Shown here: positions 1 to 60,581 of the stretch, piece after piece
Position numbering within the stretch: position 1 is the first letter of the stretch
Layout: the number at the start of each line of letters is the position of its first letter
Source of the DNA: Gemmatimonadales bacterium
GTDB lineage: Bacteria; Gemmatimonadota; Gemmatimonadetes; Gemmatimonadales; GWC2-71-9
Assembly (NCBI GenBank): GCA_025937755.1
Contig: JAICQR010000002.1
Location: 1-60,581, forward strand
Length of the DNA stretch: 60,581 nucleotides
Direction: 5' to 3'
Made by a program: the position numbers and the translations under genes
Notes under the pieces: model-generated
Databases searched by the model: none
Told to the model about the DNA's origin: nothing
What the model saw: the letters and a program-made list of their open reading frames with translations, nothing else

Positions 1-543
1 CGCGCCGCGTGGACTGCCGCCCTGCTGGCGCTGGACCGGGGCGATACCCTGGAATTCCATCAGCGTCATGGCGCGGTGCATCGCGCTGCAAGCGCAGGTG
101 CCAGTGCCCGGCGGCTGGACATCCTGCTCCACGCCTACGACGCGGCGTCACGGTCACAGCCCGATTCCGCGCTGGTCCTCAGCAGTACACTGTTCGAAAC
201 CGACTCGGCGGGCCGCCTGGGTGGACCCTTCGCGCGCGCGGTGCTGTATATCGGCCGGGGTGAGTGGTACACCGCGCTTGGTCGCCCTCGGGATGCCGAC
301 CACTCGTGGCTCTGGTACACCAACACTTCGTTCGACGACTGGCCCAACGCCGAGCCGCAGGCGGGCGAAGTCGATGCCGTGCTGGGGCCGGCGGCGCGCC
401 TTCGGCGTGCGTCCGCCTCGCTGGAACTGGGTGACACGGCGGCGGCATGTGAGCATGTGCACCGCGTTCGGGAGCTGTGGCACCACTCGGACTCGAGCTT
501 CAAGGCAATGCCGAGTCTCTTCGCGGCGCTCGGCTGCGCATGA
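1..543 (+). CDS. hypothetical protein, C-terminal fragment (5' end outside window)
   Basis: Frame 1 is open from nt 1 to TGA 541-543 with GC-rich third codon positions. ORF-track piece 76..543 is its tail. The stop overlaps the next start as ATGA. No family recognised. Confidence 0.5.
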   Translation, partial: RAAWTAALLALDRGDTLEFHQRHGAVHRAASAGASARRLDILLHAYDAASRSQPDSALVLSSTLFETDSAGRLGGPFARAVLYIGRGEWYTALGRPRDADHSWLWYTNTSFDDWPNAEPQAGEVDAVLGPAARLRRASASLELGDTAAACEHVHRVRELWHHSDSSFKAMPSLFAALGCA

Positions 544-2432
544 TCTACTGTCGCACACTGGGACCCGTGAGCATGCAGCTGGATGGTGGCGCCGCACCAC
601 CGGAGCTGCTCTGGCGCAAGCACCTTGCGCTGGTGGTGTATCTGGCACGTTCGCCCCATCGCACCCGCTCGCGCGACCATCTGCTCGGTCTCCTGTGGGG
701 CGACCGGCCCGAACCGGCGGCCCGGCACTCGCTCAACGAGGCACTGCGGCTGGTGCGCCGGCATGTCTCCGATGCAGCCATCCGCACCGATGGCGCCCAG
801 GTCACACTGGCCGAAGAGGCCGTCGCCCTCGATGTGGACCAGCTCAGGGATGCCGCGCGCGCGGGCGATTCGCTGGCCGCGTCGGCGCTCGTCACCGGGG
901 AGTTCATGGAGGGATTTGTGGTGGCCGGCTCGGGCCAGTTCGAGGACTGGCTCGCGGCCGAGCGCGCCGAATGGAGCCAGCTCGCCACCGACGTGCTGAC
1001 ACACGCGGCCGTGACGCACGAACAGAACGGCGACATGGGAGCGAGCGCTGCCGCGGCGCAGCGCGCAGCCACGCTTTCGCCCTGCTCGGACAAGGCGATG
1101 TGTGCCCTGCTTCGCGCACTGGCCCTGCAGGGCAATGGGGCGGTGGCTCTGCAGCACTACGAAGTCTTCACCCGGCGCATGCGCGCCGAACTCGGCGCAG
1201 CGCCGGCGGCCGAGACCCGGACGCTGGCCGAGCGGGTGCGACGGGGCGCGGTGCAGCAACACAGCGCGAGGCCACCGACCGAGGAGCGGAGGGTCGAGCT
1301 TCCGCTGGCAGCGCGCACGTCGGAACTGGAGTCGCTGGTCGCAGCGCTGGCGCACGCCCGCCAGTCGCGGGCGGCAAGTGTTTGTGTCATCGAAGGCGCC
1401 CCCGGCATGGGGCGCACTCGGCTAATCGCGGAACTTTGCGCGCGAGCGCGGGTCGCGGGCGACACGGTCGCCACCGTGCATGCGGTCCCGGCTGACGCGA
1501 CCACGGTGTGGAGCGGTGTGGCGGGTCTGGCGCGCGGTGGACTGATATCGGCGCCGGGCGTGGTCGGCGCATCGCCCGGTGCGATGGCCGCCATCGGCAC
1601 CATTTGTACCGAGTGGGCCGAGCGCTTCGGGAAATCAGGGAACGGGGCCGTGATGGCGGGCGATGCGCTGGTGGACGTGCTGCGGGTATCGTGTGAGGAG
1701 GCGCCGATGGTCCTGATGGTGGACGACGCCCAGTGGCTGGATGGCGAGTCGCTCTCTGCGCTGACCCGGGCGGCCCGGGATCTCGCGGCGCTTCCGCTCA
1801 CCATCGTGCTCACAGTGCTGCTGCACGCGGACCGGGCAGCGCTGGACGCATTGCGCTCACGCATCGGCCGAGACGTGGCCGGCGCTGCCGTGTCGCTCGT
1901 TGCACTCGACCCCGATGCCATCGCGGGCTTCGCGCGCCGCCTGCTGCCTGAGTGGGAGGAAGAGGCCGTGGCCCGTTTGAGCCGGCGGGTCAACGCCGAC
2001 TCCGCGGGGAACCCATTGTTTGCGCTGGAACTGCTCCGCGCCATCACCAACGGCCTCGACCTCGGCCGGCTCCGATCGGCGTGGCCCGAGAAAGACAAGA
2101 CTTTCGACCAGAGCTTCCCCGGCGAGCTGCCGGACAGCGTTGCGGCCGCTATCCGGGTGAACTTCCGGCGGCTTTCCCCCGAAGCGCAGCGCCTGCTCGC
2201 CGCCGCATCAGTCCTGTCCGATCGCAATGAGGAAACGTTGCTGACGCGGGCAGCAGACCTCGACCAGCTCCGGGCGCGGCCGGCCCTGGATGAACTCGAG
2301 CGCCAGCATTGGCTGCTTGATGATGGCCGGGGCTACTCATTCCGGGCGCGGCTGGTACGCGACGTCATCGCCCGCGACATGCTGACTTCAGGCCAGCGGC
2401 GTCGGGTACTGGAGCGGGCAGCCATCACTTGA
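540..2432 (+). CDS. SARP/BTAD-family transcriptional regulator with P-loop NTPase (AAA/NB-ARC-like) domain
   Basis: ORF 477..2432, start moved to ATG 540 (MIYCRTLGP). It has a winged-helix segment HLLGLLWGDRPEPAARHSLNEALRLVRR, a BTAD-like helical region, and the P-loop GAPGMGRT. Confidence 0.8.
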   Translation: MIYCRTLGPVSMQLDGGAAPPELLWRKHLALVVYLARSPHRTRSRDHLLGLLWGDRPEPAARHSLNEALRLVRRHVSDAAIRTDGAQVTLAEEAVALDVDQLRDAARAGDSLAASALVTGEFMEGFVVAGSGQFEDWLAAERAEWSQLATDVLTHAAVTHEQNGDMGASAAAAQRAATLSPCSDKAMCALLRALALQGNGAVALQHYEVFTRRMRAELGAAPAAETRTLAERVRRGAVQQHSARPPTEERRVELPLAARTSELESLVAALAHARQSRAASVCVIEGAPGMGRTRLIAELCARARVAGDTVATVHAVPADATTVWSGVAGLARGGLISAPGVVGASPGAMAAIGTICTEWAERFGKSGNGAVMAGDALVDVLRVSCEEAPMVLMVDDAQWLDGESLSALTRAARDLAALPLTIVLTVLLHADRAALDALRSRIGRDVAGAAVSLVALDPDAIAGFARRLLPEWEEEAVARLSRRVNADSAGNPLFALELLRAITNGLDLGRLRSAWPEKDKTFDQSFPGELPDSVAAAIRVNFRRLSPEAQRLLAAASVLSDRNEETLLTRAADLDQLRARPALDELERQHWLLDDGRGYSFRARLVRDVIARDMLTSGQRRRVLERAAIT

Positions 2433-2505
2433 CCGCGGCTTGACCCGGCTGCTGAAGGTTGCGGGAGTCGTCCATGCCGTTCGACACCGCACCCAGGAGC
2501 TTCCC

Positions 2506-3693
2506 ATGTCGCCCCGTACCCCGTTGTGGATGCTGGCAGCCATGCTGATGTCGGCCTGCGCCGATGCCGGCGCGCCTGAAGTTCTCGACCCGTCATTCAA
2601 GGAGGCCCAGCCGGCGCCGGCCGGGCTGGCAACGGTCTCGCTGCCGCTGGGCGGTGAAGCCGAATTCTGGCCCTACACCGGCACCAACTTCACCGGAACC
2701 GGCCAGGATCCCATCAACGTCGTCATCGCCGGCGACGCCGCTCCCCTCGCCATCCGCGCCGCGCTGATGGGCCTCGACGGCAATCGCACCGGTTTCGGCT
2801 TCCCCGGTTCGGCACCCTTCGATTGCACCTGGGAAGACGGAGTGGGCGGCAGCCAGACGGGGTTCAGCACCGACGGTGGCTGGACCGGCAGCGTAATACA
2901 GATGCAGTGCGGCGAGTACGGTCCGGTGCGGTTCCACCTCAGGCTGTTCGATGCCGGTGACGTAACGCTGGTGGGCGTCCACTTCGAGGTTCTGATTCCC
3001 GGCACCGCCGATCATCAGGTGCTCAGCTGGGAGCTGGCCGAGCAGCTGGTGGTGGCGGACCTGATGCGGACAGGACTGGCCGGAGCTGCGCCTCAGTCCA
3101 CGCCGGCCATCCATGCCGCGCCCTTCCGCGACATTCCTTCAGTGATTTACAACCTGCTGCCGGTGGAGCTGAAGGGCGTCACCGGAGGTCCGCTGGGTGA
3201 GGCCAGTGATGCGGTGCCGATCCAGACCGACGGCAGCGCGACGATCGTCACGCTGGCTTCCGCCGCGCCGATCGTGCCTGGCACGTGGGAGTACGACACG
3301 CCGGTTGAGTTCGGGCAGGTGGTGCCGAAACCATTCTGCAGCCCGGGCCCGGCGGCATATCTGCAGCTGAGCGGGACGGTGCAACTTCATCAGCGGGTGA
3401 AGATCCTGCCCAATGGCAACATGATCGGCGGCTTCACCGCCAGCGGACAGCTTGGCCTGGTCCCGCTCGACTTCTCATCCGGCAGTCCTGTGGTGAGCGG
3501 CGAGCCCTACGGAGCGACGGTAGCCGAGGAACAGATCGTCTCGATCAAGGAGCAGGGCGCGACGCTGAAGCACACCCAGCTCCAGGCGGAAGAGCCGATG
3601 ATCGGCCCGTTCCGCGGGCGGTTCGAAACCCGGCTGGCAGTGGGGCCGGAGGCGAGGAATGACTACGTCGCGAGTGTGGTCTGCGGCAGCTGA
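2506..3693 (+). CDS. hypothetical lipoprotein
   Basis: ORF 2440..3693, start moved to ATG 2506, which is preceded by AGGAG. Signal peptide with lipobox LMSAC. No family recognised. Confidence 0.7.
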   Translation: MSPRTPLWMLAAMLMSACADAGAPEVLDPSFKEAQPAPAGLATVSLPLGGEAEFWPYTGTNFTGTGQDPINVVIAGDAAPLAIRAALMGLDGNRTGFGFPGSAPFDCTWEDGVGGSQTGFSTDGGWTGSVIQMQCGEYGPVRFHLRLFDAGDVTLVGVHFEVLIPGTADHQVLSWELAEQLVVADLMRTGLAGAAPQSTPAIHAAPFRDIPSVIYNLLPVELKGVTGGPLGEASDAVPIQTDGSATIVTLASAAPIVPGTWEYDTPVEFGQVVPKPFCSPGPAAYLQLSGTVQLHQRVKILPNGNMIGGFTASGQLGLVPLDFSSGSPVVSGEPYGATVAEEQIVSIKEQGATLKHTQLQAEEPMIGPFRGRFETRLAVGPEARNDYVASVVCGS

Positions 3694-3797
3694 AAGCGGA
3701 ACTGCAAAAGCGTGAGGGGAACTGAAACTGCGTGAACGGGAGAGCCCCTTTCACGCAGTTGCCTTTCCCTTTCACGCTGTCTGCAACTCCCGCTTTC
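3692..3797. repeat. 106-nt imperfect palindrome between convergent genes
   Basis: Outer arms GAAAGCGG (3692-3699) / CCGCTTTC (3790-3797). Inner paired blocks are AGCGTGA, GGGAA and AACTGCGTGAA, around the loop CGGGAGAGCCCC. Each arm contains two ~20-nt direct repeats (AACTG..GCGTGA..GGG). The right arm runs 26 nt into the EamA 3' end. Confidence 0.7.
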
Positions 3798-4662
3798 GCA
3801 GTCGCAGCACCGGCTGGTTGACCATCAGCATGCTGATCAGGATCAGCCCGAATCCTGCCAGCATTCCTCCGGTGATTTTTTCTCCCAGGAGCAGCACGCC
3901 CCACAGCATGCCGAACGCCGGCACGATATAGGCCACTGTCTGGGTGCGCATCGGTCCGATGCGTTCGATCATCCGGAAGAAAAGCACGAAGGCCAGTGCC
4001 GTCGAGAGCACCGCGAGTCCTGCCAGCGCACTCATGGCGCCGGTTGATGGAGTCGCCTCCGGCAGCATGAGCGTGGCCGGGAGGGCGAGCCACGCGACCG
4101 CGCCGAGCTGCTGGCCCAGGGCCAGGGTGCCGGCGGGAACCCCGGCGAGCTTCCGCTTGGCATAGAACCCGGCCACCGCGTATGACAGCGACGCCAGCAG
4201 CGTCGCACCAATCCCGAGCACGGCTGCCCGGTCCAGCGCGACAGGACTGAAGCCGGTCAGCACCGCGACACCCACCATGCCCAGCAGCAGGCCTGCCCCG
4301 CGCAGCGGAGTCACCCGATCCCTGAGCCAGATGGCCCCGACGATGGCGCCGAAGAGCGGCACCGTGGCGCCCAGTACCGCCACCAGCGAGGCGTTCAGGT
4401 CGAGCTCCGCGAACGCCACCAGGGTGAACGGCAGCGCCGCATTGAAGAGACCCATGAACAGCAGCCTGCCGGCATAGGGTCGCACCACTACCCGTCGCCC
4501 GGCTGCCCTGAGTGCGATCCACAGCACCAGCGCAGCCAGGACGACCCGCCCCGCCATCAACGGCGCCGGACCGAAGTCCGGCACGCCGACCCGGATGAAG
4601 AGATACGATGCACCCCACAGCGCACCCATCAGGGTAAGGGTGCCGAAATCAGACGGCCGCAT
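3772..4662 (-). CDS. EamA/DMT-family transporter
   Basis: ORF 3772..4788, start moved to M43 (MRPSDFGTLTLMGALWGASYLF). Polytopic membrane protein with two EamA-like halves. Overlaps the upstream gene's stop by 14 nt. Confidence 0.8.
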   Translation of the reverse strand: MRPSDFGTLTLMGALWGASYLFIRVGVPDFGPAPLMAGRVVLAALVLWIALRAAGRRVVVRPYAGRLLFMGLFNAALPFTLVAFAELDLNASLVAVLGATVPLFGAIVGAIWLRDRVTPLRGAGLLLGMVGVAVLTGFSPVALDRAAVLGIGATLLASLSYAVAGFYAKRKLAGVPAGTLALGQQLGAVAWLALPATLMLPEATPSTGAMSALAGLAVLSTALAFVLFFRMIERIGPMRTQTVAYIVPAFGMLWGVLLLGEKITGGMLAGFGLILISMLMVNQPVLRLRKRELQTA

Positions 4663-5134
4663 GCACCTCCTCGGCGGGCTGCAGGGTGGAACGATACTGA
4701 CCCGGGGGCATCCGCGACGCGATGGCGACCCGGTTCCAGAAATTGATGCGGCCGACAGCGATGGAAAGATCCGCCAGCTCGGTCTCACTGAAATGCGGCT
4801 TTACCTCCTCGTACACGACATCGGGCACCTGGTCGCGCGACACCAGGGTCAGGGCCTCGGCCCAGGCCAGGCCGGCTCGCTCGCGGTCGCTGTAATAGGG
4901 GGACTCACGCCAGGCGTCGAGCCCGTAGAGCCGCTGCTCGTCCTCACCCAGCGCCCGCAGGTCCTTCCAGTGCATGTCGATGCAGTAGGCGCAGCCGTTG
5001 ATCTGGGAGGCGCGGAGACGAATCAGATGGAGCAGGATCGGCTCGATGCTGGCGTGCTCCAGATATTCGTCCACCGGGGCGATGGCCTCGTATGCCCTGG
5101 GGGTCGCGGTGGTGAAGTTGAAACGGGGCTTCAT
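4649..5134 (-). CDS. carboxymuconolactone decarboxylase / AhpD-like family protein
   Basis: 161 aa with the CxxC motif in RASQINGCAYCIDMHWKD, typical of the CMD/AhpD fold. The start overlaps the cupin stop (ATGA, 5131-5134). Confidence 0.85.
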   Translation of the reverse strand: MKPRFNFTTATPRAYEAIAPVDEYLEHASIEPILLHLIRLRASQINGCAYCIDMHWKDLRALGEDEQRLYGLDAWRESPYYSDRERAGLAWAEALTLVSRDQVPDVVYEEVKPHFSETELADLSIAVGRINFWNRVAIASRMPPGQYRSTLQPAEEVHAAV

Positions 5135-5565
5135 TCTGCCTCCTCGGGTGTTGCCAGCGCCACACTCAACGGTGCTTCGCTGTCACAGGTGAACCAGGCC
5201 AGGAACTTCGCGGGCATTTCCCGGCTGGCGTTGGTGGACATGATATGCTCGACGCCGGGCGCCTCATAGAACGTCTCACCGGCATGGTAAGTGTCGGGAG
5301 CCTGGCCTTCGACCTGCATCCGGACAGCGCCGGAGACCACGTATCCCACCACCGGGCAACCGTGGGCATGCGGCGCCGACGATTCGCCGGGAGCGTAGGT
5401 CACTTCCACCATCGCCACGCGGAGCGCCGCGCCATCGAGCGCGGGCAGCTGCTGGTCGATGGCGAGGCGGGCGCGCTGCGGTTCCGGCGTGGCGCAGCCT
5501 GCTGCCGTGAGAATCAGGGCCAGCGGTGCGGCCTTCAGGGTATTGCGGATCCAACTCAGGTTCAT
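5131..5565 (-). CDS. cupin-domain lipoprotein
   Basis: ORF 5131..6015 trimmed to ATG 5565 (MNLSWIRNTLKAAPLALILTAAGC, lipobox). Cupin motif PGESSAPHAHG...GETFYEAPGVEH. Confidence 0.75.
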   Translation of the reverse strand: MNLSWIRNTLKAAPLALILTAAGCATPEPQRARLAIDQQLPALDGAALRVAMVEVTYAPGESSAPHAHGCPVVGYVVSGAVRMQVEGQAPDTYHAGETFYEAPGVEHIMSTNASREMPAKFLAWFTCDSEAPLSVALATPEEAE

Positions 5566-5604
5566 CGCGTCTCCCGATCTGAGGTGGGCGAATTCTACGG
5601 AACT

Positions 5605-5628
5605 ATTGGACTGGCCAGAAGGTCCATT
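5605..5628. promoter_or_regulatory. candidate MocR operator (inverted repeat ATTGGAC-N10-GTCCATT)
   Basis: TGGAC (5607-5611) and GTCCA (5622-5626) flank the palindromic TGGCCA, within the 99-nt divergent intergenic region between the cupin operon and the MocR gene. Position and symmetry only. Confidence 0.25.
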
Positions 5629-5664
5629 TTCGCTATCTTGGGTGGGCCACTTTGGAGGTCTCCC

Positions 5665-7194
5665 ATGCGCCGCACTTCCCCGACATCGGTACTCGCTCTG
5701 CCTGAACGGGCGCGCGACAGTTCCACCACCCTCTGGCTGGTTGATGCGCTCCGGCAGGAGATCCTGTCCGGTCGTCTCCGAGCCGGCACTCGCCTGCCGG
5801 CCAGTCGCACGCTGGCGCGGGAACACAGGATGGCGCGGGGCACGGTGCAGGCGGCCTTCGAACAGCTTCGGGTGGAGGGATACGTCCGGGCGCGGACCGG
5901 CTCGGGTACGTATGTGACCGATGTACTGCCCGACCAGCTGTTGCGGGTAGGACCGCAGCGGGACCCGGCGGGGTCCAGCCCGGGCAAGCGCACCCCGCCG
6001 AGGCGGCTTTCGCAATTCAGCGCCCGATTGGAGCGGCCGCGCAGTTATCGGCTGCCGAAGCTGCGCGCGTTCCGAGCCAACCAGCCGGCGCTTTCACTTT
6101 TCCCCACCACGCTCTGGGCTCAGATCACCGGCCGGTGTGTCCGGCGGGCCACCATGGATCACCTCACAGAGGGCACGTCGGCCGGGTGGATGCCGCTGCG
6201 CCAGGCGGTGGCGGACTATCTCAACGAGTCGCGCGGGGTGGTGTGCGAGGCCGGACAGGTGCTGATCGTGTCGGGCACCCAGGAAGCAGTGGGTCTCGTG
6301 TCGCAAACCCTGCTGGACCCGGGCGATACCGTGTGCATGGAAGACCCTGGATACGTCGGCGCCGTTCGGATCTTCGAGGCACATGGAGCGCGCATCTGTC
6401 CCATGCGGGTGGACGCCGAGGGGATGGTGGTGCCGAGCGTGCGGATGCGGCCGCCGAAGCTGGCATATGTGACGCCGGCGCACCAGTTCCCGCTGGGCGT
6501 CACCATGACGGCGTGCCGGCGGATCGACCTGCTGGCGTGGGCGCGGGTGACCGGGGCGATGGTGCTGGAGGACGACTACGACAGTGAGTACCGGTTTGCC
6601 GGGCGGCCGGTGCCGGCGCTGCAGGGGCTCGACCGGCGCGGGATGGTGCTGTACGCGGGCAGCTTCAGCAAGGTGCTGTTCCCGGGCCTGCGGCTGGGGT
6701 ATCTGGTGGTGCCGCCGGACCTGGTGGACCGGTTCTCGGCAATGAAGGCGGTGGTGGGGCAGCATGCGCCGCTGCTGGACCAGGCGGTACTGTACGAGTT
6801 CATGGTAGAGGGGCACTTCGGCCGGCACCTGAGGCGGATGCGGGAGATCTACGCGGCTCGGCGGGGTGCACTGCGGGAGGCGGTAGGGCGGCACCTCGAG
6901 GGGCTGCTGGAAGTAGGCGGAATCGAGGCCGGGTTGCAGACGGCGGCGTGGCTGGCGGATGGTATTGACGAGGAGCGCGCGGTGGCGGCGGCAGCCGAGC
7001 GGCAGGTGGAGGTGGTGCCGCTGAGCAGGTATGCCAGGAAGCCGCTGCCCCGGGCCGGCCTGCAGCTTGGGTTTGCGGCGGTGGACGAAACGGAGCTGGA
7101 AAGGGGGGCGGTGGAATTAGGTAGGGCGCTGGAGGCGGTCAGGCGGTCAGGCGGTCAGGGCGGTCAGGGCGGTCAGGGCGGTCGGTCCGCTTGA
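5665..7194 (+). CDS. MocR/PdxR-type regulator (GntR HTH fused to class-I aminotransferase-like PLP domain)
   Basis: ORF 5245..7194, start moved to ATG 5665, which is preceded by GGAGG. N-terminal GntR HTH (LPASRTLAREHRMARGTVQAAFEQLRVEGYV) plus a long aminotransferase-like domain (SFSKVLFPGLRLGY). Confidence 0.85.
   Translation: MRRTSPTSVLALPERARDSSTTLWLVDALRQEILSGRLRAGTRLPASRTLAREHRMARGTVQAAFEQLRVEGYVRARTGSGTYVTDVLPDQLLRVGPQRDPAGSSPGKRTPPRRLSQFSARLERPRSYRLPKLRAFRANQPALSLFPTTLWAQITGRCVRRATMDHLTEGTSAGWMPLRQAVADYLNESRGVVCEAGQVLIVSGTQEAVGLVSQTLLDPGDTVCMEDPGYVGAVRIFEAHGARICPMRVDAEGMVVPSVRMRPPKLAYVTPAHQFPLGVTMTACRRIDLLAWARVTGAMVLEDDYDSEYRFAGRPVPALQGLDRRGMVLYAGSFSKVLFPGLRLGYLVVPPDLVDRFSAMKAVVGQHAPLLDQAVLYEFMVEGHFGRHLRRMREIYAARRGALREAVGRHLEGLLEVGGIEAGLQTAAWLADGIDEERAVAAAAERQVEVVPLSRYARKPLPRAGLQLGFAAVDETELERGAVELGRALEAVRRSGGQGGQGGQGGRSA
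7134..7184 (+). repeat. tandem array 3 x GGCGGTCA (8 nt) + 3 x GGGCGGTCA/G (9 nt) inside MocR 3' end
   Basis: Read directly at 7134-7184. It encodes the tail RRSGGQGGQGGQGGRS just before the stop at 7192-7194. Confidence 0.9.
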
Positions 7195-7233
7195 CCAGAG
7201 GGGGGCGACGGGCGAGTTTTCGCCTCCCCAACA

Positions 7234-7307
7234 GGGCCCGTAGCTCAGCTGGATAGAGCGCTTGCCTCCGGAGCAAGAGGTCGCGCGTTCGAATCGCGCC
7301 GGGCCCG
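7234..7307 (+). tRNA. tRNA-Arg (anticodon CCG)
   Basis: 74-nt cloverleaf: acceptor GGGCCCG/CGGGCCC, D arm GCTC-AGCTGGATA-GAGC, anticodon arm CTTGC-CTCCGGA-GCAAG, variable AGGTC, T arm GCGCG-TTCGAAT-CGCGC, discriminator G. CCA is not encoded. Confidence 0.93.
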
Positions 7308-7323
7308 TGTGCTGAATTACATA

Positions 7324-7361
7324 CCCCGCCCTCCGATGCATGGAGGCGGGGCTTTTTCTTT
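7324..7361 (+). terminator. intrinsic terminator after tRNA-Arg
   Basis: Stem CCCCGCCCTCC / GGAGGCGGGG (one bulge), loop GATGCAT, followed by CTTTTTCTTT. Confidence 0.75.
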
Positions 7362-7365
7362 GGCC

Positions 7366-7402
7366 TTGACAGTTTTCTGATGTAAGTAAATATTTACTTT
7401 CA
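7366..7402 (+). promoter_or_regulatory. promoter (TTGACA-N17-AATATT) with overlapping 22-bp palindromic operator; leaderless TetR mRNA likely
   Basis: -35 TTGACA at 7366-7371; AT-rich -10 region TAAATATT at 7387-7394. Palindrome TGTAAGTAAAT/ATTTACTTTCA at 7381-7402 (10 of 11 positions symmetric; core AAGTAAATATTTACTT is perfect). The ATG at 7402 is too close to the -10 for an SD sequence. Confidence 0.55.
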
Positions 7403-8037
7403 TGAAACGAGACCTACCCACGGCCCCGACGCCCCGTACCCGCCAGTATCGCTCCGGCGTCGAGCGGAGAGGCGAGATCGTTGAGGCCACAATCGCGATC
7501 ATCGCCGAACAGGGCCTCCGCGAGGTCAAGACCGCCGAACTGGCCCGGCGCGTCGGAGTGTCCGAAGCGACCATTTTCCGCCACTTCGGATCGCTCGAGG
7601 AGGTCCTCATTGCGGCGGTGACCCGGGAAGCCGCCGTGCTCAGGGACCGGATTTCGGCCTTCGAAGGAAGCGGTACCCCCTGGGAGCGCGCCGAGCAGCT
7701 GGTTCTTGCCCTGATCGACTTCTTCGAAGAGACCGGCGGCGGCCCAATCGTAATCGTGACCGGCCAGGTGGTCCGGATCTCCCCCGAAATCCGCGACGTT
7801 GCCATGACTACCCTCGGCCTCGCACGCCGGCGGCTGCTGGGATACGTGTCCGAGTCGGTGGCCGCTTCGGGAGCGCCGGCGTCGCCGGAGCACGTGACCG
7901 ACCTGCTTATCGCCGTCATTCAGTCCAACGCGCTGCGCTGGATCATGTCCGACCGGCAGTGGCCCATGCATGCGGCAGCCGAGCAGATGCTCGCGCTGCT
8001 CCGCTGCACCGTCGCGCCGCGGGGAGACAACGCATGA
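7402..8037 (+). CDS. TetR-family transcriptional repressor
   Basis: 211 aa. N-terminal TetR HTH (IVEATIAIIAEQGLREVKTAELARRVGVSEATIFRHFGS). Confidence 0.9.
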   Translation: MKRDLPTAPTPRTRQYRSGVERRGEIVEATIAIIAEQGLREVKTAELARRVGVSEATIFRHFGSLEEVLIAAVTREAAVLRDRISAFEGSGTPWERAEQLVLALIDFFEETGGGPIVIVTGQVVRISPEIRDVAMTTLGLARRRLLGYVSESVAASGAPASPEHVTDLLIAVIQSNALRWIMSDRQWPMHAAAEQMLALLRCTVAPRGDNA

Positions 8038-9374
8038 AACCGCTGACACTGTTTCTTGCGAGCGCGGTTCTCGTGCTCGTGCCCCGCCCCGCTCCCGCGC
8101 AGGACAGCGCCGCGGTGCTCTCCCTGGCCGAGGCCGCGCGGCGGGCGCTCGCCACGCACCCAGCCACACGCGCGGCCGCCGCGCGTTTCGATGGAGCGCG
8201 AGCCGCCGTGGGGGAGGCGAGCGCCGCGCGACTGCCGTCGGTCTCCCTCTCCGCATCGGCCACGACCTGGTCGGATCCGATGCTGGTGGCGCCACTGCAC
8301 GGGTTTGATCCCGCCGCCGCACCGGCGTTCGACAAGACGCTTATCCAGGGCGGCGTCACCGCGAGCTACATGCTGTTCGACGGCGGCGCCCGTGGCGCCC
8401 GCATCCGCCAGGCGCGCGCTGAAGCCGGCGTGGGCGAAGCCAGCCTGGCGCGGGCCGAGCAGGGGCTGCTCGCGCGACTAACAGTCGCATACCTCGACGT
8501 GCTTGCCCGCGCCCGGATTCTCGGCGCGAGTGAGCAGCGCCTCACCGCTCTTCAGGCAGAGCACGCGCGGGTGACGAAGCTTCATGCCGCCGGGCGTGCA
8601 GCGCAGCTCGACCTGCGCCGGGCCGAGGCGGCACTCGCGAATGCGGCCGCCGAGCAGACCCAGCGGGCGACGTCGCTGGCGCTCGCCCGGCTCGAGCTGG
8701 GACGGCTGGTTGGCGACAGCGGCGCAGCGCCAGGCCGGCTGGAAGACGTGCAGCTGCGTGATTCCGTTGTGCCGGAGCGCTCCGTAATCATCGCCGCGGC
8801 AGCGGCGGCGAGCCCCGATGTCGAGGAGGCCAGGCGCCGCGCGGCGGCAGCAGAAGCAGCCGCCAGTGTCGTGCGTGGCGCGCGGTGGCCGACGGCGAGC
8901 CTCACCAGCGGCTACACCAACCGGGGCGGCGCGGACAGCGACTTTACCGACGACTGGAACGCCGGGGTGCAACTGGCATGGCCGCTCTTCACCGGCGGCG
9001 CCACCGCTCGCCGAATCGACCGGGCCGACGCGGCCGGCCGCGCTGCCAACGAGGAGGTGCGGCTTGCTGAGTTGGACGCCGTGGCCCACGCCGACCGCGC
9101 GCTTGCGCAGCTGGTCGATGCGAACGCGCGCGTAACCAGTCTGACGCAGGCAGTCGAGGCGTTCACCGCCGTCGCCGCCGCGGAACGGCTCCGGCTCGAG
9201 ACCGGCACCGGCATTCAGGCGGACTATCTCGCGGCGGAGGCGGATCTCCTCGGCGCCCGGGCCGAACTGGCCCGCACCGAATACGACCGTCTCGCTGCCG
9301 CGGTCGAGCTGGCCCGCCTGATGGGGCAGCTCGACCTCGCGTGGATCGAAACGGAACTGGAGCAGCAACCATGA
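8034..9374 (+). CDS. TolC-like outer-membrane efflux protein
   Basis: ORF 7959..9374, start moved to ATG 8034 (ATGA overlap with the TetR stop). Signal peptide MKPLTLFLASAVLVLVPRPAPAQ. Two OEP repeats with coiled-coil Ala/Arg-rich sequence. Confidence 0.85.
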   Translation: MKPLTLFLASAVLVLVPRPAPAQDSAAVLSLAEAARRALATHPATRAAAARFDGARAAVGEASAARLPSVSLSASATTWSDPMLVAPLHGFDPAAAPAFDKTLIQGGVTASYMLFDGGARGARIRQARAEAGVGEASLARAEQGLLARLTVAYLDVLARARILGASEQRLTALQAEHARVTKLHAAGRAAQLDLRRAEAALANAAAEQTQRATSLALARLELGRLVGDSGAAPGRLEDVQLRDSVVPERSVIIAAAAAASPDVEEARRRAAAAEAAASVVRGARWPTASLTSGYTNRGGADSDFTDDWNAGVQLAWPLFTGGATARRIDRADAAGRAANEEVRLAELDAVAHADRALAQLVDANARVTSLTQAVEAFTAVAAAERLRLETGTGIQADYLAAEADLLGARAELARTEYDRLAAAVELARLMGQLDLAWIETELEQQP

Positions 9375-10396
9375 ATCGGGCAGCAGCCAAACAGCGGATG
9401 AAGCGTGTCGTGCCGGTCCTGATCGTCCTCGTCGTGCTCGGGCTGCTCGGCCGCCGGTGGCTCGCCAGCCGCTCCGCCGATGGCGGCTCCCTGGTCGCGT
9501 CCGGCACGGTCGAGGCGACCGAAGCCCATCTGGGCTTCCCCGCCGGCGGACTGCTGGCGCGCGTCGAGGTGCGGGAAGGCGAGCGAGTGGAGGAAGGCCA
9601 GCCGCTCGCCTGGCTCGACGACACAGAGTCCCGCGCCCGCCGCGCACAGGCCGCCGCTCAGGCCGACGCGGCGCGTGCACGGCTTGCCGAGCTCGAGGGC
9701 GGCTATCGGAGCGAAGAGGTGGCCCAGGCGCGCGCCGCGCTCGAGGGCGCCGACCGGCAGCTCGACGAGGCGGAGCTCGCACTCGGGCGGACGCAGCGGC
9801 TGCTCGAGGGCGGTGCGGCGAGCCAGGAGGACTACGACAAGGCGGCTGTTGCGCGCGACGTGGCGCGCAGCCGGCGCGCGCAGGCGGCTCAGCAGCTCGG
9901 CCTGCTTCGCAGCGGCCCGCCCCGCGAACAGATCGCGGCGCAGCGCGCGATGGTCGAGCAGGCGGAGGCCAGCGTGGCGGGGTTCGACGCGGCGCTGGCG
10001 CATATGGTAGTGCGTGCGCCGTTCGCAGGTGTCGTCACGGTACGCCATCGCGAGCCGGGCGAGATCGTCGCCCCCGGGTCGCCGGTGCTGACAGTGCTGG
10101 ATCCCGCCGATCGCTGGGTGCGGATCTACGTGCCCGAGCCGCGGCTCGGCAGCGTGGCGCTCGGCGCGCCGGCGGCGATCACGTCCGACACCTACCAGGA
10201 CCGTGACTATCGCGGTGAAGTACGGTTCATCGCGAGCGAGGCGGAGTTCACGCCGAAGACGGTGCAGACCGCCGAGGAGCGCGTGAAGCTGGTCTACGCA
10301 GTGAAGGTGGCGATCACCGGCGACAGCGCCTTCGAGCTGAAGCCGGGAATGCCGGCCGACGTCCGCCTGGAGTCCTCCGATGATGCAGCCCGCTGA
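9371..10396 (+). CDS. HlyD-family membrane-fusion (periplasmic adaptor) protein
   Basis: ORF 9341..10396, start at ATG 9371 (ATGA overlap). N-terminal TM, coiled-coil region, and C-terminal beta domain (LKPGMPADVRL). Confidence 0.85.
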   Translation: MNRAAAKQRMKRVVPVLIVLVVLGLLGRRWLASRSADGGSLVASGTVEATEAHLGFPAGGLLARVEVREGERVEEGQPLAWLDDTESRARRAQAAAQADAARARLAELEGGYRSEEVAQARAALEGADRQLDEAELALGRTQRLLEGGAASQEDYDKAAVARDVARSRRAQAAQQLGLLRSGPPREQIAAQRAMVEQAEASVAGFDAALAHMVVRAPFAGVVTVRHREPGEIVAPGSPVLTVLDPADRWVRIYVPEPRLGSVALGAPAAITSDTYQDRDYRGEVRFIASEAEFTPKTVQTAEERVKLVYAVKVAITGDSAFELKPGMPADVRLESSDDAAR

Positions 10397-11321
10397 ACCT
10401 GCGGTTCGGGTCGAGGGGCTTGGCCGCGACTTCGGCTCACTCAGTGCCGTGCACAATATCGCCTTCGACGTACGGCCGGGCGAGCTCTTCGGGCTCGTCG
10501 GGCCGGATGGTGCGGGGAAGACGACCATCCTCCGCATGCTGGCCGGCGTGCTGCGCCCAACCCGCGGCGACGCCTGGCTCGGTGGCACCAGCGTCGCGCG
10601 GGACCCCGAGGGAGTGAAGCACCGTCTCGCCTACATGTCGCAGCGCTTCGGGCTGTATTCCGACCTCACGGTGCGCGAGAATCTCAACTTCTACGCCGAT
10701 CTGTACGAGGTCCCGCGGCAGGAGCGCGCCGCGCGGCTCGAGCGTCTGTTCGCCTTCTCGAACCTCGGCCCGTTCCAGGACCGGCTCGCGGGAAAGCTGT
10801 CGGGCGGGATGAAGCAGAAGCTCGGTCTCTCCTGCGCGCTCATCCATCAGCCCGAGATCCTGCTGCTCGACGAGCCGACCTTCGGCGTCGATCCGATTTC
10901 GCGTCGTGACCTCTGGCTCATCGTGCACGAGATGGTCGCGCAGGGAGTCACGGTCATCGCGAGCACAGCGTATCTCGACGAGGCCGAGCGGTTCGACCGG
11001 GTGGCGCTGCTGCACGCCGGGCGCATCGTGGCGCTCGACGAGCCCGGTGCGCTGGAGCTGGCTGCGGGGACACTCCTCTCGGTGGAAACCGACCATCCGC
11101 GCGAGGCGCGGGTCGTGCTCGAGCGTCTGTCGGAGGTGACAAGCGCAACCCGGTTCGGGACCCGGCTGCACGTCAGGACCGCCGCTGATCCAGCTGGCGC
11201 GGAACCGGTGGTGCGGAGCGCGCTCGAGTCGGCGGGCGTCAGCGTGAAGTCGGTCGCGCTGGTCACCGCGTCGCTGGAGGACGTGTTCATCGCCCGCCTC
11301 CAGGCGGAGCCGGCCGCGTGA
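10380..11321 (+). CDS. ABC transporter ATP-binding protein (first NBD)
   Basis: Walker A GPDGAGKTT, signature LSGGMKQKL, Walker B ILLLDEP. Confidence 0.9.
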   Translation: MMQPAEPAVRVEGLGRDFGSLSAVHNIAFDVRPGELFGLVGPDGAGKTTILRMLAGVLRPTRGDAWLGGTSVARDPEGVKHRLAYMSQRFGLYSDLTVRENLNFYADLYEVPRQERAARLERLFAFSNLGPFQDRLAGKLSGGMKQKLGLSCALIHQPEILLLDEPTFGVDPISRRDLWLIVHEMVAQGVTVIASTAYLDEAERFDRVALLHAGRIVALDEPGALELAAGTLLSVETDHPREARVVLERLSEVTSATRFGTRLHVRTAADPAGAEPVVRSALESAGVSVKSVALVTASLEDVFIARLQAEPAA

Positions 11322-12286
11322 GCGGCGCCCCGATGCGACCCGGGTCCGACGATCCGGCGGTCGAGGTCGAGGAGCTGACACGCCGGTTCGGCGACTTCGT
11401 CGCAGTCGACCGGGTGACGTTCTCGGTGCGCCGCGGCGAGATCTTCGGCTTCCTGGGCCCCAACGGCGCCGGCAAGACGACGACCATCAAGATGCTGACC
11501 GGCCTGCTGCCGCCGAGCTCGGGACGGGGGCGGGTCGCGGGTTACGACATCATGCGCGACACGGCGGCGATCAAGCAGTCGATCGGCTACATGTCGCAGC
11601 TGTTCTCGCTGTATGGCGATCTCACCGTGGACGAGAACATCGGCTTTTTCGCCGGCCTCTACGGGGTCCCGCGGGAGCGGCGGGCCGAGCGGCGGGCGCG
11701 CGTGCTTGCGATGGCAGGACTCGAGCACGAAGGCAGCCGGCTCACCGGCGACCTGCCGCTGGGCTGGAAGCAGCGCCTCGCCCTCGGGTCGGCGGTGCTG
11801 CACGAGCCGCCGGTACTCTTCCTCGACGAGCCGACCTCGGGAGTGGACCCGATCGCGCGGCGTCAATTCTGGGAACTGATCGACGAACTCGCCGACGTCG
11901 GCACCACCGTATTCGTGAGCACGCACTATATGGAGGAGGCAGAGTACTGCCATCGCCTCGCGCTCATGAACCGTGGGCAGCTGATCGCGCTCGATACGCC
12001 GGCGGCGCTGAGGGCCGGGGCACGCGATCCGATCTTCGAGCTGGCCACCGACGACAGCCCCCGCGCTGTCGAGGCGCTGGCCGGCGTGCCGGGTGTCATC
12101 GAGGCCGCGATGTTCGGCCGCGACCTTCACGTCGTCGTGGAGGACGAGGCGCGCGCGAGAGCGACGGTGCCCGCGGTCCTCGCCGCGGCCGGGATCGAGG
12201 CGGGCGAGATGCACCAGGTCGAGCCGTCGCTCGAAGACGTCTTCGTCGCCCGCGTGCGCGCCGCCGGCGGCGCAGTCGTGGACTAG
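11318..12286 (+). CDS. ABC transporter ATP-binding protein (second NBD)
   Basis: GTG start overlapping the previous stop (GTGA). Walker A GPNGAGKTT, Walker B VLFLDEPTSGVD. Confidence 0.9.
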   Translation: MSGAPMRPGSDDPAVEVEELTRRFGDFVAVDRVTFSVRRGEIFGFLGPNGAGKTTTIKMLTGLLPPSSGRGRVAGYDIMRDTAAIKQSIGYMSQLFSLYGDLTVDENIGFFAGLYGVPRERRAERRARVLAMAGLEHEGSRLTGDLPLGWKQRLALGSAVLHEPPVLFLDEPTSGVDPIARRQFWELIDELADVGTTVFVSTHYMEEAEYCHRLALMNRGQLIALDTPAALRAGARDPIFELATDDSPRAVEALAGVPGVIEAAMFGRDLHVVVEDEARARATVPAVLAAAGIEAGEMHQVEPSLEDVFVARVRAAGGAVVD

Positions 12287-12294
12287 GAGACGAC

Positions 12295-13416
12295 GTGATC
12301 AACACCCGCCGCCTGCTTGCCGTGGCCCGCAAGGAGCTGATCCAGCTCCGCCGTGACCGCCGGAGCCTCACCCTGGCGTTCCTGCTGCCGGTGGCGCTGC
12401 TGGTGATCTTCGCGTATGCGATCAGCTGGGACGTGCGTGAGGTGCGGACGCTGGTGGTGGATGACGATGGCACCGCGCGAAGCCGCGCGCTGGTCGAGGC
12501 GTTCGCCGCCTCGGGCTACTTCACGCTCGAGCAGGGAGCCGACGCCCGCGACGTGGTGCCGCGCATCGACCGCGGAGAGGTGCAGCTCGCGCTCGTGATC
12601 CCGGCCGGGTTCGCGGCGGACCTGGGCGCGGGCCGCCCGGCGCAGCTGCAGGCGATCGTGGACGGGAGCGATGCCAACAGCGCGACGATCATCCTGAGCT
12701 ACGTGCAGGCCATCGTCGGCGCGCACACCGCCCGCCTCGGCGCAACGTTCGGCGCCGCGCCCCCCGTTCCGCGCATCCAGCTGGCGAGCCGCGTCTGGTA
12801 CAACGAGGAGCTGGTGAGCCGCAACATGATCATTCCCGGGCTGGTCGCGGTGATCATGATGATCATCGCCGCCATGCTCACCTCGCTCACCATCGCGCGG
12901 GAGTGGGAGCGGGGCACGATGGAGCAGCTGGCGGCCACCCCGGTCGGCCGGGTCGAGGTGGTGCTCGGCAAGCTGCTTCCCTACCTCGCGATCGGGCTGA
13001 TCGACGTCGCCGTGACGTCCGCACTCGGCGTCTTCCTGTTCGATGTGCCGTTCCGGGGGAGCGTGGTCCAGCTCATGGTCCTCTCCGCGCTCTTCCTGAC
13101 CGGCGCGCTCGGCCTCGGCATGTTCATCTCCGCCGCAACCAAGTCACAGCTGCTCGCGACCCAGCTGGCCATGGTGGTGACGTTCCTGCCCGCATTCCTG
13201 CTCTCCGGGTTCATGTACGCGATCGAGGTGATGCCGCCGCCGCTCCAGGGGGTCACGCTACTGGTGCCGGCGCGATACTTCGTGGTCGTCACGCGGGGAA
13301 TCTTCCTCAAGGGCATCGGCGCCGAGGTGCTGTACGTGCAGGCGCTGCTGATGCTCGGCTTCGCCGCCATCGGGCTCGCGCTCGCGACTCGGGCGTTCCG
13401 GAAGGAACTCGGGTGA
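12295..13416 (+). CDS. ABC-2 type transporter permease (YbhS/YbhR-like)
   Basis: 373 aa. N-terminal KELIQLRRDRRSL, a large extracytoplasmic loop, then 5 C-terminal TM helices, as expected for ABC-2 permeases. Confidence 0.85.
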   Translation: MINTRRLLAVARKELIQLRRDRRSLTLAFLLPVALLVIFAYAISWDVREVRTLVVDDDGTARSRALVEAFAASGYFTLEQGADARDVVPRIDRGEVQLALVIPAGFAADLGAGRPAQLQAIVDGSDANSATIILSYVQAIVGAHTARLGATFGAAPPVPRIQLASRVWYNEELVSRNMIIPGLVAVIMMIIAAMLTSLTIAREWERGTMEQLAATPVGRVEVVLGKLLPYLAIGLIDVAVTSALGVFLFDVPFRGSVVQLMVLSALFLTGALGLGMFISAATKSQLLATQLAMVVTFLPAFLLSGFMYAIEVMPPPLQGVTLLVPARYFVVVTRGIFLKGIGAEVLYVQALLMLGFAAIGLALATRAFRKELG

Positions 13417-14531
13417 TGCGCGCCCTCCCTGCCCCGCTCGAGCGCGTCTTCCAGCTGGTCATGAAGGAGTTCCGGCAGGTGCTGCGGGACCGCCGGATGA
13501 AGGGCGTGATCTTCATCGCGCCGGTGCTTCAGGTCCTCCTGTTCGGCTATGCTGTCTCGACCGACGTGCGGGAGACCCGGCTGATCGTGCTCGACCAGGA
13601 CGGCACCGCCGCGTCGCGCGAGCTCGTCTCCGCCCTCACTTCGTCGGGCTACTTCGTCGCGGCAGGCACCGCCACGCGGTCCGGCCAGCTGGTTCGTGCG
13701 CTCGACCGGGGCGATGCGGCGGCCGCGTTGCACATCCCTGCGGGCTACGCCGCCTCGCTCCGCGACGCGTCCGGCGCCACGGTGCAGCTGCTGCTCGACG
13801 GCAGCAATTCCAACACCGCGACCGTCTCACTGAGCCACGCGCAGCGGATCGTCCAGCAGCTTGGCGCGGAGCGGGTCGTCGGCATGCGTCCCATGATCGA
13901 GCTGCGGGAGCGCGCTTGGTTCAACCCCGATCTCTCGAGCCGCGACTACAACGTTCCGGCCGTCATCGGCGCCATCATGATGCTGGTCGCGCTCCTGCTC
14001 ACCTCGCTCGCGATCGTGCGCGAGCGCGAAATCGGCACCCTCGAGCAGCTCCGCGTGAGCCCTCTCACTCCGGGTGAGCTCATCGCCGGGAAGACGATTC
14101 CCTTCGCGATTATCGGGATGGCGGACCTGCTCCTGGTGACGGTCATCGCGGTCGGGTGGTTCGCGGTGCCGATGCGGGGAAGCATCGTGTTATTGCTCCT
14201 CGCCGGCCTTCTCTACCTCCTTGCCGCGCTCGGGCTCGGCCTGCTGATCTCCAGTGCGGCCGCGACCCAGCAGGAGGCGTTCATGGTCAGCTTCCTCGTA
14301 TACATGCCGACCATTCTGCTGTCGGGCTTCATGTTTCCGGTGAGCAGCATGCCGCGCCTCTTCCAGTGGCTCACCCTGCTCAATCCGATGCGCCATTTCC
14401 TCGAGATCGTGCGCGGGCTGTTCCTGAAGGGCGTCGGCCTGCCGGCGCTCTGGCCCCAGTTCGTCGTCCTGTTCGTCATGGGCGTCAGCGTGCTCTGGTA
14501 CGCCGGGCGCCGCTTTCAACGGGCGGCATGA
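13416..14531 (+). CDS. ABC-2 type transporter permease (paralog)
   Basis: In-frame ATG 13416 within ORF 12903..14531 (MRALPAPLERVFQLVMKEFRQVLRDRRM). 1-nt overlap with the previous stop. Same architecture as the preceding permease. Confidence 0.85.
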   Translation: MRALPAPLERVFQLVMKEFRQVLRDRRMKGVIFIAPVLQVLLFGYAVSTDVRETRLIVLDQDGTAASRELVSALTSSGYFVAAGTATRSGQLVRALDRGDAAAALHIPAGYAASLRDASGATVQLLLDGSNSNTATVSLSHAQRIVQQLGAERVVGMRPMIELRERAWFNPDLSSRDYNVPAVIGAIMMLVALLLTSLAIVREREIGTLEQLRVSPLTPGELIAGKTIPFAIIGMADLLLVTVIAVGWFAVPMRGSIVLLLLAGLLYLLAALGLGLLISSAAATQQEAFMVSFLVYMPTILLSGFMFPVSSMPRLFQWLTLLNPMRHFLEIVRGLFLKGVGLPALWPQFVVLFVMGVSVLWYAGRRFQRAA

Positions 14532-14591
14532 GCCGCCCCTCTCGAGGCAGACTGGGAGCTGCTCACGTCACTGCGTTTCCTGCTACCTCTC

Positions 14592-17336
<2,745 letters not shown>

Positions 17337-17485
17337 GGGTCTCCGGTGATGTGGGGTGGTGCGGGAATATGGCGGCAAGGAGAGGGGACGGGAAGCATCG
17401 CGATGCCCGTGCGTGCCGCCCGCTGGACAGAATACCTCTACCGGGCGACAATCTTGTCTGTTCCATCCGTCGATCAGAGGACGCC

Positions 17486-18052
17486 ATGCGCACCCAGTAT
17501 TACACCGCCACGAGTCTCGACGGCTTCATCGCCACCGACGACGACTCGCTCGAGTGGCTCTTCCAGCTGGGCGACATCGAGGAAACCAGCTACCCGACAT
17601 TCATCAAGGATGTCGGGGCGCTTGCGATGGGCTCGACAACCTACGAGTGGATGCTGCGGAACGTTATTGGGCCCGAGGCGAAGGACCGTCGCCCATGGCC
17701 CTATGACCAGCCCACCTGGGTCTTCAGCTCACGAACGCTCCCTGCGGTCCCCGGCGCGGACATCCGGTTCGCCAGGGGTGATGTGGGGCCGGTCCATGCA
17801 GCGATGGCAGAAGCCGCTGGGGGGAAGAACATCTGGCTGGTGGGCGGCGGAGACCTCGTGGGGCAGTTTCACGATCACGGGTTGCTGGACGACATCTTCG
17901 TGCAGATCGGCTCGGTGACACTCGGCTCCGGCAAGCCACTGCTTCCCCGCGCGATTACCACGCCGCCACTCAAGCTTGTATCAGCCCGGATGGTGGGAAC
18001 CGGATTCGCCGAACTCCACTACGAGATTCAGAAGCCGGTAGCACAGACCTAG
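17486..18052 (+). CDS. dihydrofolate reductase-family (RibD C-terminal domain) protein
   Basis: ORF 17351..18052, start moved to ATG 17486 after AGAGG. MRTQYYTATSLDGFIATDDDSLEWLF...GSTTYEWM...IWLVGGGDLVGQF. Confidence 0.8.
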   Translation: MRTQYYTATSLDGFIATDDDSLEWLFQLGDIEETSYPTFIKDVGALAMGSTTYEWMLRNVIGPEAKDRRPWPYDQPTWVFSSRTLPAVPGADIRFARGDVGPVHAAMAEAAGGKNIWLVGGGDLVGQFHDHGLLDDIFVQIGSVTLGSGKPLLPRAITTPPLKLVSARMVGTGFAELHYEIQKPVAQT

Positions 18053-18714
18053 GCCGCATGCACCGTCACTTCCTCGGTCCGGTCGGTCTCGTCGTCCGGT
18101 CGCTCGCCCAGGAACTCGACCCACTTGGTCTTCATCATCGGATAGTGCTTGGCGGCCTCCACCGACGTGAGCCAGTATCCGATCGTCTCGTCGAATCGCT
18201 TCTGCAATTGGGAGTCGGCGATGCCGCCGTCGGAGCCAAAGGCCTGGTGCGCCTGCGCCAGCGAGAACATGTCGGGATAGACCCGGGCGCCGAGGTGTTC
18301 CAGCGGGATGCGCAGCGACCAGAGCCCCCGATTGCCACCCACCATCGAGGGCGACGCCGACATGAGCATGCCGTAGCGGCGATTGAACGGCTGGGGCCGG
18401 AGGCGTGAGGTCCAGTCGATCACATTCTTGAGGATGCCCGGCATCGAGGCGTTGTACTCCGGCGACACGAGGATGAACCCGTCGGTGGCGAGGAGTCGCT
18501 CCTTGAGCCGGACAGCGCCTTCAGGAATGTTTCCGTCCTGCTCCTCGTCCCCGTCATAGGAGGGACAGTCGAAGTCCGCCATCATGGCGCGCTCGACCCC
18601 GCCCCCGTGGGCCTCCACCGTGCGCTGTGCCAGGGTAGCCAGCCGGTCGTTGAGCGAGTTCTCCCGCAGCGAGGCGCTGAAGACGAGCACCGTAACCGCA
18701 CATTTGTCGGGCAT
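18049..18714 (-). CDS. NAD(P)H-dependent FMN reductase-family oxidoreductase
   Basis: VLVFSASLRENSLNDRLA...SPEYNASMPGILKNVIDW is typical of the flavodoxin-like FMN reductase fold. Its stop overlaps the convergent gene by 4 nt. Confidence 0.8.
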   Translation of the reverse strand: MPDKCAVTVLVFSASLRENSLNDRLATLAQRTVEAHGGGVERAMMADFDCPSYDGDEEQDGNIPEGAVRLKERLLATDGFILVSPEYNASMPGILKNVIDWTSRLRPQPFNRRYGMLMSASPSMVGGNRGLWSLRIPLEHLGARVYPDMFSLAQAHQAFGSDGGIADSQLQKRFDETIGYWLTSVEAAKHYPMMKTKWVEFLGERPDDETDRTEEVTVHAA

Positions 18715-18821
18715 GAGGATCTCCAGGGAGCTGGGAGTTGCCCAACCTCAAGCCGTCTCGGGCGAGGTCGGGTACGCACGCATGGACGGTCCGCGTGAAT
18801 CAGTTTAACGTGAGCGTCGGC

Positions 18822-19025
18822 ATGAGAGCAGTCTTACTCACCGGATCCGCGCTCTACGGCGCGCCTGTGCTGCAGTTCGCGGCCGGAAGTGGCACAGTGA
18901 ACGTCTGGGCCGCCCAGCATGGTGATACGACCTACATCGCTGCGGTCATACCCGATTCGACGTACTATTGGGGCGATGACCTGGTGGTAAGGCTCCGGAC
19001 TGCTTGCAATGACGCGCGCACCTGA
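18822..19025 (+). CDS. possible small hypothetical protein (67 aa)
   Basis: Internal ATG of ORF 18738..19025, in a 390-nt gap. It uses several codons rare elsewhere in the window (aga, tta, ata, agg, gta). No SD sequence and no family recognised. Confidence 0.2.
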   Translation: MRAVLLTGSALYGAPVLQFAAGSGTVNVWAAQHGDTTYIAAVIPDSTYYWGDDLVVRLRTACNDART

Positions 19026-19104
19026 CGGGTCTATGCACCTGGGGATAGGTTGAGGGATGCCGAAGGGAACTCCCGTTCGGCGGAATTTTCCCGCGGAGGC
19101 TGTC

Positions 19105-19551
19105 ATGCCTACGACCACAGAGCAGGAAAACATGGAGTTGATGCAGACGCTGGACGACGCCTGGAACGGCCAGGACGAGGAGGTCTTCCGGGCGCGGCAC
19201 AAGCCCGACGTCGTCGTGCGCTGGCCCGGCACCACCACGCCCACGGTCGGCATCGAGGCGCATACCGCGGAATCGATCGACTTCTGGAAGACCTTCCCCG
19301 ACCAGAAGCTCGACAATCGCCCGTACCGAATTTTCTTCGCCTCGGGCGACTATACCTGTTCGGTGGCGCGATTCACCGGCACCATGACCGGACCAATGAA
19401 GGGGCCCGACGGGAAGATGATCCCGCCCACGGGGAAGTCGTTTGAAGTGGACTTCTACACCGTGGCCCAGTGGGACGATGGCCAGATCGTCGAGGAAGAC
19501 CTCATGTACGACCTGGTCACCTTCATGAAGCAGATCGGCCTCAGCCAGTAA
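19105..19551 (+). CDS. SnoaL-like / ester cyclase (NTF2-fold) protein
   Basis: ORF 19057..19551, start moved to ATG 19105 after GGAGG. ENMELMQTLDDAWNGQD...FYTVAQWDDGQIVEEDLMYD. Confidence 0.8.
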   Translation: MPTTTEQENMELMQTLDDAWNGQDEEVFRARHKPDVVVRWPGTTTPTVGIEAHTAESIDFWKTFPDQKLDNRPYRIFFASGDYTCSVARFTGTMTGPMKGPDGKMIPPTGKSFEVDFYTVAQWDDGQIVEEDLMYDLVTFMKQIGLSQ

Positions 19552-19570
19552 ACTCGACGTCCCAACGCCA

Positions 19571-19605
19571 GCACCCCGCCCCGAGCATCGCTCGGAGCGG
19601 GGTGC
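19571..19605. terminator. GC-rich hairpin between convergent genes (bidirectional terminator candidate)
   Basis: GCACCCCGCCCCGAGC-ATCG-CTCGGAGCGGGGTGC: 9 + 5 bp stem with one mismatch. Weak T-tract only. Confidence 0.6.
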
Positions 19606-19648
19606 GGTGTATTCAGAGCTATGGGCGGCCCGAGGGCCGCGACAGACT

Positions 19649-20959
19649 TCAGCTACACGGTGCGGGCTTGTTGCTGTTCTTCAGGGTGAACCGGTTGGAC
19701 GTGACCGTGGCAGGCGTGTATGCCGTCACATCGGCATCGGCCTCAACCGTGGTGGCAACCAGGTAGTAGCCACCCGCCTTGCTGACGCTGAGGTCCGGGA
19801 AGCGGGCCACGCCCTGCGCGTCGGTGGCGACTTCATTGCCGCATGCGGTGACGCCGGCGCCGTTGTTGGTGACGGCGGTGATGCGCACCAGGATGTCCTC
19901 CCATGGGGTGCCCTCCTTACCGGTCACCTTGACCGACACCGCGCCGCCGGCCGTTCCAGTGAGCGGAAGGCTGGAAATGCCATTGGCGGGCTGGTTCAGA
20001 AAGCTCATCAGGATCTGGGCACCATAGACCACTTCGAAGGGGCTGAACGAGCCCTTGAGCCCGCCGATACCGGACGCCGCTACCGTGTTCGACGCGAACA
20101 GCGGGGCCGGACGCACCAGTTCGAGCAAGGCATGCAACAGCCGGCCGCCAGCCGTGGTGGCGTCCACCGAGTTGAGCGCCAGCCCGGTACAATCGAGGAA
20201 GGATCCCGACCCGATGGGGAGGATCGAACCGCCGTTATCCTTGGCCTCGTGCTGCACCCGGAGCTGCGCTGCGGTGGCACCGTCAATGAGACTCGCATCG
20301 GCGCAGAGTGCCACCACGGCGGGCCCGGCGAACGGGGCCGGTCCGCTCTCGCCGTCGGCAATGGCCCGGACGGTGGACCAGTCAAATGCACTGCCGCCGG
20401 AGATCTCGGTGGCAAATGAGCTCAACGGATAGCCGTAGAACAGCGCCCGGCCGCCCATCCACTCGGCCCAAGGCTTAAGAGCGTGCACACCGCTGGCGCC
20501 GTTTGCCGACAACACGTCGCCCGCGGGATCAGCAGGACCGCCTCGAACCTCGAAGCCGCCGTCGGAGGCCAGCGCGGCCTCAAAGGCCGTCGCCGAGATA
20601 TCCCCCGACGTTTCCACGTTCATGCAGGCAATGAGCTGTACCGCCAGCCCGGCGGCGGCAGGGGCCTGCGCCTCGGTCCAGCCGGCGTCATCGCGCAGCG
20701 CAGCAACGGCCGCGAACAGGTCGAAGCCGACGGCGTTGGCGATGGAGGTGTTGGGATTATCCGAGACGGTGCGGGCCAGCCCGAATTCGGTGCTGCCGTT
20801 GCCGAAGACGGCGCCGACCGCCGTTCGCAGGTCGTTGGCCGAGCACGACGGGCCGGTACCGATCTGGAATGCGGGGGACTGGGGAACGGAGGGACTGGAT
20901 GAATCAGAACATGCTGCCGCGAACGCCACAGCGGCAGCCAGCAGAACGAACCGGCGCAT
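19649..20959 (-). CDS. hypothetical lipoprotein with C-terminal Ig/prealbumin-like domain
   Basis: Lipobox AFAAAC. The C-terminal stretch VSVKVTGKEGTPWEDILVRITAVTNNGAGV...ATDAQGVARFPDL resembles carboxypeptidase-regulatory-like folds. Confidence 0.75.
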   Translation of the reverse strand: MRRFVLLAAAVAFAAACSDSSSPSVPQSPAFQIGTGPSCSANDLRTAVGAVFGNGSTEFGLARTVSDNPNTSIANAVGFDLFAAVAALRDDAGWTEAQAPAAAGLAVQLIACMNVETSGDISATAFEAALASDGGFEVRGGPADPAGDVLSANGASGVHALKPWAEWMGGRALFYGYPLSSFATEISGGSAFDWSTVRAIADGESGPAPFAGPAVVALCADASLIDGATAAQLRVQHEAKDNGGSILPIGSGSFLDCTGLALNSVDATTAGGRLLHALLELVRPAPLFASNTVAASGIGGLKGSFSPFEVVYGAQILMSFLNQPANGISSLPLTGTAGGAVSVKVTGKEGTPWEDILVRITAVTNNGAGVTACGNEVATDAQGVARFPDLSVSKAGGYYLVATTVEADADVTAYTPATVTSNRFTLKNSNKPAPCS

Positions 20960-21044
20960 AAGGGTCTCCAGGGGAACGCCAACAGCAACTTTCAGGGATC
21001 GAACAATTATCTAGCGCCGCGCCAAAATGCACAAGGGGAGGATG

Positions 21045-23579
21045 TTACGACCCTACCAGCGCCTGGAACCGGGGCCCCTCCCGGAGGGGACGGAACCACC
21101 AGGTATTGTCGAGCCGGAGGCTCCTTCGCTGGACCGGATTGGCGACCAGGTAGACGCCCAGGCTCTGGAGTGCCGCGTCGTGGTCGCCCAGGATGGTCTG
21201 GCCCAGCGCCTCGAGGTAGGCCAGTTCCCTGCCGGGGTCGGCGCCGGCATCGGGTGCCCGCGCCCGGGCTATCACCGCGCGGGCACTGTCGGCCTTGCCG
21301 GCGCGGCCCAGGGCGAGCGCCACCAGCATCTGGCCCCGACGGCGGCTGTACTCCTGCTCGTCCGGCGGGTTGAGGGCGACGTACTGATCAAACAGCTCCC
21401 AGGCGCGAGGCACATCGGGTTTGGCGCCCGGCAAGGCGTAGAGGTACAGCTGGCACTCCACGAATCGGGGGTGCTCGGGGAAACGCTGGTGGCCGGTTTC
21501 GCACCAGTGCGTCGCCTGCACCCTGTCCTCGAGGTCCAGCGCGGTGGTGAAGATCCGCCAGAGCGTCACATCGGCATTGGCCAGCCAGGGATCCGACTCA
21601 TAAGCTCGGAGCGCCGCCAGGTTGGCATCGGCGACCGCAGGCTTGTTGATGAGCAGGTGGCTGAGCGAGGTCCACGCCGAAGCTTGCTGAGGATTGGCTG
21701 CCACGCTCGCCCGGAAGTCGGCTTCGGCCGATTCGAGCAGCGCCTGGGCCCGCCCGGCGTCGGGCTCGAGACCACTGAGCCAGCGCCAGTAGGTCAGGGT
21801 GCCACGCAGTTCCAGCGCGTCGGGGTCCTGGGCCCGGCGGCCGAGTGCTTCGTCGGCGAGCCCGACCCCGGTGGTGATCAACTGCTCCAGTTCGACGGGG
21901 TCGTCGGTCATCCGCGCCTGGCGAAAGACCAGCCAGCCCCGCTGGGTCGGTGGATCGGCCCACCTGGAATCCAGCGAACCGGCGTGCGCCATGATCGAAT
22001 CCGCGCGAGCGAATCCCCGGGCCACGGCGGCAGCGTCGCCCGACGCCAGAAGCCGATCGATGTCGCTGGCCTCCTGACGCCCGCGCTGCAGCATCTCCCA
22101 CGCCTCGGCGTTCCTGGTGCTGGCCCGGCTTTCGCGAAGGCCGATCTCTTCGCCGACTCGCGCCCTCAGAAACTCCGCCACCTGGGTGGCGAGCGAGTCC
22201 TGCAGGGCGAAAACCTCACCGCGCGGACGCTCAATCGTTGTGCTGGTGATCATGCGCCCCGTCGCATCCACCATTTCCACCGTCACCCGCAACAGCTCGC
22301 CCGAGCGCGCCACCTTCCCCTGCACCAGCGTACCTACATTGAGTGCGCGCGCCACGCTGTCGGCGCCCACTGTTTCGTCCCGGAATGGCGCTACGCCGCT
22401 GCGGGAGATGACCTGCAGTGGCTCGACTGCGCTCAGCTCGCTGATCAGCGCCTCCGTGAGTCCGTCGGCGAGGAAGCGGAGCGAATCCCCGTCCTGACTG
22501 GTATCGAAGTACATCACGGCGATGTGCCGTGGATCGGGACCAGCCGGGATGCCGAGCGCGGCCTGGCCGCCGCCCCGGAAGACCAGCCATCCAACCACGG
22601 CCAGCACCGCCACGGCGGCGCCGGCAGCAATGGCGATCGTGCGACGCGAACGGCCGGGTTTCGCCTGGGCCGGAATCCCTCGCGAAGCCGTGCGGCGGCG
22701 GGTCGTGCCGGTCCGGAGCGCGGTTCGGCGGGCGCCGGTCCCGAGTTCAACCTGGGCCAGCTCGTCGGCGAAGTCACGAACAGTGGGAAAGCGGTCGGCC
22801 GGAGTCTTCTCCAGCGCCCGCATGATCGCGTCCTCCAGCTCGTCGGGCACAGATTGCCGGACGATCTGGAGGCTGGGAACGGTCTCCATGGAGTGCTTGG
22901 CGATGATGGCCATGGAGTTGGGGCCGGTGAACGGCGGATGGCCCGCCAGCATCTCGTACAGCATGCAGGCCAGGCTGTACTGGTCGCTGCGGCCGTCGAG
23001 ATGGTCCCCGCCCATCGCCTGTTCCGGGCTCATGTAGGTCGGGGTGCCGATCGACATGCCGGTCTGGGTGAGCTTCTGGCCCGATTCGCTGAGCGCCCGC
23101 GCGATGCCGAAGTCGGCCACGATGGCGTGACCACCCTGCAGCAGGATGTTCTCCGGCTTGATGTCGCGGTGGATGATGCCGTGGGTATGGGCGTGCTGGA
23201 TGGCCTCGCCCACTTCAATCGTGATGTTGATCGCGTCGTCGAGGGCGAGCTGCTGCTCCCGGTCGAGCCGGTCGCGGAGGGACTCGCCTTCGATGAACGG
23301 CATCACGAAGAAGAGGGTGCCGTTGGCTTCGCCCGAATCGTAGATCGGGAGAATGTTGGGGTGCTGCAGGTTGCCGGCGAACTTGATCTCGCGCAGGAAT
23401 CGCTCGGAACCGAGCGCCAGGGCCACGTCGGGCCGCATGACCTTGATGGCGACGGCGCGGTCCTGCCGAGGATCGCGGGCAAGGTACACTACCGCCATGC
23501 CGCCGGAGCCGAGCTGGCGCTCGATCTCGTAGCGGCCGGCCAGCGCGGCACGGAGTGTCTCCAGCGACGCGTCGTCCAC
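21045..23579 (-). CDS. Ser/Thr protein kinase with TM, periplasmic module and TPR-like domain
   Basis: GTG start. GSGGMAVVYLA, HRDIKPENIL, DFGIA, SPEQ; TM IAIAAGAAVAVLAVVGWLVF; module IAVMYFDTSQDGD; helical-repeat C-terminus. Confidence 0.9.
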   Translation of the reverse strand: MDDASLETLRAALAGRYEIERQLGSGGMAVVYLARDPRQDRAVAIKVMRPDVALALGSERFLREIKFAGNLQHPNILPIYDSGEANGTLFFVMPFIEGESLRDRLDREQQLALDDAINITIEVGEAIQHAHTHGIIHRDIKPENILLQGGHAIVADFGIARALSESGQKLTQTGMSIGTPTYMSPEQAMGGDHLDGRSDQYSLACMLYEMLAGHPPFTGPNSMAIIAKHSMETVPSLQIVRQSVPDELEDAIMRALEKTPADRFPTVRDFADELAQVELGTGARRTALRTGTTRRRTASRGIPAQAKPGRSRRTIAIAAGAAVAVLAVVGWLVFRGGGQAALGIPAGPDPRHIAVMYFDTSQDGDSLRFLADGLTEALISELSAVEPLQVISRSGVAPFRDETVGADSVARALNVGTLVQGKVARSGELLRVTVEMVDATGRMITSTTIERPRGEVFALQDSLATQVAEFLRARVGEEIGLRESRASTRNAEAWEMLQRGRQEASDIDRLLASGDAAAVARGFARADSIMAHAGSLDSRWADPPTQRGWLVFRQARMTDDPVELEQLITTGVGLADEALGRRAQDPDALELRGTLTYWRWLSGLEPDAGRAQALLESAEADFRASVAANPQQASAWTSLSHLLINKPAVADANLAALRAYESDPWLANADVTLWRIFTTALDLEDRVQATHWCETGHQRFPEHPRFVECQLYLYALPGAKPDVPRAWELFDQYVALNPPDEQEYSRRRGQMLVALALGRAGKADSARAVIARARAPDAGADPGRELAYLEALGQTILGDHDAALQSLGVYLVANPVQRRSLRLDNTWWFRPLREGPRFQALVGS

Positions 23580-23649
23580 CGGCTATCCTCGGACTCTGGG
23601 CAAGATGATTGATTATAGACGACGGGCGGCGAGAAGGGAAAGTTGCGGG

Positions 23650-25716
23650 CTAGAGCCTCACCCTTCGCAGCAGCTGGGCGTTGATGGCCACGATGACCGT
23701 ACTGGCCGACATGAGGGCGGCACCGACCGCGGGAGAGAGCACGAAGCCGAGCGGCGCCAGCACCCCCGCCGCGAGCGGGATGGCCACGACGTTGTACCCT
23801 GCCGCCCACCAGAGGTTCTGGACCATCTTGCGGTAGCTGGCGCGCGACAGGGTGATGATGCGGGGCACGTCGCGGGGATCGCTCCGCACCAGGACCACAT
23901 CGCCTGCCTCGACCGCGACGTCGGTCCCGGCCCCGACCGCGATGCCGACATCGGCGGTGACCAGCGCCGGGGCGTCGTTCACCCCGTCGCCCACCATCGC
24001 CACCCGCTTTCCTTCCCGCTGCAGCGCCTCGATCCGGGCCGCCTTGTCCTCCGGCAGAACCTCGGCCATGACCGAATCGATCCCCAGGCCGCGGGCCACC
24101 CCATCGGCCACGGCCTGCGCGTCGCCGGTCATCATGACGACGCTGAGCCCCATCTCGTGGAGCCGGCCGACCGCCTCGGCAGACTCGGGCCGCACCGCGT
24201 CGGCCACGGCCAACGCGGCGAGCACTCGCGGGCCCTCGACCAGGTAAATAACGCCCTGGCCTTGCGCCGCTGCCTTGTCGGCAAAGGCCCCGAACTCCTC
24301 CGGCACTGACCGCCCCAGCTTTCGCAGAAGATTGGGGCCACCCACGGCGAGCGCGCGCCCTTCCACAGTGGCATGTGCGCCGTGGCCCGGGATAGCGGCG
24401 AACTCCGTCGCCTTGGGGATGCCGAGCTTGCGCTCGCGCGCACTGGCAACCACCGCCCGCGCCACCGGATGCTCGGCATCCTGCTCCACGCCTGCCGCCA
24501 GCCGGAGCACCTCGTTCTCATCCTGGCCCCCAACCGCCTTGACCCCGATCACCCGATGCGCGCCCAGGGTGAGCGTACCGGTCTTGTCGAATACCACCGT
24601 GTCAAGCAGGCGCGCCTCCTCGAGGCCTCGGCGATCGCGCACCAGCAGCCCGCCGCGCGCGCCGAGCGTCGTGGAGATGGCGATTACCAGCGGTACCGCG
24701 AGACCGAGCGCGTGAGGACAGGCGATGACCAGGACCGTCACCATGCGTTCAATGGCGTAGGAAGTGTCGGCACCCAGGGACAGCCACACGACGATCGTCA
24801 CCGCGGCGGCCACCAGCGCGACCCAGGTGAGCCACCTGGCGGCGCGGTCGGCCAGCGCCTGCGCCCGTGAGCGAGAACCCTGCGCCTGTTCCACCAGGCG
24901 CATGATGCCGGCCAGCATGGTGCGATCGCCAGTGCCGGTGACGGTGACCCGGAGCGCTCCCTCTCCGTTCACGGTGCCGGCGATGACCGTGTCGCCCTGC
25001 GCCTTGGGAACCATGCGGCTCTCGCCGGTGACCATCGATTCGTTGACGCTGCTCCCGCCGTCGCGAACTTCGCCGTCCGCCGGGACGTTGGCGCCCGGAC
25101 GCACCAGCACCACATCGCCCTCGGCAAGGCGCGATAGCGGAACTTCCTCGGTCCGTTCACCGTGGCCCTCGCCTGTCACCCGAATGGCGGTATTGGGCAG
25201 CAGCTTCGCGAGCTCCTTCACCGCACCCTGGGCCTGCGAGATCGACCGCATCTCGATCCAGTGTCCCAGCAGCATTACCGCGACCAGCGTGGCCAGCTCT
25301 TCCCAGAGCGGCATACCTGGCGCGCCCAGAGTGACCGCGGCGCTGAACACGAAGGCAACACTGATCGCCAGGGAGATCAGTGTCATCATGCCGGGAAGCT
25401 GGGCGCGCAACTCGCGAATCGCACCCTGAATGAAGGGCCATCCGCCGTAGGCAAACACTGCGGTGCCGAACACTGGTGGAATCCAGCGCGATCCCGGAAA
25501 CACCGGAGCGGTGTACCCCAGCAACTGCTGCAGCATGTGGCCCCAGATCAGCGTGGGAATGGCCAGCAGCAGTGTGATCCAGAACTTGGCGCGAAACATT
25601 GCGACGCTGTGGCCGGCGTGCTTGTCGTGGCCAGCGTGCTTGTCGTGGCCGGCGTGGGCGTCATGACCCACCTGATCCGCGTGGTCGTCGACGTGGTGTG
25701 CGTGATGATCGGTCAT
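23650..25716 (-). CDS. copB: heavy-metal (copper) P1B-type ATPase, CopB-like (CPH motif, His-rich N-terminus)
   Basis: His-rich N-terminus HHAHHVDDHADQVGHDAHAGHDKHAGHDKHAGH. TM motif ACPHALGLA, phosphorylation site DKTGTLT, hinge GDGVNDAPAL. Confidence 0.9.
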   Translation of the reverse strand: MTDHHAHHVDDHADQVGHDAHAGHDKHAGHDKHAGHSVAMFRAKFWITLLLAIPTLIWGHMLQQLLGYTAPVFPGSRWIPPVFGTAVFAYGGWPFIQGAIRELRAQLPGMMTLISLAISVAFVFSAAVTLGAPGMPLWEELATLVAVMLLGHWIEMRSISQAQGAVKELAKLLPNTAIRVTGEGHGERTEEVPLSRLAEGDVVLVRPGANVPADGEVRDGGSSVNESMVTGESRMVPKAQGDTVIAGTVNGEGALRVTVTGTGDRTMLAGIMRLVEQAQGSRSRAQALADRAARWLTWVALVAAAVTIVVWLSLGADTSYAIERMVTVLVIACPHALGLAVPLVIAISTTLGARGGLLVRDRRGLEEARLLDTVVFDKTGTLTLGAHRVIGVKAVGGQDENEVLRLAAGVEQDAEHPVARAVVASARERKLGIPKATEFAAIPGHGAHATVEGRALAVGGPNLLRKLGRSVPEEFGAFADKAAAQGQGVIYLVEGPRVLAALAVADAVRPESAEAVGRLHEMGLSVVMMTGDAQAVADGVARGLGIDSVMAEVLPEDKAARIEALQREGKRVAMVGDGVNDAPALVTADVGIAVGAGTDVAVEAGDVVLVRSDPRDVPRIITLSRASYRKMVQNLWWAAGYNVVAIPLAAGVLAPLGFVLSPAVGAALMSASTVIVAINAQLLRRVRL
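25609..25662 (-). repeat. 3 x 18-nt tandem repeat encoding the (H/D)KHAGH metal-binding repeats of CopB
   Basis: GTGGCCGGCGTGCTTGTC / GTGGCCAGCGTGCTTGTC / GTGGCCGGCGTGGGCGTC, read on the + strand. Confidence 0.85.
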
Positions 25717-27035
25717 CGGTGGTCCATATGCATGTCAGCATCCATGACATGGGCGCCGGCCAGCAGGGTTGGCCGGACCCGCAGGAACACCGCGAATCCG
25801 GCGGGCGTCCGGCTGCCATAGGCGCCCTCAAGCGCCGCCGGCACCAGGCTTATGCCGCCTCGGGCGCCCAGCCCGATGGTGGCGCCCGTCCACCAGGCCA
25901 ACTCGCGCACGTAACCGAGCGAGAGGCTCCCGATGTCGTACGGCTGGTCCTCCACACCGGGAATCATCAGGTCCTCCGAACTCTTCCGCACGTACTCGAG
26001 CCGCCCATAGACGGTGTTGGACCGATCCAGCTGGAGATTCGACTCCAGGATCACGCTATGCTGCCACGGTTCGCTGCCAGACCCGTCTCCAGCAACATGC
26101 TTGTTGGCGCCATAGACCATCGCTGACGCCCACTCCCCGCCGTCGCCCAGCGGAGCCGTGTGCAACACCGACGCCCCCACACGCCGCTGGTCGTCATCCG
26201 GATGCCGTGCCTCCGGCTCATTCAGGAATCCGTAACTGGCCGCGAGCGCCCAGTGGGTGGTCGGCGTGGCCGAGAGCCGCACCCCATAGGAATCGAGCGG
26301 ATCGAAGTCGAAGTCGTAGCGATCCTCGTCCGGCTCCCGCCCATTGAAGAGCGTCCCTTCCAGCTTGAGGGTCCGGGAGAAGATCCCTCCGGTCAGCACG
26401 CCGTAGGTGATGTGGGTGGCGTCGGTCCAGTGGTGTGAAAGCGGCGCAAACGGATCATTGAGCGCCGACGGTCGGTGCATGTATGCCACCGGGCCGATGC
26501 CCGGCTCCCCAACGGGTGCGGCGTAGACCACGGCGCCCAGTTGAGAGGATATGGGGCGCTCGTACATCAGGGAGAGCTCCATGAACAGGTCGTGCGGGTG
26601 CTGGCGGTCGTGGAGCGCTTCGCCCTGATACGTCTCGCCGCTCTGGAGCAGGAGCGGGTAGCCCCGCTTCCCCACCGTGAGCGGCTCGGCGCTGGCCATG
26701 CCGTGCAGATGCAGCGTGCCACCGGCGAGCGGGCGCATCGCCATGAGCATCGCCCAGTTGATGCTGCCGAGCTGGTCATCACCGCGAGGGCCGTCCTGGT
26801 AGTCGTACTGCAGGAAGGCGTCGCCATGCACCATCAGCATCCAGCGGCGGGCGGTGAAGTGCCAGGCGCGCATCGCCGACGCATCGGGGAGCCAGGCGGT
26901 GCCCGACCCCATGCGGGTCATCGGGATGTCGAAGGGCCGGTCGGGCATGTCCTGCGCCGCCATAGAAGCGCCAATGGCGCTGATACTCAACAGTGCCAGC
27001 GCCGTCGCGAGTACCTGGAGAATTCGAACTTGCAT
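25713..27035 (-). CDS. secreted His/Met-rich hypothetical protein (possible outer-membrane beta-barrel), translationally coupled to CopB
   Basis: Signal peptide MQVRILQVLATALALLSISAIGASMAAQD. Alternating beta-like segments. His clusters HDRQHPHD and SHHWTDATH; C-terminus HVMDADMHMDHR. Its stop overlaps the CopB start (ATGA, 25713-25716). Confidence 0.7.
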   Translation of the reverse strand: MQVRILQVLATALALLSISAIGASMAAQDMPDRPFDIPMTRMGSGTAWLPDASAMRAWHFTARRWMLMVHGDAFLQYDYQDGPRGDDQLGSINWAMLMAMRPLAGGTLHLHGMASAEPLTVGKRGYPLLLQSGETYQGEALHDRQHPHDLFMELSLMYERPISSQLGAVVYAAPVGEPGIGPVAYMHRPSALNDPFAPLSHHWTDATHITYGVLTGGIFSRTLKLEGTLFNGREPDEDRYDFDFDPLDSYGVRLSATPTTHWALAASYGFLNEPEARHPDDDQRRVGASVLHTAPLGDGGEWASAMVYGANKHVAGDGSGSEPWQHSVILESNLQLDRSNTVYGRLEYVRKSSEDLMIPGVEDQPYDIGSLSLGYVRELAWWTGATIGLGARGGISLVPAALEGAYGSRTPAGFAVFLRVRPTLLAGAHVMDADMHMDHR

Positions 27036-27053
27036 TCTGGAAAGCTAACGACG

Positions 27054-28172
27054 CTACGAGCCGAACTCTCCCACCAACCGGACCGCCACCGCGTGCTCGT
27101 GCTTCAGCAGCCGTTCCTTGCGCTCGCGGCCCCAGCGGTAGCCGCGCACGTCGCCGTCACGACCGACAACTCGATGACACGGAATCACCAGTGCCACGGG
27201 ATTGCGGGCGCAGGCCGATGCCACCGCTCGCACCGCCCTGGGGGCGCCGACGGCCTGGGCCACCTCGGTGTAGCTGCGGGTCTCGCCGTACGGGATGCGG
27301 CGTAGTTCATTCCACACCTGCTCCTGCAACGCGGTGCCACGCACATCCAGCGGAACATTGGGCCCCGGCAACACTCCCTCGAGATAGCCCACCACCGAGG
27401 CCAGCCACGCGTGCAGATCCGCGTCGCCCTCGCCCCTGCTCTCCTTCTCGTCGCGTTCGGCATTGGGAAATTCCTGCTCCAGCGCGCGCGCGAGCGTCTT
27501 CGCATCGTCTCCCAGCATCACCGAGCAGACACCCTTGTCGGTCGCGGCCACCTGCACCCAGCCAAAGGGGGTCGCTGCCGACGCGAATCGGATGCGTACT
27601 CCCCTGCCACCCCGGCGGTAGGCCGCGGGGGTCATCCCCAGCCCTCGCGCCGCCGATTCATACACTCGGCTGCTGGCGCCATAGCCGGCGTCGTAGGATG
27701 CCCGACTCACCGTGGCACCTGAGCGCAGGCTGCGCTTGAGCCGGTCCGCCCGAAGTGCCGCGGCATATTGCTTCGGCGACACACCGGTGTGCTGGCGGAA
27801 CAACCGCTGAAGATGGTCCGGGCTCATCCCCGCCTCGCGGGCCAACTCGGCCAGCGAGATGGACTGACCCGGATCGGCATCGAGCCTGGCCCGCGCCGCG
27901 GTCACGGCGCGCTCGGCCCTGGTTGCATTTGCCTTCGGCTCGCATCGCAGGCAAGCGCGGTACCCCGCAACCTCGGCAGCGGCGGGATCACGGAAGAACT
28001 CGACGTTGGCGCGGTTGGGACGGCGCGACGGACAGCTGGGCCGGCAATACACGCCGGTGGTGCGCACTGCAAAGACAAACTGTCCGTCGTGCCCCGCGTC
28101 CCGCCGCTGGACGGCCGACCACCTTGCCGTATCGCCTGCCTGCATCGTGGTTTCACTCATGGTGTTGCTCAT
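27054..28172 (-). CDS. ada: bifunctional Ada-like regulator / O6-methylguanine-DNA methyltransferase
   Basis: ORF 27054..28577 trimmed to M136 (MSNTMSETT). Ada Zn-Cys4 region CRPSCPSRRP...CLRC, AraC HTH, and C-terminal MGMT active site IPCHRVV. Confidence 0.85.
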   Translation of the reverse strand: MSNTMSETTMQAGDTARWSAVQRRDAGHDGQFVFAVRTTGVYCRPSCPSRRPNRANVEFFRDPAAAEVAGYRACLRCEPKANATRAERAVTAARARLDADPGQSISLAELAREAGMSPDHLQRLFRQHTGVSPKQYAAALRADRLKRSLRSGATVSRASYDAGYGASSRVYESAARGLGMTPAAYRRGGRGVRIRFASAATPFGWVQVAATDKGVCSVMLGDDAKTLARALEQEFPNAERDEKESRGEGDADLHAWLASVVGYLEGVLPGPNVPLDVRGTALQEQVWNELRRIPYGETRSYTEVAQAVGAPRAVRAVASACARNPVALVIPCHRVVGRDGDVRGYRWGRERKERLLKHEHAVAVRLVGEFGS

Positions 28173-28846
28173 GCCGTACGCTCCAGCCTTGCCGGTGCCA
28201 GCGCGGGCACCGGCCGATACGCCGACTCCGGGATCCGGGCCAGGGTGGAAGAATGCACCCGACTGCCCAACCCGTAGAAGTGCTGAAAACTCATGATCAG
28301 CGGACGCCACCTGTCGGGGTCGATCCGGTCCTCGTGGCCCGCCAATCTGACATCCTCTGCCACATGCACCCGCACCACCCGCACTTCGATGGCCACTGCC
28401 CTGCCCCGGCGCAGCTGGTCGCCAACAGCCAGCGGATGCACCGACTCGAGGACTGCCTCGAGGTGGATCGGGCACTCGGCCACGCGCGGCGGCACGACGA
28501 TGTCGCTCGGGAGAGGCGTGAGCCCGGCGACAGTGAACTTGTCGTGCTCGTGGCGGTAGCCATTGGCCGCCTTCCATTCCGGAACCGGGTTGGAGCCCGT
28601 GGTCCGGGCCAGCCGGTTGACCGCTTCAACCTGGTCCACCGACGGAAGGCTGAGCACACATTCCCCGGTGCGCTGGATATTGGCGGGCGTATGCGACCGT
28701 GCGCCGAATCCCAGCATGGCACTGCGTCCCAGCCACCACGCGCTGGACATCGGCGCGAGATTGGGCGACCCGTCGGGATTGGTGGAGCTGACCAGAACCA
28801 CCGGAGTGCCGAAGTACAGGATCGCGGGGTCAATCACCTGGTGCAT
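28169..28846 (-). CDS. flavin reductase-like FMN-binding domain protein
   Basis: FGTPVVLVSSTNPDGSPNLAPMSSAW is typical of the flavin reductase (split-barrel) family. Its stop overlaps the Ada start (ATGA). Confidence 0.8.
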   Translation of the reverse strand: MHQVIDPAILYFGTPVVLVSSTNPDGSPNLAPMSSAWWLGRSAMLGFGARSHTPANIQRTGECVLSLPSVDQVEAVNRLARTTGSNPVPEWKAANGYRHEHDKFTVAGLTPLPSDIVVPPRVAECPIHLEAVLESVHPLAVGDQLRRGRAVAIEVRVVRVHVAEDVRLAGHEDRIDPDRWRPLIMSFQHFYGLGSRVHSSTLARIPESAYRPVPALAPARLERTA

Positions 28847-28924
28847 TGAAGGTATCCTCCCTTTCGTTGGCCCAATCTGACAAGCAGCTGCAAGGGGGAA
28901 TACCCGGAATCCGAGGTCAAACTC

Positions 28925-29032
28925 GGGCGGTAGGGCGGCAGGGCGGTAGGTATGTGAAACGAGGATCCAGGCGTGTTGCCAGGATCCCCGTTCCGCTCAC
29001 TTACCGCCTTACCGCGCTACCGCCATACCGCT
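28925..29032 (+). repeat. octamer-periodic inverted-repeat element A
   Basis: Left arm GGGCGGTA GGGCGGCA GGGCGGTA (28925-28948, plus GGTA). Inner hairpin GGATCCAGGC-GTGTT-GCCAGGATCC (28963-28987). Right arm TTACCGCC TTACCGCG CTACCGCC ATACCGCT (29001-29032), ending at the stop codon 29032-29034 of the upstream minus-strand gene. Confidence 0.85.
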
Positions 29033-30321
29033 TATGGCTTCTGCCCGTGCGGCTGGTCGAAGTGCGCCTGGAGGTTCCCTTCCTCCGCATCCTGCAGGTC
29101 CACCTGCAGCAGGACAGTCGTCCCATCCTGCTCGTAGATCGTGAATCCGGCCGCGTCCAGCGTGCCGTTGCCCTCGCCCCGGTCCACGAAGGTGAACTCG
29201 ATCGGGTAGCCGTCGACGCCGTTGAAGGTGCCGACCGCGGTGCCCTCGAAGGTGTTGATGGGCGCCACCGGCGGCGTCGGATCATCCTCCAGCGAGCAGA
29301 ACGCCGAGGTGATCGGCTTGTCGATGTGCCAGTGGTTGCCGTCACCCCAGTTGATGTTGATGTTGTTCGAGAGCGTGATGTCGCAGTGAATCGTCATTGA
29401 TACGCTCACGTCATCATCACCCGCGGTCGAGCTCAGCTTGCTGACACCGCCGGTCATCCGGCCGTCGAGGCTCTCCGGCACATCCTGCGGCTCCACCCGG
29501 AAGATGTAGTCGTTGTAGTCGGAGTCGAGCGGGTGATCGGTCTCGTCCAGCAGGAGTTCGTTGTCCTCGACGCCAACCAGGTAGGCGTCGCCGGCGTTGT
29601 TGGTGAAGAGCGCGAACTGCTGGAACTGCACCGAGCCAAAGCTTCCCTCGGCATCCGAGCAGTCGGTGTCGGGATCGCTGCAGCCTCCGGACTGGGCATT
29701 GAACGCGTTCTTGATGTAGAAACCCCAGTCGTCGCCACCGGTGTTGATGGTGACTGATGACCCGAGCACGGCGTTGCCCCAGTCCGCCACCGCGTGGAAG
29801 GTGTAGACACCGCCGTCAACGGTGAACCAGCCTACCTCGCTGGGCGATCCGTGGACCGCGCCAACCAGCGACACTTCATACTCGAAATCGCCATTCAGCA
29901 TGAAGGCCGCAGCATCGCGGTTCTCGGTGCCGTCGGCAAAGTACTGCGTAAACCCGCCGGCATTTGCCGCCGTGCCCTCGGTCTCGTTGTCACAATCGGA
30001 GCTGAAGGTGCCGTCGGCGAAGAACCCGATGTTGCACGACGTGGTCGTGCCGTTGTTGTCGGCGGAATTGTTGTCCCAGAACTCGGTAGTGGCGCGACCG
30101 CTGTTGTCGGCGGTGAACGTCTCAAATGCGCCGGGGTCGCCGATCGCGACCACTACTTCGGCCGGGGTGGGGATCGCCTGAATGGACATTCCGTTGAGCG
30201 AGGGGCCACCGAGCGGCTCATTGGGCGCCATCGGGCCGGAGTCACTGCAGGCCGCAAGCAAACCGACCGCGAGCAAGCCGGCCGGAGCCAGCACGCGGTT
30301 GAACGACCGGAACGCGGACAT
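29032..30321 (-). CDS. secreted lipoprotein with DUF4114-like module
   Basis: Lipobox LLAAC. Asp/Asn/Gly/Thr-rich. Motif YLVGVEDNELLLDETDHPLDSDYNDYIFRV resembles DUF4114. Confidence 0.75.
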   Translation of the reverse strand: MSAFRSFNRVLAPAGLLAVGLLAACSDSGPMAPNEPLGGPSLNGMSIQAIPTPAEVVVAIGDPGAFETFTADNSGRATTEFWDNNSADNNGTTTSCNIGFFADGTFSSDCDNETEGTAANAGGFTQYFADGTENRDAAAFMLNGDFEYEVSLVGAVHGSPSEVGWFTVDGGVYTFHAVADWGNAVLGSSVTINTGGDDWGFYIKNAFNAQSGGCSDPDTDCSDAEGSFGSVQFQQFALFTNNAGDAYLVGVEDNELLLDETDHPLDSDYNDYIFRVEPQDVPESLDGRMTGGVSKLSSTAGDDDVSVSMTIHCDITLSNNININWGDGNHWHIDKPITSAFCSLEDDPTPPVAPINTFEGTAVGTFNGVDGYPIEFTFVDRGEGNGTLDAAGFTIYEQDGTTVLLQVDLQDAEEGNLQAHFDQPHGQKP

Positions 30322-30458
30322 GTCATCTACTCCTGAATGGGGGGTCTAGGGCTGACTTCAGGAAAATGAATCGTGTACCGCGTTGATTTACCGCCAGTTC
30401 CGCGTTTGTCAAGCAGCCAACTGTCGAGATATCGGTGGCCAGGGAGCCGACAGTGGTC

Positions 30459-30474
30459 CTGCAACACGTTGCAG
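30459..30474. promoter_or_regulatory. palindrome CTGCAAC-AC-GTTGCAG in divergent intergenic region
   Basis: Perfect 7-bp arms at 30459-30474, within the 285-nt region between the two divergent lipoprotein genes. Candidate operator by symmetry only. Confidence 0.3.
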
Positions 30475-30606
30475 CACAACCTGTTGCGCGCCGCCAATGT
30501 GAGCGGGAGCACAGCGCCGAATCCTTCGCGTTGCCATGCTGTTACCGATGGTGGGCCCGCCTGGATGCGCCGGTGGGCCACCTGCCTACTTCAGAACGGA
30601 GACTGC

Positions 30607-31227
30607 ATGCGATACTTCACCACCCGATTCCTCGGACCGCTCGTCGCAGTTGCACTGACGGGGGGCGTGGTTGCCTGCGATGACGGCACTGATCCGGGCG
30701 AGAGCACGCAGGTGCGCGTGCTCTTGACCGACGCTCCGGGCCAGGTCCAGGCAGCGGTCGTCACGATTTCGGAGGTGTATCTGCAGGGCGGCGGCGATGG
30801 CGAGGGCCGGGTGACGCTGCGCGACGATGAGTTCACCACCGACCTGCTTACCCTGGCCGATGAGACCGAGATCCTGGTTGACGGGACGGACGTGCCCAAC
30901 GACACGTACGGGCAGCTGCGGTTCGTGATCACCGGAGCCTACATCCAGGTGGACAATGGAGACGAGACGTCCAGCATCTACGCCACGTCCGAGGATTATG
31001 CGGGGCTGCCGGCCGGCGCCACAGTGGCTGGCCAGCTCCAGACTCCGAGCTTCGACCAGAGCGGGCTCAAGGTGAACCTGCCGCAGGAAGAGTTGACGCT
31101 GAACGGCGGCACGACCACCTGGCTGGTGGATTTCGATGTGGCGCAGAGCTTCGGGCAGGAGGCGGGCGATCAGTGGGTGATGCACCCGGTGATCACGGGA
31201 ACCCGTGTGGAGACTGAGGTAGAGTAA
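30607..31227 (+). CDS. DUF4382-like lipoprotein
   Basis: ORF 30373..31227 trimmed to ATG 30607 (MRYFTTRFLGPLVAVALTGGVVAC). VRVLLTDAPG...YGQLRFVI...PSFDQSGLKVNL...WLVDFDVAQS. Confidence 0.7.
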   Translation: MRYFTTRFLGPLVAVALTGGVVACDDGTDPGESTQVRVLLTDAPGQVQAAVVTISEVYLQGGGDGEGRVTLRDDEFTTDLLTLADETEILVDGTDVPNDTYGQLRFVITGAYIQVDNGDETSSIYATSEDYAGLPAGATVAGQLQTPSFDQSGLKVNLPQEELTLNGGTTTWLVDFDVAQSFGQEAGDQWVMHPVITGTRVETEVE

Positions 31228-31232
31228 GGCGC

Positions 31233-31267
31233 GAGTCGCGAGTCACGCGGCTTGTGACTTGCAACTC
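31233..31267. terminator. hairpin between convergent genes, built on a tandem heptamer
   Basis: GCGAGTC x2 (31231-31244). Stem GAGTCGCGAGTCAC / GTGACTTGCAACTC (14 bp; 1 mismatch, 1 G:T), loop GCGGCTT. The right arm overlaps stop 31266-31268 of the minus-strand antiporter gene. Confidence 0.5.
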
Positions 31268-32597
31268 AACCAGGCGCCGGCTCGGGTTCCGCAAGGGCCT
31301 GTTCCGGCGCCTTGGCATTTCCGCCATGTACTTCGCCTGCCTTGAGCAGCGCGCGGCGGAACAGGATGGCGCCCATCGTCTCGTTCACGGCGATGAGCGA
31401 GAGAAGCATGGTTCGCATGTCGCCGCCGGCCGCGGGGTACGCGTTGCCCGCTACAGTCACCAACCCGATCGCCACGCCAGCCTGGGAGACGAGGCCCATC
31501 CAAACCAGCCGGCCTTCCTCGGGCCGAATACGAGCCCACCTCGTACCCAGCCGGACGCCACTCCAGATACCCGCGAGCCGCGCCAGGGCGATCGGGATGA
31601 CGAGGGGCCAAACCTGGAGCAGGAGCGAGACGTCCACCTTGGCGCCGGCCAGCGCGAAAAACACCACGAACACCGGGGCAGCAGATCGCTCCATCGCCCG
31701 GCGGAGCGCCTCGCCCATCCTGCCCGGCGCCAGCGTCTCGGCGACGAAGCCGGTGACGATGAGCATCAACAGCGTTTCGACATGCAGGAGCCGGGAAATC
31801 TCGAGCCCGAAGAACGTCACCAGGATGGCGAACAGGAAGAGCTCGGCCCGCACGAAGCGAAGATAGAGGGCCACCACCAGGCCCAATGCCGCACCGATCG
31901 GAATCGCGCCTCCGATCTCCCAGGCGACAGACGCGATGCTACCCACACCACCGGTGCCCGACGGCACCAGTACTCGCGCCAGCGTGAGCATCGACGAGAA
32001 GACGATCACCACCACCACGTCCGCCAGCAGCACCACTCCAAGTGTGGTGCGGGCGAGAGGGCCGCGCGCGCCAGTCTCGGTCAGCAGCGCCATGGTCACC
32101 GCCGGAGAATGCACAATGGCGATGGACGCGAACAGCGCGGAGAAGGTGAGTACCGTAGTCCAGTTGAGACCTGCCAGGAAGGGCACCCATTCCCGCATCA
32201 GCACCAGCACGGCGAAGATGGTGAGGAACGTCACGGCCAGCTCGGTTCCCGTGAGCCGGAGCAGCGCCAGGCCACGACGCCGCAGTTCACCCCATTCCAG
32301 TTCCGCGCCGGCGAGGAAGGCGATGAGTGCGATCGCGAGGTCACTCACCGGCGCCAGGTTGGACACCGCCTCGGCCCGAACCACATTCAGCGCACTCGGC
32401 CCGAAGACCATGCCGGCAGCGAGATAGCCAACGATCTTCGGCAAATGAAGCTGCTTGGCCAGCTCCCCCACCGAGTACGCCGCGAGGATCAGGAACCCGA
32501 ACACCAGCAACGACCGGCCGGCCCCGCCATACGGTGCTACCAGCGAGATCAGCTGCATCACCCCCAACAGCAGGAGAAGAATGATGATGCGACGCAT
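31266..32597 (-). CDS. cation:proton antiporter (CPA/Kef-type membrane domain)
   Basis: ORF 31266..32699 trimmed to MRRIIILLLLLGV. LPKIVGYLAAGMVFGPSALN and about 12 TM helices. No KTN/RCK domain. Confidence 0.8.
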   Translation of the reverse strand: MRRIIILLLLLGVMQLISLVAPYGGAGRSLLVFGFLILAAYSVGELAKQLHLPKIVGYLAAGMVFGPSALNVVRAEAVSNLAPVSDLAIALIAFLAGAELEWGELRRRGLALLRLTGTELAVTFLTIFAVLVLMREWVPFLAGLNWTTVLTFSALFASIAIVHSPAVTMALLTETGARGPLARTTLGVVLLADVVVVIVFSSMLTLARVLVPSGTGGVGSIASVAWEIGGAIPIGAALGLVVALYLRFVRAELFLFAILVTFFGLEISRLLHVETLLMLIVTGFVAETLAPGRMGEALRRAMERSAAPVFVVFFALAGAKVDVSLLLQVWPLVIPIALARLAGIWSGVRLGTRWARIRPEEGRLVWMGLVSQAGVAIGLVTVAGNAYPAAGGDMRTMLLSLIAVNETMGAILFRRALLKAGEVHGGNAKAPEQALAEPEPAPG

Positions 32598-32598
32598 A

Positions 32599-33867
32599 TC
32601 AGGCCTGCTCCACGCTGTCGACGGGAAGTCCCGGGTCGGTGGGCCCCGCCGCTGCAACCACCGCCGTTTCGCCGCTCGCACGCTTCCACGGGCTGGCATC
32701 GACGGCGTGGCGCATGAGCCTGGCGGAAAACGCGTCGGTCAGCAGCACCGATGCGACGGCGGCGGTGAATACGATGTTCGGGAAGTAGGCGTTGTTCTCC
32801 GACAGGTAGTTGAAGCCGATGGCGAGCGCGATTCCGCCCTGGCCCAGCAGCGCCCTGCCCCAGTTGGCGCCCAGCACCGGCAGCATGCCGTTGAGCCGGG
32901 CAGCGATGCGGGCGCCGGCCACCTTGAAGAACCAGCGTGCAACGAGAAATCCGACGACCGGAATGAGCCACGCGGACCGTCCCGGCGTCCACAGTGCGCC
33001 GCCGCAGAGCAGGAGCACGAAATAGAGGGGCCGCTCCACCCGGTGCAATGCGTCCTCGATCTCCTGCCGATTGCGCGAAGTATTCACCAGGATGACGCCC
33101 ATCAGCATGCCCGGCAGGATGGGCGAGAGCTGGAGAAAGGTCGCGGCTCCGGTCATGAACACGATGGCGCCGCCCAGCGAAATGAACAGGCGGTCGGGGT
33201 CGCGCTCCTCACCCAGGAACAGGTGAAACAGCATGCCACCGATGACGCCGAGGGCGCCGCTGATGACCATCCACTCGACCGGCGTAGGCGACCGCGGCAG
33301 GGTCGGAGCCGCCACGTGGTTGAAGCAGAGCACGACGCCCACCGTGATGATCCCGATGACCGAGTCCATGCCGACCGCGACTTCCATCTGGCGCACCACC
33401 ACGCTCGACCGCCCCAGCCGCGCGATGATGAACTGGACCGCGTCCTGCGCTGAGCAGGTGGCGATGGCGCCCAGCACCAGCGACGGCACCAGCGCATAAT
33501 CAGCGGTCACGCCGAAAAGGCCGCGGAACATGATCAGCGACGCCGCGGTGACCCCGATCAGGGTGATCATCGACTGCGCAAAGGCCACGCGGTAGAACAC
33601 TCCCCGCAGCCGCACCATGCCCGGGAGGTAGAGTCGCATGCCGACCATGGCGCCCATCCAGCCGAGCGCGAGGGTCATGAAGGGCAGGAACGAACGGAGC
33701 GATTCGGCGCTGACGAGCCCTGAGACCGACGGTCCAAGCAGGATGCCCAGCAGGAGATACTCAGCGCCAGATACGATCAGCAAGCGTCGCCCAAGCCACT
33801 GGAAGGCGATGTGCGCTGCGCCGTAGGCCACGGCCACCAGGACAACCAGCAGTAGCGCGGTGTTCAT
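32599..33867 (-). CDS. cation:proton antiporter-like membrane protein (divergent paralog)
   Basis: ORF 32599..33960 trimmed to MNTALLLVVLVAV. SGAEYLLLGILLGPSVSGLV. Polytopic. 1-nt gap to the downstream paralog. Confidence 0.7.
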   Translation of the reverse strand: MNTALLLVVLVAVAYGAAHIAFQWLGRRLLIVSGAEYLLLGILLGPSVSGLVSAESLRSFLPFMTLALGWMGAMVGMRLYLPGMVRLRGVFYRVAFAQSMITLIGVTAASLIMFRGLFGVTADYALVPSLVLGAIATCSAQDAVQFIIARLGRSSVVVRQMEVAVGMDSVIGIITVGVVLCFNHVAAPTLPRSPTPVEWMVISGALGVIGGMLFHLFLGEERDPDRLFISLGGAIVFMTGAATFLQLSPILPGMLMGVILVNTSRNRQEIEDALHRVERPLYFVLLLCGGALWTPGRSAWLIPVVGFLVARWFFKVAGARIAARLNGMLPVLGANWGRALLGQGGIALAIGFNYLSENNAYFPNIVFTAAVASVLLTDAFSARLMRHAVDASPWKRASGETAVVAAAGPTDPGLPVDSVEQA

Positions 33868-33895
33868 ACCGGGGAGAGTACGTCGTGCATCGCGC

Positions 33896-35026
33896 CTAAA
33901 GCAATCGCCGGGACGCGAGCCCGAAGCGCTTGTGGTCGAGGAGGCGACTGATGGAGACACCCGGAACGTTCATCATCCCGTCCTTGCGAAGGGCCAGCTT
34001 GATGACGTCATGATTGCGGCCGAACCACCGCGCGCTCGGCTCGAGGTCCGAGGGATAGTCGAAGCCTGGCAGCGACGCGGCGGCCAGTGGCGCCTGGCTG
34101 CCGATGCCGGTCTCGGGCATGGTGCCGGCCCACAGCGTCGCACCACTCTCGCGCGCCAGCTTCCAGATCCGGATGACTTCACACAACCCGCCAACGCGAT
34201 GCACCTTGATGTTCCAGACCAGCGGGCCACCCAGCGCCAGCAGCTGCCGCGCGACACCGACGCTGGTCAGCGTCTCGTCCACACACACCGGCGTTGTCAG
34301 CGTCCGCGACAGTTCGGCGTGCCCCACAATCTCCTCAGGCGCCAGCGGCTGCTCGATGTAAAGCAGGCCGCACTGGTCCAGCTCGCGCAGCGCACGTTCG
34401 TGCTCAGGAAAGGCATAGGCCCCGTTGGCATCCACCGTGAGCGGAATGCCGGTGCCACGCAGAATGTCCTGGGTATGCCGCACCGGCTCGACGTCCCACC
34501 CCGGCATCACCTTGATCTTGACGCGCCGGTACCCGGCATCGAGCGCCTGCAGGACGCGGGCGCCCAGCGCATCGAGCGAGCGGTCGGCGGGAACGCCCAG
34601 GGCCACGCCACACGCGATGGCCCGGGCCGGCTGGACCCCCGCCGCCCCGGCCAGCAATTGCGCCATCCCGGTACCGGCACGCGCCGCCGCGAGGTCCCAC
34701 CCGGCGGTCTCGATCGCTGCCCTGGCAAAGGCATTGCCTCGCACATGCTGGCGCAGGGCGGCGTCTATCACATCCGGGCCGGTAAACTCCCGCCCACGGA
34801 CCCTCGGCAGCAGTACAGACTCCAGCATATGGCGCGCACTGCCAAGCGTTTCTTCCGAGTAGAACGGCAACTCGAACGGAGGTGCCTCGCCATAGCCCTG
34901 GTGTCCCGCATCGTCGCGCAGCACGACGATCAATGAACGGCGCTCGGTGATGGCCCCACCCGAGATGATGAATGGCTCCACCAGCGGGATGGCAACCTCG
35001 TGGAGTTCCACATCGTTGATCCTCAC
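33896..35026 (-). CDS. enolase-superfamily enzyme, o-succinylbenzoate synthase / N-acyl(succinyl)amino-acid racemase-like
   Basis: KxK motif RRVKIKVMPGWDVEP. Metal ligands in LTVDANGAY, LLYIEQPL and VCVDETL. Second catalytic Lys in NIKVHRVGG. Close in pattern to Amycolatopsis-type NAAAR/OSBS. Confidence 0.85.
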   Translation of the reverse strand: MRINDVELHEVAIPLVEPFIISGGAITERRSLIVVLRDDAGHQGYGEAPPFELPFYSEETLGSARHMLESVLLPRVRGREFTGPDVIDAALRQHVRGNAFARAAIETAGWDLAAARAGTGMAQLLAGAAGVQPARAIACGVALGVPADRSLDALGARVLQALDAGYRRVKIKVMPGWDVEPVRHTQDILRGTGIPLTVDANGAYAFPEHERALRELDQCGLLYIEQPLAPEEIVGHAELSRTLTTPVCVDETLTSVGVARQLLALGGPLVWNIKVHRVGGLCEVIRIWKLARESGATLWAGTMPETGIGSQAPLAAASLPGFDYPSDLEPSARWFGRNHDVIKLALRKDGMMNVPGVSISRLLDHKRFGLASRRLL

Positions 35027-36150
35027 GCGGCCACCAGGTCGCGGAATCGCAGTTCACCTCGGACGCGATGGAGCCTGCCCGCTTCCTCTTCCTCCAGCAT
35101 CACGGCAAGCAACCCGTCGGCGGGGTCGAACACAAGTTGATGCAGCGCGCGCGCGGTCCTGCTTCCCGCCTCGGCGGCGTATTCACCAAGTGGCAGCTGG
35201 AATAGTGTATGGCACTGCACGGTGGAGCACCCTGCTCGCGCGTAGGCCACCGCCTGGCGTCCGGACACGACATTGCCGGTGCCGGAACGCTCCTGGCCGC
35301 CGCGACTCACGCTCGCCAGCACCCGCAGGTTCCGGTCGGAGAGTTCCCACCCGCCATATGCCACCTGCCTCTCGTCGTCCCACAGCCGGTTGAACACGGT
35401 CACCGCACGGGCATCCGCAGCAGCGCGCAGCATGTCCGCCTGAAAGGCATCGTCAAATGTGGCATTCATCAGCTTGAGGCTGACATGAGCCGGGCCACCG
35501 GCGTGTCGCCGGATCAGCGCCGGCAATTCGCTGATCCAGCGAATCACAGCGTCCCGGCTCTGGCCCCGCGCGTCACCCGCCAGGGTGGGCGAGAGGTCAT
35601 GCTCCACCAGCATCGGCTCCGCGCCCCAGGCCGCCCGAACCGCACCGAGCGTGTGGGCGTACTCGGCCTCGCGAAATGCTTCGCCTGCCGGAGGCAGGTG
35701 CAGCTTGACCGATGGCAACACCAGCAGCCGGTCATCCCGTGTGAGCTGACGGCCCACCTGTATCAGCTCGCAGTACTCGGCCAGCGTGCCATCCCAGCCC
35801 CGCCCCTTCCATGTGACCGTCCAGCCGCAGCGGCCGTCGGCTGCATCCCGCCGCTCTACCGCCATCCGGGTTTCGTGGATGGCCCACGCGCCCATCGACC
35901 GCTCTCCCGCCGAGTCTTCGCCGATCACGGTCTTGAGCACGGCGAACGCCAGGCCGGCATCGGCATCGTGCTGAAGCTGCTCTGCCTTGAGTGACAGTTG
36001 CCCCGATGCCTTGCCGATCGGATGCGGCAGCGGCACGCCCATCAGGGACGTGGAGAGATCGAATCCATGGGTTGCCCGAAGCTGCGCGGCCCAGTCGTGC
36101 GGCCACTCCCGGCCGAGGCGCTCCCGTTCAGCCGAGAGCGTCAAGCGCAT
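35023..36150 (-). CDS. dihydroorotate dehydrogenase-like TIM-barrel protein (divergent)
   Basis: ORF 35023..36273 trimmed to M42 (MRLTLSAE). DHOD/DPD-like blocks PHPIGKASGQ, AVLKTV, VSLKLMN, YGGWELS and GTGNVVSGRQAVAYARAGCSTVQ. The usual NLSCPN block reads HDLSPTL. Confidence 0.6.
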   Translation of the reverse strand: MRLTLSAERERLGREWPHDWAAQLRATHGFDLSTSLMGVPLPHPIGKASGQLSLKAEQLQHDADAGLAFAVLKTVIGEDSAGERSMGAWAIHETRMAVERRDAADGRCGWTVTWKGRGWDGTLAEYCELIQVGRQLTRDDRLLVLPSVKLHLPPAGEAFREAEYAHTLGAVRAAWGAEPMLVEHDLSPTLAGDARGQSRDAVIRWISELPALIRRHAGGPAHVSLKLMNATFDDAFQADMLRAAADARAVTVFNRLWDDERQVAYGGWELSDRNLRVLASVSRGGQERSGTGNVVSGRQAVAYARAGCSTVQCHTLFQLPLGEYAAEAGSRTARALHQLVFDPADGLLAVMLEEEEAGRLHRVRGELRFRDLVAA

Positions 36151-37009
36151 CTCGTACCGCCGCGTCCACAACGTCGCGCTGAGCTGAGTCCAGCGGTGGG
36201 CCCCACGGGTCCTCGGTGGCGCTGGCCGGAAGCCAGCCGGTGGCGGCCGCCGCCCATAGCATCCTCTGCACATAGCCGGGCATCGGCTCGCAGAACGTCG
36301 CTTCGGCGAACCGGTCGACCGCCTTGCTCAACTCCATGAACCGGGCGGCATCGTGGGTCCGGTGGGCGTGCAGCAATTCAGCGCTCAGCTTCGGCACTGC
36401 AGCTCCCAGCCCGACCAGCGCCGCCTCGCCACCCGCCATCAGCGAGTAGCCGAGGAAGCGGTCCTCACCGGTAATGAGCAGCTTGTCGGCATGCTGGCGC
36501 ACCAGCCCGGCGAGCCGCTGGAAGGTCATGACCGAGTCGAGCGTCGCCACCTTGATGCCGATGATGGTCGGCAGTTCCAGGATCCGGTGGAGTGTGTCGT
36601 CGTCGTAGGCGACGCCACCGGCTTCCTGGTACAGCCAGAAGGCGATGCCCGGCAGCTCGCGGCTGAGACGGTCATGATGTGCGACTGGATCGGTGCGCTG
36701 GGGATGAATCAGCAGGGCATCGGCGTGCCGTCGGCGGGCCTCGATCGCGGACGTGATGTCGTGAGCGCCCGCGATGACCAGTTTGCCGGGAAGCGCGTCG
36801 CGCCAGGCGGTGATGACTGTACGGCGGTCCTCGGCGGCGAGATGCGGACCGCGGCCGGTGTGGGCCCAGACCGCCACACCGGCGATCGGCTCGGCGGCCA
36901 TCCGCTGGGCGTACGCCTCCTGCGCCGCGGCCTGCAGCGCGCCACCAGAGAACGGCACCGGCACCGCGGGCACCAGGCCGCCGCGAAGTCGCTCGGTCAG
37001 CGCGCTCAC
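36128..37009 (-). CDS. dihydrodipicolinate synthase/N-acetylneuraminate lyase-family (DapA-like) aldolase
   Basis: 293 aa. Class-I aldolase pattern with the putative Schiff-base Lys in IIGIKVATLD. The GTTGE block is replaced by AHTGRG. Confidence 0.75.
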   Translation of the reverse strand: MSALTERLRGGLVPAVPVPFSGGALQAAAQEAYAQRMAAEPIAGVAVWAHTGRGPHLAAEDRRTVITAWRDALPGKLVIAGAHDITSAIEARRRHADALLIHPQRTDPVAHHDRLSRELPGIAFWLYQEAGGVAYDDDTLHRILELPTIIGIKVATLDSVMTFQRLAGLVRQHADKLLITGEDRFLGYSLMAGGEAALVGLGAAVPKLSAELLHAHRTHDAARFMELSKAVDRFAEATFCEPMPGYVQRMLWAAAATGWLPASATEDPWGPPLDSAQRDVVDAAVRDALDALG

Positions 37010-37776
37010 CCGCCCAGCCCCTCCGCGTTGCCGTGTTCGATGGCGGCGCGCCGATCAGCATCGATGTCGAGCAGCTCCAGTCTCGCACCGGGGGTCTCGG
37101 GCAGCCGGAGCGGCTGACCGGAACCGAAGAGGAAGCGCGCTTCGCCGATGGCGCCGATGAGGTGCTCGAGGTGGTCCTCCGGCGGACCCCACACCCAGGA
37201 AATATCCCACCAGATCCGCGCCGATTCATCCGGCGTGGACCCGAAATGCACTTCCTCGATGAATCCGCGGTCGGCATGGGTGACGACCAGCCTGGCGGAC
37301 GGATGCGATCGGACCAGGGCGCGGACCGCAGCTGCGGGGAGCTCGGCGGCCACGTCCAATGGATGCCGCTGGCGTCCGTCTTCCAGCCGCACCGCCACCA
37401 TGAGTGGCAGAGCAGCCTGCGCAGACGCCGCCACCAGGTCGCGCATCGGCTGGCCGGATGGATCGATGTCGTGGAACATGGGGTCGACCCGGATCGCCAC
37501 CGCTCGCTGGGCCTTCGCGTGCGCTACTTCCTCTTCCCAGTGGGGCAACGCCGGCTGGATGGCAGGAACCGCGCGGAAACGGGGCTCTGCCTTGCACACC
37601 TGATACAGCCAGGGATTGCCTTCCATGGGATCGCGCCAGAACACCGAAGGCAGGTGCGACACCCATGCTCGCGTGATGTGGGTGCGATCCATCGCCTCGA
37701 GCAGCGCGTCCGGTGAGGTGCCGGGAACCTTGCGCCAGGGATAGCCCCCGAGCCACGCGTTGACGTCGATACGCAT
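37006..37776 (-). CDS. amidohydrolase-2-like TIM-barrel protein lacking the N-terminal HxH motif
   Basis: MRIDVNAWLG occupies the position where the paralog has IDVHVHF. Overall similarity to the PF04909-type fold. ATGA-type overlap downstream. Confidence 0.7.
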   Translation of the reverse strand: MRIDVNAWLGGYPWRKVPGTSPDALLEAMDRTHITRAWVSHLPSVFWRDPMEGNPWLYQVCKAEPRFRAVPAIQPALPHWEEEVAHAKAQRAVAIRVDPMFHDIDPSGQPMRDLVAASAQAALPLMVAVRLEDGRQRHPLDVAAELPAAAVRALVRSHPSARLVVTHADRGFIEEVHFGSTPDESARIWWDISWVWGPPEDHLEHLIGAIGEARFLFGSGQPLRLPETPGARLELLDIDADRRAAIEHGNAEGLGG

Positions 37777-38576
37777 CAGGCCTCCGGAAAGCTTCCAGCG
37801 GGAAAGATCCGCACGGCGTTGCCGTGGCGCACCAGGTCCAGTTCGGCTGGCGAAAGCAGATGTGCCAGGTAGCGCAGCTTGGCGAGGCCGGTGTCCATGG
37901 TGAGGTCGGTGCCCCAGAGCAGTCGTTCCGGCCCAACCGCAGCAACGCAGGCCTCCAGCATCCCGCCATCTACTCCGCTGCCGGAAAGATCGACCAGCAC
38001 GTTGGGTACGTGACGCACGGCGCGGAGCGAATGGAGCCAGTCGCCACCTCCGCCGATGTGAGCAAGGATGAATGACACCCCCGGGTGGCGCCGCGCCAGA
38101 CGGCAGAGCTCGATGGCGTCAGAGGCCTCCTGCCCCGGCATGTCGCGCCGCCGGTGCTGCCAGATGTGCTGCAGCACCGGGAAATGGTGCTCGGCGGCGA
38201 GATCGGCGACGCCGTCGAGCAGCGAGTCGTCAGCACGGCGGCTGGCTGCGAGCTTGATCCCGATCATGCCCCCGGCGACACCCCGCGCGATTTCGCTTGT
38301 GACCTGGCCGGGATAGTTGGGGTTGACCAGGACGTACCCGCGCACCAGATGCGGATGCTCGCTGACGATCCGGCGCTGCTCCTCGTTGGCGAGGGTCACG
38401 TCCGCCTGTGAGGGGAAGTAGATGGGCGAGCGCAGCCCCCAGGTGCCAAGGATCGAGGACACGTGCCACGTGATCCCGATCCGCTCACCTGCGCGGATCC
38501 GGCTTTCATTCCGTGCGCGCCAGTCCCGCCGGGGCGTCAGGGAATGCAGGAAATGGACGTGGACGTCTATCAGCAT
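37776..38576 (-). CDS. amidohydrolase-2 family metal-dependent hydrolase
   Basis: MLIDVHVHFLH (HxH), ILAHIGGG, and LLWGTDL (Asp ligand). Confidence 0.8.
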   Translation of the reverse strand: MLIDVHVHFLHSLTPRRDWRARNESRIRAGERIGITWHVSSILGTWGLRSPIYFPSQADVTLANEEQRRIVSEHPHLVRGYVLVNPNYPGQVTSEIARGVAGGMIGIKLAASRRADDSLLDGVADLAAEHHFPVLQHIWQHRRRDMPGQEASDAIELCRLARRHPGVSFILAHIGGGGDWLHSLRAVRHVPNVLVDLSGSGVDGGMLEACVAAVGPERLLWGTDLTMDTGLAKLRYLAHLLSPAELDLVRHGNAVRIFPAGSFPEA

Positions 38577-38612
38577 TTTGCTGGCTTCATCTCATTCCCA
38601 GGATGGACTTCA

Positions 38613-38763
38613 CCACGGAGCCACGGAGGACACGGAGTTATCGAGCTATGGCGAGATCGCGCTGTCGTTTTTGTGGCTGTGCCGCAGGCTACGCCGCCTG
38701 GCGCATGCCTCCCACCACAATAGGCTGTTCTCCGTGAGTCTCTGTGTTCTCTGTGTCTCTGTG
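38613..38763 (+). repeat. octamer-periodic inverted-repeat element B
   Basis: Left arm CCACGGAG CCACGGAG GACACGGAG (38613-38637), then a 92-nt spacer with internal short stems. Right arm CTCCGTGAG TCTCTGTGT TCTCTGTG TCTCTGTG (38730-38763), ending 1 nt before stop codon 38765-38767 of the aminotransferase gene. Confidence 0.85.
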
Positions 38764-38764
38764 G

Positions 38765-39931
38765 TTAACTCACCGCCCTCAGCGCGTCGTCCAGCACGGC
38801 GAGAGCCTCCGCTATAACGGCATCGGTGTGCGCGAGGGACACGAAGTTCCACGGCGTCCGCTTGAAGATGAGCCCGCGACGGGCGCACTCCAGTGCCACC
38901 CGGGCACCGGCGTCCTCATCCACCCACTCGAAGGCACACATCACCGGGATGCCCGTGACCTGGCGGATCACCGCCGGGTGCCGCTGCGCGAGACGGGTCA
39001 TGCCTTCATGCAGCGCTGCACCCGCCCGTGCCAGCGTCGCCGGGACATTGCCGGACCGCACGGTCTTGATGGTGGCGTGCGCCGCCGCCAGCGACATGAA
39101 CTCGGTGGCGAGGGTCGAGCTGATCCATGTCTTCCCGATTGCCGCCATGGCCTCGTCGGTCCCGCCGACCGCTGCGAGCGGCATTCCGTTGGCGATGGCC
39201 TTGCCGACTACCACCAGATCCGGCTCCCCACCCCAGCGTTCAGTGGCTCCGCCCGGCGCCACTCGGCACACGGTCTTCACCTCATCGAAGATGAGCTGGG
39301 CGCCCACCCGGCGGGTCTCCTCGCGCACAGTCTTGAGCCACTCCACCGTTGGCTCGGTGTGAATGACCGGCTCCAGCACCACGGCGGCCAGCTGCTCCGC
39401 CGTGGTACGGATGGCCACCCGGCTGGCATCGACGTCATTGAACGGCACTGGCGATGCGAGCGTTCCGAGCGCGCGCGGAACGCCGGCCGCACCAGCATCC
39501 TGGCTCCAGTCCAGCCAACCATGGTAGCCGCAGGTGAGGACTCGCTCGCGCCCAGTCGTGATTCGCGCCAGCCGCACCGCGGCCGCCACGGCCTCGGCGC
39601 CGGTCTTGAGGAAGCGCCACCGCGGATGCGCGGGAAAGAGCGCCGCGAGGTCCGCGGCGACGGTCTCCTCCAACTCGGGCGCCACCGGCCCCACGCCGCC
39701 AGCCTCAGCGGCGGCACATACGGCCGCCACCACTGCCGGATGACCGTAGCCAAGGGACACCGCGCCAAGCCCCATGACGAAGTCGACGTACTCCCGGCCC
39801 CGCACATCGACGATGGTGCAACCCGCAGATCGGCGCAGCAGTCCCGGCGCGGCATCGTCGTTGGCATACCGGCCGTAGAGCGCCCGACGCGTCTTGCTGC
39901 CGGTGGATGTCTCACCCGCAATGTGGGACAT
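38765..39931 (-). CDS. class-III (GSA-aminomutase-like) PLP aminotransferase
   Basis: ORF 38765..40012 trimmed to M28 (MSHIAGETS). DFVMGLGAVSLGYGHP, KTGAEAV, IFDEVKT, and VVGKAIANG (PLP Lys). Confidence 0.85.
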   Translation of the reverse strand: MSHIAGETSTGSKTRRALYGRYANDDAAPGLLRRSAGCTIVDVRGREYVDFVMGLGAVSLGYGHPAVVAAVCAAAEAGGVGPVAPELEETVAADLAALFPAHPRWRFLKTGAEAVAAAVRLARITTGRERVLTCGYHGWLDWSQDAGAAGVPRALGTLASPVPFNDVDASRVAIRTTAEQLAAVVLEPVIHTEPTVEWLKTVREETRRVGAQLIFDEVKTVCRVAPGGATERWGGEPDLVVVGKAIANGMPLAAVGGTDEAMAAIGKTWISSTLATEFMSLAAAHATIKTVRSGNVPATLARAGAALHEGMTRLAQRHPAVIRQVTGIPVMCAFEWVDEDAGARVALECARRGLIFKRTPWNFVSLAHTDAVIAEALAVLDDALRAVS

Positions 39932-42654
39932 CAGGTGAGCTCGAGCACGCCGAGCCTGGATGCGTCCTGCCGGTCTCCCCGGAGCCAGACCCAGCCGCCA
40001 CCACCGCTCCACGTAAGCTGGCCCGCGCGCCGCTCGCGGCCCGAGCGCATCTCATTGACGATCAGGTCGAAGCGAAGCTTCCGGGCAAGCACCACATCGT
40101 TCCAGAAGGGCGGGGCCAGGGCCATCGTCACCCGATAGCCATCGTCGGTCTCCGTCCAGGCGGCCGATGCTTCCACCGGTGCAGCGGCCGCGAGTCCGAC
40201 TGGCCGCATGCGTACGGTACCGCCCGGCTCAGGCACCATGAGCACACCCCAGTGCCCTCCCGCGCCGTCGCCAACGTGGACCTGGATGCCGTCCGAGTGG
40301 ATATCATCGGGCTCGTTGTCGAGTTCCAGCGCCGGCGCGTCGGCCGGGCGGAACCACAGTTGGTCCTTCCGGACGTCCACCGCGACGTACAGCGCATCAA
40401 TATCCCAGTTGACGAATGCCACGGCACCAAAGACTTCGGCGCCGGGATACGGCTCCTCGCTCCGCCGGTACTGATCGTCGTGATCGATGTGGAGCAACTC
40501 GCCATCGTCAAAGCCGTCCATGCTGCCATCGAGCGTCGGTGGCTCGGGCACGTGGAGCGCAACACCGCGCTCGGGCTCCTTCCGGTTGCGGGTCACCAGT
40601 GGCTCGAACTCGACCACCTTGGCCCTCCGTCCGCCGAGCTGCACGGTGCCGGTGGCGGTAGCGACCTGCCATCCGTCGCTCACTTCAGCGTGGAGATCCT
40701 CGCCACGACCGAGGCTGACCTTGACGCTGGCTCCTGCGACTGCGAGGTCGGTCACGGTGCGGGCCGGCGCCAGCACCGCAGCAAGCGACAATCCCCGACC
40801 GCTGATGGCTACCAGGTAGAAAGTCGCCTCGGGTGCACCGGGAACGCCGGGGGCGACTGCACGGAGCAGCGTGGTGCCTGCAGGGAGCACCAGGTCCAGC
40901 TCAGCGCCATCGCGGACTGCGCGGATCACCAGCGGACCCGGCGCCTCGGGGACGAAGTGCGCACCGTCGTGGGTGAACTCGCCCGGCACCTCCTCGGGCT
41001 CCCACCGACCTCCGTTGACCACGCGCGTTTGTCCTGCCAGATGCCAGGGCAGGTGGAGCAGATGTGGCTCGGCGCCTGCCAGTTGCACCAGGTCGAGCAC
41101 GTAATCGGGAGCGGTCACCACGGTGCGGGTGAGATCGCCCCATTCCCCGCGGCCCCAGGCCCAGCCGTCGCTGCCGACGTCGAAAGCCCGGACGTCCGCG
41201 TGAGCAAAGGACTGGGACGTGCCGTCCAGCATCGGCGCATTGTGCGCCAGCGTGCTCCGATACCAGAAGAGATCGCGCTGCAGGTACGATCCGGTGCCGG
41301 GATCAGGCAGCCAGTGGACGCCGGCGTCATGCAGCGTCAAGTGCAGCCGGTCGGGGTGGCCGTGGCCACTTGCCCAGGGGCCGCCCTCCAGGGACACATA
41401 GCGGTCTTCATGTCGCAGCACGATGAGCCCTGCCTCTTCGAGCAGGGTGCTCTCCGCTGCGACGCCCCCTTCCTCCTCGGCGAGCTCCGCCAGCCCCATC
41501 AGCATCGCGTTCCATGAGAGTGACGCGCGAGAGCGATGTTCCGAGATAGGCAGTCCCGCTTCGTACAGCCAGGAGTCAAATTCCAGTGCCGGCTGACCTG
41601 GCTCGGAGTACAGCTCACGCAGCCACTGCTGCATCCCCTCCACCTCGGCGCCTTCCCTGCCGTCGAGCAGGCCGAGCCCCACTTCCCAGAGTTCGAGATA
41701 CATCGGCTGGCCCAGCGAAACGCCGTAGCGCGCGTCCTGGCGGGCGGGAAAGGTTCGATCAGGCAGCGCCGTCAGCATTGGAGCGCGCAAGGCCAGCGAG
41801 AGCCGCGTCGCCAGCGCCGCATCCGCCAGCACGTCGACGCCGGCCTGTCCGGCCCACCGGATTCCGCGCTGCATCCCCTGGAGAGAGAAGAGGTGATAGT
41901 TCTCGCCCTCGTGCCAGGTGCCGTCGGTGCCGAAGCCATGGGCCAGGTGGGCCAGAAGACCGACGTCGCTCTCGATGGCGCGCGCGGCGAGTTCTTCGTC
42001 CTCGAACCAGCATGCCACCGCGGCGAGCGCGGCGTTGTGCCACACCTGCCGATTGGAGAAGCCTTCGTTGAACTCCCCGATCAACGCGGCTGATTCATCG
42101 GCAATCCGGTCCACGATGCCGACCAGCCGCTCTTCCAGCACGCCGGCATCCCGCAGCAGGAACGCCGCAGACAGGAGGTCGGTGATCCAGATCGATTCCA
42201 GATAGGTGGAGAAGAAGAGCCGCGCAGGGCCGAGCACGTTGTCGAGGTTGGGATACTGATCGTATCCCGCGTAACTCTCGATGACCCGGGTGGCGCCGCG
42301 CACCAGTGCGTCGTCGCCGGACAAAAGTCCGGTTGCGGCGAACTGTGCGGCCTGGGCCGCGGCCCACAGATGCTGAAAGCGCGCGAAGAAGCGACGCTGG
42401 CGCTCGCCCCCCTCGGTCGTGCCGCATGCGGAGCAGCGAAACCAGTTGGGCGCCCATGGATCGAACTGCAGAGATGCGCCGTCCCGGGGGCAGGCCGCAC
42501 CGTTCCGGGAAAGCAGCGCCTTGTCCTTTGGGATGGCGATGCCGCGCTGGAGCACAGCCGCGGACCGCTCGTGCAAGCTCGTACGCAGCGCCGAGAGATC
42601 GGACGATGCTTCGATCAACGCATCGCGCTGCGCCAGGTCTTCTGCCGTTACCAT
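39931..42654 (-). CDS. heparinase II/III-like (alginate-lyase fold) protein with Cys4 ribbon and C-terminal CBM9-like domain
   Basis: ORF 39931..42762, start moved to M37 (alternative M31). CPRDG...CSACG; HEGENYHLF; GHGHPDRLHL (Hepar_II_III-like); C-terminal FVNWDIDALYVAVDVRKD. Confidence 0.75.
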   Translation of the reverse strand: MVTAEDLAQRDALIEASSDLSALRTSLHERSAAVLQRGIAIPKDKALLSRNGAACPRDGASLQFDPWAPNWFRCSACGTTEGGERQRRFFARFQHLWAAAQAAQFAATGLLSGDDALVRGATRVIESYAGYDQYPNLDNVLGPARLFFSTYLESIWITDLLSAAFLLRDAGVLEERLVGIVDRIADESAALIGEFNEGFSNRQVWHNAALAAVACWFEDEELAARAIESDVGLLAHLAHGFGTDGTWHEGENYHLFSLQGMQRGIRWAGQAGVDVLADAALATRLSLALRAPMLTALPDRTFPARQDARYGVSLGQPMYLELWEVGLGLLDGREGAEVEGMQQWLRELYSEPGQPALEFDSWLYEAGLPISEHRSRASLSWNAMLMGLAELAEEEGGVAAESTLLEEAGLIVLRHEDRYVSLEGGPWASGHGHPDRLHLTLHDAGVHWLPDPGTGSYLQRDLFWYRSTLAHNAPMLDGTSQSFAHADVRAFDVGSDGWAWGRGEWGDLTRTVVTAPDYVLDLVQLAGAEPHLLHLPWHLAGQTRVVNGGRWEPEEVPGEFTHDGAHFVPEAPGPLVIRAVRDGAELDLVLPAGTTLLRAVAPGVPGAPEATFYLVAISGRGLSLAAVLAPARTVTDLAVAGASVKVSLGRGEDLHAEVSDGWQVATATGTVQLGGRRAKVVEFEPLVTRNRKEPERGVALHVPEPPTLDGSMDGFDDGELLHIDHDDQYRRSEEPYPGAEVFGAVAFVNWDIDALYVAVDVRKDQLWFRPADAPALELDNEPDDIHSDGIQVHVGDGAGGHWGVLMVPEPGGTVRMRPVGLAAAAPVEASAAWTETDDGYRVTMALAPPFWNDVVLARKLRFDLIVNEMRSGRERRAGQLTWSGGGGWVWLRGDRQDASRLGVLELT

Positions 42655-43658
42655 GTCCGCACCCCTTCCCATGACCACTCGACCGGCAGCAGGCTGCTGC
42701 CCTCTGCTTCCAGGACCCGCGCCACGTCCCGCTCGCGTCCAGGCGCAAGGAATACCATGCATCCGCCTGCGCCGGAACCGGCCGCCTTGGCACCGATGGC
42801 CCCGGCCGCACGGGCACGGGCCTCCAATGCTCCCATCAACGGTGTGCGCATCCCGGCGTCCAGTTCCTGCTGGTGGCGCCAGTTGGCATCGAGTGCCGCG
42901 CCGACTGCGGCGAGATCGGCAGCAAGGAACGCCGCGATCATCGCGTCCGCGGCATCACGAAGTCCGTGCAGTGCCGCGTTGATGCCGCGCTCGCCTCGCT
43001 CATACGCCTGCATCACGCGCGTGATAGTGCCGCCCGACAGGCGCGACGCTCCGGTCCAGCAGAGCACCAGACTCCGAGCCAGTTCGGCGGCGAATTCGCG
43101 ATCAACCGCAATCGGATGGTGACCCACGTCAGGATCGCGGAACGTCAGGTCCTGAAAGCCGCCCAGCGCAGCCATGTACTGGTCCTGCTTCCCACCGGGA
43201 ATGGCTGCGTCCCGGGTCTCCAGTTCCCACGCGACGTGCGCCAGGTCCCTCGCGCCGAGTTGCTCGCCTCGTGCATGCAGCAGCGCTGCCGCGACGGCCA
43301 CACTGCATGCCCCGCTGGAGCCGAGTCCCGAGCCCTGTGGCACGTCGGTGCGCGAGGTGATGGTCGCGGGGCCCGGCGGCCAGCGCAGAACCGCGGCCTC
43401 CAGCAGGGGCACGTGGCCCGTCCCCGCCCGCGTCCCACCATCCTCGAGCGTCACGGTGGCGCCCAGGTCTTCCGCCACCAGGTGCACACCATCGCCGCCC
43501 GGGAGCACGTTGACGTGGGCATGCAGCGCCAGGGCCGCGGAGATCACTCGGCCGCCTTCTCGAGTCGAGAACGGCGGTACGTCGGTCCAGGCGCCGGCAA
43601 AGTCGATGCGGACCGGCGCCGACGCATGCGCGCGCCGGCTGCTCACTCGGTGCTCCAC
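42648..43658 (-). CDS. GHMP-family sugar kinase
   Basis: GTG start. APVRIDFAGAWTDV and the GHMP motif PQGSGLGSSGACSVA. Confidence 0.8.
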   Translation of the reverse strand: MEHRVSSRRAHASAPVRIDFAGAWTDVPPFSTREGGRVISAALALHAHVNVLPGGDGVHLVAEDLGATVTLEDGGTRAGTGHVPLLEAAVLRWPPGPATITSRTDVPQGSGLGSSGACSVAVAAALLHARGEQLGARDLAHVAWELETRDAAIPGGKQDQYMAALGGFQDLTFRDPDVGHHPIAVDREFAAELARSLVLCWTGASRLSGGTITRVMQAYERGERGINAALHGLRDAADAMIAAFLAADLAAVGAALDANWRHQQELDAGMRTPLMGALEARARAAGAIGAKAAGSGAGGCMVFLAPGRERDVARVLEAEGSSLLPVEWSWEGVRTW

Positions 43659-45079
43659 CGCGCGACCGTCGGCAGTTCCCCCCGCAGGTCCATCCGTACG
43701 TGATGCACCCGTCGATTCATCCCTTGCAGCCCCTGGGCATGATAGAGAAAGACGACCGGCACCAGTTCGGCGAACCGTTCCACAAGATCGGCGGTAGCGG
43801 CTGGCGCTGGCAATCCTGAAAGCTGGTAGAGCGGACCAAGGTGCCCCAGCTGCGGATCGCCCGGCACGCCGAGCACTGCGGCATCGAAATCATGTACCCC
43901 GCCATGCACCCGCTCCAGGAACGCCGACAGCTCGAGCTGGCGAATGCGTACCTCGAACCCGGCCCTGGCGAGCTGGGCCTGGAGCAGCTGCTCCAACGCG
44001 GCTTCGCCCGATCCGACGGTGAGGAGTTCGAATGAGATGGGCGGCTCGGCGGCTCGGCGGTTCGGCGACTCGGCGGCTGGGCGGCTCGGCGGCTCGGCGG
44101 CTCGGCCCTCGAGTGAAGGTGGCATGGGGCTGGCGCTGGGCGTGCCGAAGCCGAAGAGGTAGCCGTTGACGATCTCGTCGCGATCGACGGCAGCGGCCAG
44201 GCGCTTTCGGGTTGTGAGGTCGTCAAACGGCGGCCGCCGCGTGTTGAGCACGATGGAATACGAGAACAGCAATGGATACGTCACCACCGCCAGTTCGGGA
44301 TTGCGTCGCACGAATTCCGCGTGGGCCGGCTGAATCCCGGCGAAGTCGAGCTCTCCGCTGGTGAGCGCGGCCAGCTTGGTCATCGGCTCATCCACCACGA
44401 CCACGATAAAGCGCTCCAAGGCAGGCGGGCCACCCAGCGACGCCGGAAAATCGGGATTCCGTTCGAACACCCAGCGCCGATTGGGTTCATGCGCCACGAA
44501 CCGAAAGGGCCCGTTGCCCACCGGCTGCTCGTTGAATGCGGCGCGGCGGAGCGCGCCATGGGGAACGCTGCCGAGCAGGTGCCGCGGCAGCACCGCCAGG
44601 TCGGTGAGGACGTCCGGCATGCCTGTTTGGGGCTGGGTGAACTCGAGCATCAGGGTTGAGTCGTCCCGCGCTTCGCTGTGGCGAAGCTGAGCCAGCTCCG
44701 CCAGCCGAGGATATCCCGTGGCCGGGTCGCGCGCCGCAGCGAGGGTCCAGGCAGCGTCATGCGCGGTCGTGAACGGTCCGTCATGCCAGCGCAGGTCGGT
44801 CGAAATCGTCAGCGTCAGCGTCGTCCGGTCGGGCGACCACTCCCACGTCCGGGCCAGATAGGGAGATACCTGCATGGCGCTGTCATACCGCACCAGCGTC
44901 GTGAAGAGCACGTAGCGCTGCACCTGCCGGGCGAGCGGATGGAGCGTGAGGAGCGGGTTGATGCTCTGGAGATCGGCACCCGACGCAAACATCACGCTGT
45001 CAGATCGTCGATCCGCCACCGAGCCGCACCCCCAGGCGGCGAGTGCCAGCAGCGCCAGAGCGCGGTAGCTTTGGCCCAT
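43643..45079 (-). CDS. ABC transporter substrate-binding lipoprotein, family 5 (peptide/nickel/oligosaccharide type)
   Basis: ORF 43643..45502 trimmed to M142 (MGQSYRALALLALAAWGC, lipobox). LRWHDGPFTTAHD and VGNGPFRF are typical of SBP_bac_5. Confidence 0.85.
   Translation of the reverse strand: MGQSYRALALLALAAWGCGSVADRRSDSVMFASGADLQSINPLLTLHPLARQVQRYVLFTTLVRYDSAMQVSPYLARTWEWSPDRTTLTLTISTDLRWHDGPFTTAHDAAWTLAAARDPATGYPRLAELAQLRHSEARDDSTLMLEFTQPQTGMPDVLTDLAVLPRHLLGSVPHGALRRAAFNEQPVGNGPFRFVAHEPNRRWVFERNPDFPASLGGPPALERFIVVVVDEPMTKLAALTSGELDFAGIQPAHAEFVRRNPELAVVTYPLLFSYSIVLNTRRPPFDDLTTRKRLAAAVDRDEIVNGYLFGFGTPSASPMPPSLEGRAAEPPSRPAAESPNRRAAEPPISFELLTVGSGEAALEQLLQAQLARAGFEVRIRQLELSAFLERVHGGVHDFDAAVLGVPGDPQLGHLGPLYQLSGLPAPAATADLVERFAELVPVVFLYHAQGLQGMNRRVHHVRMDLRGELPTVARWSTE
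44041..44104 (-). repeat. 8 x 8-nt tandem array (GCGGCTCG consensus, + strand) inside the SBP coding sequence
   Basis: Units at 44041, 44049, 44057 (GCGGTTCG), 44065 (GCGACTCG), 44073 (GCGGCTGG), 44081, 44089 and 44097. Translated on the minus strand as RAAEPPSRPAAESPNRRAAEPP. Confidence 0.9.
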
Positions 45080-46052
45080 GGCCACTGCTCTGCTTCGCCA
45101 TGGCGTTCGTGGCGTACTGGTGCTGCTGGGCGTCGTAACGCTCACGTTCCTCCTGTTGCGGATGGCACCGGGCAATCCCGCGCTGCTGCTGCTCGGTCCC
45201 AATGCCGGACCGGAACTGGTGGCGGTGCAGGAGCGCGAGCTGGGGCTGGATCGCCCGCTGCCGGTGCAGTATGGCGCATGGCTCACCGCCTTCGCCACCG
45301 GCGACTGGGGGCGCAGCATCGCCACCGGCAGGCCGGTGCGCCAGATGATCGGCGAGGCCTGGCCGGCCACGCTCTGGCTGGTCGGCACTTCACTGCTGCT
45401 GAGCTTCCTGCTGGGCACCACCATCGGAGCCATGCAATCGTCACGCAGTGGCAGCCCGGTCGACACCGTGCTGTCGGTGGGCACCGTCACTCTCTTCGCC
45501 ATGCCCAGCTATTGGCTGGCATTGCTGCTGGTGCTGGTGTTCTCGTACGGGCTGCAGTGGCTTCCCGCCTTCGGCGCGGCCGGATTGGATGCCGACTTCC
45601 TGTCGCCCGGGGCCCGGCTGCTGGACGCGATGCGCCATGCCACCTTGCCGCTGGCGACCCTCACGCTCATCGGCGTGGGCGGCATCGCGCGCTACGTCCG
45701 CGCGGCGATGCTCGACGTGCGCGGCCTTCCCTTCGTGAATGTGGCGCGGGCCAAGGGCATTGCGGAAGCCCGGGTCACCCGTCGTCATGTGCTGCGCAAC
45801 GCCTTGGTGCCGGTGGTCATTCTGCTGGGCCTGTCTCTGCCGGCGCTCTTCTCGGGCGCGGTGTTCATCGAAGCCATCTTCGCCTGGCCCGGGGTCGGGC
45901 GGGTCCTGGTAGAGGCAGTTCAGGCACGCGACTACCCGGTGGTGATGGCGGCGGTCGCCGTGAGTGCGGCACTGGTGGTGGCGGGCAACATGCTGGCGGA
46001 CATCCTCGCGGCGCTGGTGGATCCGGTGCGCCGGGAGCCGGAGTCCGCGTGA
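45078..46052 (+). CDS. ABC transporter permease (DppB/OppB-like)
   Basis: N-terminus VLVLLGVVTLTFLLLRMAPGNPA plus an EAA-like loop. 324 aa. Confidence 0.9.
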   Translation: MATALLRHGVRGVLVLLGVVTLTFLLLRMAPGNPALLLLGPNAGPELVAVQERELGLDRPLPVQYGAWLTAFATGDWGRSIATGRPVRQMIGEAWPATLWLVGTSLLLSFLLGTTIGAMQSSRSGSPVDTVLSVGTVTLFAMPSYWLALLLVLVFSYGLQWLPAFGAAGLDADFLSPGARLLDAMRHATLPLATLTLIGVGGIARYVRAAMLDVRGLPFVNVARAKGIAEARVTRRHVLRNALVPVVILLGLSLPALFSGAVFIEAIFAWPGVGRVLVEAVQARDYPVVMAAVAVSAALVVAGNMLADILAALVDPVRREPESA

Positions 46053-46888
46053 TCGCCGGGCGGGATGCCCGGGTGTGGTTCGGTGCGCTCACACTGGGGC
46101 TGCTGGTGGCGTTGGCGCTGGCGGCACCGCTGGTCACCACCATTGGGCCGTCCGAACAGGAACAGGTGGTCGCCACCCGCTTCCTTCGACCCTTCGCCAC
46201 CGATATGAACGGCGTGCTCCATCCCCTCGGCACCGACCGGCTCGGGCGCGACGTCTGGTCCCGGCTGCTGCACGGCGCGCGTTTGTCGCTCGGCGTCGGC
46301 GCACTGGCGGTGTTCCTCTCCACCGTGCTCGGTGTGGTGATCGGTGCGGTGGCGGGAGCCAGCCGGGGGTTGCTTCGCGGCACGCTCCTGGGGCTCACCG
46401 ATTTCGCATTGGCGCTGCCGAGAGTGGTGCTGCTCCTGCTGCTGGCGGCGTTGTGGCGGCCGAGCGCGGCGCTGGTGGTGGTGGTGCTGGGGCTGACCGG
46501 GTGGATGAGCGTGGCGCGGCTGGTGTATGGCGAAGCGCGCGGAGTGATGGCAAAGCCGTTTGTCGAAAGCGCGCGCGCGCTGGGGGGACGGCGGCTGCGC
46601 ATCGTGGGCCGGCATGTGCTGCCGAACGTGCTCACACCGGCGCTGGTGGCGGCGGCGCTGGGCTTCGGGAATGCCATCATGCTGGAAGCGGGATTGTCAT
46701 TCCTGGGCGTGGGCGTCCAGCCGCCCGCTGCGTCGTGGGGAACCATGATCGCGAGCGGCCGGGACACGCTGGTCAACGCGCCCTGGGTGTCACTCGCGCC
46801 CGGGATCGCGCTGGTACTGGTGGTGGTGGCGTCCACGCTGCTGAGCGATGGCCTGCAGGATGCCTACGACCCGGCACGCCGGCGCTAG
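46049..46888 (+). CDS. ABC transporter permease (DppC/OppC-like)
   Basis: In-frame GTG 46049 of ORF 44678..46888 (GTGA overlap with the previous stop). HPLGTDRLGRDVWSRLLHG, and EAA loop ESARALGGRRLRIVGRHVLPN. Confidence 0.85.
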   Translation: MIAGRDARVWFGALTLGLLVALALAAPLVTTIGPSEQEQVVATRFLRPFATDMNGVLHPLGTDRLGRDVWSRLLHGARLSLGVGALAVFLSTVLGVVIGAVAGASRGLLRGTLLGLTDFALALPRVVLLLLLAALWRPSAALVVVVLGLTGWMSVARLVYGEARGVMAKPFVESARALGGRRLRIVGRHVLPNVLTPALVAAALGFGNAIMLEAGLSFLGVGVQPPAASWGTMIASGRDTLVNAPWVSLAPGIALVLVVVASTLLSDGLQDAYDPARRR

Positions 46889-46914
46889 CCAGCTTCGAGT
46901 CGGATTTCACCCAA

Positions 46915-49512
46915 TTACCGAACCAGGTAAGTCACGATCTCGTGCGGCCCGGCGAGGATCTCCAGCACCCCGTCGGCGGTGATCGACGCGGGCCCCTGGG
47001 GCGTCTCGTCGGCGCGGGCACGTGCGGCGCTGGCCGGCGGCGGCGAGATGATCCAGCGTCCGGCGACCGGCTCGTCCCGCAGATTGACCGCGCGCAGCAC
47101 CATGGCATCGCCCCGCTCCGACGGCTTGATCGCGCTCACCACCAGGCCCTCTCCCTGCAGGGCAATGCCGGCATTCGCCGGCGGCGACACCACTGCACCT
47201 CGCAGCACCCGCGCGGCCGGCAGCAGGAAGGCGCGTTCCCACAACTGATGCAATGCATCAGGCCGCGCCGACTGCGGCAACGGTGCGATCGCGATCTCCA
47301 CCCTGCCGGGGCCCTGGCACTGCGCCTCCGGAGTAGACGTGGGCCACGCTGCGTGCCCTGGCCGGGCGGCAAGGTCTCCCCGCGACAATTCGCCCACGGA
47401 CCGCAGCAACGTGAAGCAGAGATGACCTGCCTCGGTCCACTCGTACTCGAAATGCCCTGGAGCAAGCAAGGCGATCGCCCCGCGAGAGCCCGCCGCCGCC
47501 ACATAGCGCTGTGCTGGTGCAGTACCGGCGGATTGCTCCGCGCCGCCGCCGGCATCGCGCTCCTGCGCTCGGCGCTCGACCACGAAGGCTGATCCCGCCA
47601 CCGCCGGACCGCGCGGCTTTCCCAGAGGAAACCGCAGCCGGAGCCGCCGGTCCCTCCCCCGATTGTCCCAGTCGATCATCAGACGAACGAAGGGCTCGCC
47701 CCCTCGCAGTTCGAGTGTCACTGCGCCGGCACACTCGGCATCCGTGAATTCATTGCGGACGGCACCCAGCAATGGCCCCTCGGCCAGCACGCGCCAGCTG
47801 GAGAATCGCTCGATGCGCCGCACCGGCCCCGGAAGCTCGGCGGTATAGCAATCGCCTGTGTCGGGCTCACTCTCCACCTGCGCCAGGCCTTCGAGGCCGT
47901 TTCGGCCGGGCAGCGCAGCCAGCGCGAATGTTCCATCGGAGGAAAGTGCGGCTCGAAGTGCCGAGTGCTCGAGTGCGTGCTCCGTGGCGCGGACCCCTCC
48001 GTCCGAAGCAGCAGCGATACTCCTGCCCGGCACGATACGGAGACCAGCGATCCCGAGGCCTCCGACAGCCGGCGCACGGAACGCCAGCCGCACGACCTCG
48101 ACCGCATCCGCATCGGGATAGCGATGCCGCGCATCTCGGCGTTCGATGCCCTGACGCCGGCCGAGCGTCTGTGTCGCCACCGCGCTGCCATCGCGCGCGA
48201 TCAGCGTGATCTCCGCCGGGGCCACCGCTTCGCGCGCTGTCCGCCCGCGGGGCGGCCCCACCAGGATATCGCGCAGGAAGAGCGGGATATCGGCGGTGAC
48301 GACCGCGCCAGCGGTGACGGCGCGCGGATTGAACACCAGCATGGTGCCGTCGGAACTCGCGGTCCCCACCACCACATCGGGATCGTACCCAACCAGCCGG
48401 TGCACCGCGCTGGAGATGATCTCCCTGCCCAGTGCCACTGCGTTCTCCACCCGCCGTGCCGCCTCCTGTGCAACGCTGTCCGCAACCGTGCCGGCACTGG
48501 TATCGTGGAACTGGTTGGAGACGAGGGGCTCCCACGCAGCGCGCAGCAGCGCGGCCTGGCGCGGGTTGTCGCCCGCCCTGCCGGCCATCGCGGCCAGTGG
48601 CTCGGCCCCACGCTCGAGCCAGAGTTCCGCCCGGCTCTGCGCGCGCTTCAGCGGCAGCCGGGTGCCGTGTATCCCTTGCAGCGCCCACACGTGGCGCGTG
48701 GTACGGCGCAATTCGCCGCGCACCGGTGCGATGTCCGGGCCCAGTTCTCGTTCGGTCGCTTCGAGGCAGTCGGCCAGGGACGAGACGACCACCCTGGCAT
48801 CGGGTTCCAGCCGGGCGAGCGCCGAGGCGAGCGCTGCAAGGTCCAGTCGTGGGGCGTGGTGATCGGCGCCGATGAAGACCGCGACCTGACTGGTCGATGC
48901 CCGGCTGACCAGCGTGTGCCGTACCGCGGGCCAGGCGCGCGCAAGGGCTGTGGGATCGGTTGGAAGCCCCGCGCCGATTTCGTAGCCATCGGGCGACAGG
49001 TGATACGTGCGCAGGTCGCGACCGTCGGGCGCCCGCCAGCGGAATACGTCCCGTGCGCCGCCATAGCCGCGCCAGATCAGCGCCCACTCGAGGCCAAACT
49101 CGCGCGCGAGCGCCGGCAGCGCGGCCGGATGGCCGAACGCGTCGGGCGCGTAGCAGACGTGCGCGCGGCCGCCCAGCGCGGCGGTCGTGGCGGTCCCACG
49201 AAGAAGATTGCGGATCAGTGCCTCGGCTGACGGGACGAAGCCGTCGGGCAGGACCCACCAGGGGCCGGTGGCAAGCAGCCCGGCGCGCACGTGTGACGCC
49301 ACCTCACCCCGGCGTTCGGGTCGTACCGCGAGATAATCGGCCAGCAGCGCAGCCTGACCGTCGAGCAGGAAGGGCGCTGCGGTCCCGGCGGATGCAGCAT
49401 CGAGCCAGCTGTCGATTGCTTCCACCAGTCGCGGCAGCAGCCGGGCGCGTGAGAGGTACCACTCGCGGTCCCAGTGGGTGTGCGAAATCAGGTGAAAAGT
49501 GAGCGGCTGCAT
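46915..49512 (-). CDS. glycoside hydrolase family 38 alpha-mannosidase-like
   Basis: N-terminus HLISHTHWDREWY and DAFGHPAALP, typical of the GH38 catalytic domain. 865 aa. Confidence 0.85.
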   Translation of the reverse strand: MQPLTFHLISHTHWDREWYLSRARLLPRLVEAIDSWLDAASAGTAAPFLLDGQAALLADYLAVRPERRGEVASHVRAGLLATGPWWVLPDGFVPSAEALIRNLLRGTATTAALGGRAHVCYAPDAFGHPAALPALAREFGLEWALIWRGYGGARDVFRWRAPDGRDLRTYHLSPDGYEIGAGLPTDPTALARAWPAVRHTLVSRASTSQVAVFIGADHHAPRLDLAALASALARLEPDARVVVSSLADCLEATERELGPDIAPVRGELRRTTRHVWALQGIHGTRLPLKRAQSRAELWLERGAEPLAAMAGRAGDNPRQAALLRAAWEPLVSNQFHDTSAGTVADSVAQEAARRVENAVALGREIISSAVHRLVGYDPDVVVGTASSDGTMLVFNPRAVTAGAVVTADIPLFLRDILVGPPRGRTAREAVAPAEITLIARDGSAVATQTLGRRQGIERRDARHRYPDADAVEVVRLAFRAPAVGGLGIAGLRIVPGRSIAAASDGGVRATEHALEHSALRAALSSDGTFALAALPGRNGLEGLAQVESEPDTGDCYTAELPGPVRRIERFSSWRVLAEGPLLGAVRNEFTDAECAGAVTLELRGGEPFVRLMIDWDNRGRDRRLRLRFPLGKPRGPAVAGSAFVVERRAQERDAGGGAEQSAGTAPAQRYVAAAGSRGAIALLAPGHFEYEWTEAGHLCFTLLRSVGELSRGDLAARPGHAAWPTSTPEAQCQGPGRVEIAIAPLPQSARPDALHQLWERAFLLPAARVLRGAVVSPPANAGIALQGEGLVVSAIKPSERGDAMVLRAVNLRDEPVAGRWIISPPPASAARARADETPQGPASITADGVLEILAGPHEIVTYLVR

Positions 49513-49633
49513 GCGATCTCAGGCCCGTCCGCGCAATCTCGTGAGTTTACAAATCGGAACAACCTTCCTACAGTTGTTGACGTTCCCATGTGACAGGCGT
49601 TGCTCGTGGCCTCGCTTGCCAGGATTCCCGCCC

Positions 49634-50692
49634 ATGCGATTTCCAGTCTCCGAGCCGCTACCGGACGGCTCGGCACGGTGTCTTGTTGTGGACGCCGATC
49701 CCGACGTGCGCGAAGCCCTGACGTGTCTGCTGGAAGCCCAGGGCTTCAGCTGCCACTCGGCGGCGTCCGGGCTCGATGCCCTGCGCCAGCTCTCGCGCGA
49801 GCGCGACCTGCCACTGATCATCTCCGACCTCCGGGTGCCCGACCTCGACGGCTTCCGCTTCCTCGCGGAAGTGCACGACCGCTCGCCTGACGCCGCGGTC
49901 ATCCTGATGAGCGCTGCCGCCGATGCGCCCACCGCGGTGGAGTGCATGCGGCAGGGCGCGTCGGACTTCCTGCTCAAGCCGGTTTCCCTTCATGAGCTCG
50001 AGGCCCGCGTCACCAGCGCCCTCGAAAAACGTGCGCTCCTGCTCCGCGACCGGTTCTACCAGCAGCACCTCGAATCCCGACTCCAGACCCAGGCCAACCG
50101 CATCAAGGAGCTGTTCCTCCAGGGCGTGCAGTTGCTGGCTCGCGCACTCGAGGCCAAGGACGCCTATACCCGGGGCCACAGCATTCGGGTGAGCCACTAT
50201 GCGGTCGCAACCGCGCGCCGGATGGGCGTGAAGGGTCCGTCGCTGGACGACATCCGGCTCGGCGGCGAGCTGCATGACATTGGCAAGATCGGCACCCGCG
50301 AAGCTGTGCTGCACAAGCCCGGCAGCCTCACGGAGGCGGAAGTGGGACAGATACGCGAGCACGTCACGCTTGGCGAACAGATGCTGTCCCCCCTGGCCCA
50401 CGAGTCACCCACCGTGCTGCGCTGCGTTCGCTCCCATCACGAGCGAATGGACGGGAAGGGATTCCCGGACGGCCTCGCCGGCGGCAAGATTCCCATCGAG
50501 GCCCGCATCATCGCCGTCGCCGACGCGTTCGACGCCATGACCACCCTCCGCCCGTATCGCTCGCCGTTCTCACCCGACACCGCGCTCCATGAGCTCCGCC
50601 GCGTCTCCGGCACCCAGCTCGACGCCGAGGTGGTGCTGGCGTTCAACGACATCTATCCGGACCTCCAGGCCCTGGTGCCGGCGACACTGTAG
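49634..50692 (+). CDS. response regulator with HD-GYP phosphodiesterase domain
   Basis: ORF 49499..50692 trimmed to M46 (MRFPVSE). Receiver domain (VVDADPD...IISDLRVPDLDG...LLKP). HD-GYP domain (GHSIRV, ELHDIGKIG, HHERMDGKGFPDGL); the GYP motif reads GFP. Confidence 0.85.
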   Translation: MRFPVSEPLPDGSARCLVVDADPDVREALTCLLEAQGFSCHSAASGLDALRQLSRERDLPLIISDLRVPDLDGFRFLAEVHDRSPDAAVILMSAAADAPTAVECMRQGASDFLLKPVSLHELEARVTSALEKRALLLRDRFYQQHLESRLQTQANRIKELFLQGVQLLARALEAKDAYTRGHSIRVSHYAVATARRMGVKGPSLDDIRLGGELHDIGKIGTREAVLHKPGSLTEAEVGQIREHVTLGEQMLSPLAHESPTVLRCVRSHHERMDGKGFPDGLAGGKIPIEARIIAVADAFDAMTTLRPYRSPFSPDTALHELRRVSGTQLDAEVVLAFNDIYPDLQALVPATL

Positions 50693-50694
50693 AA

Positions 50695-50775
50695 GTGTGA
50701 GAGTGTGGGAGTGTAAGAGTGTGCCAGTGTGCGGGCACTCCCATACTCGCATACTTCAACACTCTCACACTCTTA
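50695..50775 (+). repeat. octamer-periodic inverted-repeat element C (arms adjacent, no spacer)
   Basis: Left arm GTGTGAGA GTGTGGGA GTGTAAGA GTGTGCCA GTGTGCGG (50695-50734). Right arm CACTCCCA TACTCGCA TACTTCAA CACTCTCA CACTCTTA (50736-50775). It starts 3 nt after the HD-GYP stop and includes the DUF58 stop at 50773-50775. Confidence 0.85.
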
Positions 50776-52083
50776 GAGCAGCCCCCTCCGCTTCAGCTGG
50801 TGATACCCCTCCACCACCGCGTCCGCGGCCGCATCCGGCGGCACATCCAGCACCAGCACTCCCTGCCGGCGCATGAGCGCCAAGGCGTCGCTTCGCGCCT
50901 GCAGCAGGTTCTCGGCGGCGGCGCGCTCGAATGCGTCGGCCTCGGTCGCAGGACGGGCCGTAGCGGTGCGCTCCAGCGCGGGGTCGCGCAACGTCACCGC
51001 CACCGGCAGGTGCCTCGGGCGCAGTGAACCAGTCTGGGCCACCAGCGCCGAACTTGCCGCACGGTCGATGACATCAGTGAACAGAACCGTGAGCGCACGG
51101 CGACGGCTGCGGAGGGCCAATTGCCGGAATGCCGCGGGGTAGTTGCTCTCCTCCAGACGTCCCTCCACTGCGGCCAGCGCACCCAGGACCGCCCGCAATC
51201 CCCGCCGCCCGCGGCGCGGCGGTGTGAAGGACTGCACGGTATCGGCAAAGACCAGGATGCCGATGTCATCATCCTGCTCCACGGCGGCATGTGCCAGGCG
51301 CAGCGCAGCACCGATGGCCCGTTCGAGCCTGGGGGTGCCATCGGATTCGGCGGCAAGCAGCCGTCCAGCATCGAGCACCAGCAGCACCTGTTGCCGGCGT
51401 TCATCCTCGTAGATCCGGGCCATCGGCTTCCCGCGGCGAGCAGTAGCCTTCCAGTCGATGATGCGCGTGTCGTCGCCCTGCACCCACTCGCGCAGACCCT
51501 CGAACATCCGGCCCTCACCCGGCCGCCGGGCGGTGCGCTGCCCCGCCTCGCGCCGCCGTTGGGCCTGGGTCGGCAGGCCGCGACGAGCGACGCCGGTCAG
51601 CGATGGAAAGACGGTCGCGTCCCAGGGGAGGTCGAGCCGGGACTGCCGCCATGCGAGACCCCATGGACCCAGGCGGCGAAGCCCGATGCGACCGCCGCTG
51701 TCCTGGCCTCTGCGCAGCGGCGTGATGTCGACCCGCTCGTCGGTGAATCCCGGCTGCAGCAGCAGTCGCCGCTCAGGAAGCGCATTACCGCCCAGTGGCT
51801 CGGGCCACCACTCGCGGACGCGGATCTCCTGGGTCCGGTTCCCGCCCAGTGCCCAGCGATAGCGCACCGGGAAGGTGCGGCCCTCCGAGAACGCCGGCGG
51901 CGCTGTGCGCGAGACATCGACCGGCCATCGGCCAGCGGCCAAGCCGTCGCGAACAAGGGCCGCGAGCCACAGCGCCTGCAGCAGCAGCGACCATGGCGCA
52001 GCACCGGGCCACCAGAGGCCCAGCAGCGCCAGGCAGGCAATACCGCCCGCCACCGCGAGCCATCGCGGGGTCGGAATGATCAC
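50773..52083 (-). CDS. DUF58 (vWA-like) domain protein
   Basis: Two N-terminal TM helices. GEGRMFEGLREWVQGDDTRIIDWKATARRGKPMARIYEDE is the DUF58 signature. GTGA overlap with the MoxR stop. Confidence 0.85.
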   Translation of the reverse strand: MIIPTPRWLAVAGGIACLALLGLWWPGAAPWSLLLQALWLAALVRDGLAAGRWPVDVSRTAPPAFSEGRTFPVRYRWALGGNRTQEIRVREWWPEPLGGNALPERRLLLQPGFTDERVDITPLRRGQDSGGRIGLRRLGPWGLAWRQSRLDLPWDATVFPSLTGVARRGLPTQAQRRREAGQRTARRPGEGRMFEGLREWVQGDDTRIIDWKATARRGKPMARIYEDERRQQVLLVLDAGRLLAAESDGTPRLERAIGAALRLAHAAVEQDDDIGILVFADTVQSFTPPRRGRRGLRAVLGALAAVEGRLEESNYPAAFRQLALRSRRRALTVLFTDVIDRAASSALVAQTGSLRPRHLPVAVTLRDPALERTATARPATEADAFERAAAENLLQARSDALALMRRQGVLVLDVPPDAAADAVVEGYHQLKRRGLL

Positions 52084-53066
52084 GCCCTGGGCGCCTCGAC
52101 CCGCTCGATCGCGGAAGCAAGCGCGGCGTCGGCGGTGACGCCTTCGAGTTCCAGCTCGGGCGCGACCATCACCCGGTGGCGCAGCACCGCCGGTGCGGCA
52201 CCCTTGACGTCGTCCGGAATCACGAACGCCCTTCCGGCCAGCATCGCCCCGGCCTGGGCCATCTTGAGCAGGCCCACGCTCGCCCGGGGCGATGCGCCCA
52301 GCGTCAGGGCCGGCGCATCACGCGTGGCCCGCACCAGCGCAGTGATGTACTGGAGCAGCGCCGACTCCACCCGCACCCGCCGCACCGCAGCACGCAACTC
52401 GGTCACGCCGGCACGATCGAGGACCTGCTGCACGCCGTAGGACGATGGATCGTCCGCCTCGAAGCCGCCGACCACGCGGGCCAGGAGTCCGGTCTCGGTG
52501 TCGGCGGACGGGTATCCCAGCAGCACCTTCACCAGGAACCGGTCCAGTTCCGCCTCGGGCAAGGGATAGGTGCCTTCGAACTCGATGGGGTTCTGGGTCG
52601 CAAACACGGTGAACGCCTCGGGCAGCGGATGGGAAACGCCGTCGACGGTGGCGCGGCGTTCCTGCATCGCCTCCAGCAGCGCCGCCTGGGTCTTGGCGGG
52701 AGCGCGGTTGATCTCGTCGGCGAGCAGGAGGTCGCCAAAGATCGGACCGGGCCGAAAGGTGAACTCGCCGCCCGCGCCAAGCACGTTCGCGCCGGTCACG
52801 TCGGAAGGCATGAGGTCCGGGGTGAACTGCACCCGGCGGAAGGAGAGCCCCAGCACTTCACCCAGGGTACGCACCATCAGCGTCTTGGCGGTGCCCGGCA
52901 CCCCCTCGAGCAGCACGTGCCCGCGGGCGAGGAAGGCGGAGAACGTTTCCTCGAGCACGCGCTCCTGGCCCAGCACCACGTGTCCAACCGATGCGAGCAC
53001 GGAGCGTGCGCGCTCCGCGTGCGCTTCGGCTTCCTGTCCGGTCAACTCGGCCTGAGATCCTGCCAC
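52080..53066 (-). CDS. MoxR-like AAA+ ATPase
   Basis: Walker A GVPGTAKT, Walker B LLADEINRA, and ATQNPIEFEGTYPLPEAELDRF. I prefer the GTG 53066 start, which places Walker A near residue 56 as in MoxR proteins. The ORF-track start 53129 is the alternative. Confidence 0.85.
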   Translation of the reverse strand: MAGSQAELTGQEAEAHAERARSVLASVGHVVLGQERVLEETFSAFLARGHVLLEGVPGTAKTLMVRTLGEVLGLSFRRVQFTPDLMPSDVTGANVLGAGGEFTFRPGPIFGDLLLADEINRAPAKTQAALLEAMQERRATVDGVSHPLPEAFTVFATQNPIEFEGTYPLPEAELDRFLVKVLLGYPSADTETGLLARVVGGFEADDPSSYGVQQVLDRAGVTELRAAVRRVRVESALLQYITALVRATRDAPALTLGASPRASVGLLKMAQAGAMLAGRAFVIPDDVKGAAPAVLRHRVMVAPELELEGVTADAALASAIERVEAPRA

Positions 53067-54211
53067 ACATCCTCCACGGCTAAGGCGGCGTCGCGCACCG
53101 TGCCGGCGCCCGACGCATCGTGAACCCACTGGCGAAGTCGTGTCACCGCGTCGCGGCCCTCGGCGGTCCGCATCACCGGTTCGAGGCCGGCAAGCCAGGC
53201 ATCCTGCTGCGCACGCGGCAGCTCTCCCTGCCGCCCGAGCCTGCGATGGAGCCCCTGTACCATTGCGGCGACGGCCACCTGGTGTCCCCGTGCAGCACCC
53301 AGCGCGGTAGCGAGCGCACGCACGTGCTCCAGCGCCGAACGGCGGCTGGGCCGTGGCAGGCGCTGGGTAGGGCCGAAGCGAATGGCCGCTGCGGCGAGCG
53401 CGAGCATCAGCAGCAAGGCGAGCTGTAACAGGGTCCAGCGCGCCGATGAGTCCTGAAGCCAGTCCCGCGCCGCAGCCAGCATTCCGCCGCCTGGGCCGAA
53501 ACCATGGACCGACTCATCCACCAGAATCTCGTCCACCCGGCCGGCAACCAGGCCGAGAGTGAACTCTCCAGCGCGAGTATCGCGGAGGGCGGCGTTGCTG
53601 AAGAGACTACCGTCGGCCACCAGCGTGACCCGTCCGCCCGAGGCCAGCTGCAGTCGCACCGCCGCCGGCTGAGAGTCGCCGGCAAACAGAAGCACTCCCG
53701 AGCTGATAACGCCTCGAGCGCAGACCGCGTCGGTCCCGTCGTCCGATGACGGCGCTTCTTCGAATCCCAGGCTGGTGCGCACCAGCACTGCAGTGATGCG
53801 CATGCTGGAGGAGTCATTCGTCGGCCGGGGAATCACGTTCTGGACAGACCATCCGACGCATTCCATCACCGGTGCGGCGCCTCGTCCCGCGACCAGAAGC
53901 TCGGTGCCGGAGTCGGCCAGCGCTATCAGGCGGGCAGCGGTCCATGCCGATATGGGCCGCGAAGGATCGAGCAGTGCCAGCATCGCCGGCGGCGAGGCCG
54001 GTGGTTCCCAGCTCCGGTGGCGCCCGACTTTCACTCCCATCCGTTCCAGCGCGGTCGCCCATGCACGGGCACCGTAGGGTCCTGTCAGGTAGGTGGACCT
54101 GCGTCCGTCACTGGTGTCCGGGCCGCCCGCCCGAATGCCGAGGCCTGCGGCAAGGGCTCCGAGCAGGAGCATGACAACGATCCCGATCGCAAGTTCAACC
54201 CGCGGCCGCAT
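53042..54211 (-). CDS. DUF4350-like membrane-anchored protein
   Basis: ORF 53042..54277 trimmed to M23 (MRPRVELAIGIVVMLLLG). N-terminal TM, a globular domain, and a second TM (WTLLQLALLLMLALAAAAI), the pattern of DUF4350 partners of MoxR/DUF58. Confidence 0.65.
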   Translation of the reverse strand: MRPRVELAIGIVVMLLLGALAAGLGIRAGGPDTSDGRRSTYLTGPYGARAWATALERMGVKVGRHRSWEPPASPPAMLALLDPSRPISAWTAARLIALADSGTELLVAGRGAAPVMECVGWSVQNVIPRPTNDSSSMRITAVLVRTSLGFEEAPSSDDGTDAVCARGVISSGVLLFAGDSQPAAVRLQLASGGRVTLVADGSLFSNAALRDTRAGEFTLGLVAGRVDEILVDESVHGFGPGGGMLAAARDWLQDSSARWTLLQLALLLMLALAAAAIRFGPTQRLPRPSRRSALEHVRALATALGAARGHQVAVAAMVQGLHRRLGRQGELPRAQQDAWLAGLEPVMRTAEGRDAVTRLRQWVHDASGAGTVRDAALAVEDVWQDLRPS

Positions 54212-54803
54212 GCCACTCCTTTGCCGCCTGCTCGCGCCAGCCTGCCCACTCGGCGGCGCCGAAGTGGCCTCCGCCAAACGCCGCCAGGTACATCCGTGCC
54301 ACCAGTGAACCCAGTCGGCTTCGTCCCTCCTCGCTGACCCGGGCGCTGCGTGCCACTTCCGCCGGCGTCAGGGAAGTCTGGTACTGCAGCAGGCCCCGGC
54401 GATCGAGATCGCGTGCCAGCGCAACAAACGCCAGCTGCGCCGCATCGGCGTACTGATGTGCTGCGGCGAGGCGATCGGCCTCGCGCCAGTACCACGCGGC
54501 ATCACGAACCCGCACCTCGCGGACGGGACCCTGTGCGCCGGCTGCAGCCTGTGCACCGCGGACTGTGCGAACCAGGATCCAGACTCCATGCGCGAGGATC
54601 ACCAGCAGCAGTCCCACAAGCAGAGCGATGAGGAAGCGATAGAGCGCAGGGTGATTCCCCTCGAGACGGGAAAGCCAGCCCAGCAGCGCCAGCCAGCGGT
54701 CCGCGATCCACGACAGTTCCGAGGACGGCGAGTCCCAGGCGTACGCCGGATCCCGAAACACGGAATCCAGGACGGCGCGAACCGAGTCGGCCGGGATCTG
54801 CAC
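54195..54803 (-). CDS. DUF4129-like membrane protein
   Basis: GTG start. TM LIALLVGLLLVILAHGVWIL. C-terminal helical domain with LTPAEVARSA...LVARMYLAAFGG, typical of DUF4129. Confidence 0.7.
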   Translation of the reverse strand: MQIPADSVRAVLDSVFRDPAYAWDSPSSELSWIADRWLALLGWLSRLEGNHPALYRFLIALLVGLLLVILAHGVWILVRTVRGAQAAAGAQGPVREVRVRDAAWYWREADRLAAAHQYADAAQLAFVALARDLDRRGLLQYQTSLTPAEVARSARVSEEGRSRLGSLVARMYLAAFGGGHFGAAEWAGWREQAAKEWHAAAG

Positions 54804-54806
54804 GCT

Positions 54807-55658
54807 TCAGGCGGTGGCCACCTGGCCGGCGAGCATCTCGAGATCGAATGCCTCGCGCCTCACCCGCAGGTCGAAGTAGAGCAGCGTGATCACGCAGTAC
54901 AGCAGTGGAGTGAGGAGCAGGGAGATCGCGTACTGCAGCACGAATACGGGCAAGGCGCCGTCGCTGTCGGCCGACGTCGCGAACCCGAACAGGAGGCCGA
55001 CGCCGATATACGGGATCATCAGGATCAGCAGGAAGACGAACAACGTGAACGCAACGCGCAGGCGACGGCCCTTCGTCAAGGCCCAGGAGCGGCTCAGCGC
55101 AGCACCGGCGTTGCGATGCTCAACGATGAGCGCGGGCAGGCTCACCGCGAGAGCTGACGCCACGATGACGGGCAGCACCATCAGCGCGAGCCCCACCAGC
55201 ATCAGGCCGAGCGCCGCCCCTGCGGCGCCCATGGACGGCGATCCACCGCCCTGGGCCGAGACCGCGGCCAGGCCGCCGCCAGCCGCAATCGAGAGGAGGG
55301 CGGGCATGGCGCTGATCATCAGCACGAGGCCCAGCAGCAACGACACCGCGATCACCGCGCCCACGCGCGGGAGTGAGCGGCGGATCGAGTCGCCGGCCGA
55401 AAGCTCGCGCCCGAGGTAGCGCTCGGCGATGAGCAGCGCTGTCGCAGCGCTCGCCAGTGAAGAGAGCACGAAGCCCAGCAGCGCGAACAGGAAGTACCAT
55501 CCACTCAGCTCGCGCCCGCTTCCAACGAAGTACAGCTGGAACGGATATACCGGGGCGACGCAGATCAGCTGGATCAGCAGCAGCGGCACCAGCAGGCGGC
55601 GGTAAATGCCGAATGAGCGGTCGAGCGTCTCACCGACAGAGAGCGGACGGAGGTCCAT
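54807..55658 (-). CDS. polytopic membrane protein (YciC/DUF975-like)
   Basis: ORF 54807..55757 trimmed to M34 (MDLRPLSVGETLDRSFGIYRR). About 6 TM helices. C-terminus LLYFDLRVRREAFDLE. Confidence 0.65.
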   Translation of the reverse strand: MDLRPLSVGETLDRSFGIYRRLLVPLLLIQLICVAPVYPFQLYFVGSGRELSGWYFLFALLGFVLSSLASAATALLIAERYLGRELSAGDSIRRSLPRVGAVIAVSLLLGLVLMISAMPALLSIAAGGGLAAVSAQGGGSPSMGAAGAALGLMLVGLALMVLPVIVASALAVSLPALIVEHRNAGAALSRSWALTKGRRLRVAFTLFVFLLILMIPYIGVGLLFGFATSADSDGALPVFVLQYAISLLLTPLLYCVITLLYFDLRVRREAFDLEMLAGQVATA

Positions 55659-55781
55659 GGCGCTGTTCACTGGCGGTCTCCGGTCGAGGTGACGGGTTGA
55701 GGGAGGAATTCCCGAAAGGTGGCCCTGTTGGGGCCGTGGCGCGAGTGGCGGAGGCACGCTCGCCGGGCCTACGTTGTGTGC

Positions 55782-57545
55782 ATGGTCGCATCAGCTTCGG
55801 GTTCGTCGCTCACCCGCCACCTCGCCATCGAGACGCCGGAGAATGTCCGGCTGGAGCACGAGGTCGCAGGCCTGGGCTCGCGCGCGGCAGCAGCCGTCAT
55901 CGACCAGACCCTCATCGGGGTGCTGTTCCTTGCGCTGGCGATCCTCCGTGGGGTGACTGGCGTGGGCGGCAGCTGGACCGGCGCGCTGGCCATACTGGCG
56001 ATGTTCGGTCTCTGGTACGGCTACTTCATCTTCTTCGAGGCGCTGCGCGACGGGCAGACGCCCGGCAAACGGATGATGGGCATCCGGGTGGTGATGGTGA
56101 CAGGACATCCTGTCAGCCCCGGCGCCGCCGTCATCCGCAACCTGCTTCGCACCGCCGATTTTCTTCCCCCGCCCTACCTCCTTGGGGCAATCCTGGTCGC
56201 GCTTCATCCCAGGGCCCGCCGCCTGGGGGACCTGGCAGGCGGCACAGTGGTGGTGAGGGACCACCCCCAGCTGGTCGCGCGGCCGCAGGCGGCGCCGGTC
56301 ATCACCCACAGTCCATCACCCCCGCTTGCCACGCCGCGCCTCACCGACGCCGATTTCCAGCTGCTCGGAGCAACGCTCGCGAGGCTTCCTGACCTGGCAC
56401 CCGATGCCAGCCAGCGACTGCTGTCCGCTTTGGGTATGCGGCTCGGGCGCGCGCTGGCGGAAGTGGACCCGTCGCTCGATCTCGCTACGAAGCTCGCGAC
56501 ACTGCACCAGGACGAGACCGCCAGGAGGGAAACGGGAAGGGGGCTTGGGAGCCAGTGGATGCTGCTGGAAGTTCGGCAGCGGGAGCGGTGGGACGAGTTT
56601 GCCCTGCTTTCCGAGCGGGCCCGGCGCCAGGGCCTGGATAGCTTCGCGGCGGCGGAGCTGCCCGCGTTCGCTGCTCGCTATCGCGAGATAGCTGCAGACC
56701 TCGCGCGGCTCCGCACCTACGGCGCGCCGACCGACACCGTGGCACGGGTCGAGCGGCTGGTTGCCGCCGGCCACAACGCGCTCTATCGCTCCGATCGGGG
56801 CGGATTCCGCAGACTCTGGCGGGTACTGGCCGTCGAGTCGCCCGCAGCGGTCGCCGGCGCACGCTGGTATGTCCTGGCCGGATTCCTCGCGTTCATGATC
56901 CCGGGCACGATCGGTTACCGGATGATACGGGACCAGCCGGAGCGTGCCGAGGAAGTGCTGCCGGTCGTGATGCTCGAGCGCGCGGCAGCCGGCGCCGCGC
57001 GCGCGGCGGCCGGAGACCGCTATGTGTCAGTAGCCATCAGCGGGCGGCCGTTCACCGCGTCCTGGATCATCACCAACAACGTGCGTATCGCCTTCTTCTG
57101 CTTCGCCGGTGGAATCTTCGCGGGGATAGGCGCCCTGGTGCTGCTGGCGTTCAACGGGTTGCTACTGGGAGCGGGAGCGGGGCATTTCGCCAACGTGGGG
57201 CTCTTCGCCTACCTGGGCGAGTTCGTGCTGAGCCACGGCGTGCTGGAACTCACGGCGATCTGGATCGCGGGGGGCGCCGGCTTCATGCTGGGCTACACCC
57301 TCATCGTGCCGGGACGGTTGTCGCGCGCCGATGCGCTGGCCGCCGCAGGGCGGCGGGCCGTACGGATGCTGGCATTTGCGGTGGTCTGTCTGGTGGTGGC
57401 GGGAGTGATCGAAGGATTCGTGTCGACCAGCGGCGCCGGCTGGGCCGGGAGGTTCGCCGCGAGCGGCATCACGCTCACTTTCCTGGCGGTATATCTCGGA
57501 ATGGGAACGCGCTACGCAAAAGGCTATGCCGCAGGCGGCGACTGA
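55782..57545 (+). CDS. fusion protein: RDD-family domain + SpoIIM-like (DUF95) membrane domain
   Basis: ORF 55719..57545, start taken at M22. RDD part has AAAVIDQTLIG...RDGQTPGKRMMGIRVV...RRLGDLAGGTVVV. After a linker of about 150-200 aa comes a DUF95-like part, ITNNVRIAFFCFAGGIFAGIG...SHGVLELTAIWIAGGAG. Confidence 0.75.
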   Translation: MVASASGSSLTRHLAIETPENVRLEHEVAGLGSRAAAAVIDQTLIGVLFLALAILRGVTGVGGSWTGALAILAMFGLWYGYFIFFEALRDGQTPGKRMMGIRVVMVTGHPVSPGAAVIRNLLRTADFLPPPYLLGAILVALHPRARRLGDLAGGTVVVRDHPQLVARPQAAPVITHSPSPPLATPRLTDADFQLLGATLARLPDLAPDASQRLLSALGMRLGRALAEVDPSLDLATKLATLHQDETARRETGRGLGSQWMLLEVRQRERWDEFALLSERARRQGLDSFAAAELPAFAARYREIAADLARLRTYGAPTDTVARVERLVAAGHNALYRSDRGGFRRLWRVLAVESPAAVAGARWYVLAGFLAFMIPGTIGYRMIRDQPERAEEVLPVVMLERAAAGAARAAAGDRYVSVAISGRPFTASWIITNNVRIAFFCFAGGIFAGIGALVLLAFNGLLLGAGAGHFANVGLFAYLGEFVLSHGVLELTAIWIAGGAGFMLGYTLIVPGRLSRADALAAAGRRAVRMLAFAVVCLVVAGVIEGFVSTSGAGWAGRFAASGITLTFLAVYLGMGTRYAKGYAAGGD

Positions 57546-57736
57546 TCCTCTTCGGTGCTCTCCCGCAGCACGGTCCGCATCCGCAGCGCCAGCTTCTCGA
57601 TTTCCCGGAGTGCCGTCACGGACGTTTCGTCCATTCCATTCGGGTTGAGCAGCAGCAGCTGGACCTCGGCCAGCAACGCCGCCAGCGGATTGGCAATGGA
57701 ATGGCGAAGCCGAGCCAGCGGATCCAGTTGTTTCAT
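57524..57736 (-). CDS. small stand-alone HisKA-like (H-box dimerisation) protein, 70 aa
   Basis: ORF 57524..57865 trimmed to M44 (MKQLDPLARLRHSIANPLAALLAEVQLL). The H-box-like RHSIANPL is followed by a second helix. No ATPase domain. Starts 8 nt after the upstream gene's stop. Confidence 0.45.
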   Translation of the reverse strand: MKQLDPLARLRHSIANPLAALLAEVQLLLLNPNGMDETSVTALREIEKLALRMRTVLRESTEEDQSPPAA

Positions 57737-57743
57737 GGGGCGC

Positions 57744-58025
57744 TCAGGCCAGCGAACGGAAGAGGTCGCGCAGGTGGTATCGGCCCAGAGCCCGGACCGA
57801 ATGCCACAGATCATCGAAGGTCGGCGCGCAGAAGATTTCGGCGGTAGTGCGAGGCGGTTCATCATCGGCCTGGAACTCGAGCCGGGCGCGCCAGACGCCG
57901 TCGTCGGCGAGCCGGGCCATCAGCCGGACCAGGACATCCTGGCCATCCAGCCGCATGGGCTCGAGGTCGCTTGCAAACGGATCCCGCTGGTCGCGGGGTG
58001 GCACATGGGCGGGCTTCCGCAGCAT
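57744..58025 (-). CDS. hypothetical protein, 93 aa
   Basis: Last 93 codons of ORF 57744..59426, starting at ATG 58025 and preceded by GAGGAG. GC-rich third positions. No family recognised. Confidence 0.5.
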   Translation of the reverse strand: MLRKPAHVPPRDQRDPFASDLEPMRLDGQDVLVRLMARLADDGVWRARLEFQADDEPPRTTAEIFCAPTFDDLWHSVRALGRYHLRDLFRSLA

Positions 58026-58075
58026 CGCAACTCCTCTCGATGCGTGGTTGGTATAACATAGGGCGGTAGGCGAAA

Positions 58076-58208
58076 GTGTGGGAGTGTGGGAGTCTGGGAG
58101 TGTGGGAGTGTGGGAGTGTGGGAGTCGGGGGGTGTGGGAATGCGTCGGCCCAGCCCATCGATTCGCCACACTGCCCAACACTCTCACACTCTCACACTCA
58201 CACACTAC
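58076..58208 (+). repeat. octamer-periodic inverted-repeat element D (largest)
   Basis: Left arm has 8 units, 58076-58139: GTGTGGGA x6, plus GTCTGGGA and GTCGGGGG. The spacer is 27 nt and contains ATCGAT. Right arm 58167-58208: CACACTGC CCAACACTCT CACACTCT CACACTCA CACACTAC, overlapping the M50 stop at 58205-58207. Confidence 0.9.
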
Positions 58209-59365
58209 CCGAACGGCACCGGCACAAACGTCACCACGAACACCAGGACGCACGCCCACCCGATCCAGCGTCGCCTCGGCGGGACTTCGCGCTCTGGCGC
58301 CACCACTGACGGGTGGCTCCAGCGGCCGCCGCCTACTACCAGCGCGAGCACGCCCCACACCCACCAGCTCGGCGCCGAGAAGCCCAGGATGAACAGCGTC
58401 AGAAGCGCGAGTCCACCGATCGCGGTCTGCCGACGGCCGAACATCGCGTAGAGCACGTGGCCGCCATCGAGCTGGCTCAGGGGCAGCAGGTTGAGCGCGG
58501 TGACAAAGGCGCCAACCCAGCCGGCAAAGGCGGGTGGGCTCAGATACACGGCGCCGGCGTCGGGAAAGAACACCTCGCGCAGCCCCAGGGTCAGGAGCGA
58601 ACTGCCCAGCTGGATCTGGCGCCCGGCAAACGTGACGAACTCGCCATTGGTATTCGGACCCAGCGCCATCGCTTCCGACGTGGTATAGCCCCAGATCAGG
58701 ACGCCGAGCGCAACCACGAAGCCGGCCAGGGGGCCGGCGGCACCGACGTCGAGCAGCTGGCGCCGGTCGAGCACCGGCGACCGCATGCGAATGAACGCGC
58801 CCAGGCTGCCGATGGGCGAGAGCGTGGGAGGAACCGGCAGGAAGAACGGCGGAGAGGTGTCGATGTGATATCGTCGCGCGGCGAAGTAATGCCCCAGCTC
58901 GTGGACCAGCAGGATTCCCAGGAGTGACGCGGCAAAGGGGAGCCCTGGTAGCAGCTGACGCCACCCGCCGCCCAGCGCGTCCCGGACGAACTGCACTCCT
59001 CCCGAGAGGGCGGCAACGAGCGGGCCGTACGGGCTCCACCGAAACGGGGGGACCCACGCCCCGGACAGCGCGGCACCGGCACCGAGACCACAGACCAGCG
59101 TGAGGACAAACAGGATGGCGTGGAACAGCCAGCGTTCCTGGCGCTGAGCGCCGACGGTCCGGACGAGGACCAGTCCGGTGCGGGCGGGGTCGGTCCAGTA
59201 CCAGGCTCCGGGCCACTTGGCCAGCGCCGAAGCCAGTCCCGGAGAGGGGGAACGATGCGCGGGGGCCACGACCGCGTCGACGTATTCCCGGTCGCCGAAC
59301 CGCATCACGCGCCATGCCTCGAAGGCAGGAATCAGTTCGTCCACGGACCTCCCGGAGAGCCCCAC
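58205..59365 (-). CDS. site-2 protease (peptidase M50) family membrane metalloprotease
   Basis: GTG start. HELGH in LLVHELGHYFAARRY, and NLLPLSQLDGGHVLYA (LDG motif). Multiple TM helices. Confidence 0.85.
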   Translation of the reverse strand: MGLSGRSVDELIPAFEAWRVMRFGDREYVDAVVAPAHRSPSPGLASALAKWPGAWYWTDPARTGLVLVRTVGAQRQERWLFHAILFVLTLVCGLGAGAALSGAWVPPFRWSPYGPLVAALSGGVQFVRDALGGGWRQLLPGLPFAASLLGILLVHELGHYFAARRYHIDTSPPFFLPVPPTLSPIGSLGAFIRMRSPVLDRRQLLDVGAAGPLAGFVVALGVLIWGYTTSEAMALGPNTNGEFVTFAGRQIQLGSSLLTLGLREVFFPDAGAVYLSPPAFAGWVGAFVTALNLLPLSQLDGGHVLYAMFGRRQTAIGGLALLTLFILGFSAPSWWVWGVLALVVGGGRWSHPSVVAPEREVPPRRRWIGWACVLVFVVTFVPVPFG

Positions 59366-59367
59366 CC

Positions 59368-59396
59368 TTGACGGCGCCGTCCGTGCGCCCTACGTT
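59368..59396 (+). promoter_or_regulatory. candidate rho promoter TTGACG-N17-TACGTT
   Basis: -35 at 59368-59373 and -10 at 59391-59396, about 170 nt upstream of the rho start. Sequence match only. Confidence 0.35.
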
Positions 59397-59565
59397 CGTG
59401 ACACACCTCGGCCGCCCGGCGGCCAATTATCCCCGACACACAGCCAGATGCGCACTGCCCGCGTTCCCCGGAACGACGAGCCCAATATTCCCGACTTGAT
59501 CGCTGTCCTACCCCATCCCCCGCGGAACGCCGCGTCTTTCCGCGCGCCGCCTCGGAGCACCATCC

Positions 59566-60581
59566 GTGGATATCGCTGAACTCAAGCAGAAGTCCGTCGC
59601 AGAACTGCATGCGCTGGCCGAACAGTTGAACATCACCAACTACTCGGGCCTCCGCAAGCAGGATCTCATCTTCAAGATCGAGCAGTCGCTGCTCGACCGG
59701 GACACCGTCATTCGGGGCGAAGGAGTGCTCGAAATCCTCCCCGAAGGATACGGGTTCCTCCGCAGCCAGGACTGGAACTACCTGTATGGCCCGGACGACA
59801 TCTACGTCAGCCCGAGCCAGATCAAGCGGTTCGACCTGCGCACCGGTGACACAGTCATGGGCCAGGTGCGGCCACCCAAGGAGGGCGAACGCTACCTCGC
59901 GCTGCTCAAGGTCGAGAGTGTCAACTTCGAGGAGCCGGACCGGACCAAGCACCGGATCGCGTTCGACAACCTCAAACCCCGGTACCCTGACGAGCGAATC
60001 ACGCTCGAGCGCGCGGCTGGCGAGCTGTCCATGCGGGTGGTGGACCTGCTCGCCCCCATCGGCAAGGGACAGCGCGGCCTGATCGTGGCGCCGCCCAAGG
60101 CCGGCAAGACCATCCTCCTCCAGAAGCTCGCCAATGCCATTTCCGAGAATCACCCCGAGATCACGCTCATCGTGCTCCTGATCGACGAGCGTCCCGAGGA
60201 AGTCACGGATATGGAGGAGAACGTCAAGGCCGAGGTCATTTCCTCCTCCTTCGACGAGCCGCCGGACCGTCACGTGCAGGTGGCCGACATGGTCATCGAG
60301 AAGGCCAAGCGGCTGGTGGAGCATGGCAAGGATGTGGTGATCCTGCTCGACTCCATCACCCGGCTCGCCCGGGCCCACAACGTGGTGGTGCCGCACTCGG
60401 GCAAGATCCTGTCGGGCGGTGTCGATGCCAACGCACTCCAGAAGCCCAAGCGGTTCTTCGGCGCGGCGCGCAACATCGAGAAGGGCGGCTCGCTGACCAT
60501 CCTCGCCACCGCGCTGATCGACACCGGCAGCCGGATGGACGAGGTGATCTTCGAGGAGTTCAAGGGCACCGGCAACATGGA
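59566..60581 (+). CDS. rho: transcription termination factor Rho (3' end outside window)
   Basis: Open frame from GTG 59566 to the window end; absent from the ORF track because there is no stop. [21 protein letters not shown] (N-terminal helix bundle), GFLRS...[17 protein letters not shown] (CSD), Walker [18 protein letters not shown]. Confidence 0.93.

Follow-up and report, generated by a model that had tools for sequence, protein, structure and literature searches.

Paired octamer arrays at gene ends in a Gemmatimonadales contig, counterparts of cyanobacterial and Xanthomonas repeat hairpins

Introduction

Heptamer arrays with GGGAATC units in Xanthomonas and GGGGA(C/T)T units in Nostoc lie 0-50 bp from a stop codon or overlap it (PMC4692102). 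These arrays (Rehm et al. 2015) are chiefly intergenic, and they are transcribed. Their G-rich strand is the coding strand at the stop codon or, immediately ahead of the following ORF, the non-coding strand. Two arrays are often in convergent orientation and can form a stem-loop, and each Xanthomonas genome contains 70-75 convergent array pairs (PMC4692102). Copy number varies between relatives and the type of site is kept. The class is characterised by hundreds of copies genome-wide. STRR hairpins, for example at hupS-hupL, consist of tandem 7-bp units with few canonical sequences. They can form intergenic hairpins between co-oriented genes and are proposed transcript stabilisers (PMC2670836). 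They are known only from heterocystous cyanobacteria.

The REP/BIME elements of enterobacteria and pseudomonads are extragenic palindromes in the 3'UTRs of tandem and convergent genes, and their locations vary between strains. They stabilise mRNA and are partly Rho-dependent attenuators, a combined terminator and stabiliser (bioRxiv 10.64898/2026.03.23.713779). In canonical intrinsic terminators, a 7-9-nt U tract follows a GC-rich hairpin, and one report describes the U tract as required for hairpin termination by at least one bacterial RNA polymerase (PMC3993855).

Results

The window, the whole 60,581-nt stretch of DNA that was analysed, contains paired tandem arrays of 8-nt units at four intergenic loci (elements A-D). 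The single design attributed to these loci in the preliminary description is borne out by TRF, which recovers period-8 arrays, and by the reverse-complement arms that face them.

Element A (28923-29031) lies between tandem minus-strand genes. In plus-strand reading its left arm is (GGGCGGTA)x3.2 at 28925-28950 (TRF, period 8) and its right arm is (CTTACCGC)x4 at 29000-29031 (TRF, 4.0 copies), with a core hairpin (GGATCC..GGATCC, ~28960-28995) between them. The right arm ends 1 nt short of the stop codon (29032-34) of the minus-strand gene 29032-30321, and 28846 is the start of the next gene on that strand. Element B (38613-38764) is also between tandem minus-strand genes. Its left arm, (CCACGGAG)x3 at 38613-38637 (TRF, period 8, 3.0 copies), begins the intergenic design 37 nt ahead of the amidohydrolase gene, whose start is at 38576. 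Across a spacer of ~88 nt, the right arm, CTCCGTG + (CTCTGTG)x3 at 38726-38764, was recognised by eye and adjoins the stop codon (38765-38767) of the minus-strand aminotransferase gene 38765-40012.

Element C (50694-50773; TRF and folding) lies between convergent genes, a plus-strand response regulator with an HD domain (49499-50692) and a minus-strand DUF58 gene (50773-52083). It fills the gap from stop codon to stop codon, the minus-strand stop being at 50773-75. TRF gives its arms as (GTGTGRGA-like)x4.8 at 50694-50731 and an inverted array of 4.8 copies at 50736-50773. Element D (58075-58206) is intergenic between tandem minus-strand genes and extends to 58059-58206 if an A-type unit remnant beside it is included (TAGGGCGGTAGG at 58059-58070, with GGGCGGTAGG at 58061). 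The left arm, (GTGTGGGA)x8.1 at 58075-58139 (TRF, period-8 consensus AGTGTGGG), is 49 nt upstream of a small minus-strand gene (57744-58025). The right arm, (ACACTCTC)x3.6 at 58178-58206 (TRF), follows after a 38-nt spacer and overlaps the stop codon (58205-07) of the minus-strand M50 peptidase gene 58205-59365. Copy numbers in D are unequal (8.1 left, 3.6 right).

At all four loci the C/T-rich right arm is in contact with a minus-strand stop codon, as first reported; the arms end at 29031, 38764, 50773 and 58206. The purine-rich arm is the 5' arm in A-D, in a further pair (P20, below) and in the pairs of relatives. No plus-strand gene reads into A, B or D, and the plus ORF 57555-58061 beside D is a shadow ORF opposite two minus-strand genes. 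Upstream of A and B, a pattern scan of 28-40 kb turns up neither a plus-strand gene nor a promoter-like site. The units had been described as locus-specific, but GTGTGRGA is common to C and D, GGGCGGTAGG occurs beside D, and the GGCGG core of A is also present at 7134 and 44040. What the loci share is units and not loops or termini: these are unrelated between C and D, and between A and the D site of the relative L084.

Nine arrays of at least three copies with period 7-9 are present in the window, compared with 0.75 +/- 0.89 in dinucleotide-preserving shuffles, and the local density is ~1 hairpin per 12 kb. Elements A-D fold much more stably than shuffled sequence, with plus-strand energies of -76.0 (A, z -7.5), -73.9 (B, z -4.1), -52.5 (C, z -7.3) and -92.6 kcal/mol (D, z -8.8). 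The mRNA-sense strand is also very stable (A -76, B -59, C -40, D -77 kcal/mol). The expectation that the plus strand folds better holds for B, C and D, by 13-15 kcal/mol, and not for A, where the strands are equal. Arm complementarity is kept over 30-60 bp. On either strand, at most three U residues follow the stem. The pattern scan of 28-40 kb flags no terminator among the stems of A and B, its sole flag being a weak plus-strand site in the B spacer. At least four G3 tracts, which would be capable of forming a G-quadruplex, occur only in the left arm of D (G3N5 x8). The left arm of A has three GGG tracts and one GG. Element B, element C and, on the mRNA-sense side, the arms of A and D fall short of four G3 tracts. 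No Rfam family matches the elements at the gathering threshold, and tRNA-Arg is the sole match in the window. At E<=1, only sub-threshold look-alikes of miRNA precursors are found, on D. The Rfam result fits elements that are not a curated RNA family and is no proof of novelty.

An arm alignment favouring neither strand gives 13 G:T-type and 5 A:C-type transitions in A-D, plus 12 transversions. The reported G:T excess is therefore present in the pooled count, but it reduces to few independent events because one unit variant is amplified along an arm. All of those in B and D come from one unit variant that recurs along one arm (CACGGAG/CACAGAG and GTGTGGGA/GTGTGAGA, respectively). Element A alone has 3 G:T-type and 4 A:C-type transitions. 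Among elements in a tandem-gene context, the transitions that cost the mRNA-sense hairpin more stability than the antisense hairpin number 17 vs 6 in the raw count and ~12 vs 6, which is not significant, after collapsing the amplified variants.

P20 (3694-3800) has the A-D design with units of ~20-21 nt and lies between convergent genes. It begins at the TGA of the plus-strand gene 2440-3693 and extends into the 3' end of the minus-strand EamA gene 3772-4788. It is ~80% identical over ~110 nt to positions 1582-1705 of the relative L085, which are the C-orthologous site of that relative; the two copies are at non-orthologous sites in two genomes. P20 is a dispersed palindromic element, REP-like in behaviour.

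Period-8 coding arrays at two further places and a heptamer version of the hairpins had also been proposed. The array at 44040-44106 on the minus strand, (GGCGGCTC)x8.4 within the SBP_bac_5 gene 43643-45502, is a true period-8 coding array that reads in frame as low-complexity AAEPPSRPAAESPNRRAAEPP. It shows that 8-nt slippage arrays arise away from hairpins too. The unpaired array at 7134-7183, G-rich on the plus (coding) strand, is mixed, with three 8-mers followed by three 9-mers, (GGCGGTCA)x3 + (GGGCGGTCA)x3. It has the GGCGG core of A and makes up the last ~17 codons of the gene 5245-7194. The small hairpin at 31230-31267 (z -3.3), between convergent genes with stops at 31227 and 31266, contains two CGCGAGT copies only and is absent from the relative L090. 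Its membership in the element group is weak.

In the relatives, the A-orthologous site is a canonical GC-rich hairpin in L090 (86% amino acid identity), L128 (80%) and L095 (51%), and a U tract follows it in L090 and L095. In L130 (77%), the core hairpin of the window is kept, followed by TTTTG, with very unequal 8- and 9-mer arrays. In L091-93 (83%), the site carries a 9-mer array. Most relatives have a structured element at the A site with its sequence replaced, and the cassettes do not track protein identity. The C and D sites of relatives carry other unit families. An A-type hairpin is present at the L084 D site (-81.0 plus vs -66.8 minus). The B site of the ortholog L091 has extra outer CACGAAGG arms, giving inner and outer arm families, and no strand asymmetry. 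In the close relative L090, no arrays are found in the 7.8 kb examined.

Further arrays occur in the Gemmatimonadaceae relatives L061, L072 and L084-L088. GGGAATA/GGGAATC units are present in L061, and units of GGGAATC and CGGGAAG type are found in L061 and L072. Close relatives vary in copy number and unit length. The units GGGCGGTA, GTGTGGGA and CACGRAG turn up again at loci and in genomes that are unrelated, including viral contigs and other phyla. By one criterion, paired loci number 2 in the 60-kb window and 2 in ~1.2 Mb of other-phyla loci. The comparison of relatives shows that corresponding sites turn over quickly. L095 has a Rho gene.

Discussion

The preliminary description knew of no repeat class with this design, but STRR hairpins (PMC2670836) and the Xanthomonas and Nostoc arrays (PMC4692102) have the same layout. 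Elements A-D are head-to-tail tandems within the 6-9-nt unit range of these classes, which are defined by at least 2-4 copies (A-D have 3.0-8.1 at period 8). As in the Rehm arrays, A-D and P20 are convergent pairs, here with the purine-rich arm first, and the position of the G-rich strand is similar. All four right arms are 0-1 nt from a stop codon or overlap it, and the 7134 array overlaps the end of its ORF. Copy number also varies between relatives at sites of one type. The Rehm units are 7 nt, whereas those here are 8 nt (also 9 and ~20), and the phylum differs. A further contrast with the Rehm arrays is that one genome contains several mutually unrelated unit families, not all of which have G3 tracts (CACGGAG does not), and that whole cassettes, including canonical terminators, interchange at orthologous sites. 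Units of the type GGGNATC/GGGGAYT are absent from the window, where the units are GGGCGGTA, GTGTGRGA and CCACGGAG; the likeness in unit sequence is found in L061. Elements A, B and D resemble STRR hairpins in being tandem short units that form an intergenic hairpin between co-oriented genes; A-D differ from them in unit length, unit diversity and host group.

The positions are those of REP elements, with A, B and D between tandem minus-strand genes and C and P20 between convergent genes. REP copies are near-identical 20-40-nt palindromes, whereas the stems of A-D are 100-150 nt long, with arms that are periodic and loops that are unrelated, and only P20 has a full-length relative elsewhere. 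MITEs have terminal inverted repeats flanked by a target-site duplication, and no such duplication is seen at the element boundaries in comparison with relatives that carry a different element. Canonical terminators occupy the same slot as A in relatives, and the A core hairpin is terminator-like. Unlike canonical terminators, A-D are without a U tract, and their stems are several times longer and periodically interrupted. Elements A-D are a Gemmatimonadaceae, mostly octamer, counterpart of the STRR hairpins and of the convergent GGGNATC pairs of Xanthomonas. What is new is the octamer/9-mer version of the unit and the phylum; the layout is already known from cyanobacteria and Xanthomonas.

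With slightly better than even confidence, the elements are REP/STRR-like 3'-end hairpins that serve as attenuator and mRNA stabiliser, with arms grown by slippage of stem halves. Their most likely role would be to mark or protect transcript ends. The transcript of the upstream gene, made from the minus strand at A, B and D and from either strand at C, would form a long imperfect hairpin starting from the stop codon. Such a hairpin could stop 3'-to-5' exonucleases, as E. coli REP/BIME do, and lower read-through into the next or convergent gene. As there is no proper U tract, attenuation is probably aided by Rho or by a short U run. Both halves of an ordinary terminator-type stem were probably amplified by slipped-strand mispairing, and the arms would therefore be complementary by descent and able to pair in several registers. 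Each arm would then homogenise independently, arrays would grow until they reach coding sequence, and whole cassettes would be replaced rapidly between lineages. The shared generating mechanism first suggested for these loci is consistent with slippage around a stem. The separate unit variant on each arm in the A-D alignment, the unbalanced copy numbers of D, the variation in copy number and unit length among close relatives and the unpaired arrays (7134, and within a gene 44040) point the same way. The 3'-end reading is favoured by the contact of all four right arms with stop codons, the stop-to-stop fit of C, the folding z-scores and the terminators that relatives have in the same slot. Periodic arms with a true T tract in L067 (Oscillochloris) and L123 (an IMG/VR contig) also favour it, as does the enrichment of paired loci in the window relative to other phyla. 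Against it stand the at most three U residues after the stems, the reported U-tract requirement of at least one bacterial RNA polymerase (PMC3993855) and the transition bias against the mRNA-sense hairpin. Local slippage alone does not explain units shared by unrelated loci and genomes. Some arrays are without a partner, and therefore the hairpin is not the whole story.

It is unlikely, though a serious prospect, that the arrays are a functionless by-product of an unusually high 7-9-nt slippage rate, gathering where selection is weak, in the short spacers after stop codons, and resembling hairpins only because they extend existing terminator stems. Very fast turnover, with no arrays in the 7.8 kb of L090, is expected under such an origin, as are unbalanced arms, unpaired arrays, arrays inside coding sequence (7134, 44040) and array ends that coincide exactly with coding sequence. 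However, the A site keeps some structured element in most relatives despite sequence replacement, complementarity is maintained over 30-60 bp, and the purine-rich arm is always 5'.

Less probable still are dispersed mobile palindromes (REP/RAYT-like or MITE-like) that insert into or replace terminators, with the units internal to the family. The diversity of units was first taken as an argument against spread, but unit families are shared by several loci and by other genomes, also at sites that are not orthologous. P20 and its L085 relative, similar over their whole length, fit a mobile element, and so do the nesting of D within an A-type remnant and of the two arm families at the L091 B site, A-site cassettes that are independent of protein identity, and frequent contig breaks at arrays (L061, L072, L085, L087, L091-93). 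Against mobility, loops and termini are unrelated (A and the L084 D site, C and D), and boundaries show no target-site duplication relative to relatives with a different element. REP elements are associated with a RAYT transposase. A Pfam scan of 41 window ORFs finds no transposase or RAYT (Y1 transposase) domain, and the heptamer arrays are without mobile-element association (Rehm et al. 2015, PMC4692102).

A bolder proposal is doubtful. Under it, an active process in Gemmatimonadaceae and some other soil lineages would build and swap hairpin cassettes at gene ends and displace terminators. The hairpins would be tuned to the antisense strand, as insulators against backward transcription or as single-stranded DNA enzyme substrates, and the recurrence of GGGCGGTA, GTGTGGGA and CACGRAG would reflect a conserved trans-acting factor and not chance.

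A plus-strand (antisense) function in itself, as antisense RNA, as a block on backward transcription or as single-stranded DNA, is very unlikely. It would explain tolerance of G:T wobbles, the 13-15 kcal/mol advantage of the plus strand in B, C and D, the asymmetry of the A-type hairpin in L084 (D site) and the raw 17 vs 6 transitions; function in the mRNA only does not predict a transition bias against the mRNA-sense hairpin. The argument from G:U wobble to plus-strand RNA weakens with the few independent substitutions and the lack of plus-strand genes reading into A, B and D. The collapsed count is not significant, asymmetry is absent from A and from the L091 B site, A and B have no plus-strand gene or promoter-like site upstream, and the ORF beside D is a shadow.

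G-quadruplex elements or periodic protein sites (for Rho on the C-rich arm, for example, or for a CsrA-like protein that binds GGA) with incidental inversion are scarcely credible: the D left arm, the L061 and L072 units that resemble G4-forming Xanthomonas repeats (PMC4692102), GGA within many units and the Rho gene of L095 are compatible with them, but fewer than four G3 tracts are present in B, in C and on the mRNA-sense side of A and D, no motif is common to all units, and pairing would sequester the C-rich arm.

If the 3'-end hairpin reading is true, many transcript ends in a little-studied phylum are marked by repeat hairpins that evolve fast and not by classical terminators, the prediction of operons and terminators in high-GC soil bacteria is affected, and the STRR/GGGNATC class gains a further phylum and a further unit length. 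The frequent breaks and fold-backs of these metagenome contigs at gene ends would also be explained. The A site would provide a one-site series, from canonical terminator to 8-mer arms to 9-mer arms, for the study of hairpin birth and replacement.

Paired arrays at stop codons

Elements A (28923-29031), B (38613-38764), C (50694-50773) and D (58075-58206) are real, non-random features with strong hairpin potential on both strands at stop codons, and the preliminary description of their anatomy was a good one. TRF detects a period-8 array at each position where one had been reported. Nine arrays in the window have a period of 7-9 and three or more copies, against 0.75 +/- 0.89 in dinucleotide-preserving shuffles. 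At all four loci the C/T-rich arm lies 0-1 nt from a minus-strand stop codon or overlaps it, as had been read from the sequence. Tandem minus-strand genes flank A, B and D, and C fills the gap of a convergent gene pair from stop to stop. Each element folds as a single long interrupted hairpin, with plus-strand folding energies of -76.0, -73.9, -52.5 and -92.6 kcal/mol and z-scores of -7.5, -4.1, -7.3 and -8.8 for A, B, C and D, respectively. Raw sliding-window MFE is non-discriminating at the 68% GC of the window. A fifth element (P20; 3694-3800) has the same design with ~20-nt units.

A plus-strand ORF at 57555-58061, considered as the convergent partner of D, was rejected as a shadow ORF because the substitutions that separate it from the related contig L085 lie at third positions of codons in two minus-strand genes. 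Small minus-strand genes are placed at 57744-58025 (93 aa, GAGAGGAG ribosome-binding site) and at 57524-57736 (70 aa, HisKA-like H-box); the latter and the 3' end of the RDD/SpoIIM gene share 22 nt.

An excess of G:T over A:C mismatches between the arms had been noted. Its direction holds in the raw counts: when both strands are aligned alike, A-D have 13 transition mismatches compatible with the plus strand and 5 compatible with the minus strand, along with 12 transversions. The mismatches of B and D are all one unit variant repeated along a single arm, and A alone has 3 versus 4. For tandem-context elements, including those of relatives, the counts are 17 versus 6 raw and approximately 12 versus 6 with amplified variants collapsed. 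Since the same unit variants are amplified along an arm, the mismatches are non-independent and the excess is discarded as a sign of selection. There is a mild antisense-strand trend of wobble-compatible mismatches, which is suggestive but not established.

Unit families and genomic context

Contrary to the first proposal, the units are not locus-specific. GTGTGRGA is common to C and D, and the unit of A is found as TAGGGCGGTAGG directly left of D. Shared units also turn up at unrelated sites and in unrelated genomes, and 7-9-nt arrays form readily in this lineage, also within genes. Units with a GGCGG core make up an unpaired array (7134-7183) and a coding array (44040-44106). Both had been described as in-frame coding arrays of period 8, which is true of the second: (GGCGGCTC)x8.4 lies in an SBP_bac_5 solute-binding protein gene and is translated in frame as AAEPPSRPAAESPNRRAAEPP, and the alignment of this protein with solved homologues stops at the array. 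The G-rich array at 7134 has three 8-mers and three 9-mers and lies at the end of an ORF, a GntR-aminotransferase gene whose C-terminal ~17 codons it makes up. Downstream are a tRNA-Arg(CCG) (7234-7307) and, after it, a textbook terminator (CCCCGCC..GGCGGGG + TTTTTCTTT; 7326-7362), so canonical terminators are also used in this genome.

The gene content is ordinary for a chromosome (transporters, kinases, amidohydrolases and a MoxR/DUF58 operon), and none of the 41 window ORFs scanned has a transposase domain. The MoxR-type ATPase is nearest to those of Gemmatimonadaceae MAGs (66% and 60% identity). A lineage-specific 429-aa protein has homologues that are labelled Gemmatimonadota, Gemmatimonadaceae or Gemmatimonas wherever their source is named.

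Orthologous sites in relatives

The two arms homogenise independently and grow unequally, and whole elements are rapidly replaced. In two relatives whose neighbouring proteins are ~82-83% identical, site D holds (TAGGGCGG)n, which is the unit of A. Compared with these relatives, D has alignable flanks as far as ACATAGGGCGGT (left) and CCCGAACGG (right); between those limits the sequences are unrelated. In L091, site B still has the CACGGAG arms and some of the spacer, with extra outer CACGAAGG/CTTCGTG arms on each side. Hairpin-arm units of the CACGRAG/CACGAAAG type are also present at L063 17890-18200, L087 2204-2230, L088 5760-5852 and L091 1423-1650, in genomes ranging from a 51%-GC unclassified bacterium to Gemmatimonadaceae relatives.

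Site C in L085 is occupied by a P20-type element (L085 1582-1705) that is ~80% identical over ~110 nt to window 3694-3800, a non-orthologous site. Two related genomes have this palindromic element (~110 nt, ~21-nt units GGAACTGCAA..GCGTGAACGGGAG) at non-orthologous gene ends, and it behaves like a dispersed REP-type family.

A canonical terminator fills the same slot in relatives. Site A is a canonical GC-rich hairpin in L090, L128 and L095 (86%, 80% and 51% amino acid identity, respectively), with a U tract after it in L090 and L095. L130 (77%) shares the 5' units and a GGATCC-type core hairpin with the window, followed by TTTTG, and its 3' side is enlarged by five GCTCGTCG units and eight 9-mers. 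In L091-93 (83%), the site holds the complementary 9-mer array, at which the contigs stop. At the gene beside A, Logan contigs are identical to the window, so no population variation was obtained.

Comparison with known repeat classes

The elements had at first been matched to no described class, but they belong to a kind of bacterial repeat that is known already rather than to a new class. In layout they agree with the SSR class, the heptamer arrays of Xanthomonas and Nostoc; they differ from it in unit length, unit sequence, number of families and phylum. Xanthomonas has ~185 GGGAATC arrays per genome, with 70-75 convergent two-array cases that are stem-loop capable (Rehm et al. 2015, PMC4692102). 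The STRR hairpins of cyanobacteria are an earlier-known example (PMC2670836). New are the period of eight, the coexistence of several unit families and the phylum. The sequences of the relatives also provide new, direct evidence that such hairpins and canonical terminators replace each other at one site.

REP elements offer a model for function: in 3'UTRs they act both as attenuators (partly Rho-dependent) and as mRNA stabilisers, and their locations vary by strain (bioRxiv 10.64898/2026.03.23.713779); A-D lack the near-identical short palindromes that define them. A-D also lack the U tract of a canonical terminator and the target-site duplication of a MITE. Rfam gives no relevant match for the whole window at the gathering threshold or for 28-59 kb at E<=1. 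Back-up stops in each of the three frames (TAG/TGA in 8-nt units) are present in A-type and GTGTGAGA units; they are absent from the units of B and of L072, and the idea was therefore dropped as a general explanation. CRISPR is ruled out by contiguous units without spacers.

Under the preferred reading, the transcript of the upstream gene would fold into the hairpin, which may shield the transcript 3' end and dampen read-through. The arms may have arisen by slippage that amplified both halves of a terminator-type stem. Such an origin would give complementarity by descent and tolerance of pairing register.

Arrays in distant taxa

In the distant Gemmatimonadaceae L061, L072, L086, L087 and L088, arrays lie directly 3' of stop codons. 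The L061 units are GGGAATA/GGGAATC, with an inverted partner. Contig breaks or fold-backs recur at these arrays. In L072, a public Gemmatimonadaceae MAG (10880-11122), the contig reverses just past (CGGGAAG)x4; its final ~135 nt repeat the gene end in reverse complement, so this is a fold-back assembly artefact at the repeat hairpin.

The design also occurs outside the phylum, though rarely, with two paired loci in ~1.2 Mb by one criterion. One of these is an Oscillochloris hairpin whose arms are periodic and which has a T8 tract. Arrays of GGGCGGTA and of GTGTGGGA units are also present in IMG/VR contigs, where pattern-scan matches are mostly two-copy chance and only L116, L117, L123 and L125/126 hold real arrays. 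L123, labelled viral, has GGGGAATA/GGGCAGTA/GGGCGGTA arrays with an inverted partner and a T tract on the minus strand from ~3000. In L117 the GTGTGGGA arrays have inverted partners, and the contig ends of L125/126 have at least seven GGGCGGTA units. In L097, a Gemmatimonadota MAG, the self-complementary heptamers (TGACGTC)x5.3 (19729-19765) exactly fill the 37 nt that separate two convergent stop codons.

What the first reader, a model, noticed from the sequence alone, without database searches (positions are those of the whole stretch)
33896..45079. Tightly coupled operon with an enzyme combination that matches no pathway I can name
Order on the minus strand: family-5 SBP, GHMP sugar kinase, heparinase II/III-like protein with a CBM9-like domain, class-III aminotransferase, element B, two amidohydrolase-2 proteins, DapA-like aldolase, DHOD-like TIM barrel, and an OSBS/N-succinylamino-acid-racemase-like enolase. 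Junction overlaps are 16, 7, 1, 1, 4, 23 and 4 nt. Divergent ABC permeases and a GH38 mannosidase flank it. The set mixes glycan-active modules (lyase-like, kinase, mannosidase) with amino-acid-type chemistry (racemase, aminotransferase, aldolase, amidohydrolases). A working hypothesis is uptake and breakdown of an amino-acid- or amino-sugar-decorated glycan or glycopeptide, but substrate and logic are unknown.
Basis: inference. Interest (0 to 1): 0.6.

Follow-up and report, generated by a model that had tools for sequence, protein, structure and literature searches.

The report
Conserved Gemmatimonadales acidic-glycan breakdown cluster
A soil Gemmatimonadales bacterium carries a real, widely inherited gene cluster that most likely imports an acidic, mannose-bearing sugar fragment and breaks it down inside the cell by a route matching no described pathway; the substrate is still unknown.

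Summary
Nine minus-strand genes (33896-45079) have the stated families and junction overlaps. Two divergent permeases and a GH38 gene flank them.

The cluster is conserved. The core is the transporter, a lyase-like protein (HEP), a class-III aminotransferase, two Amidohydro_2 proteins and usually GH38. It is syntenic in 20 of 20 sampled relatives. HEP and the first amidohydrolase occur in the same 143 of 301 Gemmatimonadota genomes. The DapA-like/DHOD-like/enolase trio is an optional add-on: it is in 61 genomes, all of which have the core.

- **HEP:** it folds like PL17 exo-oligoalginate lyases and keeps most of their aligned catalytic and zinc residues. It has no signal peptide.
- **Enolase:** it belongs to the NSAR/OSBS family but is not MenC, because relatives use the futalosine route.
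- **Missing standard genes:** five near-complete relatives lack Eda, KduI, GH88/105 and KdgD. A lyase product would therefore need a non-canonical route.

Outside this phylum, the DapA-like/DHOD-like pair sits with M20 deacylases, GNATs and peptidases.

The substrate and the chemistry after the lyase step are inferred, not shown. Earlier follow-ups in this scan reported the same cluster on other Gemmatimonadales DNA.

The parts
43643..45079 (-). Family-5 solute-binding lipoprotein (478 aa from the ATG at 45079). This is the uptake component.
   Evidence: PF00496 E=1.4e-56. The N-terminus ALLALAAWGC looks like a lipobox. The nearest solved relatives are OppA, AgaA and NikA-type binders, E 1e-24 to 1e-22, which does not indicate a ligand. 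Syntenic in 19 of 20 relatives; the twentieth locus ends at a contig end.
42648..43658 (-). GHMP sugar kinase, probably an anomeric (C1) kinase for a manno- or fuco-configured sugar.
   Evidence: PF00288 and PF08544. The best solved relatives are heptose kinases 3k85 (1e-37) and 4n3o/4usk, then fucokinase. Its HddA equivalog score is far below the cut-off. It was not detected in 4 of the 20 loci.
39931..42654 (-). HEP: a cytoplasmic PL17-like uronate lyase-like protein (907 aa) with an N-terminal Cys-rich insert and a C-terminal beta-sandwich (weakly CBM9-like).
   Evidence: PF07940. AlphaFold model pLDDT 84.7. Foldseek's top matches are PL17 Alg17c, 7bjt, 9irq and 8bdd, E about 1e-19 to 1e-20, TM 0.65-0.71. 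A profile search against PDB gives PL17 at E=1e-18 with aligned catalytic and zinc residues. Invariant residues are listed. Present in 143 of 301 genomes of the phylum.
38765..39931 (-). Class-III (fold-type I) PLP aminotransferase, 388 aa.
   Evidence: PF00202 E=6e-48. It is nearest to glutamate-1-semialdehyde aminomutases (2e-39), then to aminoglycoside C-6' aminotransferases and ω-transaminases. All NCBIfam equivalog scores are far below their cut-offs. Syntenic in 20 of 20 loci.
38577..38764 (.). 188-nt intergenic 'element B', the only gap in the gene string.
   Evidence: Heptamer-type arms are visible in the sequence. The predicted fold is not significantly more stable than shuffled sequence (z=-1.5). 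It is not part of the conserved cluster: relatives have 0-45 nt at this junction.
37776..38576 (-). AH2a: a metal-dependent PF04909 (Amidohydro_2) TIM-barrel enzyme and the most conserved protein of the cluster.
   Evidence: PF04909 E=3e-21. Residues H6, H8, K108, H137, H173 and D224 are invariant. Model pLDDT 88. The nearest folds are 3cjp (uncharacterised), gamma-resorcylate decarboxylase, ACMSD, LigW, L-fuconolactonase, LigY and LigJ. Present in 144 of 301 genomes, the same set as HEP plus one.
37006..37776 (-). AH2b: a PF04909 paralogue without the HxH motif. It is either a partner subunit or a metal-independent enzyme.
   Evidence: PF04909 at 32 bits. No HxH in any of 21 orthologues, but D4, H177, D191 and twelve arginines are near-invariant. 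It always directly follows AH2a.
36128..37009 (-). DapA/NAL-family class-I aldolase-like protein (accessory module).
   Evidence: PF00701 at 29 bits against a cut-off of 22.1. The DapA equivalog scores 30.5 against 206. GIKVAT (K153) and Y127 sit where the Schiff-base Lys and the Tyr lie in DHDPS, by inspection. It pairs with the DHOD-like gene in many phyla.
35023..36150 (-). DHOD-like FMN TIM-barrel protein of a small family with no Pfam model of its own (accessory module).
   Evidence: It matches no Pfam family above threshold. Only 258 clusters (at 50% identity) among 1.84 billion representatives match it. Conserved motifs are GKASGQ, LKT, E-x-D-x-SP, K226, NR, YGG and G-x-G. Present in 61 of 301 genomes, all of them HEP-positive.
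33896..35026 (-). NSAR/OSBS-family enolase-superfamily enzyme (accessory module). It is not a menaquinone MenC.
   Evidence: TIGR01928 at 221 bits against a cut-off of 200.65. PDB matches: 3mwc 8e-79, NAAAR 2zc8 and 1r0m 1e-64 to 1e-67. K170/K172, D199, E225, D250, K274 and R277 are present. No MenD or MenB was found, and MqnC is present in relatives.
45078..46052 (+). ABC permease 1 (Dpp/Opp type), divergent from the binding-protein gene.
   Evidence: PF00528 E=9e-36 and PF19300. Syntenic in 19 of 20 loci.
46049..46888 (+). ABC permease 2 (Dpp/Opp type). No ATPase gene lies in the locus.
   Evidence: PF00528 E=9e-27. Syntenic in 19 of 20 loci.
46915..49512 (-). Cytoplasmic GH38 α-mannosidase-family protein.
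   Evidence: PF01074, PF09261 and PF17677. The N-terminus HLISHTHWDREWY carries the metal motif, and there is no signal peptide. It is within the fetched locus in 13 of 20 relatives. In two genomes of one genus (L032, L033) it is co-directional directly after the enolase gene.

Best explanation
This is a conserved cytoplasmic catabolic cluster for an imported acidic (uronate-containing), α-mannoside-bearing oligosaccharide. It is built from modules.

**Proposed steps (all inferred unless marked).**
1. The family-5 lipoprotein and two permeases take up the fragment. The ATPases are encoded elsewhere.
2. GH38 removes α-mannosyl residues.
3. HEP is a remote PL17-like enzyme that keeps most of the PL17 catalytic and zinc residues. 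It cleaves a linkage to the O4 of a uronate by β-elimination, probably exolytically. The fold and the aligned residues are shown; the activity is inferred.
4. The GHMP kinase traps a released neutral sugar as its 1-phosphate.
5. The 4-deoxy-5-keto-uronate, or a related carbonyl or amino product, is processed by the class-III aminotransferase and the AH2a/AH2b pair. AH2a/AH2b are PF04909 enzymes whose nearest folds are decarboxylases, lactonases and hydratases. These relatives lack Eda, KduI, GH88/105 and KdgD, so these enzymes would stand in for the usual KduI/KduD-KdgK-Eda route.
6. In about 40% of carriers, including this genome, an add-on branch extends the pathway. It comprises the DapA-like aldolase/dehydratase, the DHOD-like flavoenzyme, the NSAR/OSBS-type enolase and, in some genomes, a DAO-type oxidase. 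It is formally reminiscent of the Gli-Gci-KdgD oxidative uronate route.

The substrate identity and steps 4-6 are inference.
For: - **Families and tight coupling:**
- **Synteny:** the core is syntenic in 20 of 20 loci, down to 33-40% HEP identity. In one genus GH38 is co-directional directly after the enolase gene.
- **Co-distribution:** HEP is in 143 and AH2a in 144 of 301 genomes. These are the same genomes, with shared absence from several genera within the family.
- **Nested add-on:** the DHOD-like gene is in 61 genomes, all inside the HEP-positive set. It was not found anywhere in 10 core-only genomes.
- **HEP:** Foldseek and a profile search both point to PL17. Residues aligned to Alg17c (HEP = Alg17c): N201 = N201, Y253 next to Y258, GHGHPD = GHGHFD, D451 = D433, Y457 = Y450, H471 = H464.
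- **AH2a:** the fold neighbours act on unsaturated keto-dicarboxylates or sugar lactones. AH2b has many conserved arginines, which suits an anionic substrate.
- **Kinase:** it is nearest to manno-heptose and fucose anomeric kinases.
- **Missing canonical genes:** no Eda, KduI, GH88/105 or KdgD above cut-off in five genomes that are 95-99% complete.
- **Habitat:** the organism occurs in soil and rhizosphere metagenomes of several studies.
- **Expression:** short contigs of a soil metatranscriptome lie in AH2b, the aminotransferase and HEP. This is a weak hint only.
Against: - **No assay:** no enzyme here has been tested, and no close characterised homologue exists for HEP, AH2a/b, the DapA-like or the DHOD-like protein.
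- **HEP differences from PL17:** the carboxylate-neutralising His202 of Alg17c is Arg in HEP. The catalytic Tyr is offset by one column in the profile alignment. Identity to PL17 is only 14-16%. The same fold also houses C5-epimerases (6hzn).
- **No oxidoreductase in the core:** there is no obvious way to reach central metabolism from aminotransferase plus AH2a/b alone.
- **Interrupted in relatives:** housekeeping or unrelated genes interrupt the block. A SpoU methylase lies between HEP and the aminotransferase. PQQ, two-component and ABC-2 genes lie between the aminotransferase and AH2a.
- **Add-on context elsewhere:** in other phyla the DapA-like/DHOD-like/enolase module lives without any lyase, in proteolytic Firmicutes next to M20, GNAT and peptidase genes. 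That fits an amino-acid-type substrate better than a uronate.
- **Enolase subgroup:** the enolase is in the NSAR/OSBS subgroup, not a known sugar-acid or lactone subgroup.
Confidence: 0.5

Rival explanations
1. Glycopeptide or amino-acid-decorated glycan. The transporter imports a glycan fragment that carries an N-acylated, D-configured or cyclic amino acid. Examples are a uronic acid amide-linked to an amino acid, a muropeptide or teichuronic-type wall fragment, or a hydroxyproline glycopeptide. HEP and GH38 strip the sugars. AH2a/b deacylate and the aminotransferase deaminates. The enolase racemises the N-acyl amino acid. The DapA-like and DHOD-like enzymes degrade the resulting (imino) acid, by analogy with epimerase / D-amino-acid oxidase / DapA-family deaminase logic in hydroxyproline catabolism.
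For: - The enolase meets the NSAR/OSBS family cut-off and keeps K-x-K, the D/E/D ligands, K274 and the R266-equivalent R277. It is not MenC.
- Outside the phylum the module sits with an M20 deacylase in Firmicutes and Paenibacillus, a GNAT in C. malenominatum and Pyrinomonadaceae, and an S15 X-Pro peptidase, a ROK regulator, a NagB-like protein and a GH123-like protein in Pyrinomonadaceae. Carriers include proteolytic taxa such as Proteiniborus and Tissierellaceae.
- A DAO-family oxidase is inserted between the DapA-like and DHOD-like genes in some Gemmatimonadales.
- A class-III aminotransferase paired with a deacylase is a recurring pattern in amino-acid metabolism (ArgD/ArgE, DapC/DapE, AstC/AstE, DoeD/DoeB). 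This rests on established knowledge, not on a test here.
- The transporter is of the peptide/opine (family-5) type.
Against: - AH2a's structural neighbours are decarboxylases, lactonases and hydratases, not N-acyl-amino-acid hydrolases.
- The window has no GNAT, M20 or peptidase.
- The enolase, DapA-like and DHOD-like genes are missing from about 60% of core carriers, so they cannot be essential to the core substrate.
- No amidase, peptidase or amino-sugar gene (NagA/NagB/NagK) is in any of the 20 Gemmatimonadales loci.
Confidence: 0.25
2. Inherited neighbourhood rather than one pathway. Two or three independent units would stay adjacent mainly by descent in this order and serve different substrates. 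The units are (i) transporter, kinase, HEP and GH38; (ii) the aminotransferase; (iii) AH2a/AH2b with or without DapA-like, DHOD-like and enolase.
For: - Unrelated genes are tolerated inside the block. A SpoU methylase lies between HEP and the aminotransferase in the more distant loci. An 8.7-kb insert of PQQ, two-component and ABC-2 genes lies between the aminotransferase and AH2a. Alternative-complex-III genes lie directly after AH2b.
- The DapA-like/DHOD-like/enolase unit occurs on its own in other phyla.
- Sampled genomes are kin, so conserved order overstates independent support.
Against: - HEP and AH2a are present in the same 143 genomes and absent together from whole genera inside an otherwise positive family (g5, g8, g12, g15, g16 and 7 of 11 genomes in g11). 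This points to repeated joint loss.
- The DHOD-like gene is never found without the core in 301 genomes.
- Start/stop overlaps of 1-23 nt link the units in this genome.
- Order is kept although protein identity has fallen to 33-60%.
Confidence: 0.17
3. Biosynthetic or housekeeping roles: the enolase as the menaquinone MenC, the DapA-like and DHOD-like proteins as a lysine/diaminopimelate pathway variant, or the aminotransferase as HemL.
For: - TIGR01928 (o-succinylbenzoate synthase) is passed.
- The set DapA-like, class-III aminotransferase, deacylase and N-succinyl racemase formally resembles the succinylase branch of the diaminopimelate pathway.
- The aminotransferase is nearest to HemL.
Against: - No MenD or MenB above cut-off in the window's genome (80% complete), and no MenD above cut-off in five 95-99% complete relatives. 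MqnC of the futalosine route is above cut-off in all five.
- Canonical dapA, and canonical or (in the one Gemmatimonadales relative tested, G165) sub-cut-off dapB, are found elsewhere in that relative and in four Firmicutes that carry the pair.
- HemL and DapA equivalog scores are far below their cut-offs.
- The module is absent from most genomes of the phylum.
Confidence: 0.03

Closest known systems
ABC-importer-coupled cytoplasmic exolytic oligo-uronate lyases of family PL17 (Alg17c of Saccharophagus degradans, AlyA3 of Zobellia galactanivorans, Bacteroides ovatus PL17)
   Same: - HEP has the same two-domain fold, an (α/α)6 toroid plus a β-sandwich. PL17 entries are the best structural and profile matches.
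- The aligned Asn, Tyr, GHGH-x-D, Asp, Tyr and His positions are conserved across HEP orthologues.
- HEP is cytoplasmic and linked to an oligosaccharide importer.
   Different: - Identity is only 14-16%.
- Arg replaces the carboxylate-neutralising His202.
- HEP has an extra Cys-rich N-terminal insert and a roughly 200-aa C-terminal domain.
- Its neighbours are GH38, a GHMP kinase, an aminotransferase and PF04909 proteins, not DehR/KdgK/Eda. Those canonical genes were not found in five near-complete relatives.
- An α-mannosidase has no role in alginate use.
Oxidative D-galacturonate/D-glucuronate pathway of Agrobacterium tumefaciens (Udh, Gli, Gci, KdgD, α-ketoglutarate-semialdehyde dehydrogenase)
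   Same: The same three superfamilies occur side by side:
- a PF04909 lactone-handling enzyme (Gli is a LigI-like Amidohydro_2 protein);
- an enolase-superfamily enzyme (Gci);
- a DapA-family enzyme (KdgD).

This comparison rests on established knowledge of that pathway.
   Different: - The cluster has no Udh-type SDR and no aldehyde dehydrogenase.
- The DapA-like protein does not match the KdgD model. The orthologue in G127 scores E=3e-4, and nothing exceeds the cut-off.
- The enolase is in the NSAR/OSBS subgroup.
- A DHOD-like flavoenzyme and a class-III aminotransferase have no counterpart in that pathway.
- The trio is optional here.
NSAR-based irreversible D- to L-amino-acid conversion operon (Geobacillus kaustophilus: GNAT succinyltransferase, NSAR, M20 desuccinylase) and the related DgcN/DgcA D-glutamate route
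   Same: - The enolase is an NSAR/OSBS-family member with the full catalytic set.
- In other phyla its orthologues sit next to M20 and GNAT genes.
   Different: - The window has no GNAT and no M20.
- The partners DapA-like and DHOD-like are not part of the known operon.
- The cluster here is tied to a lyase-like protein, a mannosidase and a sugar kinase.
Xanthan-type side-chain breakdown loci (lyase + GH88 + GH38 α-mannosidase)
   Same: It combines a uronate lyase with a GH38 mannosidase acting on an imported acidic, mannose-containing oligosaccharide. The comparison comes from my own knowledge and was not tested here.
   Different: - No PL8 lyase.
- No GH88/GH105 anywhere in five relatives.
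- No β-glucosidase or phosphorylase genes.
- Different downstream enzymes.

Membership tests
PL17 polysaccharide lyases | Two-domain fold: (α/α)6 toroid plus antiparallel β-sandwich | tested here: met
   AlphaFold model pLDDT 84.7. The ten best Foldseek matches are all PL17, E about 1e-19 to 1e-20, TM (target) 0.65-0.71.
PL17 polysaccharide lyases | Catalytic and zinc residues of Alg17c (N201, H202, Y258, Y450; H415, D433, H464) | tested here: inconclusive
   In the profile alignment, N201, GHGHPD, D451, Y457 and H471 align and are invariant. H202 is Arg in HEP, and the Tyr of E-G-x-N-Y-H is one column away from Y258.
PL17 polysaccharide lyases | Sequence similarity sufficient for family assignment | tested here: inconclusive
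   The single sequence gives only E=0.002 to 9irq. The orthologue profile gives E=1e-18 over two partial stretches. Identity is 14-16%. This is more likely a new, related family.
PL17 polysaccharide lyases | β-eliminative cleavage of oligo-uronates | not testable with these tools
   Needs an enzyme assay.
NSAR/OSBS family (enolase superfamily, MLE subgroup) | Family model above its curated cut-off, with closest relatives being NSAR/OSBS enzymes | tested here: met
   TIGR01928 at 221 bits against 200.65. PDB matches: 3mwc 8e-79, 2zc8 9e-67, 1r0m 1e-64.
NSAR/OSBS family (enolase superfamily, MLE subgroup) | K-x-K, D/E/D metal ligands, second catalytic Lys, and Arg three residues after it | tested here: met
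   K170/K172, D199, E225, D250, K274 and R277, read from the translation. Assigned by motif position, not by structural superposition.
MenC (o-succinylbenzoate synthase of menaquinone synthesis) | The genome uses the classical Men pathway | tested here: not met
   No MenD, and no MenB above cut-off, in the window's genome. No MenD above cut-off but MqnC above cut-off in 5 of 5 relatives.
Amidohydro_2 (PF04909) | Pfam model above the gathering score | tested here: met
   AH2a scores 76.8 bits and AH2b 32.2 bits against a cut-off of 26.4.
Amidohydro_2 (PF04909) | HxH on strand 1, plus His and Asp metal ligands | tested here: met
   AH2a: H6, H8, H137, H173 and D224 are invariant. AH2b does not meet this feature: it has no HxH in any of 21 orthologues.
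DHDPS/NAL class-I aldolase family (PF00701) | Pfam model above cut-off, plus the Schiff-base Lys | tested here: met
   29 bits against 22.1. K153 lies in GIKVAT and Y127 in WLYQE, by inspection. The DapA equivalog is not met (30.5 against 206). KdgD is not met.
Dihydroorotate dehydrogenase family (PF01180) | Pfam model above cut-off | tested here: not met
   E=0.015 and 14.9 bits against 27. The C. malenominatum orthologue passes at 30.9 bits. This is a small sister family of 258 clusters. It works like a DHOD-type FMN barrel by motifs, but membership is not shown.
Class-III aminotransferases (PF00202) / HemL | Pfam model above cut-off; HemL equivalog above cut-off | tested here: met
   PF00202 at 163.9 bits against 30.5. 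HemL is not met: 184-194 bits against cut-offs of 486-527.
GH38 α-mannosidases | N-terminal catalytic, middle and C-terminal domains | tested here: met
   PF01074, PF09261 and PF17677, all above cut-off. Substrate specificity was not tested.
Agrobacterium oxidative uronate pathway | Udh, Gli, Gci, KdgD and KGSADH all present | tested here: not met
   Only the superfamilies of Gli, Gci and KdgD are represented. No SDR and no aldehyde dehydrogenase lie in the locus. The KdgD model is not matched.

The most novel reading that the evidence does not exclude
The cluster encodes an undescribed route for unsaturated or keto-uronates. A class-III aminotransferase and a heteromeric PF04909 pair (one metal-dependent, one HxH-less and arginine-rich) would replace KduI/KduD/DehR-KdgK-Eda. 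They would channel uronate carbon through amino or imino-acid-like intermediates. An optional branch uses a new DHOD-like flavoenzyme family, a DapA-like enzyme and an NSAR/OSBS-type enolase recruited to non-racemase chemistry. HEP would found a new polysaccharide-lyase family specific for a mannose/uronate heteroglycan of soil origin.
Probability: 0.2. Interest if true: 0.75.

Novelty: new variant of a known kind. Interest (0 to 1): 0.55.

Why it matters
Gemmatimonadales are abundant in soil and rhizosphere but are barely characterised physiologically. This cluster is one of their most widely kept catabolic loci: about half of the sampled genomes of the phylum carry it, all within one order. 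If the reading is right, three things follow.

- **A niche substrate:** it would define an acidic mannose-containing glycan, perhaps from plant or microbial cell walls, as a resource for the group.
- **A new lyase family:** it would add a family related to PL17.
- **New downstream chemistry:** it would show how unsaturated uronates are used by bacteria that lack the Entner-Doudoroff aldolase and the KduI/KduD steps.

It would also assign first functions to a DHOD-like family with no Pfam model. That family is spread across Firmicutes, Acidobacteriota, Planctomycetota and Verrucomicrobiota. Finally, it would give a non-MenC, possibly non-racemase, role to NSAR/OSBS enzymes.

If instead the cluster turns out to be a loose neighbourhood of unrelated modules, it is ordinary.

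Tried and rejected
Neighbourhoods were rebuilt with the genome search, the fetch from genomes and tblastn instead.

**Readings tested and rejected.**
- The enolase as MenC.
- The DapA-like/DHOD-like pair as a housekeeping lysine pathway. Canonical dapA, and dapB (below the cut-off in G165), lie elsewhere.
- The aminotransferase as HemL.
- The conserved 440-aa protein next to the module in Firmicutes as an enzyme. It has a GGDEF-like middle region and a C-terminal winged-helix tail, so it is probably a regulator.

**Transcription evidence.**
- Three 'METAGENOMIC RNA-Seq' runs give flat cover of about 10x, including intergenic DNA. I treat them as DNA.
- One true soil metatranscriptome gives only short contigs inside AH2b, the aminotransferase and HEP.
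- Neither co-transcription nor induction can be claimed.

**Scans that told nothing.**
- The σ70 promoter and terminator scans were at shuffle level.
- The element B hairpin is not significantly stable.
- Literature searches found nothing on this gene combination. Two searches failed on term syntax.

**Other dead ends.**
- My first GC3-based gene caller was unreliable on the lower-GC relatives. I replaced it with tblastn mapping.
- I considered several specific substrates: ManNAcA-type teichuronic acids, plant GIPC head groups, arabinogalactan-protein glycopeptides, nonulosonic acids, opine-like conjugates and ectoine- or dihydropyrimidine-like rings. None is supported over the others by the data, so none is claimed.

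Full report
**1. The observation**

The window is contig C31 of a 2.3-Mb metagenome-assembled genome that is 80% complete. Its closest protein matches are named Gemmatimonadales.

| Junction | Overlap |
|---|---|
| SBP / kinase | 16 nt |
| kinase / HEP | 7 nt |
| HEP / aminotransferase | 1 nt |
| aminotransferase / AH2a | 188-nt gap (38577-38764) |
| AH2a / AH2b | 1 nt |
| AH2b / DapA-like | 4 nt |
| DapA-like / DHOD-like | 23 nt |
| DHOD-like / enolase | 4 nt |

These come from the ORF list. Orthologue lengths and tblastn boundaries support the start sites. Pfam and NCBIfam confirm the families. Two labels are softer than stated:
- The DHOD-like protein matches no Pfam model above threshold here (PF01180 E=0.015).
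- The CBM9-like C-terminal domain of the lyase-like protein scores only E=0.028.

Two Dpp/Opp-type permeases are transcribed divergently, and the first start codon overlaps the SBP start. A GH38 gene converges on them. No ABC ATPase gene lies in the locus. Every gene of the cluster is single-copy in the assembly.

**2. Conservation**

- **HEP distribution:** the 907-aa lyase-like protein (HEP) has thousands of relatives in metagenomes, and the named ones are all Gemmatimonadales. In an even sample of 301 genomes of the phylum it occurs in 143. That is 95 of 125 in the window's family, 44 of 69 and 3 of 3 in two sister families, and none in nine other families.
- **Synteny:** I fetched about 20 kb around HEP in 20 genomes spanning 57% down to 33% HEP identity and mapped the window's proteins on them.
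  - The order permease2-permease1 / SBP-(kinase)-HEP-aminotransferase-AH2a-AH2b is kept in all 20. One locus is cut by a contig end.
  - GH38 lies within the fetched stretch in 13.
  - In two genomes of one genus (L032, L033), GH38 is co-directional directly after the enolase gene.
- **Co-distribution:** AH2a occurs in 144 of the same 301 genomes. These are the same 143 plus one, with identical genus tallies. Both are absent from five genera of the window's family and from 7 of 11 genomes of another genus. In most genomes AH2a lies on the same contig within 2-12 kb of HEP.
- **Add-on trio:** the DapA-like/DHOD-like/enolase trio is next to the core in 8 of the 20 loci. The DHOD-like gene occurs in 61 of the 301 genomes, all of them HEP-positive. 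It was not found anywhere in ten core-only genomes that are 92-100% complete.

The tallies include two or three unpublished genomes (G057, G182; also G157). No conclusion depends on them, and none of the loci I analysed comes from them.

**3. The block is modular**

- In the more distant loci a SpoU-type methylase sits between HEP and the aminotransferase, and alternative-complex-III genes follow AH2b.
- In two genera an 8.7-kb insert separates the aminotransferase from AH2a. It carries a histidine kinase, a σ54 response regulator, PqqB/C/E and an ABC-2 exporter. A DAO-family oxidase sits between the DapA-like and DHOD-like genes.
- The single tight operon is therefore a property of this genome. 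The conserved unit is a cluster of modules.
- The two membrane-protein genes after the enolase gene (32599-33867 and 31266-32699, the latter a Na/H-exchanger type) were not seen in other genera's loci.

**4. The parts**

- **HEP:** it has no signal peptide. Its AlphaFold model (pLDDT 84.7) matches PL17 exo-oligoalginate lyases best (Alg17c, AlyA3, AlgL17, B. ovatus PL17; E about 1e-19 to 1e-20, TM 0.65-0.71). More remote matches are PL15, PL12, PL21, PL33, PL40 and dermatan-sulfate epimerase. A profile of 19 orthologues finds the same PL17 entries by sequence at E=1e-18.
  - Invariant HEP residues align with Alg17c residues as follows: N201 with N201, GHGHPD with GHGHFD, D451 with D433, Y457 with Y450 and H471 with H464.
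  - His202 is replaced by an invariant Arg.
  - The invariant Tyr of E-G-x-N-Y-H lies one column from Tyr258.
  - HEP therefore works like a PL17-type lyase as far as sequence and fold can show. It is too remote (14-16% identity) to be filed in PL17.
- **GH38:** it has the N-terminal metal motif and no signal peptide.
- **Kinase:** it is nearest to manno-heptose kinases and fucokinase, which are anomeric sugar kinases.
- **Aminotransferase:** it is nearest to glutamate-1-semialdehyde aminomutases, then to aminoglycoside C-6' aminotransferases and ω-transaminases. It is far below every equivalog cut-off.
- **AH2a:** it is the best conserved protein of the cluster (55-78% identity across the order). 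H6, H8, K108, H137, H173 and D224 are invariant. Its model (pLDDT 88) is nearest to an uncharacterised clostridial protein. Next come γ-resorcylate decarboxylase, ACMSD, LigW, L-fuconolactonase, LigY and LigJ. The family name 'amidohydrolase' therefore does not imply amide hydrolysis.
- **AH2b:** it lacks HxH in all 21 orthologues but keeps D4, H177, D191 and twelve arginines. That fits an anion-binding partner subunit or a metal-independent enzyme.
- **Enolase:** it passes the NSAR/OSBS model and has the complete catalytic set. The window's genome shows no MenD or MenB. Five 95-99% complete relatives have MqnC but no MenD. It is therefore not the menaquinone enzyme.
- **DapA-like protein:** it passes PF00701 only narrowly. 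It keeps the Lys and Tyr positions by inspection and matches neither DapA nor KdgD models.
- **DHOD-like protein:** it belongs to a small family of 258 clusters (at 50% identity) among 1.84 billion representatives. The family has DHOD-type FMN-barrel motifs.

**5. The add-on module elsewhere**

A scan of one genome per species found the DHOD-like family in several groups:
- Firmicutes, including the cultured Clostridium malenominatum, Desnuesiella massiliensis and Wansuia hejianensis, plus Proteiniborus and Tissierellaceae genomes;
- four Paenibacillus species;
- Pyrinomonadaceae and other Acidobacteriota;
- Planctomycetota, Verrucomicrobiota, Sumerlaeota and a Cytophagia genome.

The DapA-like gene is adjacent in most of these loci, and the enolase gene is often near. 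HEP, the aminotransferase and AH2a/b are not detected there. Typical contexts are:

| Group | Gene context |
|---|---|
| Clostridia | enolase, probable regulator, DapA-like, DHOD-like, M20 peptidase, Nramp-type transporter; a GNAT lies nearby in C. malenominatum |
| Paenibacillus | sugar ABC transporter, GFO/IDH/MocA oxidoreductase, xylose-isomerase-like barrel, regulator, M20, DHOD-like, DapA-like, aldo-keto reductase |
| Pyrinomonadaceae | S15 peptidase, ROK regulator, DapA-like, DHOD-like, GNAT, NagB-like, SSF transporter, GH123-like, β-helix protein, xylose-isomerase-like barrel, 2-hydroxyacid dehydrogenase, enolase |

Canonical dapA, and canonical or (in G165) sub-cut-off dapB, lie elsewhere in these genomes. 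The contexts point to an N-acylated or otherwise N-substituted amino-acid or amino-sugar-acid substrate for the module.

**6. What is missing**

Five near-complete relatives that carry the cluster have none of the following above cut-off:
- KDPG aldolase (Eda);
- KduI;
- GH88/GH105;
- KdgD.

The controls for these searches matched in model genomes. If HEP releases unsaturated uronates, the standard routes for them are not available. The co-inherited aminotransferase and AH2a/AH2b are the obvious candidates for an alternative route.

**7. Occurrence and expression**

The stretch 36000-45000 is held almost completely by soil, rhizosphere, terrestrial and sediment metagenomes of six studies. Three of those runs may be the source of this DNA. 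Laid contigs show no evidence of co-transcription. A soil metatranscriptome contributes only short contigs inside AH2b, the aminotransferase and HEP, and the other 'RNA-Seq' runs behave like DNA.

**8. Interpretation**

| Reading | Confidence |
|---|---|
| Importer-linked cytoplasmic pathway for an acidic, α-mannoside-bearing oligosaccharide. A PL17-like lyase and GH38 depolymerise it, a GHMP kinase captures a neutral sugar, and aminotransferase plus AH2a/AH2b process the uronate-derived product non-canonically. An optional branch adds DapA-like, DHOD-like and the enolase. | about 0.5 |
| The substrate carries an amino-acid or amino-sugar-acid moiety that the 'amino-acid-type' enzymes handle | about 0.25 |
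| The modules are neighbours by descent only | about 0.17 |
| Housekeeping roles | largely refuted |

No paper in the library searched describes this combination. Earlier follow-ups of this scan reached similar general conclusions on other Gemmatimonadales DNA. I treated those as leads only.

- the exact co-distribution figures;
- the nested distribution of the add-on module;
- its contexts in cultured Firmicutes and Paenibacillus;
- the aligned PL17 residues;
- the AH2a fold neighbours;
- the absence of Eda, KduI, GH88 and KdgD in near-complete relatives.

**9. Verdict**

This is a real, conserved and uncharacterised catabolic cluster. I rate it a new variant of a known kind (an oligosaccharide utilisation locus). 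It contains several enzyme families without a characterised member. The substrate and the downstream chemistry remain open.

Noticed in passing
window 38577-38764: The 188-nt 'element B' is the only gap in the gene string. Relatives have 0-45 nt at this junction. Its long hairpin is not significantly more stable than shuffled sequence (z=-1.5). Several metatranscriptome contigs match up to the aminotransferase stop codon and then diverge, at 38763-38771.
   Followed up: partly
window 43680-44313 (octamer array at about 44041-44104 inside the SBP gene): Summed contig depth jumps from about 10 to 440-500 in this bin in three runs. One contig shows a 33-nt 'goes back' joint at 44103/44071. The GCGGCTCG-type repeat is therefore shared by many other sequences in the samples and may vary in copy number.
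   Followed up: no
L133 4192-13017; also L134 and L135: In two genera an 8.7-kb insert separates the aminotransferase from AH2a. It carries a histidine kinase, a σ54 response regulator, PqqB/PqqC/PqqE-like genes, an ABC-2 exporter and a Yip1-domain protein.
   Followed up: partly
L133 644-1891 (between the DapA-like and DHOD-like genes): A DAO-family FAD oxidase (415 aa) is part of the add-on module in some Gemmatimonadales but is absent from the window.
   Followed up: partly
L041 11203-11961; L046 7759-8514; L049 7467-8336: A SpoU-type RNA methyltransferase gene sits between HEP and the aminotransferase in more distant relatives. A cytochrome c7 gene and a molybdopterin/4Fe-4S oxidoreductase gene (alternative-complex-III-like) follow AH2b.
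   Followed up: partly
L055 7513-8859; L076 7366-8721: A conserved protein of about 440 aa without a Pfam family accompanies the DapA-like/DHOD-like module in Firmicutes and Paenibacillus. It has a GGDEF-like middle region and a C-terminal winged-helix-like tail, so it is probably a dedicated regulator.
   Followed up: partly
window 32599-33867 and 31266-32699: Two polytopic membrane proteins lie 28 nt downstream of the enolase gene. The second is a Na/H-exchanger type. They look co-transcribed here but are not part of the cluster in other genera.
   Followed up: partly
genomes G165, G198, G191, G142, G127: These Gemmatimonadales use the futalosine (Mqn) route to menaquinone. They lack a recognisable Entner-Doudoroff aldolase (Eda), KduI and GH88/105.
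   Followed up: partly
window 49499-50692: A response-regulator/HD-GYP-type gene diverges from GH38. A homologue follows GH38 in one distant locus (L047). This is a possible but untested regulatory link.
   Followed up: no
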